This document shows positions 1 through 53,987 of a stretch of DNA of 53,987 nt, one piece after another. The stretch's first letter is position 1, and the number at the start of each line of letters is the position of its first letter. The DNA lies in IMG/VR virus record IMGVR_UViG_3300046009_004608, positions 1 to 53,987 of that record. One strand, 5' to 3'. Below the pieces are notes generated by a model. It worked only from the letters and a program-made list of their open reading frames with translations, did no database searches and had not been told where the DNA came from. Made by a program: the position numbers and the translations under genes. This DNA comes from a virus (lineage: Duplodnaviria > Caudoviricetes).

Positions 1-126
1 GCCATGGTTGCCGATGGTGATGAGGAGCGTTTCAAGAGGATGCTGAAAAGTCTTAAAGAAATGATCGAGGCTCAGGCAAGGGACTTTGCAAAAGAGGAGC
101 GCCAGTGGTTGAACTAACGCTGCCAT
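1..126. repeat. Terminal direct repeat, left copy (circular assembly overlap)
   Basis: 1-126 is identical to 53861-53986; the next base differs (G127 vs T53987). The ORF at 53696 runs through the repeat and overlaps the rusA start. Confidence 0.95.
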
Positions 127-476
127 GGCCACCATCAGTAAATCATTACTGGAGGTCTTACCGGGGAATGGTGGTGATCAGTGAGGCCGGCAGGAAGTAT
201 CGGAAAGCTGTTGGCGAGCAAGTATTTTTGCAAAGCCGCGGCAAGTCCACGGTCGGGCCGGTAAAGGTGGTGATTGAAGCCTATCGGCCGGATAACCGCC
301 GCAGGGATTTGGACAATTTATTAAAGGCAGTTCTTGATTCGCTGGGTCATGCCGGTATTTACATTGATGACTCATTGATTGTGGATCTAAGAATTTATTG
401 GGCCGAGAGCATCGGCGGGATGTTGAAAATAAAAGTAGAGGAATTAGATGGCCAGAAGAGAAGCGTGGGCAATTAA
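105..476 (+). CDS. rusA: RusA-family Holliday junction resolvase
   Basis: LPWPPSVNHYWR N-terminus, RRRDLDNLLKAVLDSL and DDSLI catalytic Asp motifs; GAGGAG RBS before GTG. Confidence 0.93.
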   Translation: MVELTLPWPPSVNHYWRSYRGMVVISEAGRKYRKAVGEQVFLQSRGKSTVGPVKVVIEAYRPDNRRRDLDNLLKAVLDSLGHAGIYIDDSLIVDLRIYWAESIGGMLKIKVEELDGQKRSVGN

Positions 477-651
477 AACGAAGCGAGAGTACTTTGTGAA
501 TTACCCGCCAAGAGAGTATTGGGAAGCCGACAGGACGATGTTATTCAGAACCCGGCGGCAGGCGCAGGCGTGGTTAAAAGAGAATCAGTTTTGGGCCCTG
601 AAAGGGGAAGTTGTGAAAGTAATAGTCACTGTGAAGGAGTACGGAACATGA
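448..651 (+). CDS. Hypothetical protein
   Basis: 67-aa ORF in a tightly packed operon; GAGG upstream; ATGA overlap with the next gene. Confidence 0.7.
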   Translation: MARREAWAIKTKREYFVNYPPREYWEADRTMLFRTRRQAQAWLKENQFWALKGEVVKVIVTVKEYGT

Positions 652-767
652 ACGCAGAGATCTGGATGTCGATGGTCAAGGCATCACACGCAACTGATGT
701 TTGGATATTCGTAGTTTCAATGGTGGCAATTATCGGAGGGGTGTTATGGCTAGACAAAAGAAAGTAG
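648..767 (+). CDS. Small single-TM membrane protein
   Basis: AAGGAG RBS, ATG 648; hydrophobic WIFVVSMVAIIGGVLWL followed by a basic tail. Confidence 0.6.
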   Translation: MNAEIWMSMVKASHATDVWIFVVSMVAIIGGVLWLDKRK

Positions 768-925
768 AGGAGCCGGGATTGCTGGATCTGTACGCAGGGT
801 TTGCCTTGGCTGGATTGGTGGGTCGGGCAGATGTAATGGAACCACCATCCTCATTAGCAAAAGATGCGTTTGAGATAGCGAAAGCGATGTTAGAGCGAAG
901 AGAAGAGGAGTTAAAAAATGACTGA
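746..925 (+). CDS. Conserved small phage protein (DxFAxxAL...A..IA.AML..R type)
   Basis: GGAGG RBS, ATG 746; LLDLYAGFALAGL...AFEIAKAMLERR pattern, common in proteobacterial phage early regions. Confidence 0.7.
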   Translation: MARQKKVEEPGLLDLYAGFALAGLVGRADVMEPPSSLAKDAFEIAKAMLERREEELKND

Positions 926-1247
926 AAGAGACCCGCACGATGCAGTTGATTACATTTTTGATAACGCAAAGCTATACGCAAAGGCAAAAGCGGAGCGAGT
1001 GTATTTGGAAGAGTTTCGGAAATCTCAAAAAGCATTGCTGATGAAACGAAGCCTTGAGGAATCTATCGGGGCACAAGAGCGAGAGGCGTATGCCCATGAG
1101 GACTACCGGAAGCTAATTAAAGGTTTGCAGGCGGCAGTTGAGATGGAAGAGCGGTTGCGCTGGGAGTTAGTCGCTGCACAGACACGGGTCGAGATTTGGC
1201 GAACCGAGCAGGCCAACCTTAGAGCCGAGGGCAGGGTAACGATTTAA
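918..1247 (+). CDS. Helical/coiled-coil hypothetical phage protein
   Basis: GAGGAG RBS; 109-aa helical ORF (AKAKAERVYLEEFRKS...EREAYAH). Confidence 0.8.
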   Translation: MTERDPHDAVDYIFDNAKLYAKAKAERVYLEEFRKSQKALLMKRSLEESIGAQEREAYAHEDYRKLIKGLQAAVEMEERLRWELVAAQTRVEIWRTEQANLRAEGRVTI

Positions 1248-1478
1248 ATGACACCGGAGATCGTGGAAGGGGACTGGGTATTGATCTGCGAGACCAATGA
1301 AAAAGGAGTGGTCGAGGCGGTATTCGATAAGGGGGAGCGGTTTCTAGTGGTGGTCGAGGGCGATAACGAGTGGCCGCACCCAAAAAGATTCCATGTGATG
1401 GTCGAAAAGATAAGACGGATTCGTACACCGAAACCGAAAAAGCAAGAAGTTAAGTGGCATCAAATAACTTTATTGTGA
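1248..1478 (+). CDS. Hypothetical protein (SH3/KOW-like beta fold possible)
   Basis: Directly follows the previous stop; IVEGDWVLI...GVVEAV pattern. Confidence 0.65.
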   Translation: MTPEIVEGDWVLICETNEKGVVEAVFDKGERFLVVVEGDNEWPHPKRFHVMVEKIRRIRTPKPKKQEVKWHQITLL

Positions 1479-1485
1479 GGAGATT

Positions 1486-1692
1486 ATGAACGGACATCCA
1501 TTAATTGAGTGGAAGAAATTTAAGGCTTGGTGTAAGTCAGCATGGGCCGAGTCGCTTGGTATTGTGATTGCGCTGGTGCTTGGGATGCTGATAGGCGTCT
1601 TATACAGACAGACGGACATTACCGAAGACTGTCGATATTCAGGATCATTTCGGGTGGGCACACAAGCATTTAATTGTCAGCGGAGAATGTAA
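1486..1692 (+). CDS. Small membrane protein
   Basis: GAGGAG RBS; TM segment LGIVIALVLGMLIGVLY; two C-terminal Cys. Confidence 0.7.
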   Translation: MNGHPLIEWKKFKAWCKSAWAESLGIVIALVLGMLIGVLYRQTDITEDCRYSGSFRVGTQAFNCQRRM

Positions 1693-2027
1693 TGAAAAAA
1701 TTTATTTTTGTATTGCTAATGATTCCCGCTGTGGCCCGAGCAGAATTTTGGACAGGAAATAATCTGTACGACAGGCTAACAAGTAGTGAGGCGGGTGAGC
1801 GAATACAGGCCTTGGGATATGTCATGGGCGTCTACGATGTTGCTGTCCATTTGTTTTTCTGCCCACCCGGATCGGAGACAACCATTACCGCCGGACAGAT
1901 CAGGGATATGGCTAGAAATTGGCTAGCAAATAACCCCCACCGCAGAAACGAATCAGCAGAAAAGCTGGTGACCGAGGCATTCAAACAAGTGTGGCCGTGC
2001 AGAAACCGCGGAGGCACAAGACTATGA
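1692..2027 (+). CDS. Secreted Rap1a/Tai-like immunity protein
   Basis: Signal peptide MKKFIFVLLMIPAVARA, then TGNNLY...GYVMGVYD...FCPP...Q...WLANNP...A..LV..AF..VWPC, the Rap1a-type pattern. Confidence 0.75.
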   Translation: MKKFIFVLLMIPAVARAEFWTGNNLYDRLTSSEAGERIQALGYVMGVYDVAVHLFFCPPGSETTITAGQIRDMARNWLANNPHRRNESAEKLVTEAFKQVWPCRNRGGTRL

Positions 2028-2227
2028 AAATCGTTCTTTATGGTTCCATGATTGCGGTGGCATGGTTGCTGGCTGACCATCAAATCGATAAGGCCCATGC
2101 GGAGGGTTTTAAATTGGGAATGAACTACGCCTTAAAGGCTGACCCCCCATCGGAGGAGCTGGAGCTGCGGTGTGCTGGGCTTTGGGTCGGTGAGCAAAAT
2201 AAAAAGTGGTTTAACAAAAACAAGTGA
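2024..2227 (+). CDS. Hypothetical membrane-anchored protein
   Basis: GGAGG RBS, ATGA overlap, N-terminal hydrophobic stretch. Confidence 0.65.
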   Translation: MKIVLYGSMIAVAWLLADHQIDKAHAEGFKLGMNYALKADPPSEELELRCAGLWVGEQNKKWFNKNK

Positions 2228-2523
2228 CCCATTACCGGAATAAAACCCTTTTGGAGGTCGTCAGATCCTCTCCCTGCCAATCCTGCGGCCGGGAGGATGG
2301 AACGGTGGTGGCGGCCCACTCAAACCAGCTACGGGACGGAAAAGGACGCTCAATCAAGGCCCACGACTACCGGATAGCCGCTCTCTGTCATCGATGCCAC
2401 ATGGAGCTTGATCAGGGAGCCTCCCTAAACAGGGAGGAGCGTCATGAGCTGTGGGAGGAAGCCCACCGCAAGACCATCGGTTGGCTGTTCGAGCAGGGAC
2501 ACATCAAGATAATACCCGACTAA
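2224..2523 (+). CDS. DUF1364/HNH-like zinc-binding putative nuclease
   Basis: CQSCG...VVAAHSN...GKG..IKAHD...ALCHRCH motifs. Confidence 0.75.
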   Translation: MTHYRNKTLLEVVRSSPCQSCGREDGTVVAAHSNQLRDGKGRSIKAHDYRIAALCHRCHMELDQGASLNREERHELWEEAHRKTIGWLFEQGHIKIIPD

Positions 2524-2559
2524 AACTTAGGGGGTATTCAAAAAAAATTGAAAAAGAGC

Positions 2560-2589
2560 TTGCAAGAGAATCTAACTTGAAATTACACT
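2560..2589 (+). promoter_or_regulatory. Sigma70-like early promoter overlapped by a 17-bp operator (2571-2587)
   Basis: TTGCAA-18nt-TACACT with A-tracts upstream; operator copy TCTAACTTGAAATTACA. Confidence 0.6.
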
Positions 2590-2631
2590 CTCCTTACGGT
2601 CGCAGTGACCGGACAGCGAAAGGAAAGCGAA

Positions 2632-2928
2632 ATGAAAACCGTAGACATCCAACTGACCCAGATCGACGAACTCGGCACTCTGCTGGCCACCATCGCAGAT
2701 CTGACCGCCAAGGCTGACGCAATCAAGGACGAGCTCAAGGATGCAGCCACCGCTCCCGGCGGCTCCAAGGTCTTTGAGGGCAATCTCTTCAAGGCTACCG
2801 TTATCGAGTCCAACCGGTCCACGGTTGATTACAAGGCAATCATGGCCAAGTACAAGATCCCCGCTGAGGTCGTTGCCGAGCACACCAAGACGACCGCAGT
2901 GTTTTCTGTCAAAACCACCGCACGATAA
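2632..2928 (+). CDS. Early hypothetical protein
   Basis: AAGGA RBS, ATG 2632; IDELGTLLATIADL...IKDELK helical pattern; strong C/G-ending codon bias. Confidence 0.8.
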   Translation: MKTVDIQLTQIDELGTLLATIADLTAKADAIKDELKDAATAPGGSKVFEGNLFKATVIESNRSTVDYKAIMAKYKIPAEVVAEHTKTTAVFSVKTTAR

Positions 2929-2938
2929 GGAGACAGCC

Positions 2939-3382
2939 GTGAGAACAGAAATCTACGGTGAGCTGGTCTCCCCCCGCCCGGTCTACCAGCCGGTGCGGCG
3001 CCGGGAGCGTGATACCCAGCGCAGCAAGGTCTACGCTTGGGAGCGTTCCGAGTTTGGCTGGGATAAGGAGGTCATGAGCCTTGAGCAGTGCCAAGCCTTG
3101 GCCCGATCAATCCGACCCGGAGTTTGGGCTGGAGATGGTTGCGGCCGCCGGGCTGCCTGCGCCGTCCCTCAGGAAAACGTCATCAAGCTGCCCAAGTGGG
3201 CCCGGACCAAGTGGGTGGTGCTTCATGAAGTGGCTCATCTGATCGCTTGGGATGGCCGCAGAGCTGCCCACGGCCGAGAGTTTATGGCTGAGTACCTAGA
3301 CCTGCTGGCGACCCATTACAAGCGGGATAAGGACCTGCTTTGGGCCTCGGCTCTGGCGGCCGGTCTGAGGGTGGGCTACTAG
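2939..3382 (+). CDS. SprT/M48-like HEXXH zinc metallopeptidase-domain protein
   Basis: TAAGGAG RBS, GTG 2939; RDTQRSKVYAWE...VVLHEVAH...HGREF motifs. Confidence 0.75.
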   Translation: MRTEIYGELVSPRPVYQPVRRRERDTQRSKVYAWERSEFGWDKEVMSLEQCQALARSIRPGVWAGDGCGRRAACAVPQENVIKLPKWARTKWVVLHEVAHLIAWDGRRAAHGREFMAEYLDLLATHYKRDKDLLWASALAAGLRVGY

Positions 3383-3419
3383 GGGTGGGGGGTAGGGTTA
3401 CCCCCTATAAAAATATTGT

Positions 3420-3453
3420 TTGACTTCTGGGAAGTGTGTAACTTAGAATTACA
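3420..3453 (+). promoter_or_regulatory. Sigma70-like early promoter overlapped by a palindromic operator (3437-3453)
   Basis: TTGACT-18nt-TAGAAT; operator TGTAA-CTTAGAA-TTACA is a perfect 5-bp inverted repeat. Confidence 0.7.
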
Positions 3454-3504
3454 TTACTGCATCAAGCAGGTAACCCAAAAGCGAATAGAAAGCGAGAAAC
3501 AAAA

Positions 3505-3756
3505 ATGAATTTAGTCAAGGTAACCAAAGTCTCAGCAGGTCGATACAACATCGACGTAAATGGTCTGTCGTTTTTCCTCGAAGACTCTCATCCCGAATAT
3601 TGTGGCTGCGCGAGAGTCGAGTCGTGGGTTCTCTGGAACGCAAACGATTTAGAAATCATGCGGTTCGATACAAAAAAATACGCAATCCAAGCGTTCAAAG
3701 ATTGGACACCAGAATTGATTGCTGAAATGGGTAATCGCAAATATTTCGGTTATTGA
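3505..3756 (+). CDS. Early hypothetical protein
   Basis: 83-aa ORF directly downstream of the promoter; AT-richer than the core genes. Confidence 0.7.
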   Translation: MNLVKVTKVSAGRYNIDVNGLSFFLEDSHPEYCGCARVESWVLWNANDLEIMRFDTKKYAIQAFKDWTPELIAEMGNRKYFGY

Positions 3757-3790
3757 TCAACAGCGCTTAAACCATATTAAGGAGATAAAA

Positions 3791-3994
3791 ATGAAAAAAG
3801 TTTATGAGGTTTATGTTTACGAAGATCGCGGATGCTTTGTTGCTGAAACACCCGCAATTTGTATCAACACCAACATAAAAGAGCTTCAGGGCACCCCGGT
3901 AGAGTTTTATGACAATTCCCGTAATGGTGTTATCCAGCAGGTTTTAAAAGAGCTGAAGGCAAGAGGCCATAGCGGTGTTTTACGGGTTATGTAA
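3791..3994 (+). CDS. Early hypothetical protein
   Basis: TAAGGAG RBS, ATG 3791. Confidence 0.75.
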   Translation: MKKVYEVYVYEDRGCFVAETPAICINTNIKELQGTPVEFYDNSRNGVIQQVLKELKARGHSGVLRVM

Positions 3995-3999
3995 TTAAC

Positions 4000-4016
4000 G
4001 GGGCTTCGGCCCCTTT
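4000..4016 (+). terminator. Intrinsic terminator-like hairpin with cUUCGg tetraloop
   Basis: GGGGC-TTCG-GCCCC-TTT; the short U tract suggests it is leaky. Confidence 0.65.
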
Positions 4017-4028
4017 CAGGAGACAATA

Positions 4029-4277
4029 ATGGAAGACCAAAACGCAGAACCAAAACGGATTGATCCGGAGCACGATGCGGTCATCACAAACGAGGTGGAG
4101 CAAATGCAGACCGTGCTGTACGTTTGGGATTCTCCAAACGAGATCAACATGAGCTATTCGCTCTATGATTTAGAGGACGGCAGCGTCTTAAAAAAAGCTG
4201 TCATCTACCTATCAACCGAGGAGGCCTCTGCTCTGGTGGATCTGCTGCAAAAGGCTTTAGTCCGGCAGGGAGACTAA
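4029..4277 (+). CDS. Hypothetical protein
   Basis: AGGAG RBS; acidic 82-aa ORF. Confidence 0.7.
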   Translation: MEDQNAEPKRIDPEHDAVITNEVEQMQTVLYVWDSPNEINMSYSLYDLEDGSVLKKAVIYLSTEEASALVDLLQKALVRQGD

Positions 4278-4278
4278 T

Positions 4279-4446
4279 ATGGCACTAGGATGGGTAGTAG
4301 TTAAATTCAACAAGAACGCAACCCCCGGGTTACCGGTTCCCACGGTAGCGTGGTTCGAGGAGAAGTTCGAGGCGCAGGAAGAGGCTGAGAGGCTTAACGA
4401 AACCGCCCCCGAGGGGGTCTTTTATGGATGGGAGAAAAACAGATGA
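4279..4446 (+). CDS. Hypothetical 55-aa protein (missing from ORF track)
   Basis: GGGAG RBS, ATG 4279: MALGWVVVKFNKN...FEEKFEAQEEAERLNE...WEKNR*; ATGA overlap with the next gene. Confidence 0.7.
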   Translation: MALGWVVVKFNKNATPGLPVPTVAWFEEKFEAQEEAERLNETAPEGVFYGWEKNR

Positions 4447-4652
4447 CAGTCATTAAAATGCGCCGGCCGGTGGACTTTCACCAAGCCGCCAACACAATGG
4501 CTAACGGCCACCTCGGGGGCTTTGCTGAGTCCTTGGCGCTCACTTGGTTTCGGGCTGACTCCCTGAACCGGGAGAAGATCCAGTCAACTTGGCCAGAGCT
4601 TTTTATTACCGCCTTCGAACTATTTGAGAACCGAGACAGAAACCATGGATGA
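4443..4652 (+). CDS. Conserved small phage protein
   Basis: GGGAG RBS; GGFAESLALTWFRADSLNREKI..TWPELF motif, typical of aquatic phages. Confidence 0.75.
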   Translation: MTVIKMRRPVDFHQAANTMANGHLGGFAESLALTWFRADSLNREKIQSTWPELFITAFELFENRDRNHG

Positions 4653-4875
4653 GCTGACCGTGCATCCGGCCTATTGCGATTATCTTGCCCACTTGATCTC
4701 TAAGCACTTGAAAGCCAACGACTACAACCGACTGATCGACTCTGTCGGGAAGGTTCGGTTTGACTTGGGCAAGGACGGGAGTATGCTATCCACAACCAAG
4801 CGAATTACGGTGATTGATGTGCAGGGTAAGGCTTACACCATCACCATCGAAGAGGCTAAGAATAAGACAATTTAA
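4645..4875 (+). CDS. Hypothetical protein
   Basis: Overlapping operon ORF, ATG 4645. Confidence 0.7.
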   Translation: MDELTVHPAYCDYLAHLISKHLKANDYNRLIDSVGKVRFDLGKDGSMLSTTKRITVIDVQGKAYTITIEEAKNKTI

Positions 4876-4917
4876 CCGACGGTTAACCGGCCGTTAACGG
4901 TTGGCTAACCGCCCGTT
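4874..4917. repeat. Four tandem 11-bp quasi-palindromic iteron-like units
   Basis: AACCGACGGTT/AACCGGCCGTT/AACGGTTGGCT/AACCGCCCGTT. Confidence 0.8.
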
Positions 4918-4928
4918 GAGAGGACAAA

Positions 4929-5123
4929 TTGAAGATAGATGACGGTAACAACTTGGGATCAAACGTAGCCCGCCTGACGATCCTGACTACCCAGCTCCAA
5001 AAGATGGCGGCTAACGGGGTAGACACGATAGGCATCCTGAGGGTCACGGTCCAGATGCAGGCCGAACTCGATCAGGTCCGGGCGTGGGTATTGCGGCAAG
5101 AAAGCAAGGAAGCAATGGCCTAA
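4929..5123 (+). CDS. Hypothetical protein
   Basis: GAGAGGA RBS, TTG start; helical 64-aa ORF. Confidence 0.6.
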   Translation: MKIDDGNNLGSNVARLTILTTQLQKMAANGVDTIGILRVTVQMQAELDQVRAWVLRQESKEAMA

Positions 5124-5130
5124 GACGCAT

Positions 5131-5244
5131 GGGTGCTGCCAACAGTCGTCCGGTCCCCACCGGGGTAGCACCCAGCCGCCTTGGGAGCCAGAACAAACGA
5201 ATTTTCGGCAACGTGGGTTCGGTTGTTGTACACAACTGGCTCCC
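5131..5244 (+). ncRNA. Candidate structured RNA element (two long hairpins) upstream of terS
   Basis: GGGTGCTGCC(5131-40)/GGTAGCACCC(5164-73) encloses CCGGT-CCCC-ACCGG; GGGAGCCAG(5183-91)/CTGGCTCCC(5236-44) encloses AACAAACGAATT/GGTTCGGTTGTT. G-U pairs favour the + strand. Confidence 0.5.
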
Positions 5245-5312
5245 GCCAGAGTAGCGAGAAGTAAAGAGAGGCCGTATCATTGCCCGATATCAATTTGATT
5301 GGAATAAGGGTG

Positions 5313-5921
5313 ATGCCTGAAACAACTAAGAAGCCGAAAGCCCCGAAGGAGCAAGCCAACGGCTCAACCACTAGCTCAACGGATGGTTCAACCATCGGCC
5401 AACCGCCGGTTCAAGACCCGCCAAAACAAAAGACCGGTCGCCCGACAGACTACAACCTAAAACTCGCCGCAGAGATCTGTACTCGTATATCTAACGGAGA
5501 AGCATTAAGACAGATCTGTATGAGGGAAGATATGCCGGTTCAGTCGGCTGTGTATGTGTGGTTGGCGCGTCATCCTGAATTCAAGGAGATGTACACACGC
5601 GCACGGGAAGAACAGGCCGATACTTTGGCTGACGAGATTCAGGCTATTGCTGACGAAACGCCTGAGATGAACCCGATCTACACCAAGGACGGGGAGCTGA
5701 TCCGCATCGAGCTGCACGGCGCCTATATCCAGTGGCAGAAGAACCGGATCGATGCCCGCAAATGGGTGGCCGCCAAGCTCAAGCCCCGGAAGTACGGTGA
5801 CCGGGTGGAGCTGACCGGGGATAAAGACAACCCCCTGCACATCAACGCTCAGGTGGAGACCAAGACCCTCTTTTCGACCATCCTGCAGAACCTAGAGCTA
5901 AAGAAGCAGGCTCAGGAATGA
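5313..5921 (+). CDS. terS: Terminase small subunit (Sf6 gp1-like)
   Basis: GRPTDY...EICTRISNGEALRQIC..EDMP...VYVWL..HPEF.EMY.RAREEQADTLADEI..IAD and IDARKWVAAKLKPRKYGD; immediately upstream of terL. Confidence 0.9.
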   Translation: MPETTKKPKAPKEQANGSTTSSTDGSTIGQPPVQDPPKQKTGRPTDYNLKLAAEICTRISNGEALRQICMREDMPVQSAVYVWLARHPEFKEMYTRAREEQADTLADEIQAIADETPEMNPIYTKDGELIRIELHGAYIQWQKNRIDARKWVAAKLKPRKYGDRVELTGDKDNPLHINAQVETKTLFSTILQNLELKKQAQE

Positions 5922-5924
5922 GGG

Positions 5925-7331
5925 ATGACTGATCTTGCTGAGTTGCTGGCCAACCCAGAGATTCAGGCCAAGTTCTCCATTTTGCCAGCCGAAGATCAGG
6001 CCGCATGGGCTTGGCGGGCTAACTGGCTCACTAAGGCCCATAAGCACCAGATTGTGCCGGCTGGGGATTGGTGGACGATATGGCTTATGCTCGCCGGCCG
6101 CGGTGCCGGCAAAACCCGGACGGCTGCGGAGCAAGTGGGGTGGTGGGCATGGCAGGAAGCAGGCACTCGCTGGCTGGTTGGAGCGCCCACCAGCTCAGAT
6201 GTTCGGGCTACCTGTTTTGAGGGAGATTCAGGGCTCCTATCAGTTATACCCAGTTCACTTGTGGCAGATTACAACCGCGCCTTCCACGAGATTAAATTGA
6301 CTAATGGCAGCCTGATCAAGGGAATCCCTGCGTCTGAACCTGAGCGCTTCCGGGGGCCGCAGTTCCACGGGGCATGGCTAGATGAGCTGGCCGCTTGGGA
6401 CTACCTCGATGAGGCGTGGGATCAGATCATGTTTTCCGTCCGGCTTGGCTCTAGAACCCGGATTATCGCCACCACAACCCCGCGGCCGAAGGACTTGATC
6501 ATCGATCTGGTCGGCCGGGATGGGGACGATGTAACGCTTACTACTGCGTCCACCTACGACAACCTAGCCAATCTGTCGCCCAACTTCCAGAAGCAGATCC
6601 TTCAGTACGAGGGAACCAAGCTGGGGCGGCAGGAGATCTACGCCGAGATCATCGACCCCGAAGAGTCGGGAATCGTTAAGCGGGAGATGTTCAAGCTCTG
6701 GCCGGCTGAGAAGCCCTTCCCGAAGTTCGACTTCATCCTTCAGTCCTATGACTGCGCCTATACCGAGAAGACCATCAACGATCCCACTGCCTGCACGACT
6801 TGGGGGATCTTCCAGCCCATGGACGGACCGACCGCGGTCATGCTGATAGACGCATGGCAGGACAGGCTCCAGTACCCCGACCTGCGGCCGAAGGTCATCG
6901 AGGAATACAAGGTGACCTACGGGGAGGGCAAAGACGGCAAGAAGGTTGACCTGATCCTTATTGAAGACAAAGCCTCGGGCATAAGTCTCATCCAAGACCT
7001 GCAGCGGGCGCGTCTGCCGGTGAGGGCATATAACCCCGGCCGGGCGGATAAGATCCAACGGCTATCGATTGTGGCCAACATCATCGCCCATAAGCGGGTC
7101 TACATCCCCGAGTCTATGGTTAAGAAAGGCTACGTCAGGGATTGGGCTGAGGGGTTCGTCAGTCAGATCTGCTCATTCCCAGAATCCACCCATGACGACT
7201 TTGTCGATACCTGTACTCAGGCGCTGAGATACCTTAGAGATGCGGGGTTCCTTGACATAGACCCACCGGCAAGGGACGATGATGATTACGCCGAATTCAG
7301 ACCTAAGCGCGTGAACCCTTATGCAGCGTAG
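5925..7331 (+). CDS. terL: Terminase large subunit
   Basis: Walker A AGRGAGKT, Walker B AWLDE, TTTP coupling motif, nuclease SYDCA...IEDKASG...HDDFVD. Confidence 0.97.
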   Translation: MTDLAELLANPEIQAKFSILPAEDQAAWAWRANWLTKAHKHQIVPAGDWWTIWLMLAGRGAGKTRTAAEQVGWWAWQEAGTRWLVGAPTSSDVRATCFEGDSGLLSVIPSSLVADYNRAFHEIKLTNGSLIKGIPASEPERFRGPQFHGAWLDELAAWDYLDEAWDQIMFSVRLGSRTRIIATTTPRPKDLIIDLVGRDGDDVTLTTASTYDNLANLSPNFQKQILQYEGTKLGRQEIYAEIIDPEESGIVKREMFKLWPAEKPFPKFDFILQSYDCAYTEKTINDPTACTTWGIFQPMDGPTAVMLIDAWQDRLQYPDLRPKVIEEYKVTYGEGKDGKKVDLILIEDKASGISLIQDLQRARLPVRAYNPGRADKIQRLSIVANIIAHKRVYIPESMVKKGYVRDWAEGFVSQICSFPESTHDDFVDTCTQALRYLRDAGFLDIDPPARDDDDYAEFRPKRVNPYAA

Positions 7332-7338
7332 CCAACTG

Positions 7339-7509
7339 ATGCTAACCCTTGACCGACTTCTCTCAAACGGCTGGATCGATGAAGCCTACGCAAAGAAGAA
7401 GGGGATCGGTCGTCTGCCGGCGCAAATCCATAGACTCAGGGCAAAGGGCTACACCATCTTGGCAATCCGTAACGGCAATAAGTCTAAGTATGTGATCGGG
7501 GAGCCCTGA
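7339..7509 (+). CDS. Small winged-HTH DNA-binding protein
   Basis: GIGRLPAQIHRLRAKGYTI motif, typical of small phage wHTH proteins. Confidence 0.6.
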   Translation: MLTLDRLLSNGWIDEAYAKKKGIGRLPAQIHRLRAKGYTILAIRNGNKSKYVIGEP

Positions 7510-10500
7510 TGCCAATTAAAGCAGCCCTAACGATTGGAGCTAAAGGCGCAGGCAAGGTAGCCAAGGCCACTGACCAAGAGGCTTTGGTTGAGGCGGCTAA
7601 GGCGGCGGATCGGGCGGCGGCTGGACGGCGGGCTGCAGATGTAGCTAAGGCGACAGAGCCGATGAAGATCTCCGAGGCGTTAGGTAACCTAAACGTCGAG
7701 GGTAAGGGCAAATTAAAAGTCACCCAGTCCGACCGCACTAGAGTCGGCGGCGGGAATATCGGCGGCGCCATGTTCTCCGGTCTACAGCAGGTCGATCCGT
7801 TTTATGAGGGTTTGGTCTGGGGTGTCGGTGAAAAGGGCACAGCCAGCAAAATGATTGGCCAGTCCGATCCTTTTACATTTTGGTCAACCATCCTTGGCGC
7901 CGAAGACCAGTTGAAGTCAAACCCTCTGGTGTTCAATAAACTGCGTAAAGGTTTCACTGACGCCATGAAAGAGGGCAAGCTCACTAAAGAGCTTGAGAAG
8001 AAGATCAATCACAATCTGGCCCTGACCTTCGGGGAGGGTGCCGAGATCCGCGACCCGAAGATTTGGCAGAAGGCCGACACCTTTGAGAAACGGGCAGCTC
8101 TTGCAGACATTATGTTGGGCAAGGGCATCCCACCATCCAAGGGCGGCGTTGCATTAGGCGGTGAGAAGAGCGGCAAGGGCGTGATCTTCCGTCCGACTGA
8201 TATTCTGAAACAGGAGACTGAGCCGCTTTTGTTACACCCAGAGCACGGTGGAGATGTCCCAACGTTTGCGGTTGGACCGCGGCTATTTAACCTTGAGGGA
8301 AATGTCGTTCACCGTCCAGACCTGCACCCGGGTTTCCCTTATCTTCTGACCGGCGAAGATACTGGCATGGTGTTTAAGCCCGGTGAGGCCGAGAAGATCA
8401 TGCGGGATTATGCGCAGAGGCTGAAAGATCAAGGCAAGGCAAGGATCGGTTATTACGAGTGGACCTTGGGTGAAAAGGGTAAGGGCCTGCCGACTCAAGA
8501 CATCAACGAGGAATATCTCACCTACCTGCAAAAGCAGGGTATGGCCGAGGGCGGCCCAGTTGAGGATCAAGATCTGAGCCTAGAAGGCGTCATAGCTGCC
8601 GGAGAAAAAGATCGTGAGGGTATTACGGATGAGGCACTGTTCTATCTAAACCAAGAATTGCGGGAAAAAATTAGTCAATTAAGGGCCGGTCAGATAGGCG
8701 GCTCTGAGCTTCAAAAGTTTTTTCCGAATTACAGCAGTTTTGAAATTGAACGGATGTTTGGTTTTACAGACACAGAGAGCGCAAAGAATCCAGAGATCAC
8801 CAATCCGTCATCTAAAAGAGAAGAGTTTGAACGAACAATAGACATATCAAATGCGCTAAACAGAGAATTAGCGGAAGATCAAAGTCGTGGATTGTGGTAC
8901 CCAAACCTTGCCTCCCGTAAACGCAGGGGCGAAATATTTGCGCAAGGAGGATCTGTCGGATCACCCGAGGGCATCCCCTCGATGGTGTCAGACCTAGAGG
9001 CGCAGTATCAGGCATATAAGGCCGGTGGTGCGGTCCAGATGCGGGACGGCGGCACACCGATTACGGATGAGATCAGCGGGATGTTGCCCGCCCTAGATCC
9101 GAATCAAGAGTCTTATGGAAGTCCGACCTTTGAGGCTACGAAATTCATCGCCTCGCAGATTCCTAAGGCTTTGGTCTCCCCGTTTGTCGGGGCTTACAAG
9201 ACCGTTACTTCAGGGAAGTTTGGAACCCAAGAAGGTATCAAGGCAGGGGAAAAGGCTATGGAAGAGTTCATGCTTCCAAGCGGAGAGCTATCGCCTGAGG
9301 CCGCAGAGAAGGTCGGTCAGTTTGGTAAGTTTATGGAGGAGCTTGAGACCAAGTACAAGCTGCCCCCGATAATGCCCGAGGTGTTTGGGCCGGTTACGGG
9401 ATCGCTGACGGGGATGGGGCCGCAAGCCCGATCCATCGCAGGTAAGGCAGGCACGGCCGTGAAAGAGGCGGTATCTGAAGTCCCGCCGCTACCGGTTGGC
9501 CTATCGATTGAGCCGGTTGGTAAACCTATCGCAGAGGTAATCAAACCGGGCAAGGTAAAGGTGCCGGCTACGGATCTAGGCTTTTACTCCCCGATTGAAA
9601 AGGCTTTGGAGAACAGCCCCCGGAAAGCCGGTCCCGGCCAAGCCTTCATTAACGACATCATGAAGTTCAGCCCCAGCTCAGGCGAGCTTGAGGGAACGGG
9701 CATTATTGACTGGCTGAAGACCCAAAAGAATGTGACCAAGCAGGATGTGCTGGACTACCTAAGCGGCAATAAGATTGAGATTCAGGAGACCGTCCGGGGA
9801 ACAATTCTTACTCCGGATGAGCGTCTGCGATTAAATGACATCAATCGGCTGATATCTAAAGGTGAATATGTTCCTCTAGAAGAAGAAAAATGGTTTGAGG
9901 CAACAAAAGCAAGACTGCAAGAGTTTAAAGAGCCAAAGTATGAAAGCGAAAATTTAATCCTTCCGGGCGGCAAGAACTATCGGGAGATCGTGCTGAGTTT
10001 GCCTGAAGTAAAAAATGCCCCGATTGATAGTGGAAAATCTGCGGCCACAATGTTGTTTGAGCGTGAAATGATGGAGAAATATGGCGGTCAAGATTTTCCA
10101 TCGGTATATCAAAAATTAACGCCCAATGAAATTGACAAGTACGATATGTATGTCCGAGAAGATATAAATAGCCGTAAAACCGAATCAATTTTGCAAGACA
10201 AGCGCAATAACTTCCAATCCTCCCACTTCCCCGAAAAAAACATCCTCGCCCATATGCGGACGCAGGATATGAACATCGGCGGCAAGAAGACTTTGGTTGT
10301 TGAAGAAATTCAATCGGATTGGCATCAGGAGGGGCGTGAAAAGGGTTACAAGCCAAACGATTTACAAAACATGAAATTGCCTAAAAATTATTCAGTAAAA
10401 CAAGATGCAAGTTCAAACGAAAATCCTTATGCCGTATTTGATGAACAGGGAAATCCATTGACTGCTGGATTTCACAAAGATAAAGAATCTGCCCTTAATG

Positions 10501-11333
10501 AATTTTTTAGCAATAAATTTAAAAATGCTGTGCCTAATGCTCCATTTAAAAAGGACTGGTATCAGCTAGCCATCAAGCGGCTGATGAAATACGCCGCAGA
10601 TAACGACTATGACCAGATCGCCTTAGTCGGGCCTGAGGAACAGATCCGCCGTGGCAGCCTTGGAACCTATGTTGATGGCCTGACCTTTGAAAAGAATAAG
10701 GATGGCTCCATCAAATTGCTGGCCGAGAAGGGTGAGTCGGTGGTCTTGGATAAGACCGTCAAGCCTGAAGATCTTGAGCTTTATGTCGGCAAGAATGTGG
10801 CCAAGAAGATCCTAAGCACTGAGGACGTAGACGGGACGCTTACTGGGGACGATCTGATGATCGGCGGGGAAGGGATGCGCCAATACTACGGCCGCAGCTA
10901 TCCGGACTCAATCAACCGGATCGGCAAGAAGTACAACGCCAATATTGAGAAGCGTGATCACATCCTCAAAGAGTTTGATTCAAAAGATGTTGAAACAATA
11001 CCGACCGGGGAAGCGGATCGGTTTGGCAGGGAAATGATGGCCTATGGAGTTAAAGACCCCGAGACAGACGAATATATTTCGTTTGAGTATGACTTTGAGA
11101 AAGCCTTGTCTGAGGCCAATAAGAAAGCGCCTCGTACTTCCATGTGGTTTATGGACCTACCGGCAAACCTAAAATCCGATGTGAAGATTGGCCAGCCCTA
11201 CAAAAAGGGTGGCGCAGTCAAAATGCAACGAGGCGGCCCAATCATCGCCCCGTTTAACACCGTTCCAGACGTAACAGATGCGGGAAATTTAATTAACTTT
11301 TCCCTCCAACAGGAGCTAAAACGCTATGCCTGA
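7509..11333 (+). CDS. Large modular (polyvalent) probable internal virion protein, 1274 aa
   Basis: GFYSPIEKAL and SSHF...ILAHMR...LVVEEIQSDWHQEGR...APFKKDW blocks as in large phage polyvalent proteins; six hydrophobic-xx-GG motifs; patchy base composition. Confidence 0.7.
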   Translation: MPIKAALTIGAKGAGKVAKATDQEALVEAAKAADRAAAGRRAADVAKATEPMKISEALGNLNVEGKGKLKVTQSDRTRVGGGNIGGAMFSGLQQVDPFYEGLVWGVGEKGTASKMIGQSDPFTFWSTILGAEDQLKSNPLVFNKLRKGFTDAMKEGKLTKELEKKINHNLALTFGEGAEIRDPKIWQKADTFEKRAALADIMLGKGIPPSKGGVALGGEKSGKGVIFRPTDILKQETEPLLLHPEHGGDVPTFAVGPRLFNLEGNVVHRPDLHPGFPYLLTGEDTGMVFKPGEAEKIMRDYAQRLKDQGKARIGYYEWTLGEKGKGLPTQDINEEYLTYLQKQGMAEGGPVEDQDLSLEGVIAAGEKDREGITDEALFYLNQELREKISQLRAGQIGGSELQKFFPNYSSFEIERMFGFTDTESAKNPEITNPSSKREEFERTIDISNALNRELAEDQSRGLWYPNLASRKRRGEIFAQGGSVGSPEGIPSMVSDLEAQYQAYKAGGAVQMRDGGTPITDEISGMLPALDPNQESYGSPTFEATKFIASQIPKALVSPFVGAYKTVTSGKFGTQEGIKAGEKAMEEFMLPSGELSPEAAEKVGQFGKFMEELETKYKLPPIMPEVFGPVTGSLTGMGPQARSIAGKAGTAVKEAVSEVPPLPVGLSIEPVGKPIAEVIKPGKVKVPATDLGFYSPIEKALENSPRKAGPGQAFINDIMKFSPSSGELEGTGIIDWLKTQKNVTKQDVLDYLSGNKIEIQETVRGTILTPDERLRLNDINRLISKGEYVPLEEEKWFEATKARLQEFKEPKYESENLILPGGKNYREIVLSLPEVKNAPIDSGKSAATMLFEREMMEKYGGQDFPSVYQKLTPNEIDKYDMYVREDINSRKTESILQDKRNNFQSSHFPEKNILAHMRTQDMNIGGKKTLVVEEIQSDWHQEGREKGYKPNDLQNMKLPKNYSVKQDASSNENPYAVFDEQGNPLTAGFHKDKESALNEFFSNKFKNAVPNAPFKKDWYQLAIKRLMKYAADNDYDQIALVGPEEQIRRGSLGTYVDGLTFEKNKDGSIKLLAEKGESVVLDKTVKPEDLELYVGKNVAKKILSTEDVDGTLTGDDLMIGGEGMRQYYGRSYPDSINRIGKKYNANIEKRDHILKEFDSKDVETIPTGEADRFGREMMAYGVKDPETDEYISFEYDFEKALSEANKKAPRTSMWFMDLPANLKSDVKIGQPYKKGGAVKMQRGGPIIAPFNTVPDVTDAGNLINFSLQQELKRYA

Positions 11334-13860
11334 AATGCCAATAGACCCGGAGTTCGGGCGCTTTATTCAAGGCTTAAAGACCACGCCCGATGGCGGTGCG
11401 GTCGTTGAGCTGACAGAAGAAATCACTCAGGTTGAGGAAATGCCTGACGGATCGGCTGTGGTGAACCTGAGCGATCAGTTTACCGGCCCGATGGAGTCTA
11501 AAGACTTCTATGAGAATTTGGCCGACTCCTATGATCTGACTGAGCTTAATTCTATTTCGATGCGCTACCTCGACCTTATCAAAAAAGATAAGGAAGCAAG
11601 GGAAAAGAGAGATAAGCAATACGAGGAGGGCATTCGCCGGACAGGCTTAGGTGATGACGCCCCCGGCGGAGCGCAGTTCATGGGCGCTTCCCGAGTGGTT
11701 CACCCCGTGATGGCTGAGGCTTGCGTGGACTTTGCTGCCCGGGCGATTAAAGAACTATTCCCGCCTGATGGCCCTGCCAGAACCAAGATCTTGGGTGAGG
11801 TCGATCAAACTAAGACTGAAATTGCCGAGCGCAAGAGGGATTACATCAACTGGCAACTAACCGAGCAGATTGAAGAATTTAGGGATGAGCAGGAGCAATT
11901 ACTGACTCAACTGCCCCTTGGCGGCTCTCAATATATGAAGCTCTGGTACGACGAGGAAAAAAAGCGCCCCTGCGCAGAGTTCGTGCCCATAGATAACATT
12001 CTAATTCCTTTTGCCGCGGCTAACTTCTATACCGCCCAGCGGGTCTCGGAAATTCAAGACATCACGGAATGGGAGTTCAAGCGCCGTATCGACCGAGGTC
12101 TATACCGAGATATTGATTTTGTGCGGGCCACCATGGAGCCGGTCGAGACTGCGGCTGAGAAGGCTACAAACAAGATTGAGGGCAAGAAGTTTGAGGATAA
12201 CGAGGACGGTTTACGGCGGGTGTTTCATATCTATACCTACCTGACGCTTGATGACGATCCGTATAGCAAAGGACAAAACGCCCCCTACATCCTGATGATT
12301 GACGACCTTGAGCATGAGGTCATCGGTCTTTATCGGAACTGGGAAGAGGGCGATGAGACCATGACCAAGCTGGACTGGCTCATAGAGTTCAAATTCATCC
12401 CTTGGCGTGGAGCCTATGCAATTGGTCTGCCCCACCTCATCGGAGGCTTGTCGGCCGCTCTTACCGGGGCGCTGCGGGCTTTGCTGGACACTGCGCATAT
12501 CAATAACTCGGCGACCATGCTCAAGATAAAGGGAGCCAAGATCTCTGGGCAGTCCCAGCAGGTTGATGTCACCCAAGTAACCGAGATTGAGGGTGCGCCG
12601 GGGGTAGACGATATCCGCAAGATCGCTATGCCGATGCCATTTAACCCGCCTTCCCCGGTTCTGTATCAGCTTTTGGGATGGCTTACGAGCGCCGCCAAAG
12701 GGGTCGTGACGACCGCGGAAGAGAAGATTTCGGACATCGGGCAAAACACTCCGGTGGGTACGACTCAGGCCCTAATTGAGCAAGGTGCCGCGGTTTTCTC
12801 TGCGATCCATGCCCGTTTACACGACAGTCAACGTCGGGTCCTGATGGTCCTCGGACGGATAAATCGGTGGTATCTAGACGATCAAAGGAAGGGTGACATC
12901 GTTGAGGAGCTTCCGGTTCAACGGGAAGACTTCAAGCGCAATAGCGACGTAGTGCCGGTCTCTGATCCGCACATCTTCTCGGAAACCCAGCGGATATCCC
13001 AGATGCAGGCAGTCCTGCAGATGGCCTCTGCCTATCCGCAATTCTTTGATCAGCGGGTGGTGGTGTCTCGGATGCTCAAACAGTTAAAGGTTCCCAACGT
13101 CAACGAGCTCATGCCCACGGCGCCAACGACCGATGAGATATCGGCCGCTGAGGAAAATGCCGCTATGGCTTTGGGTAAGACCGCCTACGCCTACCCGCGG
13201 CAGGATCAGATTGCCCATATCCATACCCACCTGAGTTTTGCCCTCGACCCGGCCTTGGGATCTAACCCGATCATGGCCAAGCAGTTGATTCCTCAGGTCT
13301 TGGAGCACGTTAAGCAACACATGGTCCTTTGGTACACCAACCGGATGAACGGCTATGTGCCAATGGATCAGGCCAAGTATGAGGATATGCCAGAGGTCAT
13401 GGGGGTAGATCACCAGATCGCCATGGCCGCAGACAACGTAAAGGCCGAAAGCCAGCAGATTTTTGGTTCTCTGATGCCCATGCTCCAGCAGCTCATCCAG
13501 ATGAATCAGCAGTTTGCCCAGCAGGCTATGCAGGCACCCCCTGACGCTGAGGCTCAGGCGGTATTGCAGGCTTCTTTGGCTGAAACCCAACGTCGGGCCA
13601 CGGCAGATCAGGCTGATTTGCAGTTCAAGACCCAGAAGCTACAGGCTGACCTGCAAGACAGTATGCGTAAAGACCAGCAGAAGGCCGCAGAGGCGGCCGC
13701 AAGGCTTCAGGCAGACATTGCCATGAACGCCGAGAACAACCTGACTGAGGAGCGGATACGCAGTGCAGAGCTGGTTTTAGACGAGCAGAAGCTCCGAAAA
13801 GAGCAGGTTGAGACCGCAGTAAGACTTAATAATGAAGTTCAACGCCAACTAGGAGGTTAA
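11326..13860 (+). CDS. Portal protein (P22-like, long C-terminal coiled coil)
   Basis: 844 aa following the terminase; HPVMAEACVDFAARAIKELFPPDGP, LPLGGSQYMKLWYD, PVGTTQALIEQG; Q/A-rich barrel-like tail. Confidence 0.9.
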   Translation: MPEMPIDPEFGRFIQGLKTTPDGGAVVELTEEITQVEEMPDGSAVVNLSDQFTGPMESKDFYENLADSYDLTELNSISMRYLDLIKKDKEAREKRDKQYEEGIRRTGLGDDAPGGAQFMGASRVVHPVMAEACVDFAARAIKELFPPDGPARTKILGEVDQTKTEIAERKRDYINWQLTEQIEEFRDEQEQLLTQLPLGGSQYMKLWYDEEKKRPCAEFVPIDNILIPFAAANFYTAQRVSEIQDITEWEFKRRIDRGLYRDIDFVRATMEPVETAAEKATNKIEGKKFEDNEDGLRRVFHIYTYLTLDDDPYSKGQNAPYILMIDDLEHEVIGLYRNWEEGDETMTKLDWLIEFKFIPWRGAYAIGLPHLIGGLSAALTGALRALLDTAHINNSATMLKIKGAKISGQSQQVDVTQVTEIEGAPGVDDIRKIAMPMPFNPPSPVLYQLLGWLTSAAKGVVTTAEEKISDIGQNTPVGTTQALIEQGAAVFSAIHARLHDSQRRVLMVLGRINRWYLDDQRKGDIVEELPVQREDFKRNSDVVPVSDPHIFSETQRISQMQAVLQMASAYPQFFDQRVVVSRMLKQLKVPNVNELMPTAPTTDEISAAEENAAMALGKTAYAYPRQDQIAHIHTHLSFALDPALGSNPIMAKQLIPQVLEHVKQHMVLWYTNRMNGYVPMDQAKYEDMPEVMGVDHQIAMAADNVKAESQQIFGSLMPMLQQLIQMNQQFAQQAMQAPPDAEAQAVLQASLAETQRRATADQADLQFKTQKLQADLQDSMRKDQQKAAEAAARLQADIAMNAENNLTEERIRSAELVLDEQKLRKEQVETAVRLNNEVQRQLGG

Positions 13861-13862
13861 CC

Positions 13863-14042
13863 ATGGCAACCACTGAGAAAGACGAGCAACAAGAAGCCGT
13901 AAAACAGCACCACCGCATGGCGGCAGGCGCTTGGATTACGGGTAGCGAACTAAAAGAGCAAGGTACAGCGACCCTTCCGAAAGCCAACAGCGATCACGGT
14001 AATTTTTCAAGCGGCAAGGGTGTGGATAAGTCCAACGCATGA
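13863..14042 (+). CDS. Hypothetical 59-aa head-module protein (missing from ORF track)
   Basis: AGGAGGT RBS, ATG 13863: MATTEKDEQQEAVKQHHRMAAGAWITG...DKSNA*; ATGA overlap with the next gene. Confidence 0.75.
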   Translation: MATTEKDEQQEAVKQHHRMAAGAWITGSELKEQGTATLPKANSDHGNFSSGKGVDKSNA

Positions 14043-14224
14043 GGTACACATCCGACTTTATTGGCGCCGTAAAGGCGCGTCAGGCGCTGATCCAGCAGTC
14101 CATGGCACAGGGTAACCCTGTCGATTGGTCTGCCTATCAGCGTTTAGTCGGGGAATATCAAGGACTTGAACAGGCTCTTTCCATCCTTAACAACCTTTTA
14201 AAGGAAGAAGATGAAGATGAATGA
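14039..14224 (+). CDS. Conserved small head-module protein
   Basis: DWSAYQRLVGEYQGLEQAL pattern; lies between portal and GroES. Confidence 0.75.
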   Translation: MRYTSDFIGAVKARQALIQQSMAQGNPVDWSAYQRLVGEYQGLEQALSILNNLLKEEDEDE

Positions 14225-14639
14225 ACCGGTGGCGGGTGAATCCGCCGATTTGCGGGATGCCTTTCCTGCTGTAGACCCCGGTGCGAAGCCTTTGGGCGCA
14301 AGAATTTTGGTTCAGTTGCGCCGCACAAAGAAGAAAACAACTGGTGCCGGGATTATTTTGGTCGAAGAGACCAGAGAAGCCGAAAAGTGGAACAACATGG
14401 TGGCCAAAGTCGTTGAAATTGGCCCGCTTGCTTTCAAAAAGCGAGACACCATGGAACCATGGCCTGAGGGGTCGTGGTGCAAAGTAGGTGACTACTTACG
14501 AGTTCCTAAGTGGGGTGGTGATCGCTGGGAGGTAAAAGTCCCGGGCGAAGAAGAGCCAGCCCTTTTCATGGTCTTAAACGACCACGAAGTGATCGCCAAG
14601 GTCACGGGTAATCCCTTAGAAATGAAGGCACTGGTATGA
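14211..14639 (+). CDS. groES: Phage co-chaperonin GroES (Cpn10)
   Basis: KPLGARILV...TGAGIIL mobile loop, AKVVEIGP, CKVGDY, LNDHEVIA. Confidence 0.88.
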   Translation: MKMNEPVAGESADLRDAFPAVDPGAKPLGARILVQLRRTKKKTTGAGIILVEETREAEKWNNMVAKVVEIGPLAFKKRDTMEPWPEGSWCKVGDYLRVPKWGGDRWEVKVPGEEEPALFMVLNDHEVIAKVTGNPLEMKALV

Positions 14640-15655
14640 GCGAGACACAAAACGCACAGAAAGACCTAGAGTTAATCAAGGTCGAAGAGTCTGCCGACGG
14701 ATCTGCGGTTATTGAGCTTCCGGCAGACATTCCTAGCCCGGATGTAGAAGAAAAACCGGCAGAAGTTGCCGCTTCTGATGACTCTGAGGGGTCAGATGAG
14801 GAGGACGAGGCCGCCCGAGAGGCAGAAATGGCCGATGGCGGGGAGGTAGATCCTGACCAAGAGGCTGTTCGGGAGGCAAAAAGGGCCAAAAGACGGGCTC
14901 GCAAGGAGTATCACAAGCAGGTAGCCGCTGAAAAGAACATTGAGCTGCAGCTTTTAAGGCAGGAAAACCAAGAAATGCGGGAGCGCATGGCCGTTTTAGA
15001 GCGCAAAACGCATGGATCTGAGATTGCTCAGATAAATAAGGCGATTGAGGACCAAGAAACTCGGATTGCCTTTGCCAAAGCCAAGATCAAAGAGGCTACC
15101 GAAAACGGAAACGGCGATCTTTTGGCTTCTGCCCAAGAAATGTGGTTTGAGGCACGAAAAAACCATGAAGCCTTGCAGGAGCTGAAGAAAAGAGCTACCG
15201 CACCGCAAAAGGAACAGACAATCCGGGCGCCAAATCCAATCGTTCAGCAGTACGCCAACGAGTGGATGAGCGAAAACTCATGGTATGACCCAAACGGCCG
15301 GGATCAGGACTCAGCCATCGCCCTTCAGATTGACAAACGACTGTCCGAGGAGGGGTTTAACCCCGAACAGAAACGTTATTGGACGGAATTAACGAATCGG
15401 TTGCGGAAGTATTTGCCGCACCGATATACTGACGATGCAGACGATGAGCCTGCTCAACCAGTTAGAAAGCCGAGGTCGGTAGTGACGGGATCAGGGCGTG
15501 AAAACGCAACGAGTAGTGGCGGCAAGGGGAATACGTTTACGTTAACCCCTGAGCAAGTTCGTGCCATGAAAGATGCGGGTATGTGGGATGACCACGAAAA
15601 ACGCATGAAAATGATCAAACGCTACGCCGAAGCAGCTCGGCAACAAAGGAGTTGA
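14636..15655 (+). CDS. Probable capsid scaffolding protein
   Basis: Acidic N-terminus, long coiled coil, WMSENSWY, C-terminal LTPEQVRAMKDAGM; upstream of the capsid genes. Confidence 0.7.
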   Translation: MSETQNAQKDLELIKVEESADGSAVIELPADIPSPDVEEKPAEVAASDDSEGSDEEDEAAREAEMADGGEVDPDQEAVREAKRAKRRARKEYHKQVAAEKNIELQLLRQENQEMRERMAVLERKTHGSEIAQINKAIEDQETRIAFAKAKIKEATENGNGDLLASAQEMWFEARKNHEALQELKKRATAPQKEQTIRAPNPIVQQYANEWMSENSWYDPNGRDQDSAIALQIDKRLSEEGFNPEQKRYWTELTNRLRKYLPHRYTDDADDEPAQPVRKPRSVVTGSGRENATSSGGKGNTFTLTPEQVRAMKDAGMWDDHEKRMKMIKRYAEAARQQRS

Positions 15656-16191
15656 GAATGGACTCACGTTTAAAAAAATCTTTATCCGCTGGTGGTCGTG
15701 AGAATCGTGCCTTGCAAGACAAGGAAAGATCCGCACCTGAGGACAATTTCGTGTCATCCGAAGAGCGTCGCAAGATGTGGAAGGACGAATGGACACAAAG
15801 CGCACTGCCGAATGCTCCGGATATTCCGGGGTGGCACGTTTGCTGGTTATCAACCACCAACGGTTACGACAGTATCGATAAGCGGATTCGCCTCGGATAT
15901 GTTCCGGTTAAAGCCGATGATATTCCCGGGTTTGAAAATTACCGCGTAAAAGCTGGACAGTACGATGGTTATGTAGCGTGTAATGAAATGCTACTTTTCA
16001 AAATCCCTGAAGACATTTATCAAGAAATCATGGCGCATTTTCACCATGAGGCTCCTCTTGAGGAAGCCAACAAGATAAGGATGCAGGCGGAAAGTATGCA
16101 ACAACGCGACAGTTCCGGGAAACCTCTCGGAAAGGTTGAAGGCGACGGGCTAGGCGACATTGATAAACCCCTACCCGCACCGGTTTTTTAG
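15652..16191 (+). CDS. Conserved head-module protein
   Basis: LPNAPDIPGWHVCWLST...RIRLGYVPVKA motif; position between scaffold and capsid genes. Confidence 0.75.
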   Translation: MRMDSRLKKSLSAGGRENRALQDKERSAPEDNFVSSEERRKMWKDEWTQSALPNAPDIPGWHVCWLSTTNGYDSIDKRIRLGYVPVKADDIPGFENYRVKAGQYDGYVACNEMLLFKIPEDIYQEIMAHFHHEAPLEEANKIRMQAESMQQRDSSGKPLGKVEGDGLGDIDKPLPAPVF

Positions 16192-16226
16192 TGAGGGGAG
16201 GACTTTCAACCATTAAGGAGTAAGAA

Positions 16227-16826
16227 ATGAGTGCAACCTCTGCTCCGTTTGGTCTGCGCCCCGTATTCCACCCGTCAGGACTGGATCGTGCTTTTGCGTT
16301 GGCTAACGGAATTCAAGCAGTTTCGACCTCAGGGAATGTCTCCGCTGGCTTTGCTAGCAACATTCTCAAGGGTCAGCCTGTCAAGATGAACACTGCTGGA
16401 TGGATTGAGCCCGCCGCTACTGGTGAAGCGTTCCTTGGAGCCTTTGCTGGTGTTGAGTGGACTGATGCCACCGGTCGTCGTCGTGTAAGCAACTACTGGC
16501 CCGCCAACGAGTCATTCCAAGTCGGTTCCGTAATTGTTTATTTCTACCAAGACGCCAACATTGTGTATGAGATTCAAGCTGCAGGTTCCTTGGTCCAAAC
16601 CTCAGTTGGTGACGAGTTCGATATTACAAACGAAACCGCTGGCTCAACCACAACCGGCCTGTCGCAAGCTACCCTAGGTACTTCGGCTGCTGGATCTGGC
16701 AACGCTAAGCAGTGTCGTGTTATCGACATCGCTCCGTACCCCGACAATGCTTGGGGAGATGCGTACACGATTGTACGGGTTCAGATCAGCGAATCGCAGT
16801 ACGCAGGTACTGTTAACGCTATTTAA
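16227..16826 (+). CDS. Probable capsid decoration/cement protein
   Basis: APFGLRPV N-terminus, beta-rich, DANIVYEIQ; strong TAAGGAG RBS; directly before the major capsid gene. Confidence 0.65.
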   Translation: MSATSAPFGLRPVFHPSGLDRAFALANGIQAVSTSGNVSAGFASNILKGQPVKMNTAGWIEPAATGEAFLGAFAGVEWTDATGRRRVSNYWPANESFQVGSVIVYFYQDANIVYEIQAAGSLVQTSVGDEFDITNETAGSTTTGLSQATLGTSAAGSGNAKQCRVIDIAPYPDNAWGDAYTIVRVQISESQYAGTVNAI

Positions 16827-16839
16827 GGAGGGCAAATAA

Positions 16840-17754
16840 ATGGCAGCCCCGATGCGCAGTACCGACTTTAGAAGCATAGTTGAGCCAATTCTCAATGAGT
16901 GCTTCGACGGAGTCTATGATCAGCGTACCGATGAATGGTCACGGGTTTTCCGTGAGCAAGAAGGTATCCCCCGTAACTACCACGAAGAGCCTGTCCTTTA
17001 TGGATTTGGCGCAGCACCCCAACTGCCTGATGGAACTCCGGTTACCTATCAGCAGGGTGGTGTTCTGTTCCTCAAGCGCTATGTGTACTCGGTGTATGGC
17101 CTTGCCTTCGCCCTGACCAAAGTGCTGGTTGAGGACGGCGACCATATCCGTATTGGTCAAGTTTACGCTCGTCACCTTGCCCAATCTTTGATTGAGACCA
17201 AGGAGACACTGAGCGCAAACGTGCTCAACCGTGCGTTTAACTCTTCGTATCCCGGCGGCGACGGTGTTGCACTGAATAGTGCCTCTCACCCAATCGTCAA
17301 CGGCACATTCAGCAACCTGCTGACCACGCCCGCTAACCTGTCACAGACCTCGCTTGAGCAGATGCTCATTCAGATCCGTCAGGCAGTGGACAACAACGGC
17401 AAGAAGATCCGTCTGGTTCCGCGTCAACTGATCGTGGCACCGGGCAACGTCTTCCAAGCTGAGGTTCTGCTGAAGTCCGTTCTTCGCGCTGGTAACGCAA
17501 ACAACGACATCAACCCGATCAAGTCGATTGGTCTTCTGGACGAGGGCGCAGCAGTTCTGTCGCGTCTGACTTCCGCCACCGCATGGTGGGTGCAGACCGA
17601 CGCTCCTGAGGGCATGAAGTTGCTGATGCGTCGCAAGCTAGAGAAGACGATGGAAGGTGACTTTGAGACTGACACCATGCGCTACAAGGCAACTGAGCGT
17701 TATGACGTCGGCTTCACTGATCCCCGTGCCGTTTACGGTACACCGGGTGTTTAA
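16840..17754 (+). CDS. Major capsid protein (HK97 fold, Mu gpT-like family)
   Basis: YGLAFALTKVLVED, GGDGVALNSASHP, PRQLIVAP, EGDFETDTMRYKATERYDVGFTDPR; strong RBS and high-expression codon usage. Confidence 0.92.
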   Translation: MAAPMRSTDFRSIVEPILNECFDGVYDQRTDEWSRVFREQEGIPRNYHEEPVLYGFGAAPQLPDGTPVTYQQGGVLFLKRYVYSVYGLAFALTKVLVEDGDHIRIGQVYARHLAQSLIETKETLSANVLNRAFNSSYPGGDGVALNSASHPIVNGTFSNLLTTPANLSQTSLEQMLIQIRQAVDNNGKKIRLVPRQLIVAPGNVFQAEVLLKSVLRAGNANNDINPIKSIGLLDEGAAVLSRLTSATAWWVQTDAPEGMKLLMRRKLEKTMEGDFETDTMRYKATERYDVGFTDPRAVYGTPGV

Positions 17755-17777
17755 CCATTAGAGAACAGGAGTAAATC

Positions 17778-18806
17778 ATGCTGACTAATTTCCCTAACGG
17801 GATTACTAGCTTCGGTGTGCCTGTTCTCGGAACCATTGGTGGCCTTCCGTTTACTGGAAACTACTATTTCGTAGACCCCGTAAATGGTGCTGATGGTAAC
17901 GATGGCACACCTGAACTACCGCTGAAGACTCTGTACGGAGCTTTGGCAAAGTGCACCGCTGGCAATAACGATGTCGTCGTCCTGATGGGCGATGGCAGCT
18001 CTGCCGGCTCTGCTCGACTGTCAACCGCTTTGGCTCAGACGATTGATTCTTCGGCAACCGCGGGAACCCTGAATTGGAACAAAAACGCCACGCACCTAAT
18101 CGGTGTGGCTGCTCCCACCATGGTGGCGCAGCGGGCGCGTATTGCTCCCCCGACGGGAACCTACACTGCTGCAACCTTTAACAGCGACGCTTTCATCAAT
18201 GTCACTGCCTCGGGTTGTTACTTTGCTAACCTGTCCGTTTTCTGTGGATTCTCCACAGGTTCGGCCAGCATGATTGCGTGGACCGATTCTGGTGGTCGTA
18301 ACGCATACAGCAACGTCAACATCTATGGCATGGCTGATGCAGCTTCTGCTGGCGGTGCAAACGCTCGTACCTTAAAACTCAATGGTGGTGGTGAGCACAC
18401 CTTCATCAATTGCGTTTTAGGTGGCGATACGATTGCCCGCAGTGCAGCAAATGCAACGGTTGAACTGGCCGGCGGAACGGCTCGCAACATTTTCGAAGGT
18501 TGCGTATTCCCGTTCCAAGCAAGTGCCGCAACTCCCATTGGACTGAAAGTTGGTGCTGCCTCTGGCATGGACCGTTACGCTCTGTTCAAGGGATGCTCGT
18601 TTATCAACAACGTTGGATCGACCTCCACAACCCTGAGTGCTTTTGCAACTCTGGCAGCTTCGGCTGGTGGCCAAGTCGTAATCCAAAACTCGTTGAGCTT
18701 GGGCATCACGGAGTTTGGCTCTGACGCCGCTTCCCTTGGTCAGATTTACGTCGATATGGCTGCGCCGAGTGCATCGGCTGGCGGTATCGCTGTGAATCCG
18801 AGCTAA
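17778..18806 (+). CDS. Beta-helix (pectin-lyase-like) head fibre/decoration protein
   Basis: YYFVDPVNGADGNDGTPELPLKTLYGALAKCTAGNNDVVVL cap motif followed by repeating xFxNCxF strands. Confidence 0.65.
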   Translation: MLTNFPNGITSFGVPVLGTIGGLPFTGNYYFVDPVNGADGNDGTPELPLKTLYGALAKCTAGNNDVVVLMGDGSSAGSARLSTALAQTIDSSATAGTLNWNKNATHLIGVAAPTMVAQRARIAPPTGTYTAATFNSDAFINVTASGCYFANLSVFCGFSTGSASMIAWTDSGGRNAYSNVNIYGMADAASAGGANARTLKLNGGGEHTFINCVLGGDTIARSAANATVELAGGTARNIFEGCVFPFQASAATPIGLKVGAASGMDRYALFKGCSFINNVGSTSTTLSAFATLAASAGGQVVIQNSLSLGITEFGSDAASLGQIYVDMAAPSASAGGIAVNPS

Positions 18807-18811
18807 CGAAT

Positions 18812-18833
18812 ACCCGGGGGGAAACCCTCGGGG
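18812..18833 (+). terminator. GNRA-capped hairpin (weak terminator or processing site)
   Basis: ACCCGGGGG-GAAA-CCCTCGGGT followed by TCT. Confidence 0.5.
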
Positions 18834-18854
18834 TTCTAACCTAAGGAGCCAGAT

Positions 18855-19877
18855 ATGGGTCAGTTTAAGCCGATGGTCAAGATGATGACTACGGAGCCCA
18901 CCGTTGAGCTAAAGCTCAAAAAGGGCGGTGCCGTCATGATGAAAAAAGGCGGCAAGGCAGTAAAGAAGATGGACGGTGGGGCTTTGGGAGCCATGTCCGG
19001 CACCCCGGCTTTAATCGGACGTCCTGCTGTAAACGCTCCAGTTCGCTCTCCGATGCGTCCTACGATGACTGCTCGCCGCAAGGCAATGGCAGTTCGTCCT
19101 ATGGGCCGCACTATGAAAGAGGGCGGAGAGACCGAAAAAGAGCACAAGGAAGAGGCCAAAAAAATGGCTTCGACCGAAAAGAAGCTGGAAAAACACGCTT
19201 CTATGCCGGCATCTAAAGCCCATAAAGGCTTAAAGACCGGCGGTGTTGCTAAAGGTCAGGGCGGTTATGCCACAGGTGGTGTGGTGTACGGGCAAGGTGG
19301 TTACAAGCACGGCGGCAAGATTAAGAAGTATGCCAAAGGCGGAATCATCACCGAGCAGGAGGGTTCAAGGGACGCAGGTCCCTATAAGAACACTCTGATG
19401 CACACTGCAAAACCTGATCACTCGCCTGCTAAAACAGGAGGTGTTCGTCTTGGTAATGCAGGTGGTTACAAATCAGGCGGTATGGCACAAGGTATGCAAA
19501 AACCTCAAAAAGAGCAGAAAGAACAGATGAAACAAAGTTACAAATCTGCTGATGACTCTTATAGGGAAGAAGGCAAGGGCTTTGCTTACAAGAAAGGTGG
19601 TGCCGCAAAAAAGTATGCTAATGGTGGGTCGGTAAATGACTCTGGTAAGGCGGTGAATATGCCGCAGGGCCAGAAGAAACCCTCCACACCAGTAAGCATC
19701 AATCAGCTTTCCGGAACCTTTAAAAACGGTGGCAAGGTTATGACTCCAGCGGAGAAGCGTCTGACAAAGACATTTGACAAGGAAAATGCCCCGGCAATGA
19801 AGGCTGCTAAGGCCGACAGTAATGAGGTCTACAGCAAATACGGAAAGATGAAAATGCGGTCCGGCGGTATGTGCTAA
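18855..19877 (+). CDS. Highly basic low-complexity protein with 12-14 xxxGG motifs (probable internal head protein or polyprotein)
   Basis: LKKGG, MKKGG, MKEGG, LKTGG, YATGG, YKHGG, YAKGG, YKSGG, YKKGG, YANGG, FKNGG, MRSGG; TAAGGAG RBS. Confidence 0.8.
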   Translation: MGQFKPMVKMMTTEPTVELKLKKGGAVMMKKGGKAVKKMDGGALGAMSGTPALIGRPAVNAPVRSPMRPTMTARRKAMAVRPMGRTMKEGGETEKEHKEEAKKMASTEKKLEKHASMPASKAHKGLKTGGVAKGQGGYATGGVVYGQGGYKHGGKIKKYAKGGIITEQEGSRDAGPYKNTLMHTAKPDHSPAKTGGVRLGNAGGYKSGGMAQGMQKPQKEQKEQMKQSYKSADDSYREEGKGFAYKKGGAAKKYANGGSVNDSGKAVNMPQGQKKPSTPVSINQLSGTFKNGGKVMTPAEKRLTKTFDKENAPAMKAAKADSNEVYSKYGKMKMRSGGMC

Positions 19878-19882
19878 ACAAG

Positions 19883-19908
19883 GTGGGGGCGCTAAGCCCC
19901 CGCTTTTT
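19883..19908 (+). terminator. Intrinsic terminator ending the head transcript
   Basis: GTGGGGGC-GCTAA-GCCCCCGC-TTTTT. Confidence 0.75.
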
Positions 19909-19920
19909 AAGGAACATAGA

Positions 19921-20226
19921 ATGAAACTTCAAACTGTTTCTCAAACCGGCGTAGGATCGACCACCCCGATTGTGATGAATACCAACACCACGCCTTTTAA
20001 TGTGGGCTTTGGTGTAGTCAAGTCTGGTACGGTCAACTATACGGTTCAACACACTTTTGATGATCCAGCGGTTGGATTTTCAACTTGGTTCCCTCACCCC
20101 ACAGTGGCGGCGGCGATTGCCAATGCAGACGGAAACTATGCTTTCCCTGTAACTGCGATTCGACTGACCATGAACTCTGGTGACGGCACCGCAACCCTGA
20201 AACTTATTCAGGCTGGAATTGCGTAA
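19921..20226 (+). CDS. Small beta-sandwich virion protein
   Basis: YTVQHTFDDP...PVTAIRL jelly-roll-like pattern. Confidence 0.7.
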   Translation: MKLQTVSQTGVGSTTPIVMNTNTTPFNVGFGVVKSGTVNYTVQHTFDDPAVGFSTWFPHPTVAAAIANADGNYAFPVTAIRLTMNSGDGTATLKLIQAGIA

Positions 20227-20450
20227 TGGCTGGTGGCGTCGGCTTTGAAGCGGTAGTTAATTTTGCTAACACCTATCCGGGTCTTGCCGATGGTGTAGTA
20301 GCTGACGCTAATAACGGGTATGGCAATGATGTAGGAGGGCAGTCGGTAATTGTCCGAGGCCCAGTTGCTGCAGGACCGTTTTACATCCTGATGGAAAATG
20401 CAGGGTATGTTCTTCAGGAAAATGACGACAAGATTGAGTTGGAGTCCTAA
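20226..20450 (+). CDS. Small virion protein with C-terminal YILMENAGYVLQE motif
   Basis: TAATG overlap; LxxE-G-xLxE motif seen in phage fibre-associated proteins. Confidence 0.65.
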   Translation: MAGGVGFEAVVNFANTYPGLADGVVADANNGYGNDVGGQSVIVRGPVAAGPFYILMENAGYVLQENDDKIELES

Positions 20451-21032
20451 ATGGCAGATACCAAGATTTCAGCAATGACCGCAGCGGCTCTTCCCTTAAC
20501 CGGGGCAGAGTTGGTTCCTATTGTTCAAAGCGGTGACAACAAAAAGACAACGGTTGGCGACATCATTGCTTATAACCAAGCGTATGGTGCATGGAGCGAT
20601 TCCACAGATCAAACAGGTAGCACTACTGCAGGAACTGCAATTACTTATAACACTCAAGATATTTCTGACGGTGTAACGCTTGTTGATAACAGCAAGTTAA
20701 CGGTGCCAAATACCGGAATCTACGATGTTCAATTTAGCGCACAATTTAAAAATATCTCAAATTCTCAGCAAATTGTGACGATTTGGGTCAAGGTTAATGG
20801 TTCAGATTTAGCAAACTCAGCAACAAACGTAACAATTCCAGCAAGAAAAAGTGCAGGAATTTTTGGTTATCAAGTTGCAGCTTGGAACTTTTTCTTTCAG
20901 CTTAATTCTGCTGATTATGTTGAGCTCTATTGGTTACCTGAGAGTTTAGATGTAACGCTTGAGCATTTGCCGTCAACTGCGCTACACCCGGCAATTCCGT
21001 CAATGTTGGTGACCGTTCAGCAGGTAGCCTAA
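20451..21032 (+). CDS. Short fibre/spike with C1q/BclA-like trimeric head
   Basis: N-terminal KISAM...VPIVQSG anchor; LTVPNTGIYDVQFSAQF...IWVKVNG...LNSADYVELYW C1q-like pattern. Confidence 0.7.
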   Translation: MADTKISAMTAAALPLTGAELVPIVQSGDNKKTTVGDIIAYNQAYGAWSDSTDQTGSTTAGTAITYNTQDISDGVTLVDNSKLTVPNTGIYDVQFSAQFKNISNSQQIVTIWVKVNGSDLANSATNVTIPARKSAGIFGYQVAAWNFFFQLNSADYVELYWLPESLDVTLEHLPSTALHPAIPSMLVTVQQVA

Positions 21033-21590
21033 ATGCCAGCTAAATCTAAGGCCCAATTTAGGCTCATGAAAGCGGCTGAGTACAACCCAAAGTTTGCCAA
21101 GAAGGTTGGAATCAAGCCTTCGGTGGCTGCTGAATATACCGAGTCTAACGTGGGCAAAAAGTCTTACGCCAAGCTGCCTGAGGCGATGAAACAAGGTGGT
21201 GTAGTTCATTCATTGAAAAAAGCAGGTTTTTATGAGCCGTCTAAAAATCAAGCTGAACGGTTAAAAATTGTTAACAAAGTAACGACCAAACCCCAACGGT
21301 TAAAAATAGTAGAAAAGTTGTTTTCGGATAAAAAATTAAAAAGTGGTGGTGATGTGTCTCTTGCCGTTGGTCGTGGTGAAAAACTGCCGGCAAGCCAAGG
21401 TGCTGGACTAACCGCTAAAGGCAGGGCTAAATACAACCGGGAGACCGGATCTAATTTGAAGGCACCGCAACCACAGGGAGGAAAGCGGCGTGATTCGTTC
21501 TGTGCTCGTATGGGGCCAGTGGCGGAAAAAAGCGAGCGGGGAAGTCGTTCCCGCGCATCAATGAAACGCTGGAATTGCCCGGGGTGGTAA
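21033..21590 (+). CDS. Basic tri-modular virion protein
   Basis: Modules MPAKSKAQFRLM.. / VVHSLKKAGFY.. / GLTAKGRAKYN...RRDSFCARM..WNC separated by MKQGG and LKSGG. Confidence 0.75.
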   Translation: MPAKSKAQFRLMKAAEYNPKFAKKVGIKPSVAAEYTESNVGKKSYAKLPEAMKQGGVVHSLKKAGFYEPSKNQAERLKIVNKVTTKPQRLKIVEKLFSDKKLKSGGDVSLAVGRGEKLPASQGAGLTAKGRAKYNRETGSNLKAPQPQGGKRRDSFCARMGPVAEKSERGSRSRASMKRWNCPGW

Positions 21591-22664
21591 ATGGCTTACT
21601 CAGGAACTGTTGGAACTACAGTAATTGATGTCCAAACGCTGATAGATCACGCCGCCCGCCGGTGCGGGAAACTGGCTGAAGAGTTAACGTCAGAGCAACA
21701 ACTATCTGCCCGTGAATCTTTATTTTTCGCTCTATCTGCCTTGGCCAATATTGGCATCAATTATTGGGCAATCAGCAAAAAGGTCTTCGGTTTAAAGGCA
21801 GACCAGTACATTTATCAGCTCCCGTTGGGCGCAATCGATGTATTAAACGCCCTTTACCGGACAATGAACCGTCCGAGCGGCGATTACGCAACCAGCGCAG
21901 GGGGGAATGTCAGCTTTGTCGCAGACTCCGATATTGACACTTATTGTCAGCAAACCTCAGCCAACGGAAACATCTCCGTCTTCTACGGAACCAATAACCC
22001 AATTTACGCAGGATCTATTGGTCTTCTGCCTTACGTTTCAGGTGGCGGTAGTGCTACTTGGTCCATTATTTATGAATATTCTGTGGACGGCACAACGTGG
22101 CAAACCCTTGAAGACTTAGGTCAGGTTGTTGTCACAGATAATCAATGGATTTGGACGGATGTAGATCCGGGTGAGACTGTAGAGTATTACCGTATTCGGG
22201 GATACAACGGCACGACTTTGGCTATTCGGGAGTGGTTCGTAGGAAACAATAGTCGAGAGATTACGATGGCCCGCCTAAATCGCGACGACTACACAAACCT
22301 ACCGAATAAGAACTTTACGGCCAATCAGCCCTATCAGTTTTGGTTTGACCGCACGATCCCCCAACCTTCAATCTATCTTTGGCCAACCCCATCAGATCCG
22401 TTTATTCAGATGACGGTATGGTATTCCCGTCAGATCATGGATGTAGGAGCGCTGACCGATGAGCTGGAAGTTCCGCAGCGTTGGTATGAGGCTGTGGTTA
22501 TGATTCTTGCCCACCGGATGGCCTTAGAGCTGCCGCAGGTTTCGCCAGACAGGATTGGTTATCTTGAGCGTATGGCCGATAAGTATCTCTTCGAGGCCGA
22601 ACAGGAAGAGCGGGATAAATCGCCAATTTACTGGGCGCCAAATATCAGCGTGTATACAAGATAA
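21591..22664 (+). CDS. Head-tail adaptor-like protein with an inserted jelly-roll (discoidin-like) domain
   Basis: LIDHAARRCG...LANIGINYW, YTNLPNK...PYQFWFDR...IYLWPTP adaptor motifs; insert YEYSVDGTTWQTL...YYRIR. Confidence 0.7.
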   Translation: MAYSGTVGTTVIDVQTLIDHAARRCGKLAEELTSEQQLSARESLFFALSALANIGINYWAISKKVFGLKADQYIYQLPLGAIDVLNALYRTMNRPSGDYATSAGGNVSFVADSDIDTYCQQTSANGNISVFYGTNNPIYAGSIGLLPYVSGGGSATWSIIYEYSVDGTTWQTLEDLGQVVVTDNQWIWTDVDPGETVEYYRIRGYNGTTLAIREWFVGNNSREITMARLNRDDYTNLPNKNFTANQPYQFWFDRTIPQPSIYLWPTPSDPFIQMTVWYSRQIMDVGALTDELEVPQRWYEAVVMILAHRMALELPQVSPDRIGYLERMADKYLFEAEQEERDKSPIYWAPNISVYTR

Positions 22665-23005
22665 TGCCTATTTTTCTTGACACTACCGGACTGACTTCTT
22701 TAGCAATCGGCATTTGTGACCGATGCAAGATGAAGCGAACCTATGTAAGCCTTGGAACCGATCCAAACTTTCCGGGGTTACGGGTGTGTGATCAAGGTTG
22801 TGCGGATCAGAAAGACCCTTACCGTTTGCCGGCCAGAAAGACTGAGCGGATTAACCTTCGCTTTCCTAGGCCGGATGTCAGCGTTGCCAATGTTCAGCCT
22901 GCCTTGCAAACTGGCGGTTATGGCCAGTTTTTAATTTCGACTCAAGGCAATCAGGATGACCCAGAAAACAACGGAAACCTAGACGTTATTAGCCCGAGTC
23001 CATAA
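22664..23005 (+). CDS. Cys4 zinc-finger virion-module protein
   Basis: AIGICDRCKMK...GLRVCDQGCADQKDP...FPRPD. Confidence 0.75.
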   Translation: MPIFLDTTGLTSLAIGICDRCKMKRTYVSLGTDPNFPGLRVCDQGCADQKDPYRLPARKTERINLRFPRPDVSVANVQPALQTGGYGQFLISTQGNQDDPENNGNLDVISPSP

Positions 23006-24915
23006 TGCCTTCAGCACAAGTCACTATTACCCAATTACCGGCTGCGGGCCCAATTACGGGCACCGAGTCAGTTCCTATCGTCCAAAACGGTCAGACAGTA
23101 CAAACAACAACGGGGGCGATTGCCGCCTCCCCAAGTCAGACTCAGACCTTTATTACAGTTAACCAAGAGCCGAGCCTAATCAATAGCCGGTCATTGTCTG
23201 TCGGGTCAGGTCTTACTCTTACCGATGGTGGCGCCCAGTCCACCATGCAGGTCAACCTATCGGGTGCGGTTGCTAGCCTAGATTCTTCAACCGTAGGGAT
23301 GCAGGCTAAGACTAACGCTTCAACCATGGTTGGCCGCACAATTACGGGGTCAACTGGAGTTTCAGTCACAAACGGTAACGGCGTAGCGGGAAACCCCACA
23401 ATCAGCCTTACAGGGACCGTAGGGGCTTTGGCTGGGCTTGCCGGAACCGGAATTCTAGGCATCGTTGGCGGCTCTACCGTCACCGCGGTCGATATCACTG
23501 GGACGACCAATGAGATCGATGTAGCTAACGGAACCGGCCCCGGAAACCCAACTATTGGGATTTCTGACAACCCTCGGATGCCCGGCACCGGAGGGATGCA
23601 GGTTCCGACCGGAACTACAGCTCAAAGGATCGGAAGCCCAGACGGGTCTATCCGATATAACACCGACACCGATCAATTTGAGGGATTAGTTAACGGCACT
23701 TGGCTTAACGCCTTAGGTGCGTCTGGCTTTTCCGGAATCAGTGGATTTTCAGGTTTTAGCGGTATATCGGGTTTTTCGGGATTTAGCGGATTTTCAGGAT
23801 TTTCTGGCTTTTCTGGACTTAGCGGTATATCAAGCACCTTTTATCCATACCGCACTAATACGGGAAGTACCTCTGGAGACCCCGGATCAGGCAAGCTGTT
23901 ATGGAATAACGGAACTCAGACAAGCGCAACACAAATCAATGTCAATCACATAACGGACGATGGCGTTGATATTGATGTCTTTTTGGCCCTGCTTGCCCAA
24001 ACAGAAAACTTCATCATTCAGGATCAAGCTAATAGCGCAAACTTTCAGAAGTGGTTGATTAGCGGGGCACCATCAAACGCAGGCACTTACTGGACTATTC
24101 CTTGTACGCTAGTTAATTCTGGAGGTACAGGTACAACTGGATTTGCAGACAACCTCGAAGTCATCCTTGCAGTCGTAAACGGTATCAGTGGTTTTTCCGG
24201 AACGAGCGGGTTTTCGGGATTCTCAGGAATTTCCGGCTTTAGCGGATTTTCAGGAACGAGCGGATTCAGCGGTTTTAGCGGATTTAGCGGCGAGTCTGGA
24301 TTTTCAGGTTTCAGCGGAATTTCAGGATTTTCGGGCAATAGCGGCACGTCTGGCTTTTCGGGCTTTAGCGGTTATTCCGGATTAGACGGAGTCGCTCAAA
24401 GCGGTGTTTCTGGATTTAGCGGATTTTCGGGAGAAAGCGGATTTTCTGGCTTTAGCGGAATCTCCGGCTTTTCAGGAACCTCTGGATTTTCCGGCGGTGA
24501 TGGCGCGTCCGGATTTAGCGGATTTAGTGGCACATCGGGTTTTAGTGGCGAGTCAGGATTTTCAGGGACGTCCGGCTTTAGTGGCGAATCGGGATTTAGC
24601 GGATTTTCCGGAATAAGTGGATTTTCTGGAATTTCGGGATTTTCAGGAGAATCTGGAACCTCAGGATTTAGCGGAACGTCCGGATTCAGCGGGGCCTCAG
24701 GAATTAGTGGTTTTTCGGGCTTCAGCGGCACATCGGGATTTTCGGGTGCGCCGCCAACCACAATTGATGTCGCTACGACTTCTACGACGCCGGTTTACCC
24801 TGTTTTAGTAGCTGGAACTACGGGAAGTCAGAGCGCGTTGACGGATTCGGATTTGAGCTACAACGCAACAACTAATGCGTTTTTGTCTGGGGTTCAGGGC
24901 GGAACATTCTCATGA
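23005..24915 (+). CDS. Fibre protein with collagen-like Gly-X-Ser repeats
   Basis: Two (G-F/I/T/E-S)n blocks; beta-rich N-terminal part; ends VQGGTFS. Confidence 0.8.
   Translation: MPSAQVTITQLPAAGPITGTESVPIVQNGQTVQTTTGAIAASPSQTQTFITVNQEPSLINSRSLSVGSGLTLTDGGAQSTMQVNLSGAVASLDSSTVGMQAKTNASTMVGRTITGSTGVSVTNGNGVAGNPTISLTGTVGALAGLAGTGILGIVGGSTVTAVDITGTTNEIDVANGTGPGNPTIGISDNPRMPGTGGMQVPTGTTAQRIGSPDGSIRYNTDTDQFEGLVNGTWLNALGASGFSGISGFSGFSGISGFSGFSGFSGFSGFSGLSGISSTFYPYRTNTGSTSGDPGSGKLLWNNGTQTSATQINVNHITDDGVDIDVFLALLAQTENFIIQDQANSANFQKWLISGAPSNAGTYWTIPCTLVNSGGTGTTGFADNLEVILAVVNGISGFSGTSGFSGFSGISGFSGFSGTSGFSGFSGFSGESGFSGFSGISGFSGNSGTSGFSGFSGYSGLDGVAQSGVSGFSGFSGESGFSGFSGISGFSGTSGFSGGDGASGFSGFSGTSGFSGESGFSGTSGFSGESGFSGFSGISGFSGISGFSGESGTSGFSGTSGFSGASGISGFSGFSGTSGFSGAPPTTIDVATTSTTPVYPVLVAGTTGSQSALTDSDLSYNATTNAFLSGVQGGTFS
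23721..23832 (+). repeat. Gly-X-Ser triplet block 1 (about 12 units)
   Basis: SGFSGISGFSGFSGISGFSGFSGFSGFSGFSGLSGIS. Confidence 0.9.
24181..24747 (+). repeat. Gly-X-Ser triplet block 2 (about 60 units, one interruption)
   Basis: GISGFSGTSGFS...; 9-bp DNA periodicity with synonymous codons scrambled. Confidence 0.9.
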
Positions 24916-26321
24916 AGTATTCCGTAGTCATCCCAACCTATAACCATTGCGACGACCTGCTGCGGCCGTGTCTTGAATCTATTTTCAAGTACACGGACAT
25001 GAGCGAGGTCGAAGTCTTGGTTTCGGCCAACGGATGTACGGACAATACCCGCTGGTATCTTGAGTCACTAAAAAATCAATTTACCCGAATAGGCTTTGGG
25101 GATCACTTTAAGGTTATTTGGAGTGACACTCCACTTGGATATCCGGTGGCCTGTAATGTGGCCATACGGCATTCGACCGCAGATAAGATTGTTTTGCTCA
25201 ATAACGACTGCGTTTTGATTGAGCAGGACAAAAATACTTGGCTAAACCTTCTTGATGCGCCTTTTGAAAGCCCAAAAACTGGCATTTCCTGCGTAGTTAA
25301 AAACCGTTGTGAGATCACTAACCGTGAATTTGCAATTTTTTTCTGCGTTATGGTGCATCGCAAGGTATTTGAGACCATTGGCCTCTTAAATCCGGAGTAT
25401 GGGGTTGGCGGATGTGAGGACATCGACTTCTGTATTGAGGCCGAAGAGGCTGGTTTTGAGGTCACCCAGTGCGGAAGCAAGTTTTGGGACGGAAAAACTT
25501 TCGTTGGCGAGATGCCGGTCTATCACAAGGGCGAGGGAACCGTTTACGACACGGCTCTAGTTCAGGACTGGGACAATAAATTCAGGCAAAACCAGCTCAA
25601 ACTGGCTCAAAAGTACAGCCCAGCCAAGGCCGCCCAGCTTTCTTTAGCTTGGATGGCAGAAAACGGGCCGGAGGCGGCAGAGCTTTACAAGGAGGTTGTC
25701 GTTGAGAACGTTTATCAAGTCTCGGAGGACCTTATTAAAGGCCGTCCGGTCATCGATATCGGTGCCAATGTGGGTACTTTTGCTATTTTGGCTGCTAGCC
25801 TTGGGGCCTCAAAGATCGTGGCTGCCGAGCCGGTTTCTGAGACCTATGATCGCTTGGTTCAAAACCTACAAAGGGCGAGTGCCAACGCCGTAGCGATGAA
25901 GGCAGCAGTCATGGATAAGGTTGGAACCGTAGAGATTGGGGTAAACCCGAAGAGTGGGCATAACAGTCTTTACAAGTCTGAGAGCGGATCTGAGTCCGTC
26001 CCCTCGGTTACCTTGGCTGATCTGCTTGAGCACGTTGAGGGCAATGACATATTCCTCAAAATGGACTGCGAGGGGGCTGAGTACGATATTTTGATGGCCG
26101 CCACCCAAGAGGAAATGGACCGTATTGGCCGGCTGGCTATTGAGATTCATGGTGATATGCACCCCAAATACAAGGGTTTGGAGACCCTTTGGAGCCGTTT
26201 AGAGGCCCTTGGCATGAAACTTGTAGACCGCAAGCAGATCGGGGCTTGGGATGTCGATTCTGAGGGCAGAATGGTCAATTACCGTGACCTTCCCCGGACT
26301 AATGAGATTTGGAGCCGGTGA
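24912..26321 (+). CDS. GT2 glycosyltransferase fused to FkbM-family methyltransferase
   Basis: YSVVIPTYN, LLNND, GGCEDIDFC (GT-A fold); VIDIGANVG, AAEPV, FLKMDCEGAEYDIL (FkbM). Confidence 0.9.
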   Translation: MKYSVVIPTYNHCDDLLRPCLESIFKYTDMSEVEVLVSANGCTDNTRWYLESLKNQFTRIGFGDHFKVIWSDTPLGYPVACNVAIRHSTADKIVLLNNDCVLIEQDKNTWLNLLDAPFESPKTGISCVVKNRCEITNREFAIFFCVMVHRKVFETIGLLNPEYGVGGCEDIDFCIEAEEAGFEVTQCGSKFWDGKTFVGEMPVYHKGEGTVYDTALVQDWDNKFRQNQLKLAQKYSPAKAAQLSLAWMAENGPEAAELYKEVVVENVYQVSEDLIKGRPVIDIGANVGTFAILAASLGASKIVAAEPVSETYDRLVQNLQRASANAVAMKAAVMDKVGTVEIGVNPKSGHNSLYKSESGSESVPSVTLADLLEHVEGNDIFLKMDCEGAEYDILMAATQEEMDRIGRLAIEIHGDMHPKYKGLETLWSRLEALGMKLVDRKQIGAWDVDSEGRMVNYRDLPRTNEIWSR

Positions 26322-27280
26322 TGGTTCTCTGCTCGATCTCCACCCGTGGCCGCTATCACACCACGCTGCCTTTAGCGATTCAGGGGGTTTTGAGCCAAAC
26401 CCGGCCGGTCGATAGGCTGGTCATATTCGATGACAACGATGAGCCAAAGGATGTCCGAGAGGATTCGACCTATTTGGCGCTTTTGACCATGCTAGACCGC
26501 AAGGGCATCGCTTGGGAGTGGGTTTTTGCAGGTAAGAAGGGGCAGCACTATAACCATCAGGTGGCCAATACGATGGGCTATGAGTGGGTCTGGCGGGTGG
26601 ATGACGATGCCATCCCAGAGCCACATACCCTTGAGATCCTTCTGTCCTACGCCGATCAAGGGGTGGGAGCGGTCGGCGGGGCAATCCTAATCCCCGGAAA
26701 GCAGTTCGATACCTCAAAGTCCACCGGCAAGATTGAGAACATCGACTTTGAACCAAACCTTCAGTGGGCCGAGCTATCAAAGGCTACAGAAGTTGATCAC
26801 CTGCACTGCTCATTTTTATACCGGGCTGGGGTGGTGGACTATAACCTCGGGCTTTCAAGAGTGGCCCACCGGGAAGAGACTTTGTTTACCTACGGTTTAA
26901 GGAAAAAGGGCTACAAGATTCTTGCCGTGCCGAATGCGGTGACTTGGCATCTAAAGTCTGAAGGGGGTATCCGGATGGAAAAGAACCCCGGACTTTATGC
27001 CCACGATGAGAAGATTTTCCAAAACTTCATAAAGCACAAAGACGACACCATAGTGGTGCTAAACGGGGGTATGGGAGATCATATTGTCTTCACCCATGTG
27101 CTGCCGGACGTTAAAAATCCGATTGTATTTGGGTGCTATCCCGAGGTTTTGCCGTGTGAGTCGATTGCCAAGGCAAAAGAAATGTTCGGGGATATTGAAC
27201 CGTACAGTATTTATAAAAAGATGAACCAGTGGGGATGGAAAGATAGTTTAGAGAACGCTTATCGCAAACTGTACCTATGA
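26321..27280 (+). CDS. GT2-like glycosyltransferase with a C-terminal GT9-like N-half
   Basis: VLSQTRPVDRLVIFDD, WRVDDD, HREET; the C-terminus has VVLNGGMGDHIVF (GT9 GxGD motif). Confidence 0.82.
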   Translation: MVLCSISTRGRYHTTLPLAIQGVLSQTRPVDRLVIFDDNDEPKDVREDSTYLALLTMLDRKGIAWEWVFAGKKGQHYNHQVANTMGYEWVWRVDDDAIPEPHTLEILLSYADQGVGAVGGAILIPGKQFDTSKSTGKIENIDFEPNLQWAELSKATEVDHLHCSFLYRAGVVDYNLGLSRVAHREETLFTYGLRKKGYKILAVPNAVTWHLKSEGGIRMEKNPGLYAHDEKIFQNFIKHKDDTIVVLNGGMGDHIVFTHVLPDVKNPIVFGCYPEVLPCESIAKAKEMFGDIEPYSIYKKMNQWGWKDSLENAYRKLYL

Positions 27281-27720
27281 TTTTAATAGCGCCATATGCA
27301 AAAAAGCTAAGGAACGGAAAGCGAAACCCAAAGGACTATCCGTACTGGGAAGAGTTAATAAGAATGATTGATGAGCCGATCATTCAGGTGGGAATAGAAG
27401 GCGAAGAGCAGTTAGTTGAGGATTTTAGGAAAAACTTAAAGATTTCAGAATTAAGGGGTCTGATTAGACAGTGCAGGACATGGATAGGATGCGACAGCTT
27501 TTTCCAACATCTGGCTTGGGACGAAAAGAAGCCGGGAATTGTGCTTTGGTCGGTTTCAGATCCGCTGATATTCGGGCATCCGGAGAACATCAACCTGCTC
27601 AAGGATCGGTCTTACTTGGCTCCAAACCAGTTTCTTTGGTGGGAGATGGTCGAACACAAATTGGAACGGTTCGTTGAGCCGGAAGTTGTTTTAGAACATT
27701 TACTTGAGGTTGTCACTTAA
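27277..27720 (+). CDS. GT9 (heptosyltransferase-like) C-terminal Rossmann domain
   Basis: KDYPYWEELI...IIQVG...WIGCDSFFQHLA...KPGIVLWSVSDPLIFGHPEN. Confidence 0.82.
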   Translation: MILIAPYAKKLRNGKRNPKDYPYWEELIRMIDEPIIQVGIEGEEQLVEDFRKNLKISELRGLIRQCRTWIGCDSFFQHLAWDEKKPGIVLWSVSDPLIFGHPENINLLKDRSYLAPNQFLWWEMVEHKLERFVEPEVVLEHLLEVVT

Positions 27721-27732
27721 AGAGGTAAAACT

Positions 27733-28050
27733 ATGCCACAAGCAGGATATACGCCAATTCGGCTTTATTACAGCACCACCGGAGCAGCGGTTCCATTGGC
27801 CGCAAATATGCAGGCTGGAGAGCTTGCATTAAATATCGCTGATAACGATATGTCGATGTATACGGAAAACGCTACAGGAACTGTAAAGTTGTTTTTCAAC
27901 AATCCCGCGGCGCTCAAATACCCAACTGCGGATGGAACCAGCGGCCAAGCAATTGTCAGTAATGGGGCTGGAGTTCTTTCTTTCTCAACCATAACCAGCG
28001 GTGTATCAAAAGGGCAATCCATCGCATTCGCCCTTATCTTTGGACTATAA
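27733..28050 (+). CDS. Short fibre/adaptor with Mtd_N-like N-terminus
   Basis: PIRLYYSTT..AVP.AANMQAGELALNIAD; YPTADGTSGQAIVSNGAGVLSF shaft motif. Confidence 0.65.
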   Translation: MPQAGYTPIRLYYSTTGAAVPLAANMQAGELALNIADNDMSMYTENATGTVKLFFNNPAALKYPTADGTSGQAIVSNGAGVLSFSTITSGVSKGQSIAFALIFGL

Positions 28051-28060
28051 GGAGTAAATC

Positions 28061-28438
28061 GTGGCAAACCCAAATATTGTTAACGTCGCGGCGATATACG
28101 GAAACAATTCCAGTACATCGCTTTCTACCACTAACGCAACGGCAATCGTCAACAACCCGGCATCTAGCGGTAAGGTGTTCAAAGTCAACATGATTACCGT
28201 GGCTAACGTGGACGGAACTAGTGCTGCCGACATTACGATTAGCAAGTACAGCCAAGATGATATTGGCGGAACCGCTTATCAGATTGTCTCAACCGTATCG
28301 GTTCCTGCTGACGCTACTCTGATTGTGCTGGATAAGACAACGGCGCTGTATCTGAAAGAAGACGAGTCCATCGGTGCTACGGCGGGTACGGCCAGCGACC
28401 TTGTGGTGACTGCAAGCTGGGAGGAGATAAACGCTTAG
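28061..28438 (+). CDS. Conserved small virion protein
   Basis: MANPNIVNV...VFKVN.I.VANVDG...VPADATLIVLDK..LYL.E...SWEEI; TAAGGAG RBS, GTG start. Confidence 0.8.
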   Translation: MANPNIVNVAAIYGNNSSTSLSTTNATAIVNNPASSGKVFKVNMITVANVDGTSAADITISKYSQDDIGGTAYQIVSTVSVPADATLIVLDKTTALYLKEDESIGATAGTASDLVVTASWEEINA

Positions 28439-28466
28439 GTCAGCCACTAATTAAAAAGGACTCATT

Positions 28467-29699
28467 ATGAGTTTCCGTTATCCAAAGGGCGGGTTTATAA
28501 CTGCCTTTTATGATCCGCTACAGGTGCCAAATGCGCCGACCATTGGGACTGCTACTGCCGGAGATACGCAGTTATCGGTGACCTTTACTGCGCCAGCAAA
28601 TGTTGGCGGAAGTGCAATTACAGGTTACGGAGCCGTTGCTGTTGATAGTTCTGGAAATTCAATTAGCGGAACAGGGTCATCATCGCCAATTACAGTTACT
28701 GGACTGAGCAATGGAACGGCATACACCGCCAAGGTGTGGGCAATCAATAGCTACGGCCCAAGTCCTTATAGTGCAGCGAGTGGAAGCGTGACTCCGGCAT
28801 TTCAGCGAGCAGTATTTGGCGGGGGTTATGACACTAATGGAGTAACTAATGTTATTTCCTATATCAACATGGCATCAACCTCTGGAAATTCAATTGATTT
28901 TGGTGATTTAACCGTAGCTAGAAATGGACTTAGCGCAACATCATCGTCAAGCAGGGGAGTGTTTGGTGCCGGATTAAATAGTGGAAATACAAAACAAAAT
29001 GTGTTGGATTACATAACTCTTGCATCGATTGGAAATGCAATTGACTTTGGAGATTTAACTGTCGCTGTTAGCTATAACGCAGGTTGCGGGTCAAGCACAA
29101 GAGGTTTGTACGGAGGCGGTCAAAATACTTCAAATATTCCAGTGACTACTATTGGATACATAACAATAGCAACAACTGGTGATGCAACATCCTTTGGGGC
29201 GTTAACATTAGATCGGTACCAGCTAGGAGCTTGTTCATCAAGCACTAGGGGTGTTTGGGCGGGTGGATATAATAATGATGGCGGTGGTGCAAGACATAAT
29301 GTTATTGATTATGTAACGATTGCCTCCACTGGCAATGCTACTGATTTTGGAGATTTGCCAACGACAACAAATGCTTTGGGTGGGTGTTCATCTGCCACAA
29401 GGGGATTATTTGCCGGTGGGTCTACCGATAGCGGAGACACTAATGTCATCAATTACATTACCATTGCTTCAGCAGGAAATGCTAGTGATTTTGGGGACTT
29501 AATAAATCAACCATACAATTTTGCCGCTACATCATCTTCAACCAAAGGATTTTTTGCTGGCGGTTATTTTGGCGGAGAAACAAACGTAATTCAGTATGTC
29601 ACCATAGCGTCAACTGGAAACGCCATAGACTTTGGTGATCTTACGGCCGCAACAAATGGAATAGCTGGCTGCTCATCTGACCACGGAGGACTTCAATAA
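28467..29699 (+). CDS. FN3 domain plus six-bladed Kelch-like beta-propeller
   Basis: PNAPTIGTATAG...ITVTGLSNGTAYT..VWAINSYG (FN3); six ~49-aa repeats RGxFGGG...NVIDYxTIAS.GNA.DFGDL. Confidence 0.8.
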   Translation: MSFRYPKGGFITAFYDPLQVPNAPTIGTATAGDTQLSVTFTAPANVGGSAITGYGAVAVDSSGNSISGTGSSSPITVTGLSNGTAYTAKVWAINSYGPSPYSAASGSVTPAFQRAVFGGGYDTNGVTNVISYINMASTSGNSIDFGDLTVARNGLSATSSSSRGVFGAGLNSGNTKQNVLDYITLASIGNAIDFGDLTVAVSYNAGCGSSTRGLYGGGQNTSNIPVTTIGYITIATTGDATSFGALTLDRYQLGACSSSTRGVWAGGYNNDGGGARHNVIDYVTIASTGNATDFGDLPTTTNALGGCSSATRGLFAGGSTDSGDTNVINYITIASAGNASDFGDLINQPYNFAATSSSTKGFFAGGYFGGETNVIQYVTIASTGNAIDFGDLTAATNGIAGCSSDHGGLQ

Positions 29700-31546
29700 T
29701 GCCATCGTATTCAGGCGTCTGGAACCTCCAGCCGGTCTACCAAGCGGTAGCTCAGGGGCTGTGGCCGTATAGCCCGACTAACGGCCCGATTGGGTTGTTT
29801 GGGGGTGGGTTTACTACTACTGGCACAAATACAATACAACAAATAATTATTGCATCCCTTGGCGACGCTACCGACTTTGGAGATTTAACTCAAGCAAGAT
29901 ATCAAGGTGCATCTTGTGCCAGTTCAACAAGGGGAATTTTTGGCGGTGGTACTGTAGCAGGAAGTTATGTTAATGTAATTGATTATGTCACCATCGCTTC
30001 AGCAGGTAATGCTAGTGATTTTGGAGACTTGGTTGGTGCATACGCATATTTATCAGCAACATCAAATTATGTAAGAGGCATTTTTTTTGCTGGATACGAT
30101 GGATCGCCAATAAATATAATTCAATACATTACCATAGCAAGCACAGGCAACACTTCTGATTTTGGAGATTTATCATTATCTTGTTATACAAATGCGGCTT
30201 GCTCATCAAGCACAAGGGCATTAACTGCGTTAGCTTATACAACAGGAAATGTAAACATAATTGAATATGTAACTATTGCATCATCAGGAAATTCAACTGA
30301 TTTTGGAGATTTAACAGTCTCAAGAAATTCTTTATCAGGATCAGCATCAGACACAAGAGGATTGTTTGCTGGCGGAAACACTGGTTCAGTCTCTAATGTA
30401 ATTGACTATGTGACTATTGCTTCGGTAGGCAACGCTACTGATTTTGGTGATTTAACATTAGCAAGGTATTACATAGGATCTTGTGCATCAGCAACAAGAT
30501 CTGTAATGGGTGGTGGGTATACAGGATCAGCAGGATCAAACGTAATTGATTATGTAACCATTGCATCGACCGGTAATTCAACCGATTTTGGTGATCTTCT
30601 TGCAGCAACAAGTATTTACAATGCCGCCTGCTCCAACGCCGCATCAGCCGTTCAACCCACACCAACCAGCGCAGAAATGGCGTTTATTGGTGGAGGTAGA
30701 TCGGCAAGTGGTACACAAACCGTAATTCAATATGTAAACATTGCTACAACAAGCGACGCTTATATGTTTGGTGATTTAACATCAGACCGTGGATTTACCG
30801 GAGCGTGTTCTAGTTCCACAAGAGGAGTATGGAGCGGTGGTTATACTGAAGGTGCAGCAATAAATTTAAATATTATTGACTACATCACCATGTCAACATT
30901 TGGCAAAGCTACCGATTTTGGTGATTTGTTAAGCGCAACACGATTTGTTGCCTCATGTAGTAGTAGTACGCGCGGATTAATTGGCGGTGGCTTTATTGCT
31001 GCCGCGACAAATGTAATTGCGTACATAACGATTGCATCAGTTGGTGATGCACTAGATTTTGGTGATTTAAGCCAAGCTAGACAAGGACTTGCTTCATGCT
31101 CATCAACTACTAGAGGAATTTTTGCGGGTGGATATTCCGGAGCAACAAACTTTAATATTATTGATTATGTAACTATTGCATCAATTGGTAACGCTACAGA
31201 TTTTGGAGACTTAAATGGAGTTAGACAAACTTGCGCTGGATGCTCATCGGCAACACGCGGTTTGATTGGCGGTGGGTCGGACAATGTTGGAAATATAAAT
31301 GTAATTGATTACATCACAATTGCATCGGCTGGAAATGCAACGGACTTTGGTGATTTAACTGTTGCAAGAACTCAAATTAGTTCTGCATCGTCAACAACAC
31401 GAGGTTTGTTTATGGGTGGAAACCCAAGCGGCAACGTAATTGACTATGTGACCATTGCTTCCGCTGGAAACGCTACTGATTTTGGAGATCTTTTATATAA
31501 CACCAATACGGCGTCTGCTACATCAAACTGCCACGGAGGACTATAA
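29699..31546 (+). CDS. Tandem double beta-propeller protein (12 repeats)
   Basis: 12 FGD(L) repeats in two sets of six joined by ACSNAASAVQPTPTSA; ends SNCHGGL. Confidence 0.82.
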   Translation: MPSYSGVWNLQPVYQAVAQGLWPYSPTNGPIGLFGGGFTTTGTNTIQQIIIASLGDATDFGDLTQARYQGASCASSTRGIFGGGTVAGSYVNVIDYVTIASAGNASDFGDLVGAYAYLSATSNYVRGIFFAGYDGSPINIIQYITIASTGNTSDFGDLSLSCYTNAACSSSTRALTALAYTTGNVNIIEYVTIASSGNSTDFGDLTVSRNSLSGSASDTRGLFAGGNTGSVSNVIDYVTIASVGNATDFGDLTLARYYIGSCASATRSVMGGGYTGSAGSNVIDYVTIASTGNSTDFGDLLAATSIYNAACSNAASAVQPTPTSAEMAFIGGGRSASGTQTVIQYVNIATTSDAYMFGDLTSDRGFTGACSSSTRGVWSGGYTEGAAINLNIIDYITMSTFGKATDFGDLLSATRFVASCSSSTRGLIGGGFIAAATNVIAYITIASVGDALDFGDLSQARQGLASCSSTTRGIFAGGYSGATNFNIIDYVTIASIGNATDFGDLNGVRQTCAGCSSATRGLIGGGSDNVGNINVIDYITIASAGNATDFGDLTVARTQISSASSTTRGLFMGGNPSGNVIDYVTIASAGNATDFGDLLYNTNTASATSNCHGGL

Positions 31547-33481
31547 ATGAGCAAAAAATGGCCCGGCGGTTTTATTAAGCCGATACCTCCGACACCGACC
31601 GGCCCGTATCAAGACGGGGGTGCAACAGGGGTTTGGACGCTTGATCAGATGTCCTATTGGCTAAAGCAGGGTCTGTGGCCGATTGCTGGAAACGTGGCGC
31701 CAATTGGGTTGTTTGGTGGGGGGTTTGATGTTGGTTCATCAAATGTTATTGATAGCGTTGTGATTGCCACAGCAGGGAATTCAACAGATTTTGGAGACCT
31801 AAGTTTATCTAGATATGGTTTGGCAGGTTGTGCGTCAAATGTTCGTGGAGTATTTGGCGGAGGTACAACTGGAAGTAGTTCGAACGTAATTGACTACGTC
31901 ACAATTGCAAGTGCTGGTAATGCCACAGATTTTGGTGATTTAAGTGTCGCTAGACACTATTTAGCGGGTTGTTCAAATTATGTTAGGGGAACATTTGGTG
32001 GAGGAACAACAAGTAATGCTGCCGCAAGCCTTAATGTAATTGATTATATTACGATTGCTTCTGCCGGTAATGCAACAGACTTTGGTGATTTAACTGCAGC
32101 TTTTCAGTACATTGCAAGTTGTGCTTCGTCTACTCGTGGCATATTTGGAGGCGGAACAAATACAAGTGGTACAGACGTAAATATTATTAATTACGTAACA
32201 ATAGCCTCTACTGGAAATGCAACAGACTTTGGTGATTTGACGTTAGCAAGATACGCACTAACATCATGTTCATCAGAAACTAGGGGGACTTTTGGTGGTG
32301 GTGGAACTGGTCCAAGTAATGTAATTGATTACATCACAATTGCTTCCGTAGGAAATGCTACAGATTTTGGAGATTTGTTGGGCAACAATAGATTTCTAGC
32401 AAGTTGTGCCTCAAATGTTCGCGGTCTGTTTGGGGGAGGCTATGACGGCAGTGTTTATCTTAACGTTATTCAATTTATAACAATTGCAAGCACTGGAAAC
32501 TCTACCGATTTTGGAGATTTAACTGGGGCAAGAGGTTATTTAGCAGCCTGCTCCAACGCCGCATCAGCCGTTCAACCCACGCCGACCAGCGCAGCTATGG
32601 CGTTTTTTGGTTCCGGTGAAACAAGCGAGGGAAGACAAACTGGAATTCAATATGTAAACATTGCAACTACTGGAAATGCTTATTTATTTGGTGATTTAAC
32701 TTTTGGAGCGGTTACACCTGCCGCCTGTTCGTCGTCAACTAGAGGTCTTTGGGCGGGTGGAGAATTAAGTGATGGAACTACAAATACAAATGCAATTGAG
32801 TTTGTAACATTTTCAACTTTTGGCAAAGCAACTGATTTTGGAGATTTGCTTGGTGGAGCAAGATTACAAGGGGCTTGTTCTAGCGAAACCCGTGGTGTCT
32901 GGGGTGGCGGTCAAAATGCATCAGCAGTTATACAAAATGTTATTGAATATGTAACTATTGCGTCTGCCGGAAATTCAACAGATTTTGGAGATTTAACCGT
33001 AACTAGACAAGGATTGGCTGGATGCGGGTCAACAACAAGAGGTTTATTTGGAGGTGGTGAACCAGCAAGTGGTTTATCTAATGTTGTGGATTACATAACC
33101 ATTGCGTCTGCTGGGAACGCCACGGATTTTGGTGATTTAACTGTTGCAAGACAAAGTTTGTCTTCATGCTCATCATCAACTAGAGGTTTGTGGTTTGGTG
33201 GAGAGTCTGCCGGATCTGTTAAAACAAACATCATTGACTATGTAACTATTGCGTCGGACGGGAATGCTACCGATTTTGGGGATATAACTACTGGAACAAT
33301 AAGATGTTCATCGGCGTCTTCGTCAACAATAGGACTGGTTGGCGGAGGAATTCAAGCATCAAGAACAAATGTTATAGAGTATGTAACTATTGCATCGACA
33401 GGAAATGCTACAGATTTTGGTGATTTGTCTGGGGCAATTTCTAGTGGAGCAGCTTGTTCCAATGCCCACGGTGGACTATAA
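31547..33481 (+). CDS. Tandem double beta-propeller protein (12 repeats), paralog of 29699
   Basis: Same architecture and linker; ends SNAHGGL. Confidence 0.82.
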   Translation: MSKKWPGGFIKPIPPTPTGPYQDGGATGVWTLDQMSYWLKQGLWPIAGNVAPIGLFGGGFDVGSSNVIDSVVIATAGNSTDFGDLSLSRYGLAGCASNVRGVFGGGTTGSSSNVIDYVTIASAGNATDFGDLSVARHYLAGCSNYVRGTFGGGTTSNAAASLNVIDYITIASAGNATDFGDLTAAFQYIASCASSTRGIFGGGTNTSGTDVNIINYVTIASTGNATDFGDLTLARYALTSCSSETRGTFGGGGTGPSNVIDYITIASVGNATDFGDLLGNNRFLASCASNVRGLFGGGYDGSVYLNVIQFITIASTGNSTDFGDLTGARGYLAACSNAASAVQPTPTSAAMAFFGSGETSEGRQTGIQYVNIATTGNAYLFGDLTFGAVTPAACSSSTRGLWAGGELSDGTTNTNAIEFVTFSTFGKATDFGDLLGGARLQGACSSETRGVWGGGQNASAVIQNVIEYVTIASAGNSTDFGDLTVTRQGLAGCGSTTRGLFGGGEPASGLSNVVDYITIASAGNATDFGDLTVARQSLSSCSSSTRGLWFGGESAGSVKTNIIDYVTIASDGNATDFGDITTGTIRCSSASSSTIGLVGGGIQASRTNVIEYVTIASTGNATDFGDLSGAISSGAACSNAHGGL

Positions 33482-33508
33482 GAATTAAACTAGAAAAGGA
33501 GAAGTGGA

Positions 33509-34363
33509 GTGTCAAACGATCTAATTATCCGAAATATGCAGACGGCTTTAGAAGTTAAAAAGCCAGAGTACAACCTGATGTTGAAAAACATCGACGAGCG
33601 GCTTCCTGCTGTTCAGAGGGATACCAGTAACTTCCACAAGTCCCATAGCCAGTTCATGCAGGTGACTTTGGATGTAACTGCCATCACCCCGATTAGATCC
33701 ATTAAGCACACCTTAGCTGAGATTGACCGCACCCGCTCGGCCCTGCAAGAGGCGTATATCAATATGCGCAAAAAGCAAGTGGAACTCAAGAAGAAGAAAG
33801 ATCAGCTTGAAAACCCCAAGGAGCCATTAGACGCCTTTGACAAAGAGCTGCTTGAGATTGAAATTCTTGAACTAGAGGGTCAGCTTGAAGGAACTCAGAA
33901 CCATGTCAACGGCGCCATTCGTAAGATGAACTTCATGGTCAACCAGCACAAACAACTGCTGGAAAAAGTTGGCAAGGACGAGATCTCTGAAGAAGACTAC
34001 GAGCGTGAGGAGTCCCGGTACCACATTATGACTTGCATGAAGCAGGCTCTGAACGCCGCCCGTAGCCGTAACGGCATGATTGATGAGGGAAACCTAATTT
34101 ACCTATTCGACCTTGGAATCAACGCAGCTCAGGCCCAAGCCGAAGTCTTTGCCTACCTAAACATGGAGAATCAACTGATCTCCAACGGACAGGCACCCAC
34201 TCATGAGATGACCATGCGCTGGCTTGAGGCTTGCGCTGATAAGTGGGAAAAAGACCCGGAGACCTTTGCCAAGCGTCGCGGCTTCTCAATCTTTGATCGT
34301 TCAAGCCTGACCAACTCACCCCTGCTAGAGCAGGCTCCTCCCCCGGAAGAGAAGGTGGCCTAA
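33509..34363 (+). CDS. Coiled-coil protein associated with the propeller cluster
   Basis: AAGGAG RBS, GTG start; long heptad region. Confidence 0.8.
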   Translation: MSNDLIIRNMQTALEVKKPEYNLMLKNIDERLPAVQRDTSNFHKSHSQFMQVTLDVTAITPIRSIKHTLAEIDRTRSALQEAYINMRKKQVELKKKKDQLENPKEPLDAFDKELLEIEILELEGQLEGTQNHVNGAIRKMNFMVNQHKQLLEKVGKDEISEEDYEREESRYHIMTCMKQALNAARSRNGMIDEGNLIYLFDLGINAAQAQAEVFAYLNMENQLISNGQAPTHEMTMRWLEACADKWEKDPETFAKRRGFSIFDRSSLTNSPLLEQAPPPEEKVA

Positions 34364-35104
34364 ATGCACCTAATGGTCGGGACACCGATGTACGGAGGGA
34401 TGTGCAACAGCGAATATGCACAGTCCATGATGGAGCTGCGGGAGTCGATGCAGAAGTACGACCACACGGTCACCTGCGTCTTCCTTGGCAATGAGTCGTT
34501 AGTCCAGCGGGCAAGGAATACCATCGCTTGGCACTTCCTGAACTCAGACGCCTCGCACCTACTCTTTATGGACGCAGATCAGAAGTTCCGTCCGGGAGAT
34601 GTAGCAAAGATGCTCAAGGCAGACAAGGACATCATCGGCGGGGCGGTTCCCATGAAGGGCATCAACTGGGATCGGGTACGGCAGGGGGCGGTATTAAACC
34701 ACCCAGACCTGTCGTTACTGACCGGCCACTTCAATGTGAACAAGCTAGACGGCCACGACATGGTTAAGCCAGACGAGCCGTTTCAGGTCAAGCACGTTGG
34801 CACTGGATTCATGCTGATTAAGCGCGAGGTCTTTGGCAAGCTCCAGCAACACGTTGACTACTACACCAACGGCGGGGCTACGATTCCTCCGGGTGAGAAG
34901 GTATACAACTTCTTTGATACCGGAGTGGTTGATCACGAGTTTCTGTCCGAGGACTATTGGTTCTGTAATAAGTACCGCGAAATTGGCGGTCAAGTTTGGG
35001 TTGCCCCGTGGTGTCAGGTGGGGCATTTTGGTTCTTATCTCTTTAGCGGGCAGTATGCCCAAGGAGCATTTCATGGCGCACCATTGCATAAAGTATCGTC
35101 TTAA
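34364..35104 (+). CDS. GT-A fold glycosyltransferase-like protein
   Basis: VGTPMYGG, NESLVQRARN, HLLFMDAD, GTGFMLIKREVF, LSEDYWFC, VGHFG. Confidence 0.85.
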   Translation: MHLMVGTPMYGGMCNSEYAQSMMELRESMQKYDHTVTCVFLGNESLVQRARNTIAWHFLNSDASHLLFMDADQKFRPGDVAKMLKADKDIIGGAVPMKGINWDRVRQGAVLNHPDLSLLTGHFNVNKLDGHDMVKPDEPFQVKHVGTGFMLIKREVFGKLQQHVDYYTNGGATIPPGEKVYNFFDTGVVDHEFLSEDYWFCNKYREIGGQVWVAPWCQVGHFGSYLFSGQYAQGAFHGAPLHKVSS

Positions 35105-35417
35105 CGCTGACGGCACTATTCCTTCTTTCCTCTGCCTGCACCCCGAAGGGGTAGGTGGGGTATTTGTCGTTGGAGACTCTTCAACACCTAGCCCCCGCGA
35201 CATGGTAATGATTGGCCTGTCTGAGGATGACAACACCGGGGATGCTGAAGTTATCGCTACTCAAGCTGATCTTCAGGCTTACCTAGCCAACGTCGGGGCT
35301 AACTGGACGCAGCCTGACCCGGCCAATCCTACTGACCCGGAAGCCACAATTCCTTTTGACCCTGCCGCCGCAGCCGCTTGGGTGTGGGGCCGCAAGAACG
35401 CACTGAATGGAGCTTAA
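35073..35417 (+). CDS. Hypothetical protein
   Basis: AAGGAG RBS, ATG 35073 (MAHHCIKYRL...). Confidence 0.75.
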   Translation: MAHHCIKYRLNADGTIPSFLCLHPEGVGGVFVVGDSSTPSPRDMVMIGLSEDDNTGDAEVIATQADLQAYLANVGANWTQPDPANPTDPEATIPFDPAAAAAWVWGRKNALNGA

Positions 35418-35419
35418 TC

Positions 35420-35683
35420 ATGGCTAAAGACTTTCCTGATCTGACAGGTGATGGCAAGGTAACCCAAGCCGATATTCTTAAAGGCAAGGGAGTCTTTAAA
35501 AAGGGCGGAAGCACTGACAAATGGATTCAAAAGGCAATTTCTAAGCCCGGGGCGCTGAAGAAACAACTAGGCGTTCCTGCCGATAAAAAAATTCCTGCCA
35601 AAACTCTGAATAAAGCCGCCAAGGCTCCGGGGAAGCTAGGTCAGCGGGCGCGATTGGCTAAAACACTACGAGGTTTTGATTGA
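35420..35683 (+). CDS. Basic bi-modular small protein (EF-hand/dockerin-like loop plus basic module)
   Basis: FPDLTGDGKVTQADIL, then FKKGG, then WIQKAISKPGAL...GQRARLAKTL. Confidence 0.75.
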   Translation: MAKDFPDLTGDGKVTQADILKGKGVFKKGGSTDKWIQKAISKPGALKKQLGVPADKKIPAKTLNKAAKAPGKLGQRARLAKTLRGFD

Positions 35684-35880
35684 TGGAGCAGTCTATAGAG
35701 ACCAAGTTGGCCGTCCATGAGGCGGTCTGTGCTACTCGATATGAGCAGATCTCTGCCTCATTAAGAGAGGGTGATCGTCGTATGAGCAAGATCGAATACT
35801 TGCTTTATGCGGTGATTATTGTTGTGCTTTTTGGTCCGGGTGTGGCAGCAGAGTTTTTTAAGAAGTTGATTGGAATGTGA
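35680..35880 (+). CDS. XhlA-like coiled-coil/TM protein (lysis region)
   Basis: HEAVCATRY...RMSKIE followed by TM YLLYAVIIVVLFG. Confidence 0.7.
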   Translation: MMEQSIETKLAVHEAVCATRYEQISASLREGDRRMSKIEYLLYAVIIVVLFGPGVAAEFFKKLIGM

Positions 35881-35881
35881 T

Positions 35882-35959
35882 GTGGGTTTTTGGGCATTTA
35901 CTTTTTTAGGAATTTTAATAATTTTGATTTCTATGTCCTTGTACCCATGGAGCTTCTAA
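35882..35959 (+). CDS. Possible 25-aa hydrophobic peptide
   Basis: GTG-start ORF (M)GFWAFTFLGILIILISMSLYPWSF* fills the intergenic gap exactly; RBS weak. Confidence 0.35.
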   Translation: MGFWAFTFLGILIILISMSLYPWSF

Positions 35960-36418
35960 GTGTCAAAACTACCCGATCCTACCGACCCACAACAGGTCGT
36001 TCAGGCCGCCTTGGGTGGAATCAAGGAGGCTTTGAAGGCTGGGCGGGATATCAAGGAGACCGCCAAGGAGGTCAATGCCTTTTTGGACGAAGAAGCAAAG
36101 GCTCGGGTCGCATGGAGGAAAAAGCAGCAAGATGTAATGCGTCGAGGGGACATGATGTATATCGATGCAATCAACGAGTACCGAATTATTTACAACATCC
36201 GCCAACAAAAAGAGCGGGCGTTTGAGCAGATTGAAAAAGAGTTTGGGAAAAAGGCAATTCAGGAAGTAAACGCACTAGAAGAAAGACTTAGAAAAGAGAA
36301 AAAAGAGCTTCAAAAAGAATACGACTCTGACCGCAAGGCAACACGAAACGAATGGTTAGTAATTCTGTTACTCGGTGCAGTCATCTACGGAATTCTAAAA
36401 GCAACAAAGGTGTGGTGA
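35960..36418 (+). CDS. Coiled-coil protein with C-terminal TM segment
   Basis: GGAG RBS, GTG start; C-terminal WLVILLLGAVIYGIL. Confidence 0.75.
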   Translation: MSKLPDPTDPQQVVQAALGGIKEALKAGRDIKETAKEVNAFLDEEAKARVAWRKKQQDVMRRGDMMYIDAINEYRIIYNIRQQKERAFEQIEKEFGKKAIQEVNALEERLRKEKKELQKEYDSDRKATRNEWLVILLLGAVIYGILKATKVW

Positions 36419-36759
36419 TGGAAAAAAGTGCAAAGGAATTAGCAAGTAAAGTCATCGGGGTAATAGGCATTCCGTCCATTGTACTTATGGTAGGTATGGT
36501 GATTTATTCGGCTATGAGATTAGAAGCCGAGGCACTAACTCCAATTGTGGGTATGGCCTCTGGCGTCATCATGGCCCTGATCTCCATGATCGCCGGAATT
36601 ACCGGAACCAAGGACAAAGAAGAAAAACCGGAATTTAAAGTTATCACCGATCTAATTGCCCGGTTAGACCAAAAAGAAGCTCCGATGCGGGTTGATGTTG
36701 AGGACGGCAAGGTTACAGTTCGTAAGGGTGATGATACGGTGAATATGGAGTCGAAATGA
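36418..36759 (+). CDS. Two-TM membrane protein (holin/antiholin candidate)
   Basis: Two hydrophobic helices and a charged C-terminus. Confidence 0.65.
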   Translation: MEKSAKELASKVIGVIGIPSIVLMVGMVIYSAMRLEAEALTPIVGMASGVIMALISMIAGITGTKDKEEKPEFKVITDLIARLDQKEAPMRVDVEDGKVTVRKGDDTVNMESK

Positions 36760-37238
36760 TTACTTTACTTTCTACCCTCGTTTCCTTCCTGATGGGCGGT
36801 CTGCCCAAGGTCTTAGATTTCTTCCAAGATCGGTCGGATAAGGCTCATGAACTAGAACTCGCTAGGATGCAAACGGAGCGGGAGCTTCAGATGCTGGAAA
36901 GAGGTTTTGCCGCCCAAGCCCGGGTTGAGGAGATCCGGACTGACCAAGTCGCCATGCAGACTGCCGTTCAGGAGCGTCAAGCCTTGTACGCCCACGACAT
37001 CGAGATCGGCAAGGGAGCCTCTCAGTGGGTGGTCAATATGCGGGCCTCTGTCCGTCCCGTTATTACCTACGGGATGTTTTCCCTTTTGCTTTTTGTAAAC
37101 ATCTTTGGGTTTTTCTACGCTTGGAAGACCGGAGTGCCGTTTGATCAGGCGATGGAGATTTTGTGGGATGAGGACTCGGCCATCATCTTTTCAAGTGTGA
37201 TTGCGTTTTGGTTTGGTAGCCAATCCTTTAAAAAATGA
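36756..37238 (+). CDS. Holin-like protein (GTA-holin 3TM-like)
   Basis: WVVNMRASVRPVITY...SVIAFWFGS motif; directly upstream of the lysozyme. Confidence 0.7.
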   Translation: MITLLSTLVSFLMGGLPKVLDFFQDRSDKAHELELARMQTERELQMLERGFAAQARVEEIRTDQVAMQTAVQERQALYAHDIEIGKGASQWVVNMRASVRPVITYGMFSLLLFVNIFGFFYAWKTGVPFDQAMEILWDEDSAIIFSSVIAFWFGSQSFKK

Positions 37239-37711
37239 GAGTAGAAGAGCGTGTCATTGAAATGGTCAAACATCACGAAGGGGTCAGACTTCGTCCCTAT
37301 CGTTGCCCTGCTCTGCTTTGGACTGTGGGCGTTGGTCATGTCATTGATGCTCGGCACATAGGAGTCAAACTTGAAGAACGCAAAACTCTACCCATCCCGG
37401 ACGGCTGGGACAGAACCCTCAGCATGGATGAAGTCAACAAGATTCTTTCTGAGGATCTGGGCCGGTTTGAGGCAGGGGTATTCCGACTATGTCCTAATGG
37501 GCTTACTCTTGGTCGCTTTGGCGCACTCGTCAGCTTCGCTTTCAACGTTGGTCTGGGCAACCTCCAGCGGTCTTCCATCCGGATGAAACATAACCGGGGA
37601 GAGTATGAAGAAGCGGCAGAGGCTTTTATGATGTGGACTAAGGCAGGGGGGAAAGAATTGCCGGGTTTGGTAAAACGCCGTAGGGATGAAAAATCGTTGT
37701 ACCTCAGTTAA
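37235..37711 (+). CDS. Endolysin, GH24 phage lysozyme
   Basis: HHEGVRLRPYRCPALLWTVGVGH catalytic segment; FGALVSFAFNVG; GLVKRRRDE. Confidence 0.95.
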   Translation: MRVEERVIEMVKHHEGVRLRPYRCPALLWTVGVGHVIDARHIGVKLEERKTLPIPDGWDRTLSMDEVNKILSEDLGRFEAGVFRLCPNGLTLGRFGALVSFAFNVGLGNLQRSSIRMKHNRGEYEEAAEAFMMWTKAGGKELPGLVKRRRDEKSLYLS

Positions 37712-37726
37712 ATTGGAGGGGTAAAA

Positions 37727-37813
37727 ATGAAAAAACTTATTGAAAAAATAAAGGCTTTGTTTCAAAAATTAAAGCAAAAAATTAAGTCAATAACCATAAA
37801 AGCCAAAAAATGA
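37727..37813 (+). CDS. 28-aa cationic amphipathic peptide (missing from ORF track)
   Basis: GGAGG RBS; MKKLIEKIKALFQKLKQKIKSITIKAKK*; ATGA overlap with the next gene. Confidence 0.7.
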   Translation: MKKLIEKIKALFQKLKQKIKSITIKAKK

Positions 37814-38217
37814 GCACGGCCGTTAAATCTGACCCATCCAAATGGAAGCGCATCGTTGCCTCGGTGAAAGCCTCGGGCAAGGGTGGCGCTCCGGGTCAGT
37901 GGTCGGCTCGAAAGGCTCAATTGGCCACCCAGAAGTACAAGTCTTCCGGGGGTGGCTATAAAGGCCCAAAAAAGGCCGATAACAGCCTCTCCCAGTGGGG
38001 AAAGCAGGAATGGACTACCAAGTCTGGGAAGCCCTCTACGGTCGGCCCTAAGGCCACTGGGGAGCGATATCTGCCCAAAAAAGCCATCCAAGGGCTTTCC
38101 TCGGCTGAATACGCCGCCACAACCCGTGCCAAGCGGGAGGGGAAGGCTGCCGGTAAACAGTTTGTCTCTCAGCCCAAGGGTATCGCTGAGAAGACTAAGA
38201 AATATAGGAGCTGGTAA
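37810..38217 (+). CDS. DUF5872-like basic protein
   Basis: GKGGAPGQWSARKAQL...YK..GGGY...W.KQEWTTK...ERYLP..A...LS..E.AAT..AKR. Confidence 0.75.
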   Translation: MSTAVKSDPSKWKRIVASVKASGKGGAPGQWSARKAQLATQKYKSSGGGYKGPKKADNSLSQWGKQEWTTKSGKPSTVGPKATGERYLPKKAIQGLSSAEYAATTRAKREGKAAGKQFVSQPKGIAEKTKKYRSW

Positions 38218-38852
38218 TGACGGTTGCGGCAGTTATGACCTATGACAGCTTGGTGGCTGATATTTCGTCCTATTTGGAGCGGACGGACACGGCCACGCTG
38301 GAGAAGATCCCGACGTTCATTATGCTGGCCGAGCAGGTAATTGCTTCCCAAATTAAGTTTTTGGGCAACCTGACGGTAAATACTAGCACCATGACTACTA
38401 GCCAGCCGATCATCGATAAGCCGGCCAGATGGCATAAAACCGTGTCCATGAACGTCACAGTAAACGGGTCGAAAAGCCCGGTTTTGCTCCGCAAGTATGA
38501 GTATTTAAGGGAGTATTGGCCGGACGCTACCGACACTGGGATTCCTAAGTTTTACGCCGATTACGACTATACCCACTGGCTAGTCGCCCCGACCCCGGCC
38601 GATGACTTTGTTTTTGAGGTTCTGTACTACGAGCGGATTCAGCCCCTTGATTCCTCAAATCAGACCAATTGGTTCACGATTTATGCGCCTCAGGCGCTGC
38701 TTTACGGCACCCTTTTGCAGGCCATGCCGTTCCTTAAAAACGATGAGCGCATCCCGATGTGGCAACAGCAGTATGACCTGATCATGCAGACGCTGAAGGC
38801 CGAAGACATCCAGAGGATTGGCGACCGTCAAGCCACCGTATTGGATAGCTAA
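38217..38852 (+). CDS. Head-tail adaptor / tail tubular protein A-like
   Basis: MTYDSLVADISSYLER...IPTFIMLAE, GIPKFYA, VAPTP, TNW....APQALLYGTL. Confidence 0.75.
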   Translation: MTVAAVMTYDSLVADISSYLERTDTATLEKIPTFIMLAEQVIASQIKFLGNLTVNTSTMTTSQPIIDKPARWHKTVSMNVTVNGSKSPVLLRKYEYLREYWPDATDTGIPKFYADYDYTHWLVAPTPADDFVFEVLYYERIQPLDSSNQTNWFTIYAPQALLYGTLLQAMPFLKNDERIPMWQQQYDLIMQTLKAEDIQRIGDRQATVLDS

Positions 38853-38854
38853 TC

Positions 38855-40081
38855 ATGAGTTATAACAGCCCATTTACCGGAAACGTCATTCAGCCCACGG
38901 ATGTCTCCTATCGGGCCATTACGCTGTCGGCTAACACCCAGCTTGAGTGGCCAATCAACGGGAATGCAACAGACGACTATGCCGCCCGGATCATGAATGT
39001 GACGGCGACAGCCGGCAGTCTGAACCTCTATATGCCCCCTGCGGATCAAGCCTCCGTAGGACAAGACGCCCTAATCCGAAATGTCGGAGCAACCTCTTTC
39101 ACGGTTAAGGACTATAACGGGGTCAATACGATTATCACGATTGCCGCGGGTGAGGCTAAATATATCTACATCACGGCCAACCCAAATAATCAAGGCACTT
39201 GGGGAATTATTTCCTTCGGAGTTGGCTCTTCCTCAGCAGATGCGGCAAGTCTTGCTGGATATGGTCTTTTGGCCGTCACGACAACCCTAAATCAGTCACA
39301 TCCAGTCACTACGTTTAGTAGTAATGCGACTGCGACCGTTGCTTACCGAGCACAAGCCTATGTCTGGACGGGTGGAGCTGGGACATTAACTCTTGATTCA
39401 ACCTCCACTCTTGGCAACAACTGGTTCATGCTAATCAGAAATGGTGGAACTGGAGCTTTAACAGTCTCTCCATCGGGTGGAACTCTGATTAACGGGTCAG
39501 CGTCTATTGTTATGCAACCCACCGATTCGTGTGTTTTGGTGTGTTCTGGAACGGCGTTTTATACAGTAGGTCTTGGTAAATCTACATTATTTAATTTTAC
39601 CCAACTTACAAAAGACGTATCAGCCGGCGGTACATTTACACTAACTCCGTCAGAAGCATCAAACGTTATACAGAAATACACAGGAACATTAGCCGGAAAC
39701 GTAACGGTAGTTGTTCCGCCAACAGTTCAGGTTTATTACATTGTCAATGAAACTGTCGGAGGAGTAAGCAATTATACCGTTACCATTTCAACCGGTTTAG
39801 GAACCAATGCAATTATTACCGCAGGTCAACAATCAACTTTGGTATGTGATTCAGTAAATCTGTTTAACGCAAATACAGTACTAGCCGGCTCTTCCACGAT
39901 TAGTTTGAATAACGGTACAGTAGGTGCGCCATCATTAAATTTTTCAGCAGAAACCTCAACTGGAATTTATCGGGCAGGAGCTGGTCAATTTAATATTACG
40001 GTTGGCGGTGTAAACCAATTTACACTTACATCTAGCGGTTTAACAATCCCAAGTGGAATAGCAGGCGGAACCTTTACATGA
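38855..40081 (+). CDS. Tail fibre/spike-like virion protein
   Basis: Thr/Gly-rich repeated beta domains; NGTVGAPSLNFSAETSTGIYR motif; ends IAGGTFT. Confidence 0.7.
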   Translation: MSYNSPFTGNVIQPTDVSYRAITLSANTQLEWPINGNATDDYAARIMNVTATAGSLNLYMPPADQASVGQDALIRNVGATSFTVKDYNGVNTIITIAAGEAKYIYITANPNNQGTWGIISFGVGSSSADAASLAGYGLLAVTTTLNQSHPVTTFSSNATATVAYRAQAYVWTGGAGTLTLDSTSTLGNNWFMLIRNGGTGALTVSPSGGTLINGSASIVMQPTDSCVLVCSGTAFYTVGLGKSTLFNFTQLTKDVSAGGTFTLTPSEASNVIQKYTGTLAGNVTVVVPPTVQVYYIVNETVGGVSNYTVTISTGLGTNAIITAGQQSTLVCDSVNLFNANTVLAGSSTISLNNGTVGAPSLNFSAETSTGIYRAGAGQFNITVGGVNQFTLTSSGLTIPSGIAGGTFT

Positions 40082-42153
40082 CACAAAAGGTTTTTGCCCT
40101 TGATACTCGTCCCGGTGTTCAGCGGGACGGTACTTATTTCGATAAAGACTTTTACACGGCGGGCCGTTGGGTTAGGTTTCAACGTGGCCGTCCCCGTAAG
40201 ATCCTTGGTTATCGAGCAATCACAAATGCAATTAACGGTTTATCTAGAGGCATTTATGTGAACTCCGAGGACGGCTTAAACCGTGTTTTTAATGGTTATG
40301 AAAGCGGCCTTGAAGTCTTAGAAATTGACAATAACGGCATTGGTTCGGGTATCACAGCAATCACTTTTGGTGGGCCTATTTTGACCCTTGGGGCCGTAGT
40401 TGGCGGGAGTCTTTACACCAACGGCACTTATACAAATGTAACATTAACAGGCGGATCTGGAACCGGAGCTAAGGCAACAATTGTCGTTGCGGCAGGAGCG
40501 GTATCAACGGTCACAATTACAACCGCCGGATCTTCCTACAAGGTCGGAGATAGCCTAAGTGCAACGGCGGCAAGCATAGGTGGAACTGGATCTGGATTTA
40601 GCGTTCCAGTAGCAACTATCGAAGATGGGTTTGATTCCAATCCTAATAATGTATGGCAGTTTGATGCCATGTTCGACACTCAAGGGGTAAATGCAACTCT
40701 GCTTTTAGCTCACCCCGGACAGAATCTTGCTCAAATTGACAGCACTATAAACACACCAGTTCTTTCCTGTCCGGTTACAGGAAGCATATCTACCCCTTTA
40801 AAAGACATCAATGGATCAAACCCAACCGGAGCGACTATATCGGTCTCTGGTGGGGTAGTGGTGTTACATCCTTACGTCTTCGTTTATGGCGACAATGGGT
40901 TAATTAAAAATTCATCAGCCGGAGATCCGTTTAACTGGAACGGTGCAGATGCAAACGAGGTCAACGTAGCCTCAACTAAAATTGTTAAGGGTCTCCCAGT
41001 TCGAGGCGGCTCTAACGCTCCGTCAGGACTGTTTTGGGCATTGGATTCTTTAATTCGTGTGTCCTACGCTCCGACATCAGTAGGCGTCGCTGGAACTGGA
41101 AACTATGGCCCAACCCTTTACTGGCGTTATGACACCATTTCTACCCAAACCTCAATTTTGTCATCTCAATCGGTTATTGAGTATGACGGAATTTATTACT
41201 GGATAGGTGTTGATCGGTTTCTTCTCTACAACGGTGTCGTTAAAGAGATTCCGAACAACATGAACCAAAACTACTTTTTTGACAATCTGAACTATTCCCA
41301 GCGGGAAAAGGTGTGGGCTACCAAAGTGCCGCGGTTTGGTGAAATTTGGTGGTTCTTTCCTAATGGAGACTCAGAAGAGTGCAATGACTGCATTATTTAT
41401 AACATTCGAGAGAATACTTGGTATGACGGTGGGCAGGCTTTGGGCTCCCGTAGGACCGCCGGATACTTCTCGCAGGTCTTTGCCTACCCAATAAATGCCG
41501 GGACTAATTTGTCAGTCGAAGAGACCGTATTCTCAGCGACCATTGATACCACTAATGCCTCAACCGATATTGAAATGCTCGAAACCAATCAAATTCGGAT
41601 TGGATTGGTGGTGGACTCAGCCAGCGTCCCAGCCGGTACGACTGTTGTGGCGATAGCGCCAAGCGCTACCCCCGGAAATATCACGGTGACCCTATCCGCG
41701 GCGGCTACGGCAACCCAGACGGAAACCGCCAATTTCTTGACCCCGCCCGGGCTTACCACCCTTTGGCAGCATGAAATTGGCACAGACGAGGTCAACGGGG
41801 AGGTTTCGTTAGCCATAGAGTCGTTTTTTGAAACCTCAGATCTTGGCTGGGTGGGTGGTGGCCCATCGCAGACGGGGCTGGATGGACTGAATAAGTGGTT
41901 GCACCTTGAGCGGGTAGAACCAGACTTTTTGCAAAACGGGGATATGGAGCTTTATGTGGTTGGCCGCCCGTATGCCCAAGCCGAAGACAAGATTTCTAAT
42001 CCTTATGTCTTTGCCCCCGGAACCCACAAAATCGATATGCGGGAGCAACGGCGGGAGCTAAGGCTAAAGTTTCGTAGCAATGTGGTCGGTGGCAACTACC
42101 AAATGGGTCGGGTATTGTTGAACGCTAACTTCGGTGATGTCCGAGGCTACTGA
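40078..42153 (+). CDS. Tail nozzle / DNA-stabilisation protein (P22 gp10 / T7 gp12-like) with inserted beta domain
   Basis: PGVQRDGT...WVRFQRGRPRKILGY, FGEIWWFFP, YNIRENTWY; insert GGSLYTNGTY...GGSGTGAKATIVV. Confidence 0.72.
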   Translation: MTQKVFALDTRPGVQRDGTYFDKDFYTAGRWVRFQRGRPRKILGYRAITNAINGLSRGIYVNSEDGLNRVFNGYESGLEVLEIDNNGIGSGITAITFGGPILTLGAVVGGSLYTNGTYTNVTLTGGSGTGAKATIVVAAGAVSTVTITTAGSSYKVGDSLSATAASIGGTGSGFSVPVATIEDGFDSNPNNVWQFDAMFDTQGVNATLLLAHPGQNLAQIDSTINTPVLSCPVTGSISTPLKDINGSNPTGATISVSGGVVVLHPYVFVYGDNGLIKNSSAGDPFNWNGADANEVNVASTKIVKGLPVRGGSNAPSGLFWALDSLIRVSYAPTSVGVAGTGNYGPTLYWRYDTISTQTSILSSQSVIEYDGIYYWIGVDRFLLYNGVVKEIPNNMNQNYFFDNLNYSQREKVWATKVPRFGEIWWFFPNGDSEECNDCIIYNIRENTWYDGGQALGSRRTAGYFSQVFAYPINAGTNLSVEETVFSATIDTTNASTDIEMLETNQIRIGLVVDSASVPAGTTVVAIAPSATPGNITVTLSAAATATQTETANFLTPPGLTTLWQHEIGTDEVNGEVSLAIESFFETSDLGWVGGGPSQTGLDGLNKWLHLERVEPDFLQNGDMELYVVGRPYAQAEDKISNPYVFAPGTHKIDMREQRRELRLKFRSNVVGGNYQMGRVLLNANFGDVRGY

Positions 42154-42401
42154 TGACAATTGCCATAGTCTACGATCCGAGATACCACACATGGGATTCA
42201 TGGGCTTCCCTAATGGTGGAGGCATTTGCTGCCCAGCAGTTGTCAGTTCCGGGTCCGGAAACTGAGTGGAAATCTTGGGCGGAAGGTTTAAAAGCAATAG
42301 ATGTATTTACAAATGAGGCTATTCCCGGTCCGGGGCCATTTATGAATTGGCAGGACTGGGCGGCCGCTTTGGTCAACGCTATCAATAGGCCGGTGGAATA
42401 A
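42153..42401 (+). CDS. Small Trp-rich virion-module protein
   Basis: DPRYHTWDSWA...WKSWA...WQDWA; TGATG overlap. Confidence 0.75.
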   Translation: MTIAIVYDPRYHTWDSWASLMVEAFAAQQLSVPGPETEWKSWAEGLKAIDVFTNEAIPGPGPFMNWQDWAAALVNAINRPVE

Positions 42402-42403
42402 CT

Positions 42404-44161
42404 ATGGCAACCTTAGAAGATATTCAAGCATATTTAACTGCAAATCCAAATATGACGGATCAGCAAATTGCTGCCGCCATGAACCAGTTTAGTGTCTCTC
42501 CGCTTCAGATGTCTCAAGCCACTAACGTTCCGCTTGAAAATATTCAGCAGAGATTTGATGCAGCTGTGGGACAAGACCAAGCCATCGCTAATCGAATAGC
42601 AGAAATTCAACAATCGGGTGGTAGTGAATACGATATCGCTAGAGAGGCGGCGGCAAACAAAATATCAGCCGCAGACTTGTCCCGCATTACTGGGCTTTCC
42701 GCCGATCAAATTATGCAAATGTCAGGCGGAGTTTTAAAAGACTCTACTATTCCTCCGCGACCCACTTTCAGCGGTATGGTTGCCGAATGGAATAAAAGCC
42801 ATGAGGCACGGTTCGGAGCGCCTGTAAATTTGGCAACGTCTGGCCAAGAAAACCTGCAAAAACAGGCCACTGAACTTGCCGCAGAAACTAAGCGGCGTCA
42901 GGAAGAGTGGGATAAAACCTATGGAAATACGCCTGAGGGCAAAATTATTAAAGAAAATCCGCCACCGGATTGGCGAGATATCTATGAGCCTTGGTCGCAG
43001 AGTCATCAAAAACAATTTGGAAACATAATTGATCGTCCGTGGAATACAGATGAGGCTACTATCAAGCAAAAAAGAGAGCTTGATGATAAGTACATAAAGT
43101 CTATTCAGGATTACAACGCAAAATACGGAACTAACATCAGTCCAGATCCGAATGTATTGGGAAGTTTCAGTCAGCCCAGTGAGTTTTATAAAGAGCCGGA
43201 AAAAGACAAGTGGTATGAAAATCCGTTAAATATAGCCGCTCTTGCCGCGCTAGCTTATTTTGGTGCGCCGTATGTTACTAACGCACTAAGCAGTTTAAGC
43301 AGTCTAGGCGCTGCGGAAGTTTTACCGGGTGCTGGCGCTGAAGTCTTTGCTTTGGGCGATGTTGCTGTTCCTACAATCACATCCATTCCAGCAGTAGAAG
43401 CTGCCGGGACACTCGCTGCTAGTAATTTAGTGAACAATTTGCCCGTAGAAATTATTGATAAAAGCATACCTTTTGATCCAAAGGCTTACGATGCAATTTC
43501 AACGACTACGGGTTTATCTAACCTTGCCAAAGCTGGATTAGAAACTCTTACTCAAAATCCGCTTACAACGCTACGCACCGCAAATACGGTAAAAAATATT
43601 TACGATGCTTTTACTGGAGGTGGTGGGGACACTGGTGGTTTAACTGGCGGTTTAGATAAAAACTCTTCTAGTCTGCTATCGCAAGGTTTGGCCATGCTTC
43701 AGCCGGGTCAATCGCAATATGCTCTACCCGGAAGCCTTGAGTCTACTTATCTCGCTCCGGCATCCGGCGCCACCCAACAGCAGGCTCAGTTTCTGTCGCA
43801 GTTAAAGCAGTTATATCCTGAGCTTCGAGGTGCAGACGATAACCTGTTATCAACGATTGCCTCCCGGACCGGCGTAGCTGCGGCTAAGGGTGGCCATATT
43901 CCTGAGTTTATTACTGGCGCTACCGGACACTATGTTCAGGGTCGTGGAGATGGTCAGTCAGATGAGATTCCAGCCATGCTTGCCGACGGTGAGTATGTGT
44001 TTGATGCCGACACCGTAGCCGCACTTGGGAACGGTTCAAACAAGGCAGGTGCCAAGATGCTGGACAAAATGAGAGAAAACATCCGTGAGCACAAGCGTAA
44101 AGCGCCTACGGACAAAATACCTCCTAAGGCCAAGTCGCCTTTGGAATACCTAAGGGGTTAA
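42404..44161 (+). CDS. Probable ejection/internal virion protein with C-terminal GDGQSDEIPAMLADGEYV domain
   Basis: Position after the nozzle gene; hydrophobic mid-segment; C-terminal domain preceded by AAKGG. Confidence 0.65.
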   Translation: MATLEDIQAYLTANPNMTDQQIAAAMNQFSVSPLQMSQATNVPLENIQQRFDAAVGQDQAIANRIAEIQQSGGSEYDIAREAAANKISAADLSRITGLSADQIMQMSGGVLKDSTIPPRPTFSGMVAEWNKSHEARFGAPVNLATSGQENLQKQATELAAETKRRQEEWDKTYGNTPEGKIIKENPPPDWRDIYEPWSQSHQKQFGNIIDRPWNTDEATIKQKRELDDKYIKSIQDYNAKYGTNISPDPNVLGSFSQPSEFYKEPEKDKWYENPLNIAALAALAYFGAPYVTNALSSLSSLGAAEVLPGAGAEVFALGDVAVPTITSIPAVEAAGTLAASNLVNNLPVEIIDKSIPFDPKAYDAISTTTGLSNLAKAGLETLTQNPLTTLRTANTVKNIYDAFTGGGGDTGGLTGGLDKNSSSLLSQGLAMLQPGQSQYALPGSLESTYLAPASGATQQQAQFLSQLKQLYPELRGADDNLLSTIASRTGVAAAKGGHIPEFITGATGHYVQGRGDGQSDEIPAMLADGEYVFDADTVAALGNGSNKAGAKMLDKMRENIREHKRKAPTDKIPPKAKSPLEYLRG

Positions 44162-44163
44162 AG

Positions 44164-46965
44164 ATGGCTACACCAGAGCAATTAGCACAGTTTCAAAATT
44201 TGGTGCAAAGCGGTGATTTTGCTAAAGCGGCTACGCTTGCACAGGGTCAGGGATTTGGCGCTCAAGATGTGACCAATTACATCAATACTAATCCTGCCTT
44301 ATTTGGGTTTCCTAGCGAAGTTCCGTTAAGTGCGGTTCAGCCATTTTTTACGACAGGAACAACTGGTGCGCCAGCCACGACTGCAACTACAACAACTACG
44401 CCAACGAAACCGACAACCCCAACGACTCCAACGACCCCAACAACACCGTCAACCACAACCCCGGTAACAACGGTCACTACGCCCACAACGACCCCGACTC
44501 AGACCGGGGGTAGTTTTACTCAAGGTGCGCCGCTTCCGAACATTACGACCACCCAGACGCAGGCAACCTCTGCCCCGTCTTGGTACATGGATTACTTGTC
44601 CGGGCTTGCCCAAAAGAGCGCTCAGGCCGCTCAAGGGGCTCAATATGTCGGTGCATCCCCGCTTCAACAGCGGGCTTTTGATCTGACCGGTCAAGCGGCT
44701 GGCCAATATGCTCCGATGCTCCAAAAGGGTGCGGGGTTTGCTGAGACCGCCGGTGGTGCTAAGGCTTATCAAGACATCGATAAGTACATGAACCCCTATG
44801 TTCAGGATGTGGTTAAACGCATCGGGGAACTAGGGCAACGTCAAATTGAGCAAAATATCGCCCCCGGTGTTACTTCCGGTCTTGTCGGGGCTGGTCAGTT
44901 TGGCTCCAAAAGGGGCGCAGAAGCTCTTGGACAGACTCTCAGGGACGTCCAGCAAAACATCCTAGGTCAGCAGTCCCAAGCCCTACAGTCGGGCTATACG
45001 CAAGCCTTAGCGGCCGCACAAGGGGATCTATCCCGTCAGTTGACCGCTGGCCAGCAGTTAGGCGCCCTTGCCCAAGCCGGTCAGGGCATGAATGTCGCTG
45101 ATATCAATGCCCTTGCAACCCTCGGTGCGCAGCAACAAGCCATCCAGCAAAATAAGGAACTCTTTCCTCTACAGCAGCTGGCTAATCAGGCGGCAGTCAT
45201 GCGTGGCTACGCAGTCCCGACCAGTGTTTCAACCCAATACACCGGACCGATTCCGGGAGCATATGCGGCTTCCCCGCTTCAGCAGATCGCTGGTATTGCT
45301 GCCCTTCTTGGTGGAATGAGTAATACCAAATTGGGTACAACCGCAGGCAACGCAATAAGCAAAGCCCTAAGCAGCATATTTAGTAGCGGCTCTAGCGGCA
45401 CAAGCGGCGGAAATATGACCGATTTAGATTGGTTAAATTGGGCAAAATCCGGATCTTCTGGAACACCGGGGGTGCCGTTTTCGTTAGAAGACCTAGCGAA
45501 TATGCCAGTAAAAGACGGTGGCTCCATAAAAAAGTATCGTCACGGCGGTGATGTGCGCGGATACGCCACCGCTGGTTCGGTAAGCCCGCCCCCTATCCCG
45601 GGGGGTCTATCCGTAGACTCAAAAGCCCGCGAAGATTATTTCGCTGAACTAAACAAGTTACTTGAGGCAATTGAGGAACGGGGTGAAGGCGGCCCAAACC
45701 TGTTTCAGGTAGCTGGAGCCTTACTTGATCCCGGTCGAACCGGTGGAGCCGGAGAGGCTTTAGGTCGGGCATCTGCCGTAATGGGCGAGAAGATTGAAAG
45801 AGAGCGGGAGAGAATGTTGCCGCTTGCTCAAGCTAGAGCCAGCATTGCAGGTCAGAAATTCCAAATTGAAAACGAAGCACGGGCTCTTGAGTTGGTTGCC
45901 AAAACTTTGGGAACGACTCCAGAAGTCATTGGTAATCAAATTTCCGACGGCACGGTTCCGACCGATATGCTTTCAAGAATGACTCCGGGGTTATTTCTGA
46001 CGGTCAATAAACTTGATCCGAAACTTGGTTCTGCCTTGAAGTCCATGTTTGATATGGATGTTGAGCGCAAGAAACTTGTTCAGGCCGATGTCACCGCCGG
46101 AATGAATTACGCTGAAGGAATTGCTAAGTACGGTTCAGACTTTGCAAAACTTCTGCCAAGAGGAATTAGGGTTCCGGGTATGCCAGAGCCGGTAACGGCT
46201 GGGGCTACAAGCTCGCCACAGCCTCCGAGACCTGCTGTTCCAACTTCTGCCGCCCCGGCGAAGGCTCCTCCAGAGGCTACGTCAGATTTAGAGGGAATGC
46301 CTCTAGCCGCCCGAGCTGATGTGTTGCGTGACCGTGCCAAGACAAGGGAAGAAGAAACTAAGCCCATGCGGGCAGACATCATGCAGTGGACGCCCCAAGC
46401 GATCAGTTTGGCTAATAACCGTTTAGATGAGCTGATTGACATCTCTAATGATCCCGAGGGAGCTAGAGTTTTTGGTCTGATGCAAAAGCAAGGTATTTTG
46501 CCTGCCATGGCCGCTGCAGCTCAAGAAGCCGTAAGGGTTGGACAAACCACAGTGACGTTCCCTGTTCAGCAGTTTTTAGAAAAACTAAATCTAACCCCGC
46601 CGCAACAGAGAATTTTGCGTAGAGCATCTCAGTTGTTGACTGAAGAGTTTTTTGAAAGCGCTAAACTTACTCGATCCGTATTGGGACCGCAGATGTCTAA
46701 TGCCGATACGATCATCCAGCAGCGCCCCATGGCAACCATTGAGGATGCCGCATCAACGGTTGATTACTGGGCCAAACAGCGCAAACTTCTAAACTATCAG
46801 CGTAGAGATATGTTTGGAGCGCTGGATAGATGGGATCGTCGAGTTGGTGTACAGGCCCCGGCAAGCCAATTCTTCACTTCACGCGAGTATCAAGAGATCG
46901 TTAATAAGTACGACGACCTGCAGAAACAGTTCCGTCAGAAGTATCCCGGCTTTGGAGCACGATAA
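44164..46965 (+). CDS. Probable DNA-ejection (pilot) protein, 933 aa
   Basis: YMNPYVQDVV...GQFGSKRG and Q/A/G-rich helices; Thr/Pro linker; VKDGG and YRHGG motifs midway. Confidence 0.7.
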   Translation: MATPEQLAQFQNLVQSGDFAKAATLAQGQGFGAQDVTNYINTNPALFGFPSEVPLSAVQPFFTTGTTGAPATTATTTTTPTKPTTPTTPTTPTTPSTTTPVTTVTTPTTTPTQTGGSFTQGAPLPNITTTQTQATSAPSWYMDYLSGLAQKSAQAAQGAQYVGASPLQQRAFDLTGQAAGQYAPMLQKGAGFAETAGGAKAYQDIDKYMNPYVQDVVKRIGELGQRQIEQNIAPGVTSGLVGAGQFGSKRGAEALGQTLRDVQQNILGQQSQALQSGYTQALAAAQGDLSRQLTAGQQLGALAQAGQGMNVADINALATLGAQQQAIQQNKELFPLQQLANQAAVMRGYAVPTSVSTQYTGPIPGAYAASPLQQIAGIAALLGGMSNTKLGTTAGNAISKALSSIFSSGSSGTSGGNMTDLDWLNWAKSGSSGTPGVPFSLEDLANMPVKDGGSIKKYRHGGDVRGYATAGSVSPPPIPGGLSVDSKAREDYFAELNKLLEAIEERGEGGPNLFQVAGALLDPGRTGGAGEALGRASAVMGEKIERERERMLPLAQARASIAGQKFQIENEARALELVAKTLGTTPEVIGNQISDGTVPTDMLSRMTPGLFLTVNKLDPKLGSALKSMFDMDVERKKLVQADVTAGMNYAEGIAKYGSDFAKLLPRGIRVPGMPEPVTAGATSSPQPPRPAVPTSAAPAKAPPEATSDLEGMPLAARADVLRDRAKTREEETKPMRADIMQWTPQAISLANNRLDELIDISNDPEGARVFGLMQKQGILPAMAAAAQEAVRVGQTTVTFPVQQFLEKLNLTPPQQRILRRASQLLTEEFFESAKLTRSVLGPQMSNADTIIQQRPMATIEDAASTVDYWAKQRKLLNYQRRDMFGALDRWDRRVGVQAPASQFFTSREYQEIVNKYDDLQKQFRQKYPGFGAR

Positions 46966-47852
46966 TGGCAAAACTTGAGGATCTTGACCCATCCCTTGCT
47001 AAAGGCCCCCGGCAACGGCAGGAGGTTGACACCTCCGCATTAGAGGCTCTCGATCCGGTATTTCGTCGCCCACCCCCAAGGTTTGAAAAGAACGAAGAAA
47101 TTTCGGTTTCAGAGCTTCCGGCGGCCTACCAGATGGTTAAAGGTGCGCTGATCGGTGAGAGCGAGCCGGACACTGGGATGTTTACCTTAGGAGGCGCTGG
47201 AACCGGAGCCATGCTAGGGGCTGCCGAGCAAAGCCGAAATATCATGCGGCTGTTCAGCAATCCTAAAGTTCAGGCCGCGGCAACAGAGGCGGTGGCAGAC
47301 AACCCAGAGCTTGCTAAGTGGCTCAAGAACTGGGCAGGTATTGAGCGTCCAGCAGATGTAGGCGGGGTTCCGTCACAGTCTCAGATCTATCAGCGTACCA
47401 AAACCCATGGCAAGGCCGGAGAAAAGTTATACAAAAAGTTTGGCACTGATCCGCTCGACATTTTGCGTCAGGCAGAAAAGGCTAAAGAAACACAAGCTGC
47501 GGCTGAAGCTGCCGCACGGTCTGCTCGTATGGCCCAATTAGGGGAAAAAGCCAGTTCGGTAAGCCGTGGGCTGGGATACATCCCCGGTCTCAGTGTGGCC
47601 GCAGGTGGCCTCGGGGGATACGACATTGCTGAGGCCATGAAACGCTATGAGTCGGGTGACACGCCCGGGGCGCTCATTCAGGGTGTCGGTGGTTTAGGCG
47701 CATTAGCATCTCTTCTGCCTCATCCCGTCCCCAGAATTCTAGGTGGGGGTTTAAGTTTAATGTCTATGCCGGCGCTTTATATGTATGAAGCAATGACCGG
47801 CAAAAGACCGCCAAGTGAGCCAGCCGCCGGCCTAGGATCAATGGCGCCGTAA
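46965..47852 (+). CDS. Probable ejection protein with Gly-rich hydrophobic C-terminus
   Basis: Last gene of the late block; GALIQGVGGLGALASLL segments. Confidence 0.65.
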   Translation: MAKLEDLDPSLAKGPRQRQEVDTSALEALDPVFRRPPPRFEKNEEISVSELPAAYQMVKGALIGESEPDTGMFTLGGAGTGAMLGAAEQSRNIMRLFSNPKVQAAATEAVADNPELAKWLKNWAGIERPADVGGVPSQSQIYQRTKTHGKAGEKLYKKFGTDPLDILRQAEKAKETQAAAEAAARSARMAQLGEKASSVSRGLGYIPGLSVAAGGLGGYDIAEAMKRYESGDTPGALIQGVGGLGALASLLPHPVPRILGGGLSLMSMPALYMYEAMTGKRPPSEPAAGLGSMAP

Positions 47853-47904
47853 TTGTCTCCTCAGGGGGATTCGTGGCCTTAACACTCCTGCCACACCCTC
47901 TTTT

Positions 47905-47928
47905 GCCCCCTACTCGGGGGCTTTTTTT
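47905..47928 (+). terminator. Intrinsic terminator ending the late operon
   Basis: GCCCCC-TACTC-GGGGGC-TTTTTTT at the convergence of + and - blocks. Confidence 0.85.
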
Positions 47929-48062
47929 GCCACATCGGCAAGTATTAGCGCCTCAAGTTTCCTAGCGAACTCAATGATGTCTACATCGTTGGCGTAAAAA
48001 CCATTCGGGTCTTTGTTTTCGCAGTAAAAGAAAATCTGCTTGATGTCTTCATTTGTCAGCAT
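47910..48062 (-). CDS. Hypothetical protein
   Basis: MLTNEDIKQIF...DIIEFARKLEA, a typical small phage protein. Confidence 0.7.
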   Translation of the reverse strand: MLTNEDIKQIFFYCENKDPNGFYANDVDIIEFARKLEALILADVAKKAPE

Positions 48063-48264
48063 TTTTAATCTTCCATAGCTCCCAGTTGATAACTGTGTTT
48101 CTGGCAATGCTCTTTTGAACCGATGCCACATAAGGGTTCAGTTCGCTTGCCAAAAACTCCTCTACAACATTTCGATGCTCTAAAAACTTTTCGTGTTTTT
48201 TGGCCTCAGCTTCAATGGTGAAGACTTTGCCATCCGAAGTTTGGAATGCCTGTATTGTTTTCAT
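48049..48264 (-). CDS. Hypothetical protein
   Basis: AFQTSDGKVF..EAEAKKHE motif; ATGA overlap. Confidence 0.75.
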   Translation of the reverse strand: MKTIQAFQTSDGKVFTIEAEAKKHEKFLEHRNVVEEFLASELNPYVASVQKSIARNTVINWELWKIKNADK

Positions 48265-49040
48265 TTGTGGTTGTTCTTCAGTTGCCAAAATTCTAAAAGG
48301 CGGATGAACATCTTCCAGCCCCGCTCTAAATCCTCTTCCGACCATTCAATGATCTTGGTTAGACCCGGAACATTCCGTGATACGAAGACATTCGCGCATC
48401 GAGCCGCTGGACATCCAAGACCCACCCGGTAGGCGGCCAACTGCATAAGGTGATCGTCAAAGCCTTCGACTTTGTCCGGATCGGTAAACTCTTTGGTCTT
48501 TATGTCTACCACCAAACCGGCGTGTTTATCTGACGCAGGTACATGGAGGTCACACTTTCCGCCGAATCCCAGCTCATGGGCAAAGGCTCTCTCCGCAATC
48601 CACTCCCAGTCATTGAAGTGTGCCGATATAGCCTTAATACATCCGTCCACATAGTTTTGGTAAGCGGCTGGGGTTTTACCCTCGTAATGCGTTTGAATGG
48701 CTGCATGGATGTCAGTGCCAACCTCGGCCGCGGCTTTGCCCTGCTCTTTTGAGTCGGCAATGATCCGGTCGATGTAAGCTGATTCGGCCTCTTGATCCCA
48801 GCGGGGAAGGGTTAGGGCGGCAAGCAAGACCTGCTGGAGCTTCCAGTTCTCAAGCCCCGGCTTGGCCATCACATTTAGGATTGTGGTGACCGACGGGACA
48901 AGACTTAGTTTTCTGGCATCCCGCAGGGTTGTAGGCCGCTCTTTTTTGTTGCTGCCGACCGTTGTGTAAGCCGGCTCTCCATCCCGGGTATACCAATGCC
49001 CAGCCTCTGATTTGAACGATGAAACAATAAGTTCCGCCAC
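48261..49040 (-). CDS. PD-(D/E)XK exonuclease (Cas4/lambda-exo-like)
   Basis: HWYTRDG, LVPSVTTIL, GTDIH, FGGKCDL, VVDIKTK, QLAAY; AGGAG RBS before GTG 49040. Confidence 0.85.
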   Translation of the reverse strand: MAELIVSSFKSEAGHWYTRDGEPAYTTVGSNKKERPTTLRDARKLSLVPSVTTILNVMAKPGLENWKLQQVLLAALTLPRWDQEAESAYIDRIIADSKEQGKAAAEVGTDIHAAIQTHYEGKTPAAYQNYVDGCIKAISAHFNDWEWIAERAFAHELGFGGKCDLHVPASDKHAGLVVDIKTKEFTDPDKVEGFDDHLMQLAAYRVGLGCPAARCANVFVSRNVPGLTKIIEWSEEDLERGWKMFIRLLEFWQLKNNHK

Positions 49041-49041
49041 T

Positions 49042-49701
49042 TCAGTCTCCTGTTTTGTCGTCGTAAGTAAATGTGGTGGTATCACCGAGTCGCCATTTGG
49101 CAAACTGCTCTACTCGGTACTTTTTGGTCGCTACCTTGAAGTCGGGATGCTTCAGTTGTTCCGGATTGAAAGCTGGTTCAAAGAAGCGGCAGCGGTTATT
49201 GGGTTGCAGGGCAAACTGGCCATTGTCCAGCTTTAAGAGGTTGTAGCTCTTATGCTCGTCGGCAGTCTCCGATAGGGTGAAGTCCGGAATCCTAGGGTCT
49301 GGGTTACAGGTGTCCAAGGTGAACATATATTCCCCCTTGTGGGTCTGGCGATCCTTGCCAAAGAACTCAGCCCGTAGCCCCTTGAGGAACGGCTTCTCCA
49401 CCACGGTAACGTAGTAGCTCAACGCATCCCAGATCTGGAGGACATCAAGCGGCAACTCATCTTCTGGCAGCTCATCTCCATCGCCTTTGGTGTCAAGGTG
49501 TCTAAAGGCGTGGATCGGTAGCTTGTCATACAAGGCGCCGTACTCAGGAAGATAAGTCTCAAACCTGAACGCCTCGCCCCGAATGGCCTTGACACTAACC
49601 CAAATCCCTTTGATCCAAGGTTGTGGATCATTTTGAAAGTCGTACAGGTATTCAGGACGAACCCAAACTTTAACCGGAGGAAGTGGGCAAACAAATGTCA
49701 C
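49042..49701 (-). CDS. Conserved hypothetical phage protein
   Basis: VRPEYLYD, GALYDKLPIHAF, LQIWD, GEYMFTLD, EHKSYN..LDNGQFALQPNNR; GAGGAG RBS. Confidence 0.85.
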   Translation of the reverse strand: MTFVCPLPPVKVWVRPEYLYDFQNDPQPWIKGIWVSVKAIRGEAFRFETYLPEYGALYDKLPIHAFRHLDTKGDGDELPEDELPLDVLQIWDALSYYVTVVEKPFLKGLRAEFFGKDRQTHKGEYMFTLDTCNPDPRIPDFTLSETADEHKSYNLLKLDNGQFALQPNNRCRFFEPAFNPEQLKHPDFKVATKKYRVEQFAKWRLGDTTTFTYDDKTGD

Positions 49702-49716
49702 TGGTTCCGCTCCTCG

Positions 49717-49884
49717 TTACCACCATCCAAACCAAATACCCGTGCCATGAACCCAAGCAACGGGAAAGAAGATTGCTCCAGCAATCAGAAAGCCCCAAGA
49801 GGCGGTTTGAAGGCAGACGGCGATATGGGTAAACCAAGATCCCACTAACCAAATAACGAATAGCGCACCCCAGATTTGATTCAT
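49717..49884 (-). CDS. 55-aa Trp-rich two-TM membrane protein (missing from ORF track)
   Basis: MNQIWGALFVIWLVGSWFTHIAVCLQTASWGFLIAGAIFFPVAWVHGTGIWFGWW*; AAAGGGGA RBS, ATGA overlap. Confidence 0.75.
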   Translation of the reverse strand: MNQIWGALFVIWLVGSWFTHIAVCLQTASWGFLIAGAIFFPVAWVHGTGIWFGWW

Positions 49885-50378
49885 ATGTTCCCCTTTGGCA
49901 TCAATAAAATTTTTGCATCCGACATATCAATGAATGCGTTATTTCTTACGATCTGGCCACCGTTTACCGTTCTTTGGGTCGTTGTATTTTCGGTCTTCAT
50001 CTTGCATACGAAATTTCCCTTGTCGTCGGTAATCTTTCGGGCAAGCAAGATCTTGTCTGTAACCAAATACAAAAATCCAATGAGCGGCACTCCGAGGCCA
50101 GTCGCAACACTTCTAGAATTTAAAATCTTGTCGTAAGTCACAAGCCACTCGTTATTGCGCTGAGTTGAAAAGGTCTCCAAATCCATGTCGTATCGACACT
50201 TAGTTTCTACGCAATACATGATGACCTTATCCTTGACGAGCATGGCATCGACCAAAGCGGGCTGATCCTTCGGGGTTTGAACATATTGATACGCCGGGAA
50301 GTTTCTTTCCCAAATAAGCGCAGCGTCTTGTTCGTCCCGAAGGGTTTGCTGCCCACGTTCAGTCTTTATGTCCATCAA
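49881..50378 (-). CDS. Restriction-endonuclease-fold (PD-(D/E)XK) protein
   Basis: VDAMLV...CVETKCR motif. Confidence 0.65.
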   Translation of the reverse strand: MMDIKTERGQQTLRDEQDAALIWERNFPAYQYVQTPKDQPALVDAMLVKDKVIMYCVETKCRYDMDLETFSTQRNNEWLVTYDKILNSRSVATGLGVPLIGFLYLVTDKILLARKITDDKGNFVCKMKTENTTTQRTVNGGQIVRNNAFIDMSDAKILLMPKGNI

Positions 50379-51022
50379 AAAGGAATATTGTCATCGAGCT
50401 TTGCAATGTTATTCATTGCTGACGGAATGCCTTCCGTAACGCCACCGGAACGCTCTTGCCACTCTGGTGAGGCCATAATTTTGTTTTTAATACCGTCACT
50501 GAAAGTCTGAAATAACTCCATGTCTGGGGTTTCAATGGAAAAGATTACAGGCTCGTTGAATCCAGCCGGTAGCCCAGCTTTTTTGATGTTGGCCGGCACC
50601 GGCATGACCGCCCCGATGTTGGTGTATTCCTTGCCGTCTTTACCGGGTGACCGGGTCACGGTGATCATGGCCCACTTATCAAGGATGTTTTTAAGTTCAA
50701 ACCCCTTGAGTTCCTCAGGCGTAAAGTCCCGGCCCCGCCAATTTTTAAGATCCACACGAAGCGTGGCTTTTTCAGATAGCGATGCCGTGTAGTTCTTGCT
50801 GATCGACATCGGCTCACCCTTAGGGGTCACCAAGGGGTTACCTTGATCATCCTCACCGTGAACCTCAAACTGAATCATGACCTTAGGTACATACTTGGTT
50901 TGACCCATGTACTCAGACTTCTGAGTTCCGAGATCGATAATTCGATAGCAACGGGCCAAGTGCATCCCCGGGGGTACGGGGGCGAAACTGCTTTCATTAC
51001 CGGCTTTGACTGTTAGACTCAT
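50375..51022 (-). CDS. Phage ssDNA-binding protein (OB fold, acidic IPF tail)
   Basis: FAPVPPGMHLARCYRIIDLGTQ...SLSEKATLR..L..WRGR; C-terminus DDNIPF. Confidence 0.8.
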   Translation of the reverse strand: MSLTVKAGNESSFAPVPPGMHLARCYRIIDLGTQKSEYMGQTKYVPKVMIQFEVHGEDDQGNPLVTPKGEPMSISKNYTASLSEKATLRVDLKNWRGRDFTPEELKGFELKNILDKWAMITVTRSPGKDGKEYTNIGAVMPVPANIKKAGLPAGFNEPVIFSIETPDMELFQTFSDGIKNKIMASPEWQERSGGVTEGIPSAMNNIAKLDDNIPF

Positions 51023-51180
51023 TTTTCGCTTTCCTTTTGTTTAGAAAGACCGCAGGCGGCCCAAATCAGCTTCCAGTCGTCCTGACTGGCCTGACCTGCC
51101 TCTGCCCTATGCAGGGCGTCCTCGGTCTCTTGCATTAGCTCTAAATTCGCTTGTTCCCACATCGCTCTGTCGTCTTCCAT
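51019..51180 (-). CDS. 53-aa hypothetical protein (missing from ORF track)
   Basis: MEDDRAMWEQANLELMQETEDAL...DWKLIWAACGLSKQKESEK*; ATGA overlap with the SSB gene. Confidence 0.7.
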   Translation of the reverse strand: MEDDRAMWEQANLELMQETEDALHRAEAGQASQDDWKLIWAACGLSKQKESEK

Positions 51181-51209
51181 GGTTCGCTTTCGGTGTTTAA
51201 GGAGCCTAA

Positions 51210-51238
51210 AGCATAAAGTATCTAACTAGGAAATACAA
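51210..51238 (-). promoter_or_regulatory. Leftward sigma70 promoter with operator (51221-51237)
   Basis: Minus strand TTGTAT-17nt-TATGCT; operator TCTAACTAGGAAATACA. Confidence 0.65.
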
Positions 51239-51243
51239 GCCTC

Positions 51244-51280
51244 TTGCAATGGCTGAAAAAGAGTGTAACATCCAGTTATC
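51244..51280 (+). promoter_or_regulatory. Rightward promoter with operator (51264-51280)
   Basis: TTGCAA-16nt-TAACAT; operator TGTAACATCCAGTTATC. Confidence 0.55.
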
Positions 51281-51296
51281 GTCTGAAAGGAATGAG

Positions 51297-51506
51297 ATGA
51301 CTTTAAAAGAGTATTTTTCAACTAAACCCTATGGCTCGAAAGCCAAGCTGGCTAAGGCGTTGGGGATCAGTAGGACATGGCTTGGGCAGATCACAAACGG
51401 GTTCAAAGTACCCAGTCCAGAGCTGTCCTTAGAGATCGAGCGGATTACGGAGGGATGTGTAAAGCGGGTAGACCTTCGCCCAGACCTATTCGGGGAGGTC
51501 AAGTGA
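51297..51506 (+). CDS. Cro/YdaS-like HTH regulator
   Basis: KAKLAKALGISRTWLGQI..G..VPSPE....IE..T.G.V....LRPDLFG. Confidence 0.88.
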   Translation: MTLKEYFSTKPYGSKAKLAKALGISRTWLGQITNGFKVPSPELSLEIERITEGCVKRVDLRPDLFGEVK

Positions 51507-52207
51507 ACTACTACAAATTTCATATTGGAGACTACCTGACCCGGACCATGCACCTAGCGGATGCCGAGGACTTGGCCTACAGGCGGCTTTTAGACCTTTA
51601 CTACATCACTGAGAAGCCCCTGACCTTGGATATGGGTGCGCTTGCCAAGAGGGTACGGCTTGATTTGGAAGTCATCGAGCCGGTGCTAAATGAGTTCTTT
51701 GAACGGACGGTTAACGGATGGTTTAACGAGCGTTGCGAAAACGAAATAAAAAAGTATCAAAAATTCGTTAAACAAAACGTTGAAAACGCCAAAAAAAGCG
51801 TGTCTGTCAGGAAAAAGAAAGCCTCCAAGAGCCGCGCCAGTAAAGGCTCTGAACCGGCGGTTAACCAGCCGTCAACCGGCGGCGAGCCGATGGGGGGCAT
51901 AACCAATAACCAAGAACCAATAAAAGAAACCCCTATATCCCCTTTCGATGAGTTTTGGTCGATTTGGCCTACCGGACCTCGAAAGATCAACAAAACCGGT
52001 TGCCGGGACAAGTGGCTGGCTCATGGGCTAAACGATGTTGCCAAACAGATCCTGACCCATGTCCGGGCGATGAAGCAGACCCAGCAGTGGAAGGAGGGGT
52101 TTGTGCCTGCTCCGATGACCTACATCAACCAGTCCCGGTGGCTTGATGGCGACCCTAACGGGGACAGTCCAAATGAGGGAGTTTTTGCTGGGAGGAAGGT
52201 CGTATGA
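51503..52207 (+). CDS. DUF1376 (YdaU-like) replication initiator
   Basis: GGAGG RBS, GTG start; NYYKFHIGDY...HL...EDLAYRRLLDLYY.TEKPL; C-terminal FDEFWSIWP...PAPMTYINQSRW; internal iterons. Confidence 0.85.
   Translation: MNYYKFHIGDYLTRTMHLADAEDLAYRRLLDLYYITEKPLTLDMGALAKRVRLDLEVIEPVLNEFFERTVNGWFNERCENEIKKYQKFVKQNVENAKKSVSVRKKKASKSRASKGSEPAVNQPSTGGEPMGGITNNQEPIKETPISPFDEFWSIWPTGPRKINKTGCRDKWLAHGLNDVAKQILTHVRAMKQTQQWKEGFVPAPMTYINQSRWLDGDPNGDSPNEGVFAGRKVV
51852..51895. repeat. Iteron array, probable replication origin
   Basis: AACCGGCGGTT/AACCAGCCGTC/AACCGGCGGCG/AGCCGATGGGG followed by A-rich AACCAATAACCAAGAACCAATAAAAG, in the linker of the initiator gene as in lambdoid origins. Confidence 0.7.
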
Positions 52208-52551
52208 CCGGAGATGTGCCTCTCAGACGCATGAGGATGAACCGTAAGGCTCCCAAAGCGGTGTGGGTATGGGTAGGTATCAACCCATCATCTATAGCCT
52301 CGCTATGGCCTGAAATTCCTGAGTTCTGGAATCACCCCGAGGTGGACATTTTGCCCTCGGACCGAATCGATCTTTTGGACCTTCGGTTTGCGGTCGGGTT
52401 ACAGGTTCACATCGATGGCAACGATACCCGGGATCGGATTCTGTCTGCCCACCGAGCTTTCAGTCTTGCCGGGGCCAAGTCGGTTTTCACCCTGATCGAG
52501 GGAAATCTTATCTACAACGAGGGAGTAAAAGTTGAACATCCTGCAGTCTGA
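52204..52551 (+). CDS. Hypothetical protein
   Basis: ATGA overlap; LDLRFAVGLQVHI motif. Confidence 0.75.
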   Translation: MTGDVPLRRMRMNRKAPKAVWVWVGINPSSIASLWPEIPEFWNHPEVDILPSDRIDLLDLRFAVGLQVHIDGNDTRDRILSAHRAFSLAGAKSVFTLIEGNLIYNEGVKVEHPAV

Positions 52552-53482
52552 CCAGATCGATTTCTCTGCATACCTACACGCCACCGAGCCGCAGCAGAAG
52601 ATTCGGGAGGCCGGGGTTTGGTTAGAGGACATCAAGCAAGACGTAGTCAATCCACCCAAGGAGGCGCTGATCGCCATGCCTTGGACTAAGACTCAGGCGT
52701 CGTTCCATTTCCGACCGGGAGAGGTCACGGTGTATGCCGGAGGCAACGGGGGAGGGAAATCCCTAATCACCGGGCAGATCGCCATGGGACTCATAAAGCA
52801 GGGTCAAAAGGTCTGTATCGCCTCATTTGAGATGAAACCCAAGCGGTCGATCTATCGAATGATCAGACAGTTCTCAGGCGAGAACATCGATAAACCGCGG
52901 TTTTCCGATAAGAGTCGGTACATCGGAGAGCTGGTGGATCGATTCAGAGACTTTTCTGCAAATCACTTGTGGTTTTACGACCAGCAGGGGACGACAAATG
53001 CACAGCAAGTGATCGCCATGGCGAGATATTGCGCGGTAAAACTTGGTATCACCCATGTATTTATCGACTCACTTATGAAATGCGTCCCAAGCGAAGACGA
53101 TTACAACGCTCAAAAGTATTTTGTTGATGAGCTGACAGCCTTGGCCCGGGATCACAACATTCATATTCATTTAATTCATCACATCAGAAAACTTACGAGC
53201 GAAGAAGTGACGCCGAATAAAAACGACATCAAGGGAACCGGATCGATTGCAGATCAGGTGGATAACGTTTTGCTTGTCTGGAGAAACAAAAAGAAGGAGC
53301 ATTCCGCACAGGCAGGTAATAGCGTAGATAACGCTACACCAGATGCGATGTTGATGTGTGAGAAGCAGCGAAACGGGGAAAGCGAAGATTGGTATTCACT
53401 TTGGTTTCATAAAGACAGCCATCAGTTTTTGGAAAACCCAGACTCAATGCCGATGACGTTTGATCAGAAAGGCGATTTTTAA
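52532..53482 (+). CDS. DnaB/T7-gp4-like SF4 helicase (RecA domain only)
   Basis: FRPGEVTVYAGGNGGGKS, SFEM, VFIDSL, HHIRK, IKGTGSIADQVD, EKQRNG; TTG start. Confidence 0.9.
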   Translation: MNILQSDQIDFSAYLHATEPQQKIREAGVWLEDIKQDVVNPPKEALIAMPWTKTQASFHFRPGEVTVYAGGNGGGKSLITGQIAMGLIKQGQKVCIASFEMKPKRSIYRMIRQFSGENIDKPRFSDKSRYIGELVDRFRDFSANHLWFYDQQGTTNAQQVIAMARYCAVKLGITHVFIDSLMKCVPSEDDYNAQKYFVDELTALARDHNIHIHLIHHIRKLTSEEVTPNKNDIKGTGSIADQVDNVLLVWRNKKKEHSAQAGNSVDNATPDAMLMCEKQRNGESEDWYSLWFHKDSHQFLENPDSMPMTFDQKGDF

Positions 53483-53483
53483 T

Positions 53484-53705
53484 GTGGATGTTTACGAAAA
53501 ATATAAAAACTGGAAAGAAGGGCAGGGCGAAGACCAAAGCCGACATCGGCACCTTGTCCGATGGGTCATACGAATGCGACTTTCAGATCGAGACAAAGCG
53601 CATAAGTGGTTACAAGGCTGGAATGAAAAACATCCCGGCTCTGTTTTGGAATCCGATGTGATGGATCAATGGAAAAAAGGAAACCGAGGCGATACATGGA
53701 AATGA
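53484..53705 (+). CDS. Hypothetical protein
   Basis: RHRHLVRWVI...DQWKKGNRG motif. Confidence 0.7.
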   Translation: MDVYEKYKNWKEGQGEDQSRHRHLVRWVIRMRLSDRDKAHKWLQGWNEKHPGSVLESDVMDQWKKGNRGDTWK

Positions 53706-53977
53706 TCAATAAAGATAAAGTTCAAGAAATATGCGAAGAGGCCGGCCGGGTTGCGAATGTTGCCTTGGAGGAATTAAGGGAGTTAGCCCATGAGCATGAC
53801 GTTGCGTTTGCTTTGGCGGTGATGAATGAGACCGGAACCCTGCTTTGTGCAAAAGCGATGGCCATGGTTGCCGATGGTGATGAGGAGCGTTTCAAGAGGA
53901 TGCTGAAAAGTCTTAAAGAAATGATCGAGGCTCAGGCAAGGGACTTTGCAAAAGAGGAGCGCCAGTGGTTGAACTAA
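53696..53977 (+). CDS. Hypothetical protein (3' end duplicated at 1-117)
   Basis: GAGG RBS; reads into the terminal repeat and overlaps the rusA start. Confidence 0.7.
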   Translation: MEMINKDKVQEICEEAGRVANVALEELRELAHEHDVAFALAVMNETGTLLCAKAMAMVADGDEERFKRMLKSLKEMIEAQARDFAKEERQWLN

Positions 53978-53986
53978 CGCTGCCAT
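53861..53986. repeat. Terminal direct repeat, right copy
   Basis: Identical to 1-126. Confidence 0.95.
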
Positions 53987-53987
53987 T

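Follow-up and report, generated by a model that had tools for sequence, protein, structure and literature searches.

A recurring Φ-[A/K]-x-Gly-Gly-x-Val peptide at joints and tails of late-block proteins in a clade of freshwater phages

A seven-residue peptide, hydrophobic-Ala/Lys-x-Gly-Gly-x-Val (Φ-[A/K]-x-G-G-x-V), recurs far above chance in proteins encoded by a tailed phage (IMG/VR record IMGVR_UViG_3300046009_004608; the whole stretch of 53,987 nts is called the window here) and by its relatives. It is one shared signal under selection at the protein level. It is restricted to late-block proteins, as the initial annotation had proposed, and its carriers are of the head-module and ejection types. 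The motif lies in disordered sequence and marks module boundaries; where genes are split, the upstream module keeps it as part of its C-terminal tail. Our preferred reading, to which we give a probability of about 0.4, is that of a handle for docking or retention. A survey of publications turned up no account of the motif.

Enrichment of the motif in the window and in related loci

Over 58 ORFs of the window, the strict pattern [FYML][AKR]xGG was observed 22 times, compared to 4.60 expected from 2000 whole-protein shuffles (sd 2.13, shuffle maximum 12). All copies listed in the initial annotation (nt 8541-45576) were present, and a wider pattern returned two others missing from that list, IRNGG in ORF 38855 and VAAGG in ORF 46965. 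The tag had been called genome-wide. The enrichment is real, but the excess rests on three or four genes of the window: ORF 18855 (12 copies vs 0.37 expected), ORF 7509 (5 vs 0.46), ORF 21033 (2 vs 0.09) and ORF 14636 (1 vs 0.02, P 0.02). Copies in ORFs 35378, 42404, 44164, 38855 and 46965 are individually at chance level (P 0.06-0.35). The capsid protein, terminase and replication proteins had been described as motif-free; the pattern scan agrees and found none in the portal either.

The same pattern was counted in 80 related loci, the clade comprising at least 594 related stretches in IMG/VR. Four families were enriched: the polyvalent proteins encoded before the portal (76 observed vs 7.7 expected), the scaffold-like proteins (21 vs 1.4), the 18855 family (697 vs 24.3) and the 21033 family (69 vs 4.7). 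No copy occurred in the major capsid protein (MCP), GroES-like, 15652, 16227 and adaptor families of these loci, and the portal family had 3 copies vs 5.2 expected.

An artefact of composition was ruled out by several controls. Shuffling in 20-residue blocks gave the same outcome as whole-protein shuffling, in the four enriched families the forward pattern outnumbered the reversed one, GGx[AKR]Φ, by a factor of 3 to >60, and the forward pattern stood far above reversed and permuted patterns. The initial annotation had also pointed to x-V/I after the motif; V occupies position +2 after GG in 41-62% of copies in three of the four families. Copies are often paired, with a spacing of 8-9 residues. 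Gly-Gly codons of the motif are used like those of other Gly-Gly pairs, indicating a constraint on the peptide, not on the DNA, and a DNA-level recombination hot spot was rejected on the same grounds. Mimicry of the GroES mobile loop, in which a hydrophobic tripeptide follows GG, was set aside, as this tripeptide is mostly missing from the motif.

Table 1. Coordinates of motif-bearing proteins, motif copies and other features in the window
Feature	Coordinates	Strand	Remarks
Zincin-like ORF (ORF 2741)	2741-3382		Only HExxH ORF; SprT-like match 22.1 bits, below 25.6 cut-off
Polyvalent protein (ORF 7509)	7509..11333	+	1274 aa; three motif-joined modules; gene lies between terminase and portal
VALGG214	8148-8162		ORF 7509
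MAEGG345	8541-8555		ORF 7509
FAQGG477	8937-8951		ORF 7509
YKAGG503	9015-9029		ORF 7509; tandem pair with MRDGG511
MRDGG511	9039-9053		ORF 7509; tandem pair with YKAGG503
YKKGG1231	11199-11213		ORF 7509; followed by MQRGG
Scaffold-like protein (ORF 14636)	14636..15655	+	MADGG65 in acidic N-terminal region, just upstream of conserved basic helix
MADGG65	14828-14842		ORF 14636
Major capsid protein	16840..17754	+	No motif; most conserved protein of the clade
Repeat protein (ORF 18855)	18855..19877	+	340 aa; Lys/Gly/Tyr-rich, disordered; 12 (strict) or 13 (wide) motif copies
Three small modules (ORF 21033)	21033..21590	+	Last module DUF6321
MKQGG52	21186-21200		ORF 21033; joint
LKSGG102	21336-21350		ORF 21033; joint
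Small two-part protein (ORF 35378/35420)	35378..35683	+	Single motif copy, P 0.06
FKKGG	35495-35509		ORF 35378; between halves
Ejection-type protein (ORF 42404)	42404..44161	+	C-terminal part tape-measure-like
AAKGG493	43880-43894		ORF 42404; followed by ...GEYVF segment
Ejection-type protein (ORF 44164)	44164..46965	+	933 aa
VKDGG449, YRHGG458, variant YATAG467	45508-45576		ORF 44164; between N and C parts

Module joints and tails in polyvalent and small multi-module proteins

By its architecture ORF 7509 is a polyvalent protein, large, composed of several unrelated modules and encoded among virion genes. The six copies reported initially were recovered, five of them by the strict pattern (Table 1). 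The protein itself has no Pfam match; ART-PolyVal (PF18760) was found in one ortholog (L067, E 8.9e-11). Its modules are shuffled among 21 orthologs, and all large ORFs examined upstream of the portal in relatives are mosaic. In 12/22 polyvalent orthologs (2.2 expected), a copy lies within 30 residues of the C-terminus. An AlphaFold2 (AF2) model of the core module (pLDDT 78) had matches in BFVD, at E values reaching 2e-28, to proteins labelled 'Large polyvalent protein associated domain' or ART-PolyVal-like, and no PDB fold was found by Foldseek at E<=0.001. A protease hidden in this conserved core was dismissed in view of these matches, limited to uncharacterised polyvalent proteins. ORF 7509 and its counterparts, being large, mosaic, multi-module and encoded beside the portal, resemble the polyvalent proteins described by Iyer, Burroughs, Anand, de Souza and Aravind (2017; PMC5512222). 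However, a term search of the main text of that paper returned neither 'linker' nor 'glycine' and no junction motif, while its supplementary alignments may show linkers. The same text attributes processing to a zincin-like peptidase domain, and no such domain is present here.

The third module of ORF 21033 belongs to DUF6321 (PF19846; residues 124-180, E 1.2e-13, 52 bits vs a gathering cut-off of 28.5). Among relatives, the number of modules varies from one to three, and others have split genes; in the split forms the motif is kept on the upstream protein (...MRGGGSCW-stop, ...LKRGGCCW-stop) and a separate DUF6321 gene follows. The domain was matched in 371 phage records, mostly of cyanophages, and is a separate small ORF in the two records examined, those of the cultured aquatic phages S-TIP37 and DSL-LC05. 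The proposal that the motif separates modules occurring alone elsewhere is thus borne out by stand-alone DUF6321 proteins and by relatives whose genes are split exactly at the motif. In other phages, DUF6321 is fused to ART-PolyVal, SLT or MuF domains. Other phages provided a set of 101 unrelated proteins with DUF6321, in many cases large and of polyvalent type; it contained 207 motif copies vs 24.7 expected, with at least one copy in 54. In this set and in the 21033 family, the motif is located away from the extreme C-terminus.

A more general association with boundaries was observed among 71 multi-motif proteins, where 37% of 2632 local-alignment endpoints (not mutually independent) fell within 10 residues of a motif, compared to 9% for random positions. 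Scaffold-like orthologs carry the wide pattern at the same place in 23/71 cases and near-variants in others. For the C-terminal half of ORF 35378, a weak PHROG match was the only one obtained.

Ejection-type proteins and lambda gpH

Residues 500-561 of ORF 42404 match PHROG tape-measure families (E 8.6e-8). The single copy in this protein is not significant alone; Caulobacter phage RW carries MARGG at the equivalent place. The motif cluster of ORF 44164 is conserved in a related locus (L085). At the four loci examined in more distant relatives, the N and C parts are separate genes, and two of the four N-part proteins carry the motif in their tail, ending ...YKAGGLASIKPKKD-stop and ...ADGGAVMMADGGVP....

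The initial annotation listed FATGG, YATGG and MRDGG in the lambda tape measure protein gpH. This is correct: the copies start at residues 733, 778 and 842, so that all three fall within residues 733-846 (0.25 expected), in the last 120 residues of the protein. FATGG of gpH (Tape_meas_lam_C, PF09718) is followed by ...GEFVF, as is AAKGG of ORF 42404 by ...GEYVF. The likeness is confined to this Φ-A-x-GG ... GE[YF]VF arrangement: ORF 42404 has no match to PF09718 or any other Pfam family at E<=0.01, and the setting differs, since this phage appears to be a podovirus, as judged by its SU10-adaptor-like proteins. A search with gpH residues 690-853 returned, among the best 120 matches, only near-identical copies carrying PF09718, almost all from E. 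coli or Shigella. As described in the text of PMC12617516, gpH sheds a fragment of ~14 kDa (gpHC) from its Gly-rich C-terminal region, the site and catalyst being stated as unknown, and part of gpHC remains bound to gpI in the tail tip. All three motif copies are located in this Gly-rich region. Segment 818-849 is nevertheless modelled uncleaved in mature lambda tails; its coiled coil (818-842) rests on the gpI tripod, with MRDGG842 at the coil end, inside the modelled segment (PMC10721106, PMC12617516).

A disordered repeat protein with many copies

The 12-14 copies announced for ORF 18855 agree with our counts (Table 1), and each of the 120 homologs examined, among >5146 at E<=0.001, contains 8-14. 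The first 25 residues are nearly invariant, as is, without exception, the C-terminal Cys (end ...MRSGGMC). This invariant Cys after the last motif argues that the tail works intact. AF2 with a 100-row alignment gave a mean pLDDT of 51, just four helices and no strands, with the motif-rich parts predicted to be disordered; a folded repeat such as a beta-solenoid was accordingly rejected. No match was obtained by tblastn of ORF 18855 against the phage collection, probably an effect of the low-complexity filter.

Search for a cognate protease

Among the ORFs scanned with Pfam (30 also with PHROGs and 10 also with NCBIfam), no protease family was found, nor any virus-encoded cognate cysteine protease. 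As had been noted before, no head protease of HK97 or T4 type was recognisable in the profile searches. Solved-structure, protein-atlas and NCBIfam searches gave nothing informative. A regex scan for JAMM and zincin signatures returned only ORF 2741 (HEVAH) and one JAMM-pattern string in a short unannotated ORF. The SprT-like ORF 2741 was rejected as a conserved partner, its catalytic part having no counterpart in 10/10 related records. A RadC-like JAB signature was seen in one ortholog only (L060), and this clade is considered unlikely to bind a ubiquitin-type tail in the text of Iyer et al. (PMC5512222). The initial annotation had suggested a shared signal for proteolytic maturation, capsid loading or ordered ejection. 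A shared and selected signal was confirmed; as these searches returned no protease conserved with the motif, cleavage there is hypothetical.

Possible functions of the motif

The motif could be a processing site, cut after GG by a Gly-Gly-specific protease that comes from the host or is encoded, in unrecognised form, by the phage. Cutting would release the modules of polyvalent proteins and trim the scaffold, the ejection proteins and the ORF 18855 protein, as in adenovirus and ASFV, and lambda gpH* and gpHC might be products of the same activity. We regard such processing as rather unlikely. It agrees with the motif being present at every module joint, with relatives that encode the same modules as separate genes split there, and with the scaffold-like protein being a carrier too. 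Sites of adenain and ASFV pS273R similarly place Gly-Gly after a hydrophobic residue, often Met, and the dsDNA virus proteins that contain them are core, scaffold and internal ones; however, the adenovirus protease consensus, (M/I/L)-X-G-G, is one residue shorter than Φ-[AK]-x-G-G, and no CE-clan or other protease was found in this phage. Iyer et al. propose in their text that polyvalent proteins are processed into units (PMC5512222), and the fragment lost by lambda gpH comes from the region holding all three copies (PMC12617516). Cutting is harder to reconcile with the protease searches, with the predicted core of ORF 7509, whose model has no protease-like fold match, with copies paired 8-9 residues apart or gathered by twelve in one disordered protein, and with the conserved Cys of ORF 18855, which would be lost. 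According to the published structural descriptions, moreover, lambda MRDGG842 is uncut in virions (PMC10721106) and the T5 tape measure is cut after Arg1127, not GG (PMC10038345). A general Gly-Gly-directed maturation system of tailed phages, with the motif as the site of a protease possibly of host or JAB type, seems to us quite improbable. Were it true, polyvalent proteins would be cut into effector modules, scaffold and ejection proteins trimmed, ORF 18855 chopped into small basic peptides and gpH*/gpHC made, in a phage counterpart of adenovirus and ASFV maturation.

Alternatively, the motif may be a passive hinge or fusion scar, a favoured flexible Gly-Gly linker inherited with shuffled modules, with no partner and no cleavage, whose turn leaves modules free to fold on their own and to pass through the tail channel. 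Its location in disordered boundary linkers, and main carriers that are likely ejected, are compatible with this. We judge it unlikely, as it does not account for the conservation, in unrelated modules, of a hydrophobic residue at -4, Ala/Lys at -3 and Val at +2, for the excess over the reversed pattern or for the number of copies in each examined 18855-family member; at extreme C-terminal tails, moreover, nothing is linked. In another possibility, ORF 18855 would be a disordered sticker-and-spacer hub whose Tyr/Met-Lys-x-Gly-Gly segments bind each other. The result would be a gel inside the particle, co-assembling the tagged cargo, or else a coat that makes the capsid adhesive. The composition, repeat pattern and predicted disorder of ORF 18855 point this way, as would a likeness to kinked Gly/aromatic segments and mussel adhesive proteins, and 18855-like genes and motif-bearing cargo co-occur in this clade and in MW202545 and are both absent from RW, CRP-901, HTVC023P and MW202785. 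We nonetheless find it very improbable: phage DSL-LC04 has motif-bearing polyvalent-like and tape-measure-like proteins and lambda has the motif, both in the absence of an 18855-like protein, which weakens the case for ORF 18855 as a universal hub.

For the preferred docking or retention handle, Φ-[A/K]-x-G-G-x-V would probably form a tight turn with a hydrophobic side chain on either side, and the carriers are probably proteins carried in the phage particle. The motif would belong to the disordered C-terminal tail of individual virion 'cargo' modules and become an inter-module joint when these fuse into polyvalent or multi-module small proteins. It could then tether its carriers multivalently to a conserved part of the particle (the procapsid interior, the portal or tail lumen, or the ORF 18855 protein), which would serve their packaging and, later, their ordered release. 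Support comes from the motif on extreme tails and on the upstream piece of split genes, and from its disordered context in ORF 18855; gene fission exactly at the motif counts against this preference, as a cleavage site predicts it too. Also against it are DSL-LC04, which lacks an 18855-like protein, and the 21033 family and DUF6321-bearing set, with motifs away from the extreme C-terminus. Cleavage may occur as well, but the data can be explained without it, and cargo loading through the motif is plausible. Encapsulin cargo-loading peptides and carboxysome CsoS2 repeats tether cargo inside icosahedral shells, and encapsulin shells share the HK97 fold with phage capsids. They resemble the motif as short Gly-plus-hydrophobic peptides in disordered tails or repeats, but their sequence is different, and capsid binding of the phage motif would be hypothetical.

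Many phages use polyvalent and ejection proteins to bring enzymes and anti-defence modules into the cell, and little is known of how these proteins are packaged, ordered and released. A single conserved peptide at joints and tails, shared by an abundant clade of freshwater phages, by unrelated polyvalent proteins and by lambda gpH, offers a concrete experimental handle. With it, module boundaries can be defined in annotation; it also points to a tag with which foreign cargo could be loaded, and gives candidate positions in gpH, whose cleavage site and catalyst are unknown according to the text of PMC12617516. It also draws attention to the 18855 family, with >5000 uncharacterised members a very common virion-module gene.

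The head module

The MCP is a candidate docking partner for the motif. It is 94-97% identical over the 80 loci, third positions of conserved codons being just 58% identical. No binding partner was identified; complex prediction with the MCP and ORF 18855 residues 1-60 gave no answer (score 0.00) and weighs neither way. The layout of the head genes is the same in Caulobacter phage RW, whose MCP is 77% identical, and in Roseobacter phage CRP-901, yet neither has motif-rich proteins; if the partner were the capsid or the portal, these two phages would possess it without using it. The phage also encodes a GroES-like protein (ORF 14211).

Enrichment of the motif in the window and its relatives

The pattern [FYML][AKR]xGG was searched in the 58 ORFs of the window (named by start coordinate) and compared with 2000 shuffles of each protein. 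Every copy listed by the initial annotation was recovered, and the span it gave, 8541-45576, runs from MAEGG in ORF 7509 to YATAG in ORF 44164. The enrichment test against shuffled controls that it proposed yielded 22 copies against 4.6 expected, with a shuffle maximum of 12. The excess was carried by ORF 18855 (12 versus 0.37 expected), ORF 7509 (5 versus 0.46) and ORF 21033 (2 versus 0.09); the single copy in the scaffold-like protein had a P of 0.02, and those in ORFs 35378, 42404 and 44164 were each non-significant alone. A composition effect was excluded by block shuffles and by reversed or permuted patterns. Three consecutive Gly-rich paralogs (phrog_19111) hold many GG pairs and no copy of the motif, and constitute a useful internal negative control.

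Relatives of the major capsid protein (MCP) are encoded in at least 594 IMG/VR stretches, of which 80 loci, 94-97% identical in MCP, were kept. Here the motif was concentrated in four families: 18855 (697 observed versus 24.3 expected), polyvalent (76 versus 7.7), 21033 (69 versus 4.7) and scaffold-like (21 versus 1.4). It also occurred in most other large ORFs 5′ of the portal that could not be aligned to ORF 7509, and was absent or depleted in the MCP, portal, GroES-like, adaptor and fibre families and in those of ORFs 15652 and 16227. The resulting logo was Φ(M/F/Y/L)-[A/K]-x-G-G-x-[V/A/I], with copies frequently paired 8-9 residues apart, and codon use indicated that constraint acts on the peptide.

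Median identity across the same loci was 63% for the portal, 50% for the scaffold-like protein, 48% for ORF 18855 and 29% for ORF 7509. Purifying selection holds both MCP (96% amino-acid identity, only 58% at third positions) and the nearly invariant N-terminal 25 residues of ORF 18855 (93% and 49%); since its synonymous sites are well diverged, the constraint on MCP is unusually strong.

Position at module joints and protein ends

ORF 7509 is a polyvalent protein in the sense of Iyer et al.: an ART-PolyVal domain is present in one ortholog, and proteins labelled polyvalent in BFVD come up as structural matches for the AF2 model of ORF 7509's conserved core. Modules are reshuffled among its orthologs with motifs on their flanks; for instance, its N-terminal module corresponds to residues 561-896 of the protein of one related locus (L046), between YAKGG549 and YKDGG889. 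The 71 proteins with at least two motifs gave 2632 internal alignment endpoints, which are non-independent; 37% of them lay no more than 10 residues from a motif, compared with 9% for random positions. A copy lay within the last 30 residues of 12 of 22 polyvalent orthologs, compared with 2.2 expected.

Relatives of ORF 21033 comprise one to three modules, and in split versions of the gene the upstream product terminates in the motif and a short Cys-containing cap, followed by the DUF6321 gene. Similarly, ORF 44164 is a fusion whose halves are separately encoded in more distant relatives (four loci examined); two of the four upstream halves end in the motif, one as a tandem pair. As gene splits keep the motif on the upstream piece, it is part of that module's tail.

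More than 5146 homologs of ORF 18855 were found, and all 120 examined carry 8-14 copies. The protein is predicted to be disordered; it ends in GG-x followed by an invariant Cys. Cys-containing C-terminal caps adjoin the motif elsewhere too: split DUF3008-like proteins of relatives end GG-SCW or GG-CCW, and DUF6321 proteins end C-PGW.

Range beyond the clade

DUF6321 matched in 371 phage records, cyanophages predominating; in S-TIP37 and DSL-LC05, the two inspected, the domain has a small ORF of its own inside or adjoining the packaging and head-assembly genes. Long proteins of other phages that join DUF6321 to ART-PolyVal, SLT or MuF domains contained 207 motifs versus 24.7 expected (at least one copy in 54 of 101 and at least three in 43), with spacings recurring between proteins. 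The tags that the initial annotation gave for the lambda tape measure protein gpH proved correct: FATGG733, YATGG778 and MRDGG842 (0.25 expected). Of the other 38 lambda CDS examined, three contain the motif, once each and at chance level.

MW202545 (MCP 90%) shows both the motif excess and an 18855-like gene. DSL-LC04 carries the motif in polyvalent-like and tape-measure-like proteins, yet has no 18855-like gene. Neither a motif excess nor an 18855-like gene was seen in Caulobacter phage RW, Roseobacter phage CRP-901, Pelagibacter phage HTVC023P or MW202785, although their head-gene layout is shared.

Polyvalent proteins, tape-measure C-termini and DUF6321 are already known. No description of a junction-and-tail motif common to them, nor of the 18855 family, was found in the literature searched, and a term search confined to Iyer et al.'s main text returned neither.

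Possible docking, cleavage or hinge roles

Both docking and cleavage fit what is seen at module junctions and gene splits. A putative docking or retention peptide (probability about 0.4) is favoured by the motif's position on protein tails, its tandem pairs and multivalency, the hydrophobic residues conserved on its flanks and the conserved Cys cap. That the motif is a cleavage site is rather unlikely. Published work on lambda (PMC12617516, PMC10721106) describes the removal of ~14 kDa from the Gly-rich C-terminal part of gpH, stating site and catalyst as unknown, and places gpH residues 818-849, MRDGG among them, uncleaved in the tail tip, resting on the gpI tripod. In T5, cleavage of the tape measure occurs after Arg1127 (PMC10038345). 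No conserved protease was found. The SprT-like ORF (HEVAH zincin signature; 22.1 bits, below cut-off) is not conserved in relatives, where matches cover the N-terminal 80 residues only, and a C-terminal RadC-like JAB signature (HNHPSG...SxxD) occurs in a single polyvalent ortholog (L060:588-4619). A passive hinge is a slightly weaker candidate than cleavage, and a sticker for self-association is improbable. Docking or retention thus remains our preferred, tentative reading.

Genome layout

The 53,987-base window, a complete virus record, has a podovirus-like layout.

Coordinates (or ORF start) of features in the window
Position	Feature	Region
	RusA; DUF968/YbcO-like nuclease	left end, ahead of late block
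1674-2027	Rap1a-like protein	left end, before terminase genes
2741-3382	weak SprT-like ORF	left end, ahead of late block
	small and large terminase	packaging/head block
7509	polyvalent protein, 1274 aa	packaging/head block
11326	portal	packaging/head block
14211-14639	GroES-like (Cpn10)	head genes
14636	scaffold-like	head genes
	two conserved unknowns	head genes
16840-17754	MCP	head genes
17778-18806	Gly/Ala-rich, 342 aa	past MCP, before 18855
18855	repeat protein	past MCP
18855-18929	its first 25 residues	
19872-19877	its final Cys (end)	
21033	DUF6321, among small head-module genes	past MCP
21591, 38217	SU10-adaptor-like proteins	
24912-27720	glycosyltransferase, FkbM-methyltransferase, heptosyltransferase-like cluster	tail-fibre region
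28467-33481	Gly-rich paralogs (410, 615, 644 aa)	
35420-35500	N-terminal half of ORF 35378/35420	
	collagen-like fibre, glycosyltransferases, lysozyme	tail and lysis region
42404, 44164	ejection-type proteins	before replication genes

No head protease was recognised in annotation scans of the left-end, head, tail, ejection and replication ORFs. The slot between portal and scaffold gene is a frequent head-protease position; here it holds the GroES-like gene, conserved in Caulobacter phage RW, CRP-901, HTVC023P, DSL-LC04 and MW202785. The Rap1a-like protein (E 1.2e-15) belongs to a type VI secretion immunity family. The glycosyltransferase cluster has counterparts in one of the 80 related loci. 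The Gly/Ala-rich ORF 17778, found in only 13 of the 80, may encode a fibre or decoration that is accessory to the capsid. The small protein 35378/35420 carries a DxTGDGKVTxxD stretch, presumably resembling an EF-hand or dockerin-type calcium loop.

Follow-up and report, generated by a model that had tools for sequence, protein, structure and literature searches.

A few mycobacteriophages, and giant viruses, are established cases of virion self-glycosylation. In BclA of the Bacillus anthracis exosporium, with whose glycosylation Daubenspeck 2004 is reportedly associated, the residue concerned is Thr, in Pro-containing triplets. According to the cited portions of each paper, the BclA tetrasaccharide contains 2-O-methylated anthrose (PMC6222408), and TibC, a single 406-aa chain with a four-Cys iron-finger that forms a dodecamer, transfers heptose from ADP-heptose to Ser residues of the adhesins TibA and AIDA-I (PMC4358343). 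Phage-encoded glycosyltransferases (GTs) of the mycobacteriophages Che8, Corndog and Myrna glycosylate the phages' own virion proteins (PMC12363180), and in PBCV-1 a structural protein bears a glycan whose end is made and O-methylated by the soluble GT-GT-methyltransferase A064R (PMC9614988). The peptide (Gly-Pro-Thr)10 is a random coil that becomes triple-helical when its Thr is galactosylated; in Riftia cuticle collagen and (Gly-Pro-Thr(Gal))10 the glycosylated Yaa residue replaces hydroxyproline as stabiliser of the triple helix, and salt-bridge triplets (KGD and KGE) are reported to abound in viral collagen-like proteins (all PMC11923368). The aquatic-phage papers we draw on take GTs beside fibre genes to modify the host surface or DNA. 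Our literature searches returned no report of tail-fibre self-glycosylation and none of a Gly-X-Ser fibre class.

We analysed a 53,987-nucleotide stretch of viral DNA (the window), in which a gene for a Gly-X-Ser (GXS) fibre is followed by a cassette of three enzyme genes. Judging from sequence and structural models, the fibre and these three 3' genes probably form a mobile system devoted to O-glycosylating and methylating a Ser-rich, collagen-like shaft. What is shown below is how the sequence is built, how the enzymes fold, and that shaft and cassette strictly co-occur. The features are as follows.

21591-22664, adaptor-like gene, 5' boundary of the region
22664-23005, + strand, conserved 113-aa protein adjoining the fibre gene on its 5' side (context)
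23005-24915, + strand, GXS fibre gene, 636 aa, open reading frame without internal stop
23005-23703, + strand, fibre N-terminal anchor domain, aa 1-233
23716-23832, + strand, GXS run 1, aa 238-276, 13 triplets
23833-24180, + strand, globular 'knot' domain between GXS runs, aa 277-392
24181-24378, + strand, GXS run 2, aa 393-458, 22 triplets
24403-24492, + strand, GXS run 3, aa 467-496, 10 triplets
24502-24744, + strand, GXS run 4, aa 500-580, 27 triplets
24745-24915, + strand, fibre C-terminal tip and stop, aa 581-636
24912-26321, + strand, GT2a-FkbM fusion (P0002), 469 aa, predicted GT-A glycosyltransferase plus FkbM-type methyltransferase
26321-27280, + strand, GT2b (P0003), 319 aa, predicted GT-A domain plus 77-aa C-terminal mini-lobe
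27277-27720, + strand, GT9C (P0004), 147 aa, predicted separate donor-binding lobe of a GT9-like GT-B enzyme
27733-28050, + strand, next gene, 105 aa, anchor-like N-terminus, marking the insertion point (context)
28467-33481, further fibre genes, 3' boundary of the region
34364-35104, + strand, separate GT-like gene (phrog_1574), outside the module

The fibre and the cassette are all encoded on the + strand, between the adaptor-like gene and the further fibre genes, which bears out the placement of the cassette inside a structural region by an earlier, sequence-only reading of the window. The same reading had described an ATGA overlap between the fibre gene and the GT2-FkbM fusion, and this was read directly at 24912-24915. 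The GT2a-FkbM stop TGA (26319-26321) overlaps the ATG at 26321 as TGATG, and GT2b and GT9C overlap as ATGA at 27277-27280. The open reading frame of GT2b opens at a TTG at 26309; its 319 aa are counted from the ATG at 26321. Promoter-like and terminator-like sites were no more frequent than in shuffles. Searches of Pfam and PHROG profiles gave no match for the 113-aa protein, homologues of which lie directly 5' of the fibre anchor in 79 of 80 anchor-related loci.

By script count, the four uninterrupted runs hold 72 strict G-X-S triplets; G.S matches across the entire 636-aa fibre number 75. Within the runs, X is F 41 times, I 10, T 9, E 5, A 3, and L, N, Y and V once each; there are no Pro, Lys, Arg or Asp residues and five Glu. 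These figures agree with the original estimate of about 70 triplets, with X mostly Phe and no Pro. All six types of Ser codon and all four types of Gly codon are used, and the DNA of the repeats is degenerate (60-83% matches), indicating that the periodicity is maintained at the protein level and did not originate in a recent DNA duplication. The Pfam Collagen profile (PF01391) matches the fibre at 98.6 bits (cut-off 27.2, E 1.7e-28), with its best stretch at residues 523-578 in run 4. As in collagen, Gly recurs at every third residue over long runs (13, 22, 10 and 27 triplets), but the stabilising content of collagen, that is, Pro/Hyp and Lys-Glu/Asp charge pairs, was not found in them.

The anchor shares 47% identity with the start of the tail fibre annotated in MW202545, a syntenic phage. 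The knot domain is conserved at 52-95% in other GXS fibres, in some of which it is duplicated, and the C-terminal tip, one of 7 unrelated C-terminal groups, occurs in only a subset of cassette-linked fibres. A three-copy structure prediction covering fibre aa 226-420 only gave an ipSAE of 0.53, against 0.01 for the best control, a mark that is reached by 20 of 30 solved pairs and by 1 of 23 single chains. Separate prediction runs agree in at least 47% of contacts, with a partner pLDDT of at least 61 (about 62). All confident inter-chain contacts lie in the knot domain; the GXS runs are placed without confidence, and their fold may be a triple helix or a PGII arrangement.

For the enzymes, profiles uphold the initial assignments (GT2-FkbM, GT2/GT9-N and GT9-C), and structure backs the GT9-like part. 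P0002 matches Pfam GT2 at 56 bits (cut-off 23.3, 6.2e-15), FkbM (Methyltransf_21, PF05050) at 47 bits (cut-off 22.7, 4.1e-12) and TIGR01444 fkbM_fam at 94.9 bits (cut-off 37.7); by profile its methyltransferase domain belongs to the FkbM family, with sugar O-methylation as a putative activity. At other loci the methyltransferase is of class-I type, either fused to a GT2 domain or free, and the accessory enzymes are GT-MT fusions of varying composition (GT2-FkbM, GT2-MT and GT2-GT2-MT) that include two unrelated methyltransferase types. P0003 matches Pfam GT2 at 31.4 bits (cut-off 23.3), and its AF2 model (pLDDT 91.2), with a GT-A domain at aa 1-240, retrieves GT-A enzymes in Foldseek (E about 1e-9 to 1e-10). 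Residues D37 D38, D94-D96 and G250 G252 D253 H254 are invariant across 32 sequences, and the 77-aa mini-lobe bears the invariant GxGDH. Membership in GT2/GT-A is indicated by profiles for both P0002 and P0003, and by the fold and the invariant D94-D95-D96 for P0003 only.

The match of P0004 to Pfam GT9 is marginal (22.3 bits, cut-off 22.0), and its AF2 model has a pLDDT of 92. The top four VIA matches of this model were WaaF (Z 14.0), TibC (13.6), WaaC (13.3) and a Veillonella GT9 (13.0), with the next at 11.6, and the top Foldseek matches (WaaF, TibC and WaaC) represent the same families. The GT9C profile aligns to WaaC 180-293 (E 0.018), and K19, D73, S74 and H78 align with WaaC K192, D261, T262 and H266, positions whose functional roles in WaaC we presume. 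By its model, GT9C appears to be a GT9-type C-terminal nucleotide-sugar-binding Rossmann lobe, nearest to those of ADP-heptose heptosyltransferases. The GT9 arrangement of two full Rossmann lobes in one chain of ~320 aa was not found in the cassette: the C-lobe is a separate 147-aa gene in all 32 representatives, and the candidate N-lobe is the 77 aa at the end of GT2b. GT9C is present in 79 of 80 loci and overlaps GT2b by 4 nt in 31 of 32 representatives; one rare natural GT2b-GT9C fusion (P0009) was found. Because GT9C-like domains also occur fused to pyruvyltransferase or methyltransferase, the partner lobe of GT9C is not fixed. The NCBIfam heptosyltransferase I equivalog scored 17.4 bits (cut-off 185.3), and the best NCBIfam matches of the cassette enzymes are polysaccharide enzymes with scores far under the cut-offs. 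No membrane-spanning segments are predicted in the cassette enzymes.

Co-occurrence of GxS repeats with this GT set across phages, proposed as a check in the sequence-only reading, held in three independent designs. With the cassette defined by GT2b, which has at least 176 relatives in viral contigs, we examined the best 80 loci. Wherever at least 3 kb of sequence lay upstream of the cassette, it contained a same-strand GXS open reading frame (37 of 37 loci, and 20 of 20 clusters at 90% identity). Lowering the requirement to 2 kb upstream gives 45 of 46, and the twin locus of the single miss (L064) has the fibre 7 kb upstream. The gap from fibre to cassette has a median of 79 nt (range 0-7058). 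In the anchor survey, 444 relatives in viral contigs yielded 80 loci, of which 42 were informative: five had a GXS fibre with the cassette, none a GXS fibre without it, none a non-GXS fibre with it, and 37 continue into non-GXS fibres without it (Fisher p 1.2e-6, the five GXS cases amounting to about 3 lineages). Among the non-GXS relatives, a homologue of the 27733-28050 gene lies directly 3' of the fibre gene, whereas in the GXS relatives the cassette stands between the two. The fibre-first survey, which used degenerate GFSx4 and GYSx4 DNA patterns and a minimum of 25 GXS triplets, gave 21 contigs, 17 of them with the cassette (16 within 10 kb and one at 45 kb on the same contig). The four records without it (L088, L352, L322 and L371) are estimated to be 10-58% complete; L371 has a GT2a-like gene only and no full cassette. 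No GXS open reading frame lies on the 13.6-kb contig of L291, a distant relative of the cassette (43% identity) that is a four-GT fusion of 1016 aa.

The position of the cassette varies, being downstream of the fibre, upstream (L341), convergent (L109/L370) or 45 kb off (L328). By N-terminus the 44 complete cassette-linked GXS open reading frames divide into 8 unrelated groups, and by C-terminus into 7, again unrelated, so that the GXS shaft alone is common to the linked fibres. In 49 fibres with 5899 triplets in all, position Y holds Ser in 82% and Thr in 4%, position X holds Tyr, Ile or Phe in 67%, and Pro accounts for 2.1% of X and 0.4% of Y. The carriers extend from a 38.7-kb isolate, the Methylophilaceae phage P19250A, where a 1201-aa GXS fibre is followed by a methyltransferase, GT2b and GT9C, to contigs of more than 100 kb. 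Many of the loci are related, and the counts therefore exceed the number of independent events; the co-occurrence could also partly reflect joint transfer of adjacent genes.

One claim fell away, namely that a fourth GT at 34364 belongs to the set. The gene at 34364-35104 scores below threshold against GT profiles (Anp1 19.7, cut-off 28.8; GT2 17.9, cut-off 23.3) and matches phrog_1574 at 5.4e-40. Its family spans 69 GenBank phage records (45 from Synechococcus phages) and is absent from all related loci examined. On these matches it is a separate, widespread phage family outside the module.

The co-occurrence of GXS fibre and cassette across many unrelated phages suggests that the phages glycosylate their own fibre, a reading whose whole basis is gene association and fold similarity. 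In the scheme that follows, we infer the substrate, the O-linkage to Ser, the identity of the sugars, the order of steps and the fold. A cytoplasmic, glycan-building cassette would modify the GXS shaft ahead of virion assembly. The invariant pair of GT2b and GT9C would be the core enzyme, with GT9C providing the lobe that binds the nucleotide sugar in a GT-B enzyme of GT9-like (heptosyltransferase-like) type and the 77-aa end lobe of GT2b providing the GxGDH element, which would hold the catalytic Asp. Either this pair or the GT-A domain of GT2b would add the first sugar to the hydroxyls of Ser at triplet position Y, the other GT-A domains would lengthen the glycan, and the methyltransferase (FkbM here, class-I elsewhere) would O-methylate a sugar, the product being a densely O-glycosylated rod. 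Since the shaft lacks Pro and charge pairs and has aromatic residues or Ile at X, we would expect the glycan to make the collagen-like helix more stable or more soluble, besides covering it. The glycan may carry a methyl cap, and its purpose may be shielding, adhesion or stability. A bolder form of the proposal, which we hold only tentatively and think doubtful, is a 'glyco-collagen': a Pro-free, charge-free Gly-(Tyr/Phe/Ile)-Ser triple helix, folded and soluble only through O-glycosylation of every Y Ser by a new split GT9-like enzyme, with the glycan then extended and methylated. The sugar would here replace hydroxyproline and salt bridges, and swappable GT and MT domains would give a lineage-specific glycan coat to a uniform shaft.

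GT2 and GT9 enzymes act mostly on lipid-linked or polysaccharide acceptors, which counts against a protein acceptor, and it is chiefly for their part in making LPS and polysaccharides that the two families are known. The cassette might instead remodel the host surface (LPS core, O-antigen or capsule) during infection, as part of the same host-range module as the GXS fibre, and could thereby exclude superinfecting phages or keep progeny off debris. Aquatic-phage papers, in the parts cited, read GTs beside fibre genes in this way (PMC7029224, PMC10202952), and the FkbM part weakly resembles V. cholerae RfbT, under its cut-off. We nevertheless judge host-surface remodelling rather unlikely: the cassette follows the GXS shaft and not the receptor-binding tip (7 C-terminal and 8 N-terminal groups), none of the 37 non-GXS fibres of the anchor family has it, its enzymes are without membrane segments, and the GT9-like acceptor lobe is reduced to about 77 aa, unlike that of LPS heptosyltransferases.

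It is also unlikely that GXS is not the acceptor and that the sugars go onto some other protein of the virion (capsid, tube or other fibres), or that the cassette produces a glycan, free or lipid-linked, which the fibre requires in order to assemble. Such a role would fit the eight loci with a second GXS gene 3' of GT9C, the other fibre genes in fibre-cassette gaps of up to 7 kb, and the inclusion of capsid among the known glycosylated virion proteins of mycobacteriophages (PMC12363180, in a portion citing Freeman 2023). However, the GXS open reading frame is the sole feature common to all cassette neighbourhoods, and capsid and tail genes differ among carriers, for example between the window and the siphovirus-annotated P19250A. 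We regard as highly improbable a plain physical linkage in a mobile fibre cassette, or modification of phage DNA, either of which would leave the enzymes functionally unconnected to the fibre. It is known that fibre modules recombine as units, and the literature sampled includes phage GTs that modify DNA, but the pairing persists while order and distance vary, no DNA-hypermodification genes lie nearby, and the cassette is within the structural module.

If the cassette does modify the GXS shaft, environmental phages of a widespread class, represented by at least 176 viral stretches, cover their fibres in self-made methylated glycans, a new split relative of the heptosyltransferases works on protein, and there is a second, Ser-based natural solution to collagen stability without hydroxyproline. 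The annotation of P19250A gene 0023, now 'tail length tape-measure protein', would also be corrected, and this isolated phage offers a model for a direct test of fibre glycosylation.

Among known systems, ordinary collagen-like phage fibres (PF01391; phrog_6320, phrog_5073 and phrog_1806) share with the GXS fibre Gly at every third residue and matching profile hits; unlike them, the window's runs have no Lys, Arg or Pro, and Ser occupies Y in 82% of triplets across the family. The glycosylated-threonine collagens are animal or synthetic and use Thr, not Ser, 'serine' being absent from the main text of PMC11923368. PBCV-1 A064R, compared by description only, parallels the GT2-FkbM, GT2-MT and GT2-GT2-MT fusions in combining several GT and MT domains, but it makes an N-glycan on a capsid protein of a eukaryotic virus. 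The mycobacteriophage targets, likewise compared by description, are capsid proteins of actinobacteriophages, with no GXS fibre. We know of no GT9-like split enzyme in mycobacteriophage virion glycosylation. TibC/AAH (BAHT) enzymes resemble the proposed system in having a GT9-like GT-B fold and many Ser of a repetitive adhesin as target, and TibC ranks second among the structural matches to GT9C (Z 13.6, rmsd 2.6, 140 aligned). Unlike in TibC, the C-lobe is the separate 147-aa GT9C and the candidate N-lobe a 77-aa GT-A tail; neither significant sequence similarity to TibC (E 0.97) nor the four-Cys iron-finger that marks BAHT was found in P0004, which has 2 Cys. BclA differs in belonging to a bacterial spore and not to a phage fibre, the GXS fibres having mostly Ser at Y and almost no Pro. 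Like the GXS fibre, it is a surface filament with collagen-like Gly-X-Y repeats and a hydroxy amino acid at Y, and it carries O-linked oligosaccharides ending in a methylated sugar, as we propose for the GXS fibre.

The window record has an estimated completeness of 95%. Among the genes on its plus strand are those for terminase, the portal region, a GroES-like protein, capsid, adaptor, fibre and lysozyme. The genes considered here are the following:

23005-24915, + strand: fibre gene, product of 636 aa
24912-26321: P0002, GT2a-FkbM
26321-27280: P0003, GT2b
27277-27720: P0004, GT9C

Residues 1-233 of the fibre (the anchor) are 47% identical to the annotated tail-fibre N-terminus of the syntenic phage MW202545, whose tail-fibre gene has the equivalent position, preceded by the adaptor gene and a small conserved one. 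Beyond residue 233 there are 72 strict Gly-X-Ser (GXS) triplets in four runs, split by a globular domain of 116 aa (residues 277-392, the knot) and ending in a 56-aa tip. X is Phe in 41 of the 72 triplets, and Pro, Lys, Arg and Asp do not occur within the runs; the sequence-only reading, which had put the number at about 70 with mostly Phe and no Pro, was thus accurate. The gene uses the full set of Ser and Gly codons and its DNA repeats are degenerate; therefore, the periodicity is kept at the protein level. Gly periodicity also accounts for the matches of the fibre to Pfam Collagen and to several 'tail fiber' PHROGs. When the whole fibre was the tblastn query, the non-repeat parts alone matched, as the low-complexity filter masks the repeats.

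A three-copy structure prediction of residues 226-420, made with a custom alignment, scored 0.53 against 0.01 for the best control. Among 30 solved pairs 20 attain that mark, and among 23 single chains 1; this calibration comes from two-copy cases, which differ from three copies. Contact agreement between runs was at least 47% and partner pLDDT at least 61. The model supports trimerisation of the fibre through the knot domain, and for the repeats it does not discriminate a triple helix from polyglycine-II. In three related loci (L008, L216 and L054), single GXS fibres have two knot domains, always with repeats on both flanks; the doubled domain may be a repeated trimerisation or registration node.

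Three genes, which we call the cassette, follow the fibre gene without gaps, joined by start/stop overlaps of ATGA, TGATG and ATGA in that order; the ATG at 26321 is likely the true start of P0003. The junction sequence confirmed the proposed ATGA overlap between the fibre gene and a GT2-FkbM fusion, and P0002 does carry both a GT2 domain and an FkbM methyltransferase in one chain. Membrane-spanning segments are absent from all of the cassette enzymes. The model of GT2b (pLDDT 91) consists of a GT-A domain and a 77-residue alpha/beta lobe. Many GT-A enzymes resemble its GT-A part to the same degree, and Foldseek did not discriminate the acceptor type, with protein GalNAc-transferases scoring about the same as polysaccharide and teichoic-acid enzymes; a profile search against PDB sequences gave no match (best E 0.77). 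Among 32 relatives, D37-D38, D94-D96 and, in the small lobe, G250-x-G252-D253-H254 are all invariant. The GxGDH motif, together with one rare natural GT2b-GT9C fusion (P0009, 489 aa) recovered in a search for longer forms, makes this lobe a putative counterpart of the GT9 N-lobe.

The last cassette protein, GT9C (147 aa, model pLDDT 92), is on its predicted fold the donor-binding lobe of a GT9-type enzyme, in agreement with its initial assignment as a GT9 C-terminal half. VIA-align against 48,161 chains ranked WaaF first (Z 14.0, rmsd 2.5, 130 aligned), followed by TibC (Z 13.6, rmsd 2.6, 140 aligned), WaaC (Z 13.3, rmsd 2.4, 124 aligned) and a Veillonella GT9 (Z 13.0), with the fifth falling to 11.6, and Foldseek agreed. 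A profile of 33 relatives matched WaaC 180-293 at E 0.018, aligning K19, D73, S74 and H78 of GT9C with K192, D261, T262 and H266 of WaaC, which we take to be its ADP-heptose-binding residues. All 32 representatives, which share no more than 85% identity, have GT9C as a separate gene, and in 31 of the 32 it overlaps GT2b by 4 nt. The database matches P0010, P0012 and P0013 have a GT9C-like domain fused to a polysaccharide pyruvyltransferase (PF04230) or a class-I methyltransferase, which suggests additional glycan-decorating variants of the system.

The make-up of the accessory enzymes varies by locus. The window has GT2-FkbM, and other loci have a class-I methyltransferase (MT), either free or fused to GT2. 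Larger forms are also found:

L068: GT2-GT2-MT
L072: GT2, then GT2-MT-FkbM
L063: 1341-aa protein combining several MT and GT2 domains

Two unrelated methyltransferase types in the same slot argue that methylation would be a required step in the system, and the varying number of GT domains suggests that the length of the glycan may differ between loci.

The proposed co-occurrence of GXS repeats with this set of enzymes held when approached from the enzyme and within the fibre family, and mostly held (17 of 21) when approached from the repeat. For the enzyme, we found 176 relatives of P0003 in viral contigs and analysed the best 80 loci of the 176. GT9C follows GT2b in 79 of these 80, and the lone exception stops at the contig edge. 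Wherever the sequence upstream of the cassette extended for 3 kb or more in one of the best 80, it held a same-strand ORF with a GXS run; this covers 37 of 37 loci and, after clustering at 90% identity, 20 of 20 clusters. Relaxing the requirement to 2 kb gave 45 of 46, and to 1 kb 52 of 60; the loci that missed have short flanks. The gap between fibre and cassette has a median of 79 nt (range 0-7058), and eight loci have an extra GXS gene 4 nt past GT9C.

For the fibre family, 444 relatives of the anchor yielded 80 loci, 42 of them with a complete fibre gene and at least 3 kb downstream. The cassette is present with 5 of 5 GXS fibres and 0 of 37 non-GXS fibres (Fisher p 1.2e-6, a value that exaggerates independence since the five represent about three lineages). 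In the non-GXS relatives, a homologue of gene 27733-28050 lies directly 3' of the fibre, which implies that shaft and cassette arrived jointly; judged by gene order, they were inserted distal to the anchor or replaced what lay there.

For the repeat, a GFSx4 DNA pattern proved noisy, most of its matches, many on giant-virus contigs, having no in-frame GXS ORF. We therefore considered only ORFs of at least 25 triplets, added a GYSx4 scan, and left out loci with flanks of about 300 bases as uninformative. These two degenerate patterns gave 21 distinct contigs with usable flanks. The cassette lies within 10 kb of the fibre in 16 of them, whether downstream, upstream (L341) or convergent (L109/L370), and in L328 the same contig carries it at a distance of 45 kb. 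It was not found in the remaining four, whose records are estimated to be 10-58% complete; one of these has a GT2a-like gene alone. Among GXS fibres with no cassette, the largest (L088; 2185 aa, 258 triplets) has nearby what may be a different modification system:

L088, 4657-6288: 544-aa protein combining a Methyltransf_24 domain with a 380-aa N-terminus that has no domain assignment

The N-termini of the 44 complete cassette-linked GXS ORFs form 8 unrelated groups, and their C-termini form 7 unrelated groups. Over 5899 triplets from 49 distinct fibres, the third position (Y) is Ser in 82% and Thr in 4%, X is Tyr in 31%, Ile in 19% and Phe in 17%, and Pro accounts for 2% of X and 0.4% of Y residues. 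By sequence comparison, a Ser-rich, Pro-free shaft is the sole common denominator of the linked fibres. Only one of 50,697 GenBank phage records, that of the isolate P19250A (L002, KX815270), has a GT2b relative, and its fibre is misannotated as a 'tail length tape-measure protein':

P19250A gene 0023, 7391-10996: 1201-aa GXS-repeat fibre, 213 GXS triplets

A class-I methyltransferase, GT2b (64% identity) and GT9C (69%) follow it. A scan of 185,579 species genomes returned 6 loci, all on MAG contigs, and identified no cellular counterpart.

Several other genes in the window deserve mention. The product of 20451-21032, a 193-aa protein of the head-tail region, matches the C-terminal domain of BclA below threshold (24.9 bits where the cut-off is 38; E 2e-5), a curious neighbour given that BclA is a glycosylated collagen-like protein. 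A GroES-like co-chaperonin (14211-14639; Cpn10, E 7e-7; phrog_3188) lies within the structural module and is annotated in MW202545 too. The 117-aa product of 1674-2027 scores above the cut-off for the Rap1a type VI secretion immunity family, with E 1.2e-15, which is unusual for a phage. The SU10 adaptor family is matched weakly by the C-terminus of 21591-22664 (E 3.8e-6) and over the full length of 38217-38852 (E 1.8e-25), a hint that the tail could be that of an SU10-like podovirus, with a pair of adaptor-type proteins. Gene 28061-28438 (125 aa), conserved in 19 anchor-related loci, has 72% DNA identity to a 'putative lectin' gene of phage DSL-LC04 (OR003939). Downstream of the cassette, 28467-33481 holds three large consecutive genes (410, 615 and 644 aa) sharing segments of phrog_19111 and phrog_26444, the first with an fn3 domain; these are probably paralogous fibres or spikes. 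The glycosyltransferase at 34364, which had been counted as a fourth member of the system, was rejected: it belongs to the widespread phrog_1574, whose relatives were in none of the related loci examined; 69 GenBank phage records contain one, 45 of them from Synechococcus phages, with Sinorhizobium phages, Caulobacter Cr30 and Pelagibacter phages among the other carriers.

Anchors, tips, gene orders and genome sizes are unrelated between carriers, yet the pairing stays with the shaft; this is our main argument against each of the other explanations we considered. The cassette could remodel the host surface, a role in keeping with GT families that usually serve polysaccharides, or it could act on another virion acceptor. 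It could also be associated with the fibre by linkage, and joint transfer is able to produce such an association. DNA modification by the cassette was rejected on gene position and neighbours. Along with the four cassette-free GXS contigs, a distant cassette relative, L291 (43% identity), counts against a system dedicated to the shaft: its 13.6-kb MAG contig lacks any GXS ORF, and on it GT9C lies some 580 nt beyond a four-GT fusion:

L291, 2293-7600: radical-SAM gene, then a 1016-aa fusion of three GT2a-like domains and GT2b

We favour the reading that the cassette would be a dedicated system modifying the GXS shaft, the individual steps of which we infer. Precedents make these steps plausible. 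Published examples are TibC, a GT9-like enzyme with an atypical N-lobe that heptosylates many Ser of a repetitive adhesin (PMC4358343); BclA's collagen-like region, whose O-glycans are capped by a methyl-sugar (PMC6222408); PBCV-1 A064R, a viral GT-GT-MT enzyme (PMC9614988); and (Gly-Pro-Thr)10, a random coil that becomes a triple helix when Thr is glycosylated at Yaa (PMC11923368). Viral collagen-like proteins are reported to rely strongly on KGD/KGE salt bridges (PMC11923368), whereas KGD/KGE triplets are wholly absent from GXS shafts. Without modification, a G-(aromatic)-S helix would thus be left with no known stabiliser, and for this reason the glycan may have a structural role in addition to a protective one.

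In the literature searched, which mostly did not cover subscription journals, a GXS repeat paired with GTs is undescribed, and we found no such pairing in work on phage collagen-like fibres and GTs, on virion glycosylation by GT/MT enzymes, or on tail and fibre glycosylation. For archaeal viruses, one paper goes no further than suggesting glycosylation of tail proteins, from gene proximity (PMC11706807). Self-glycosylation of viral structural proteins is known; what would be new here, judging from the sequences and models, is the class of substrate and the split enzyme.
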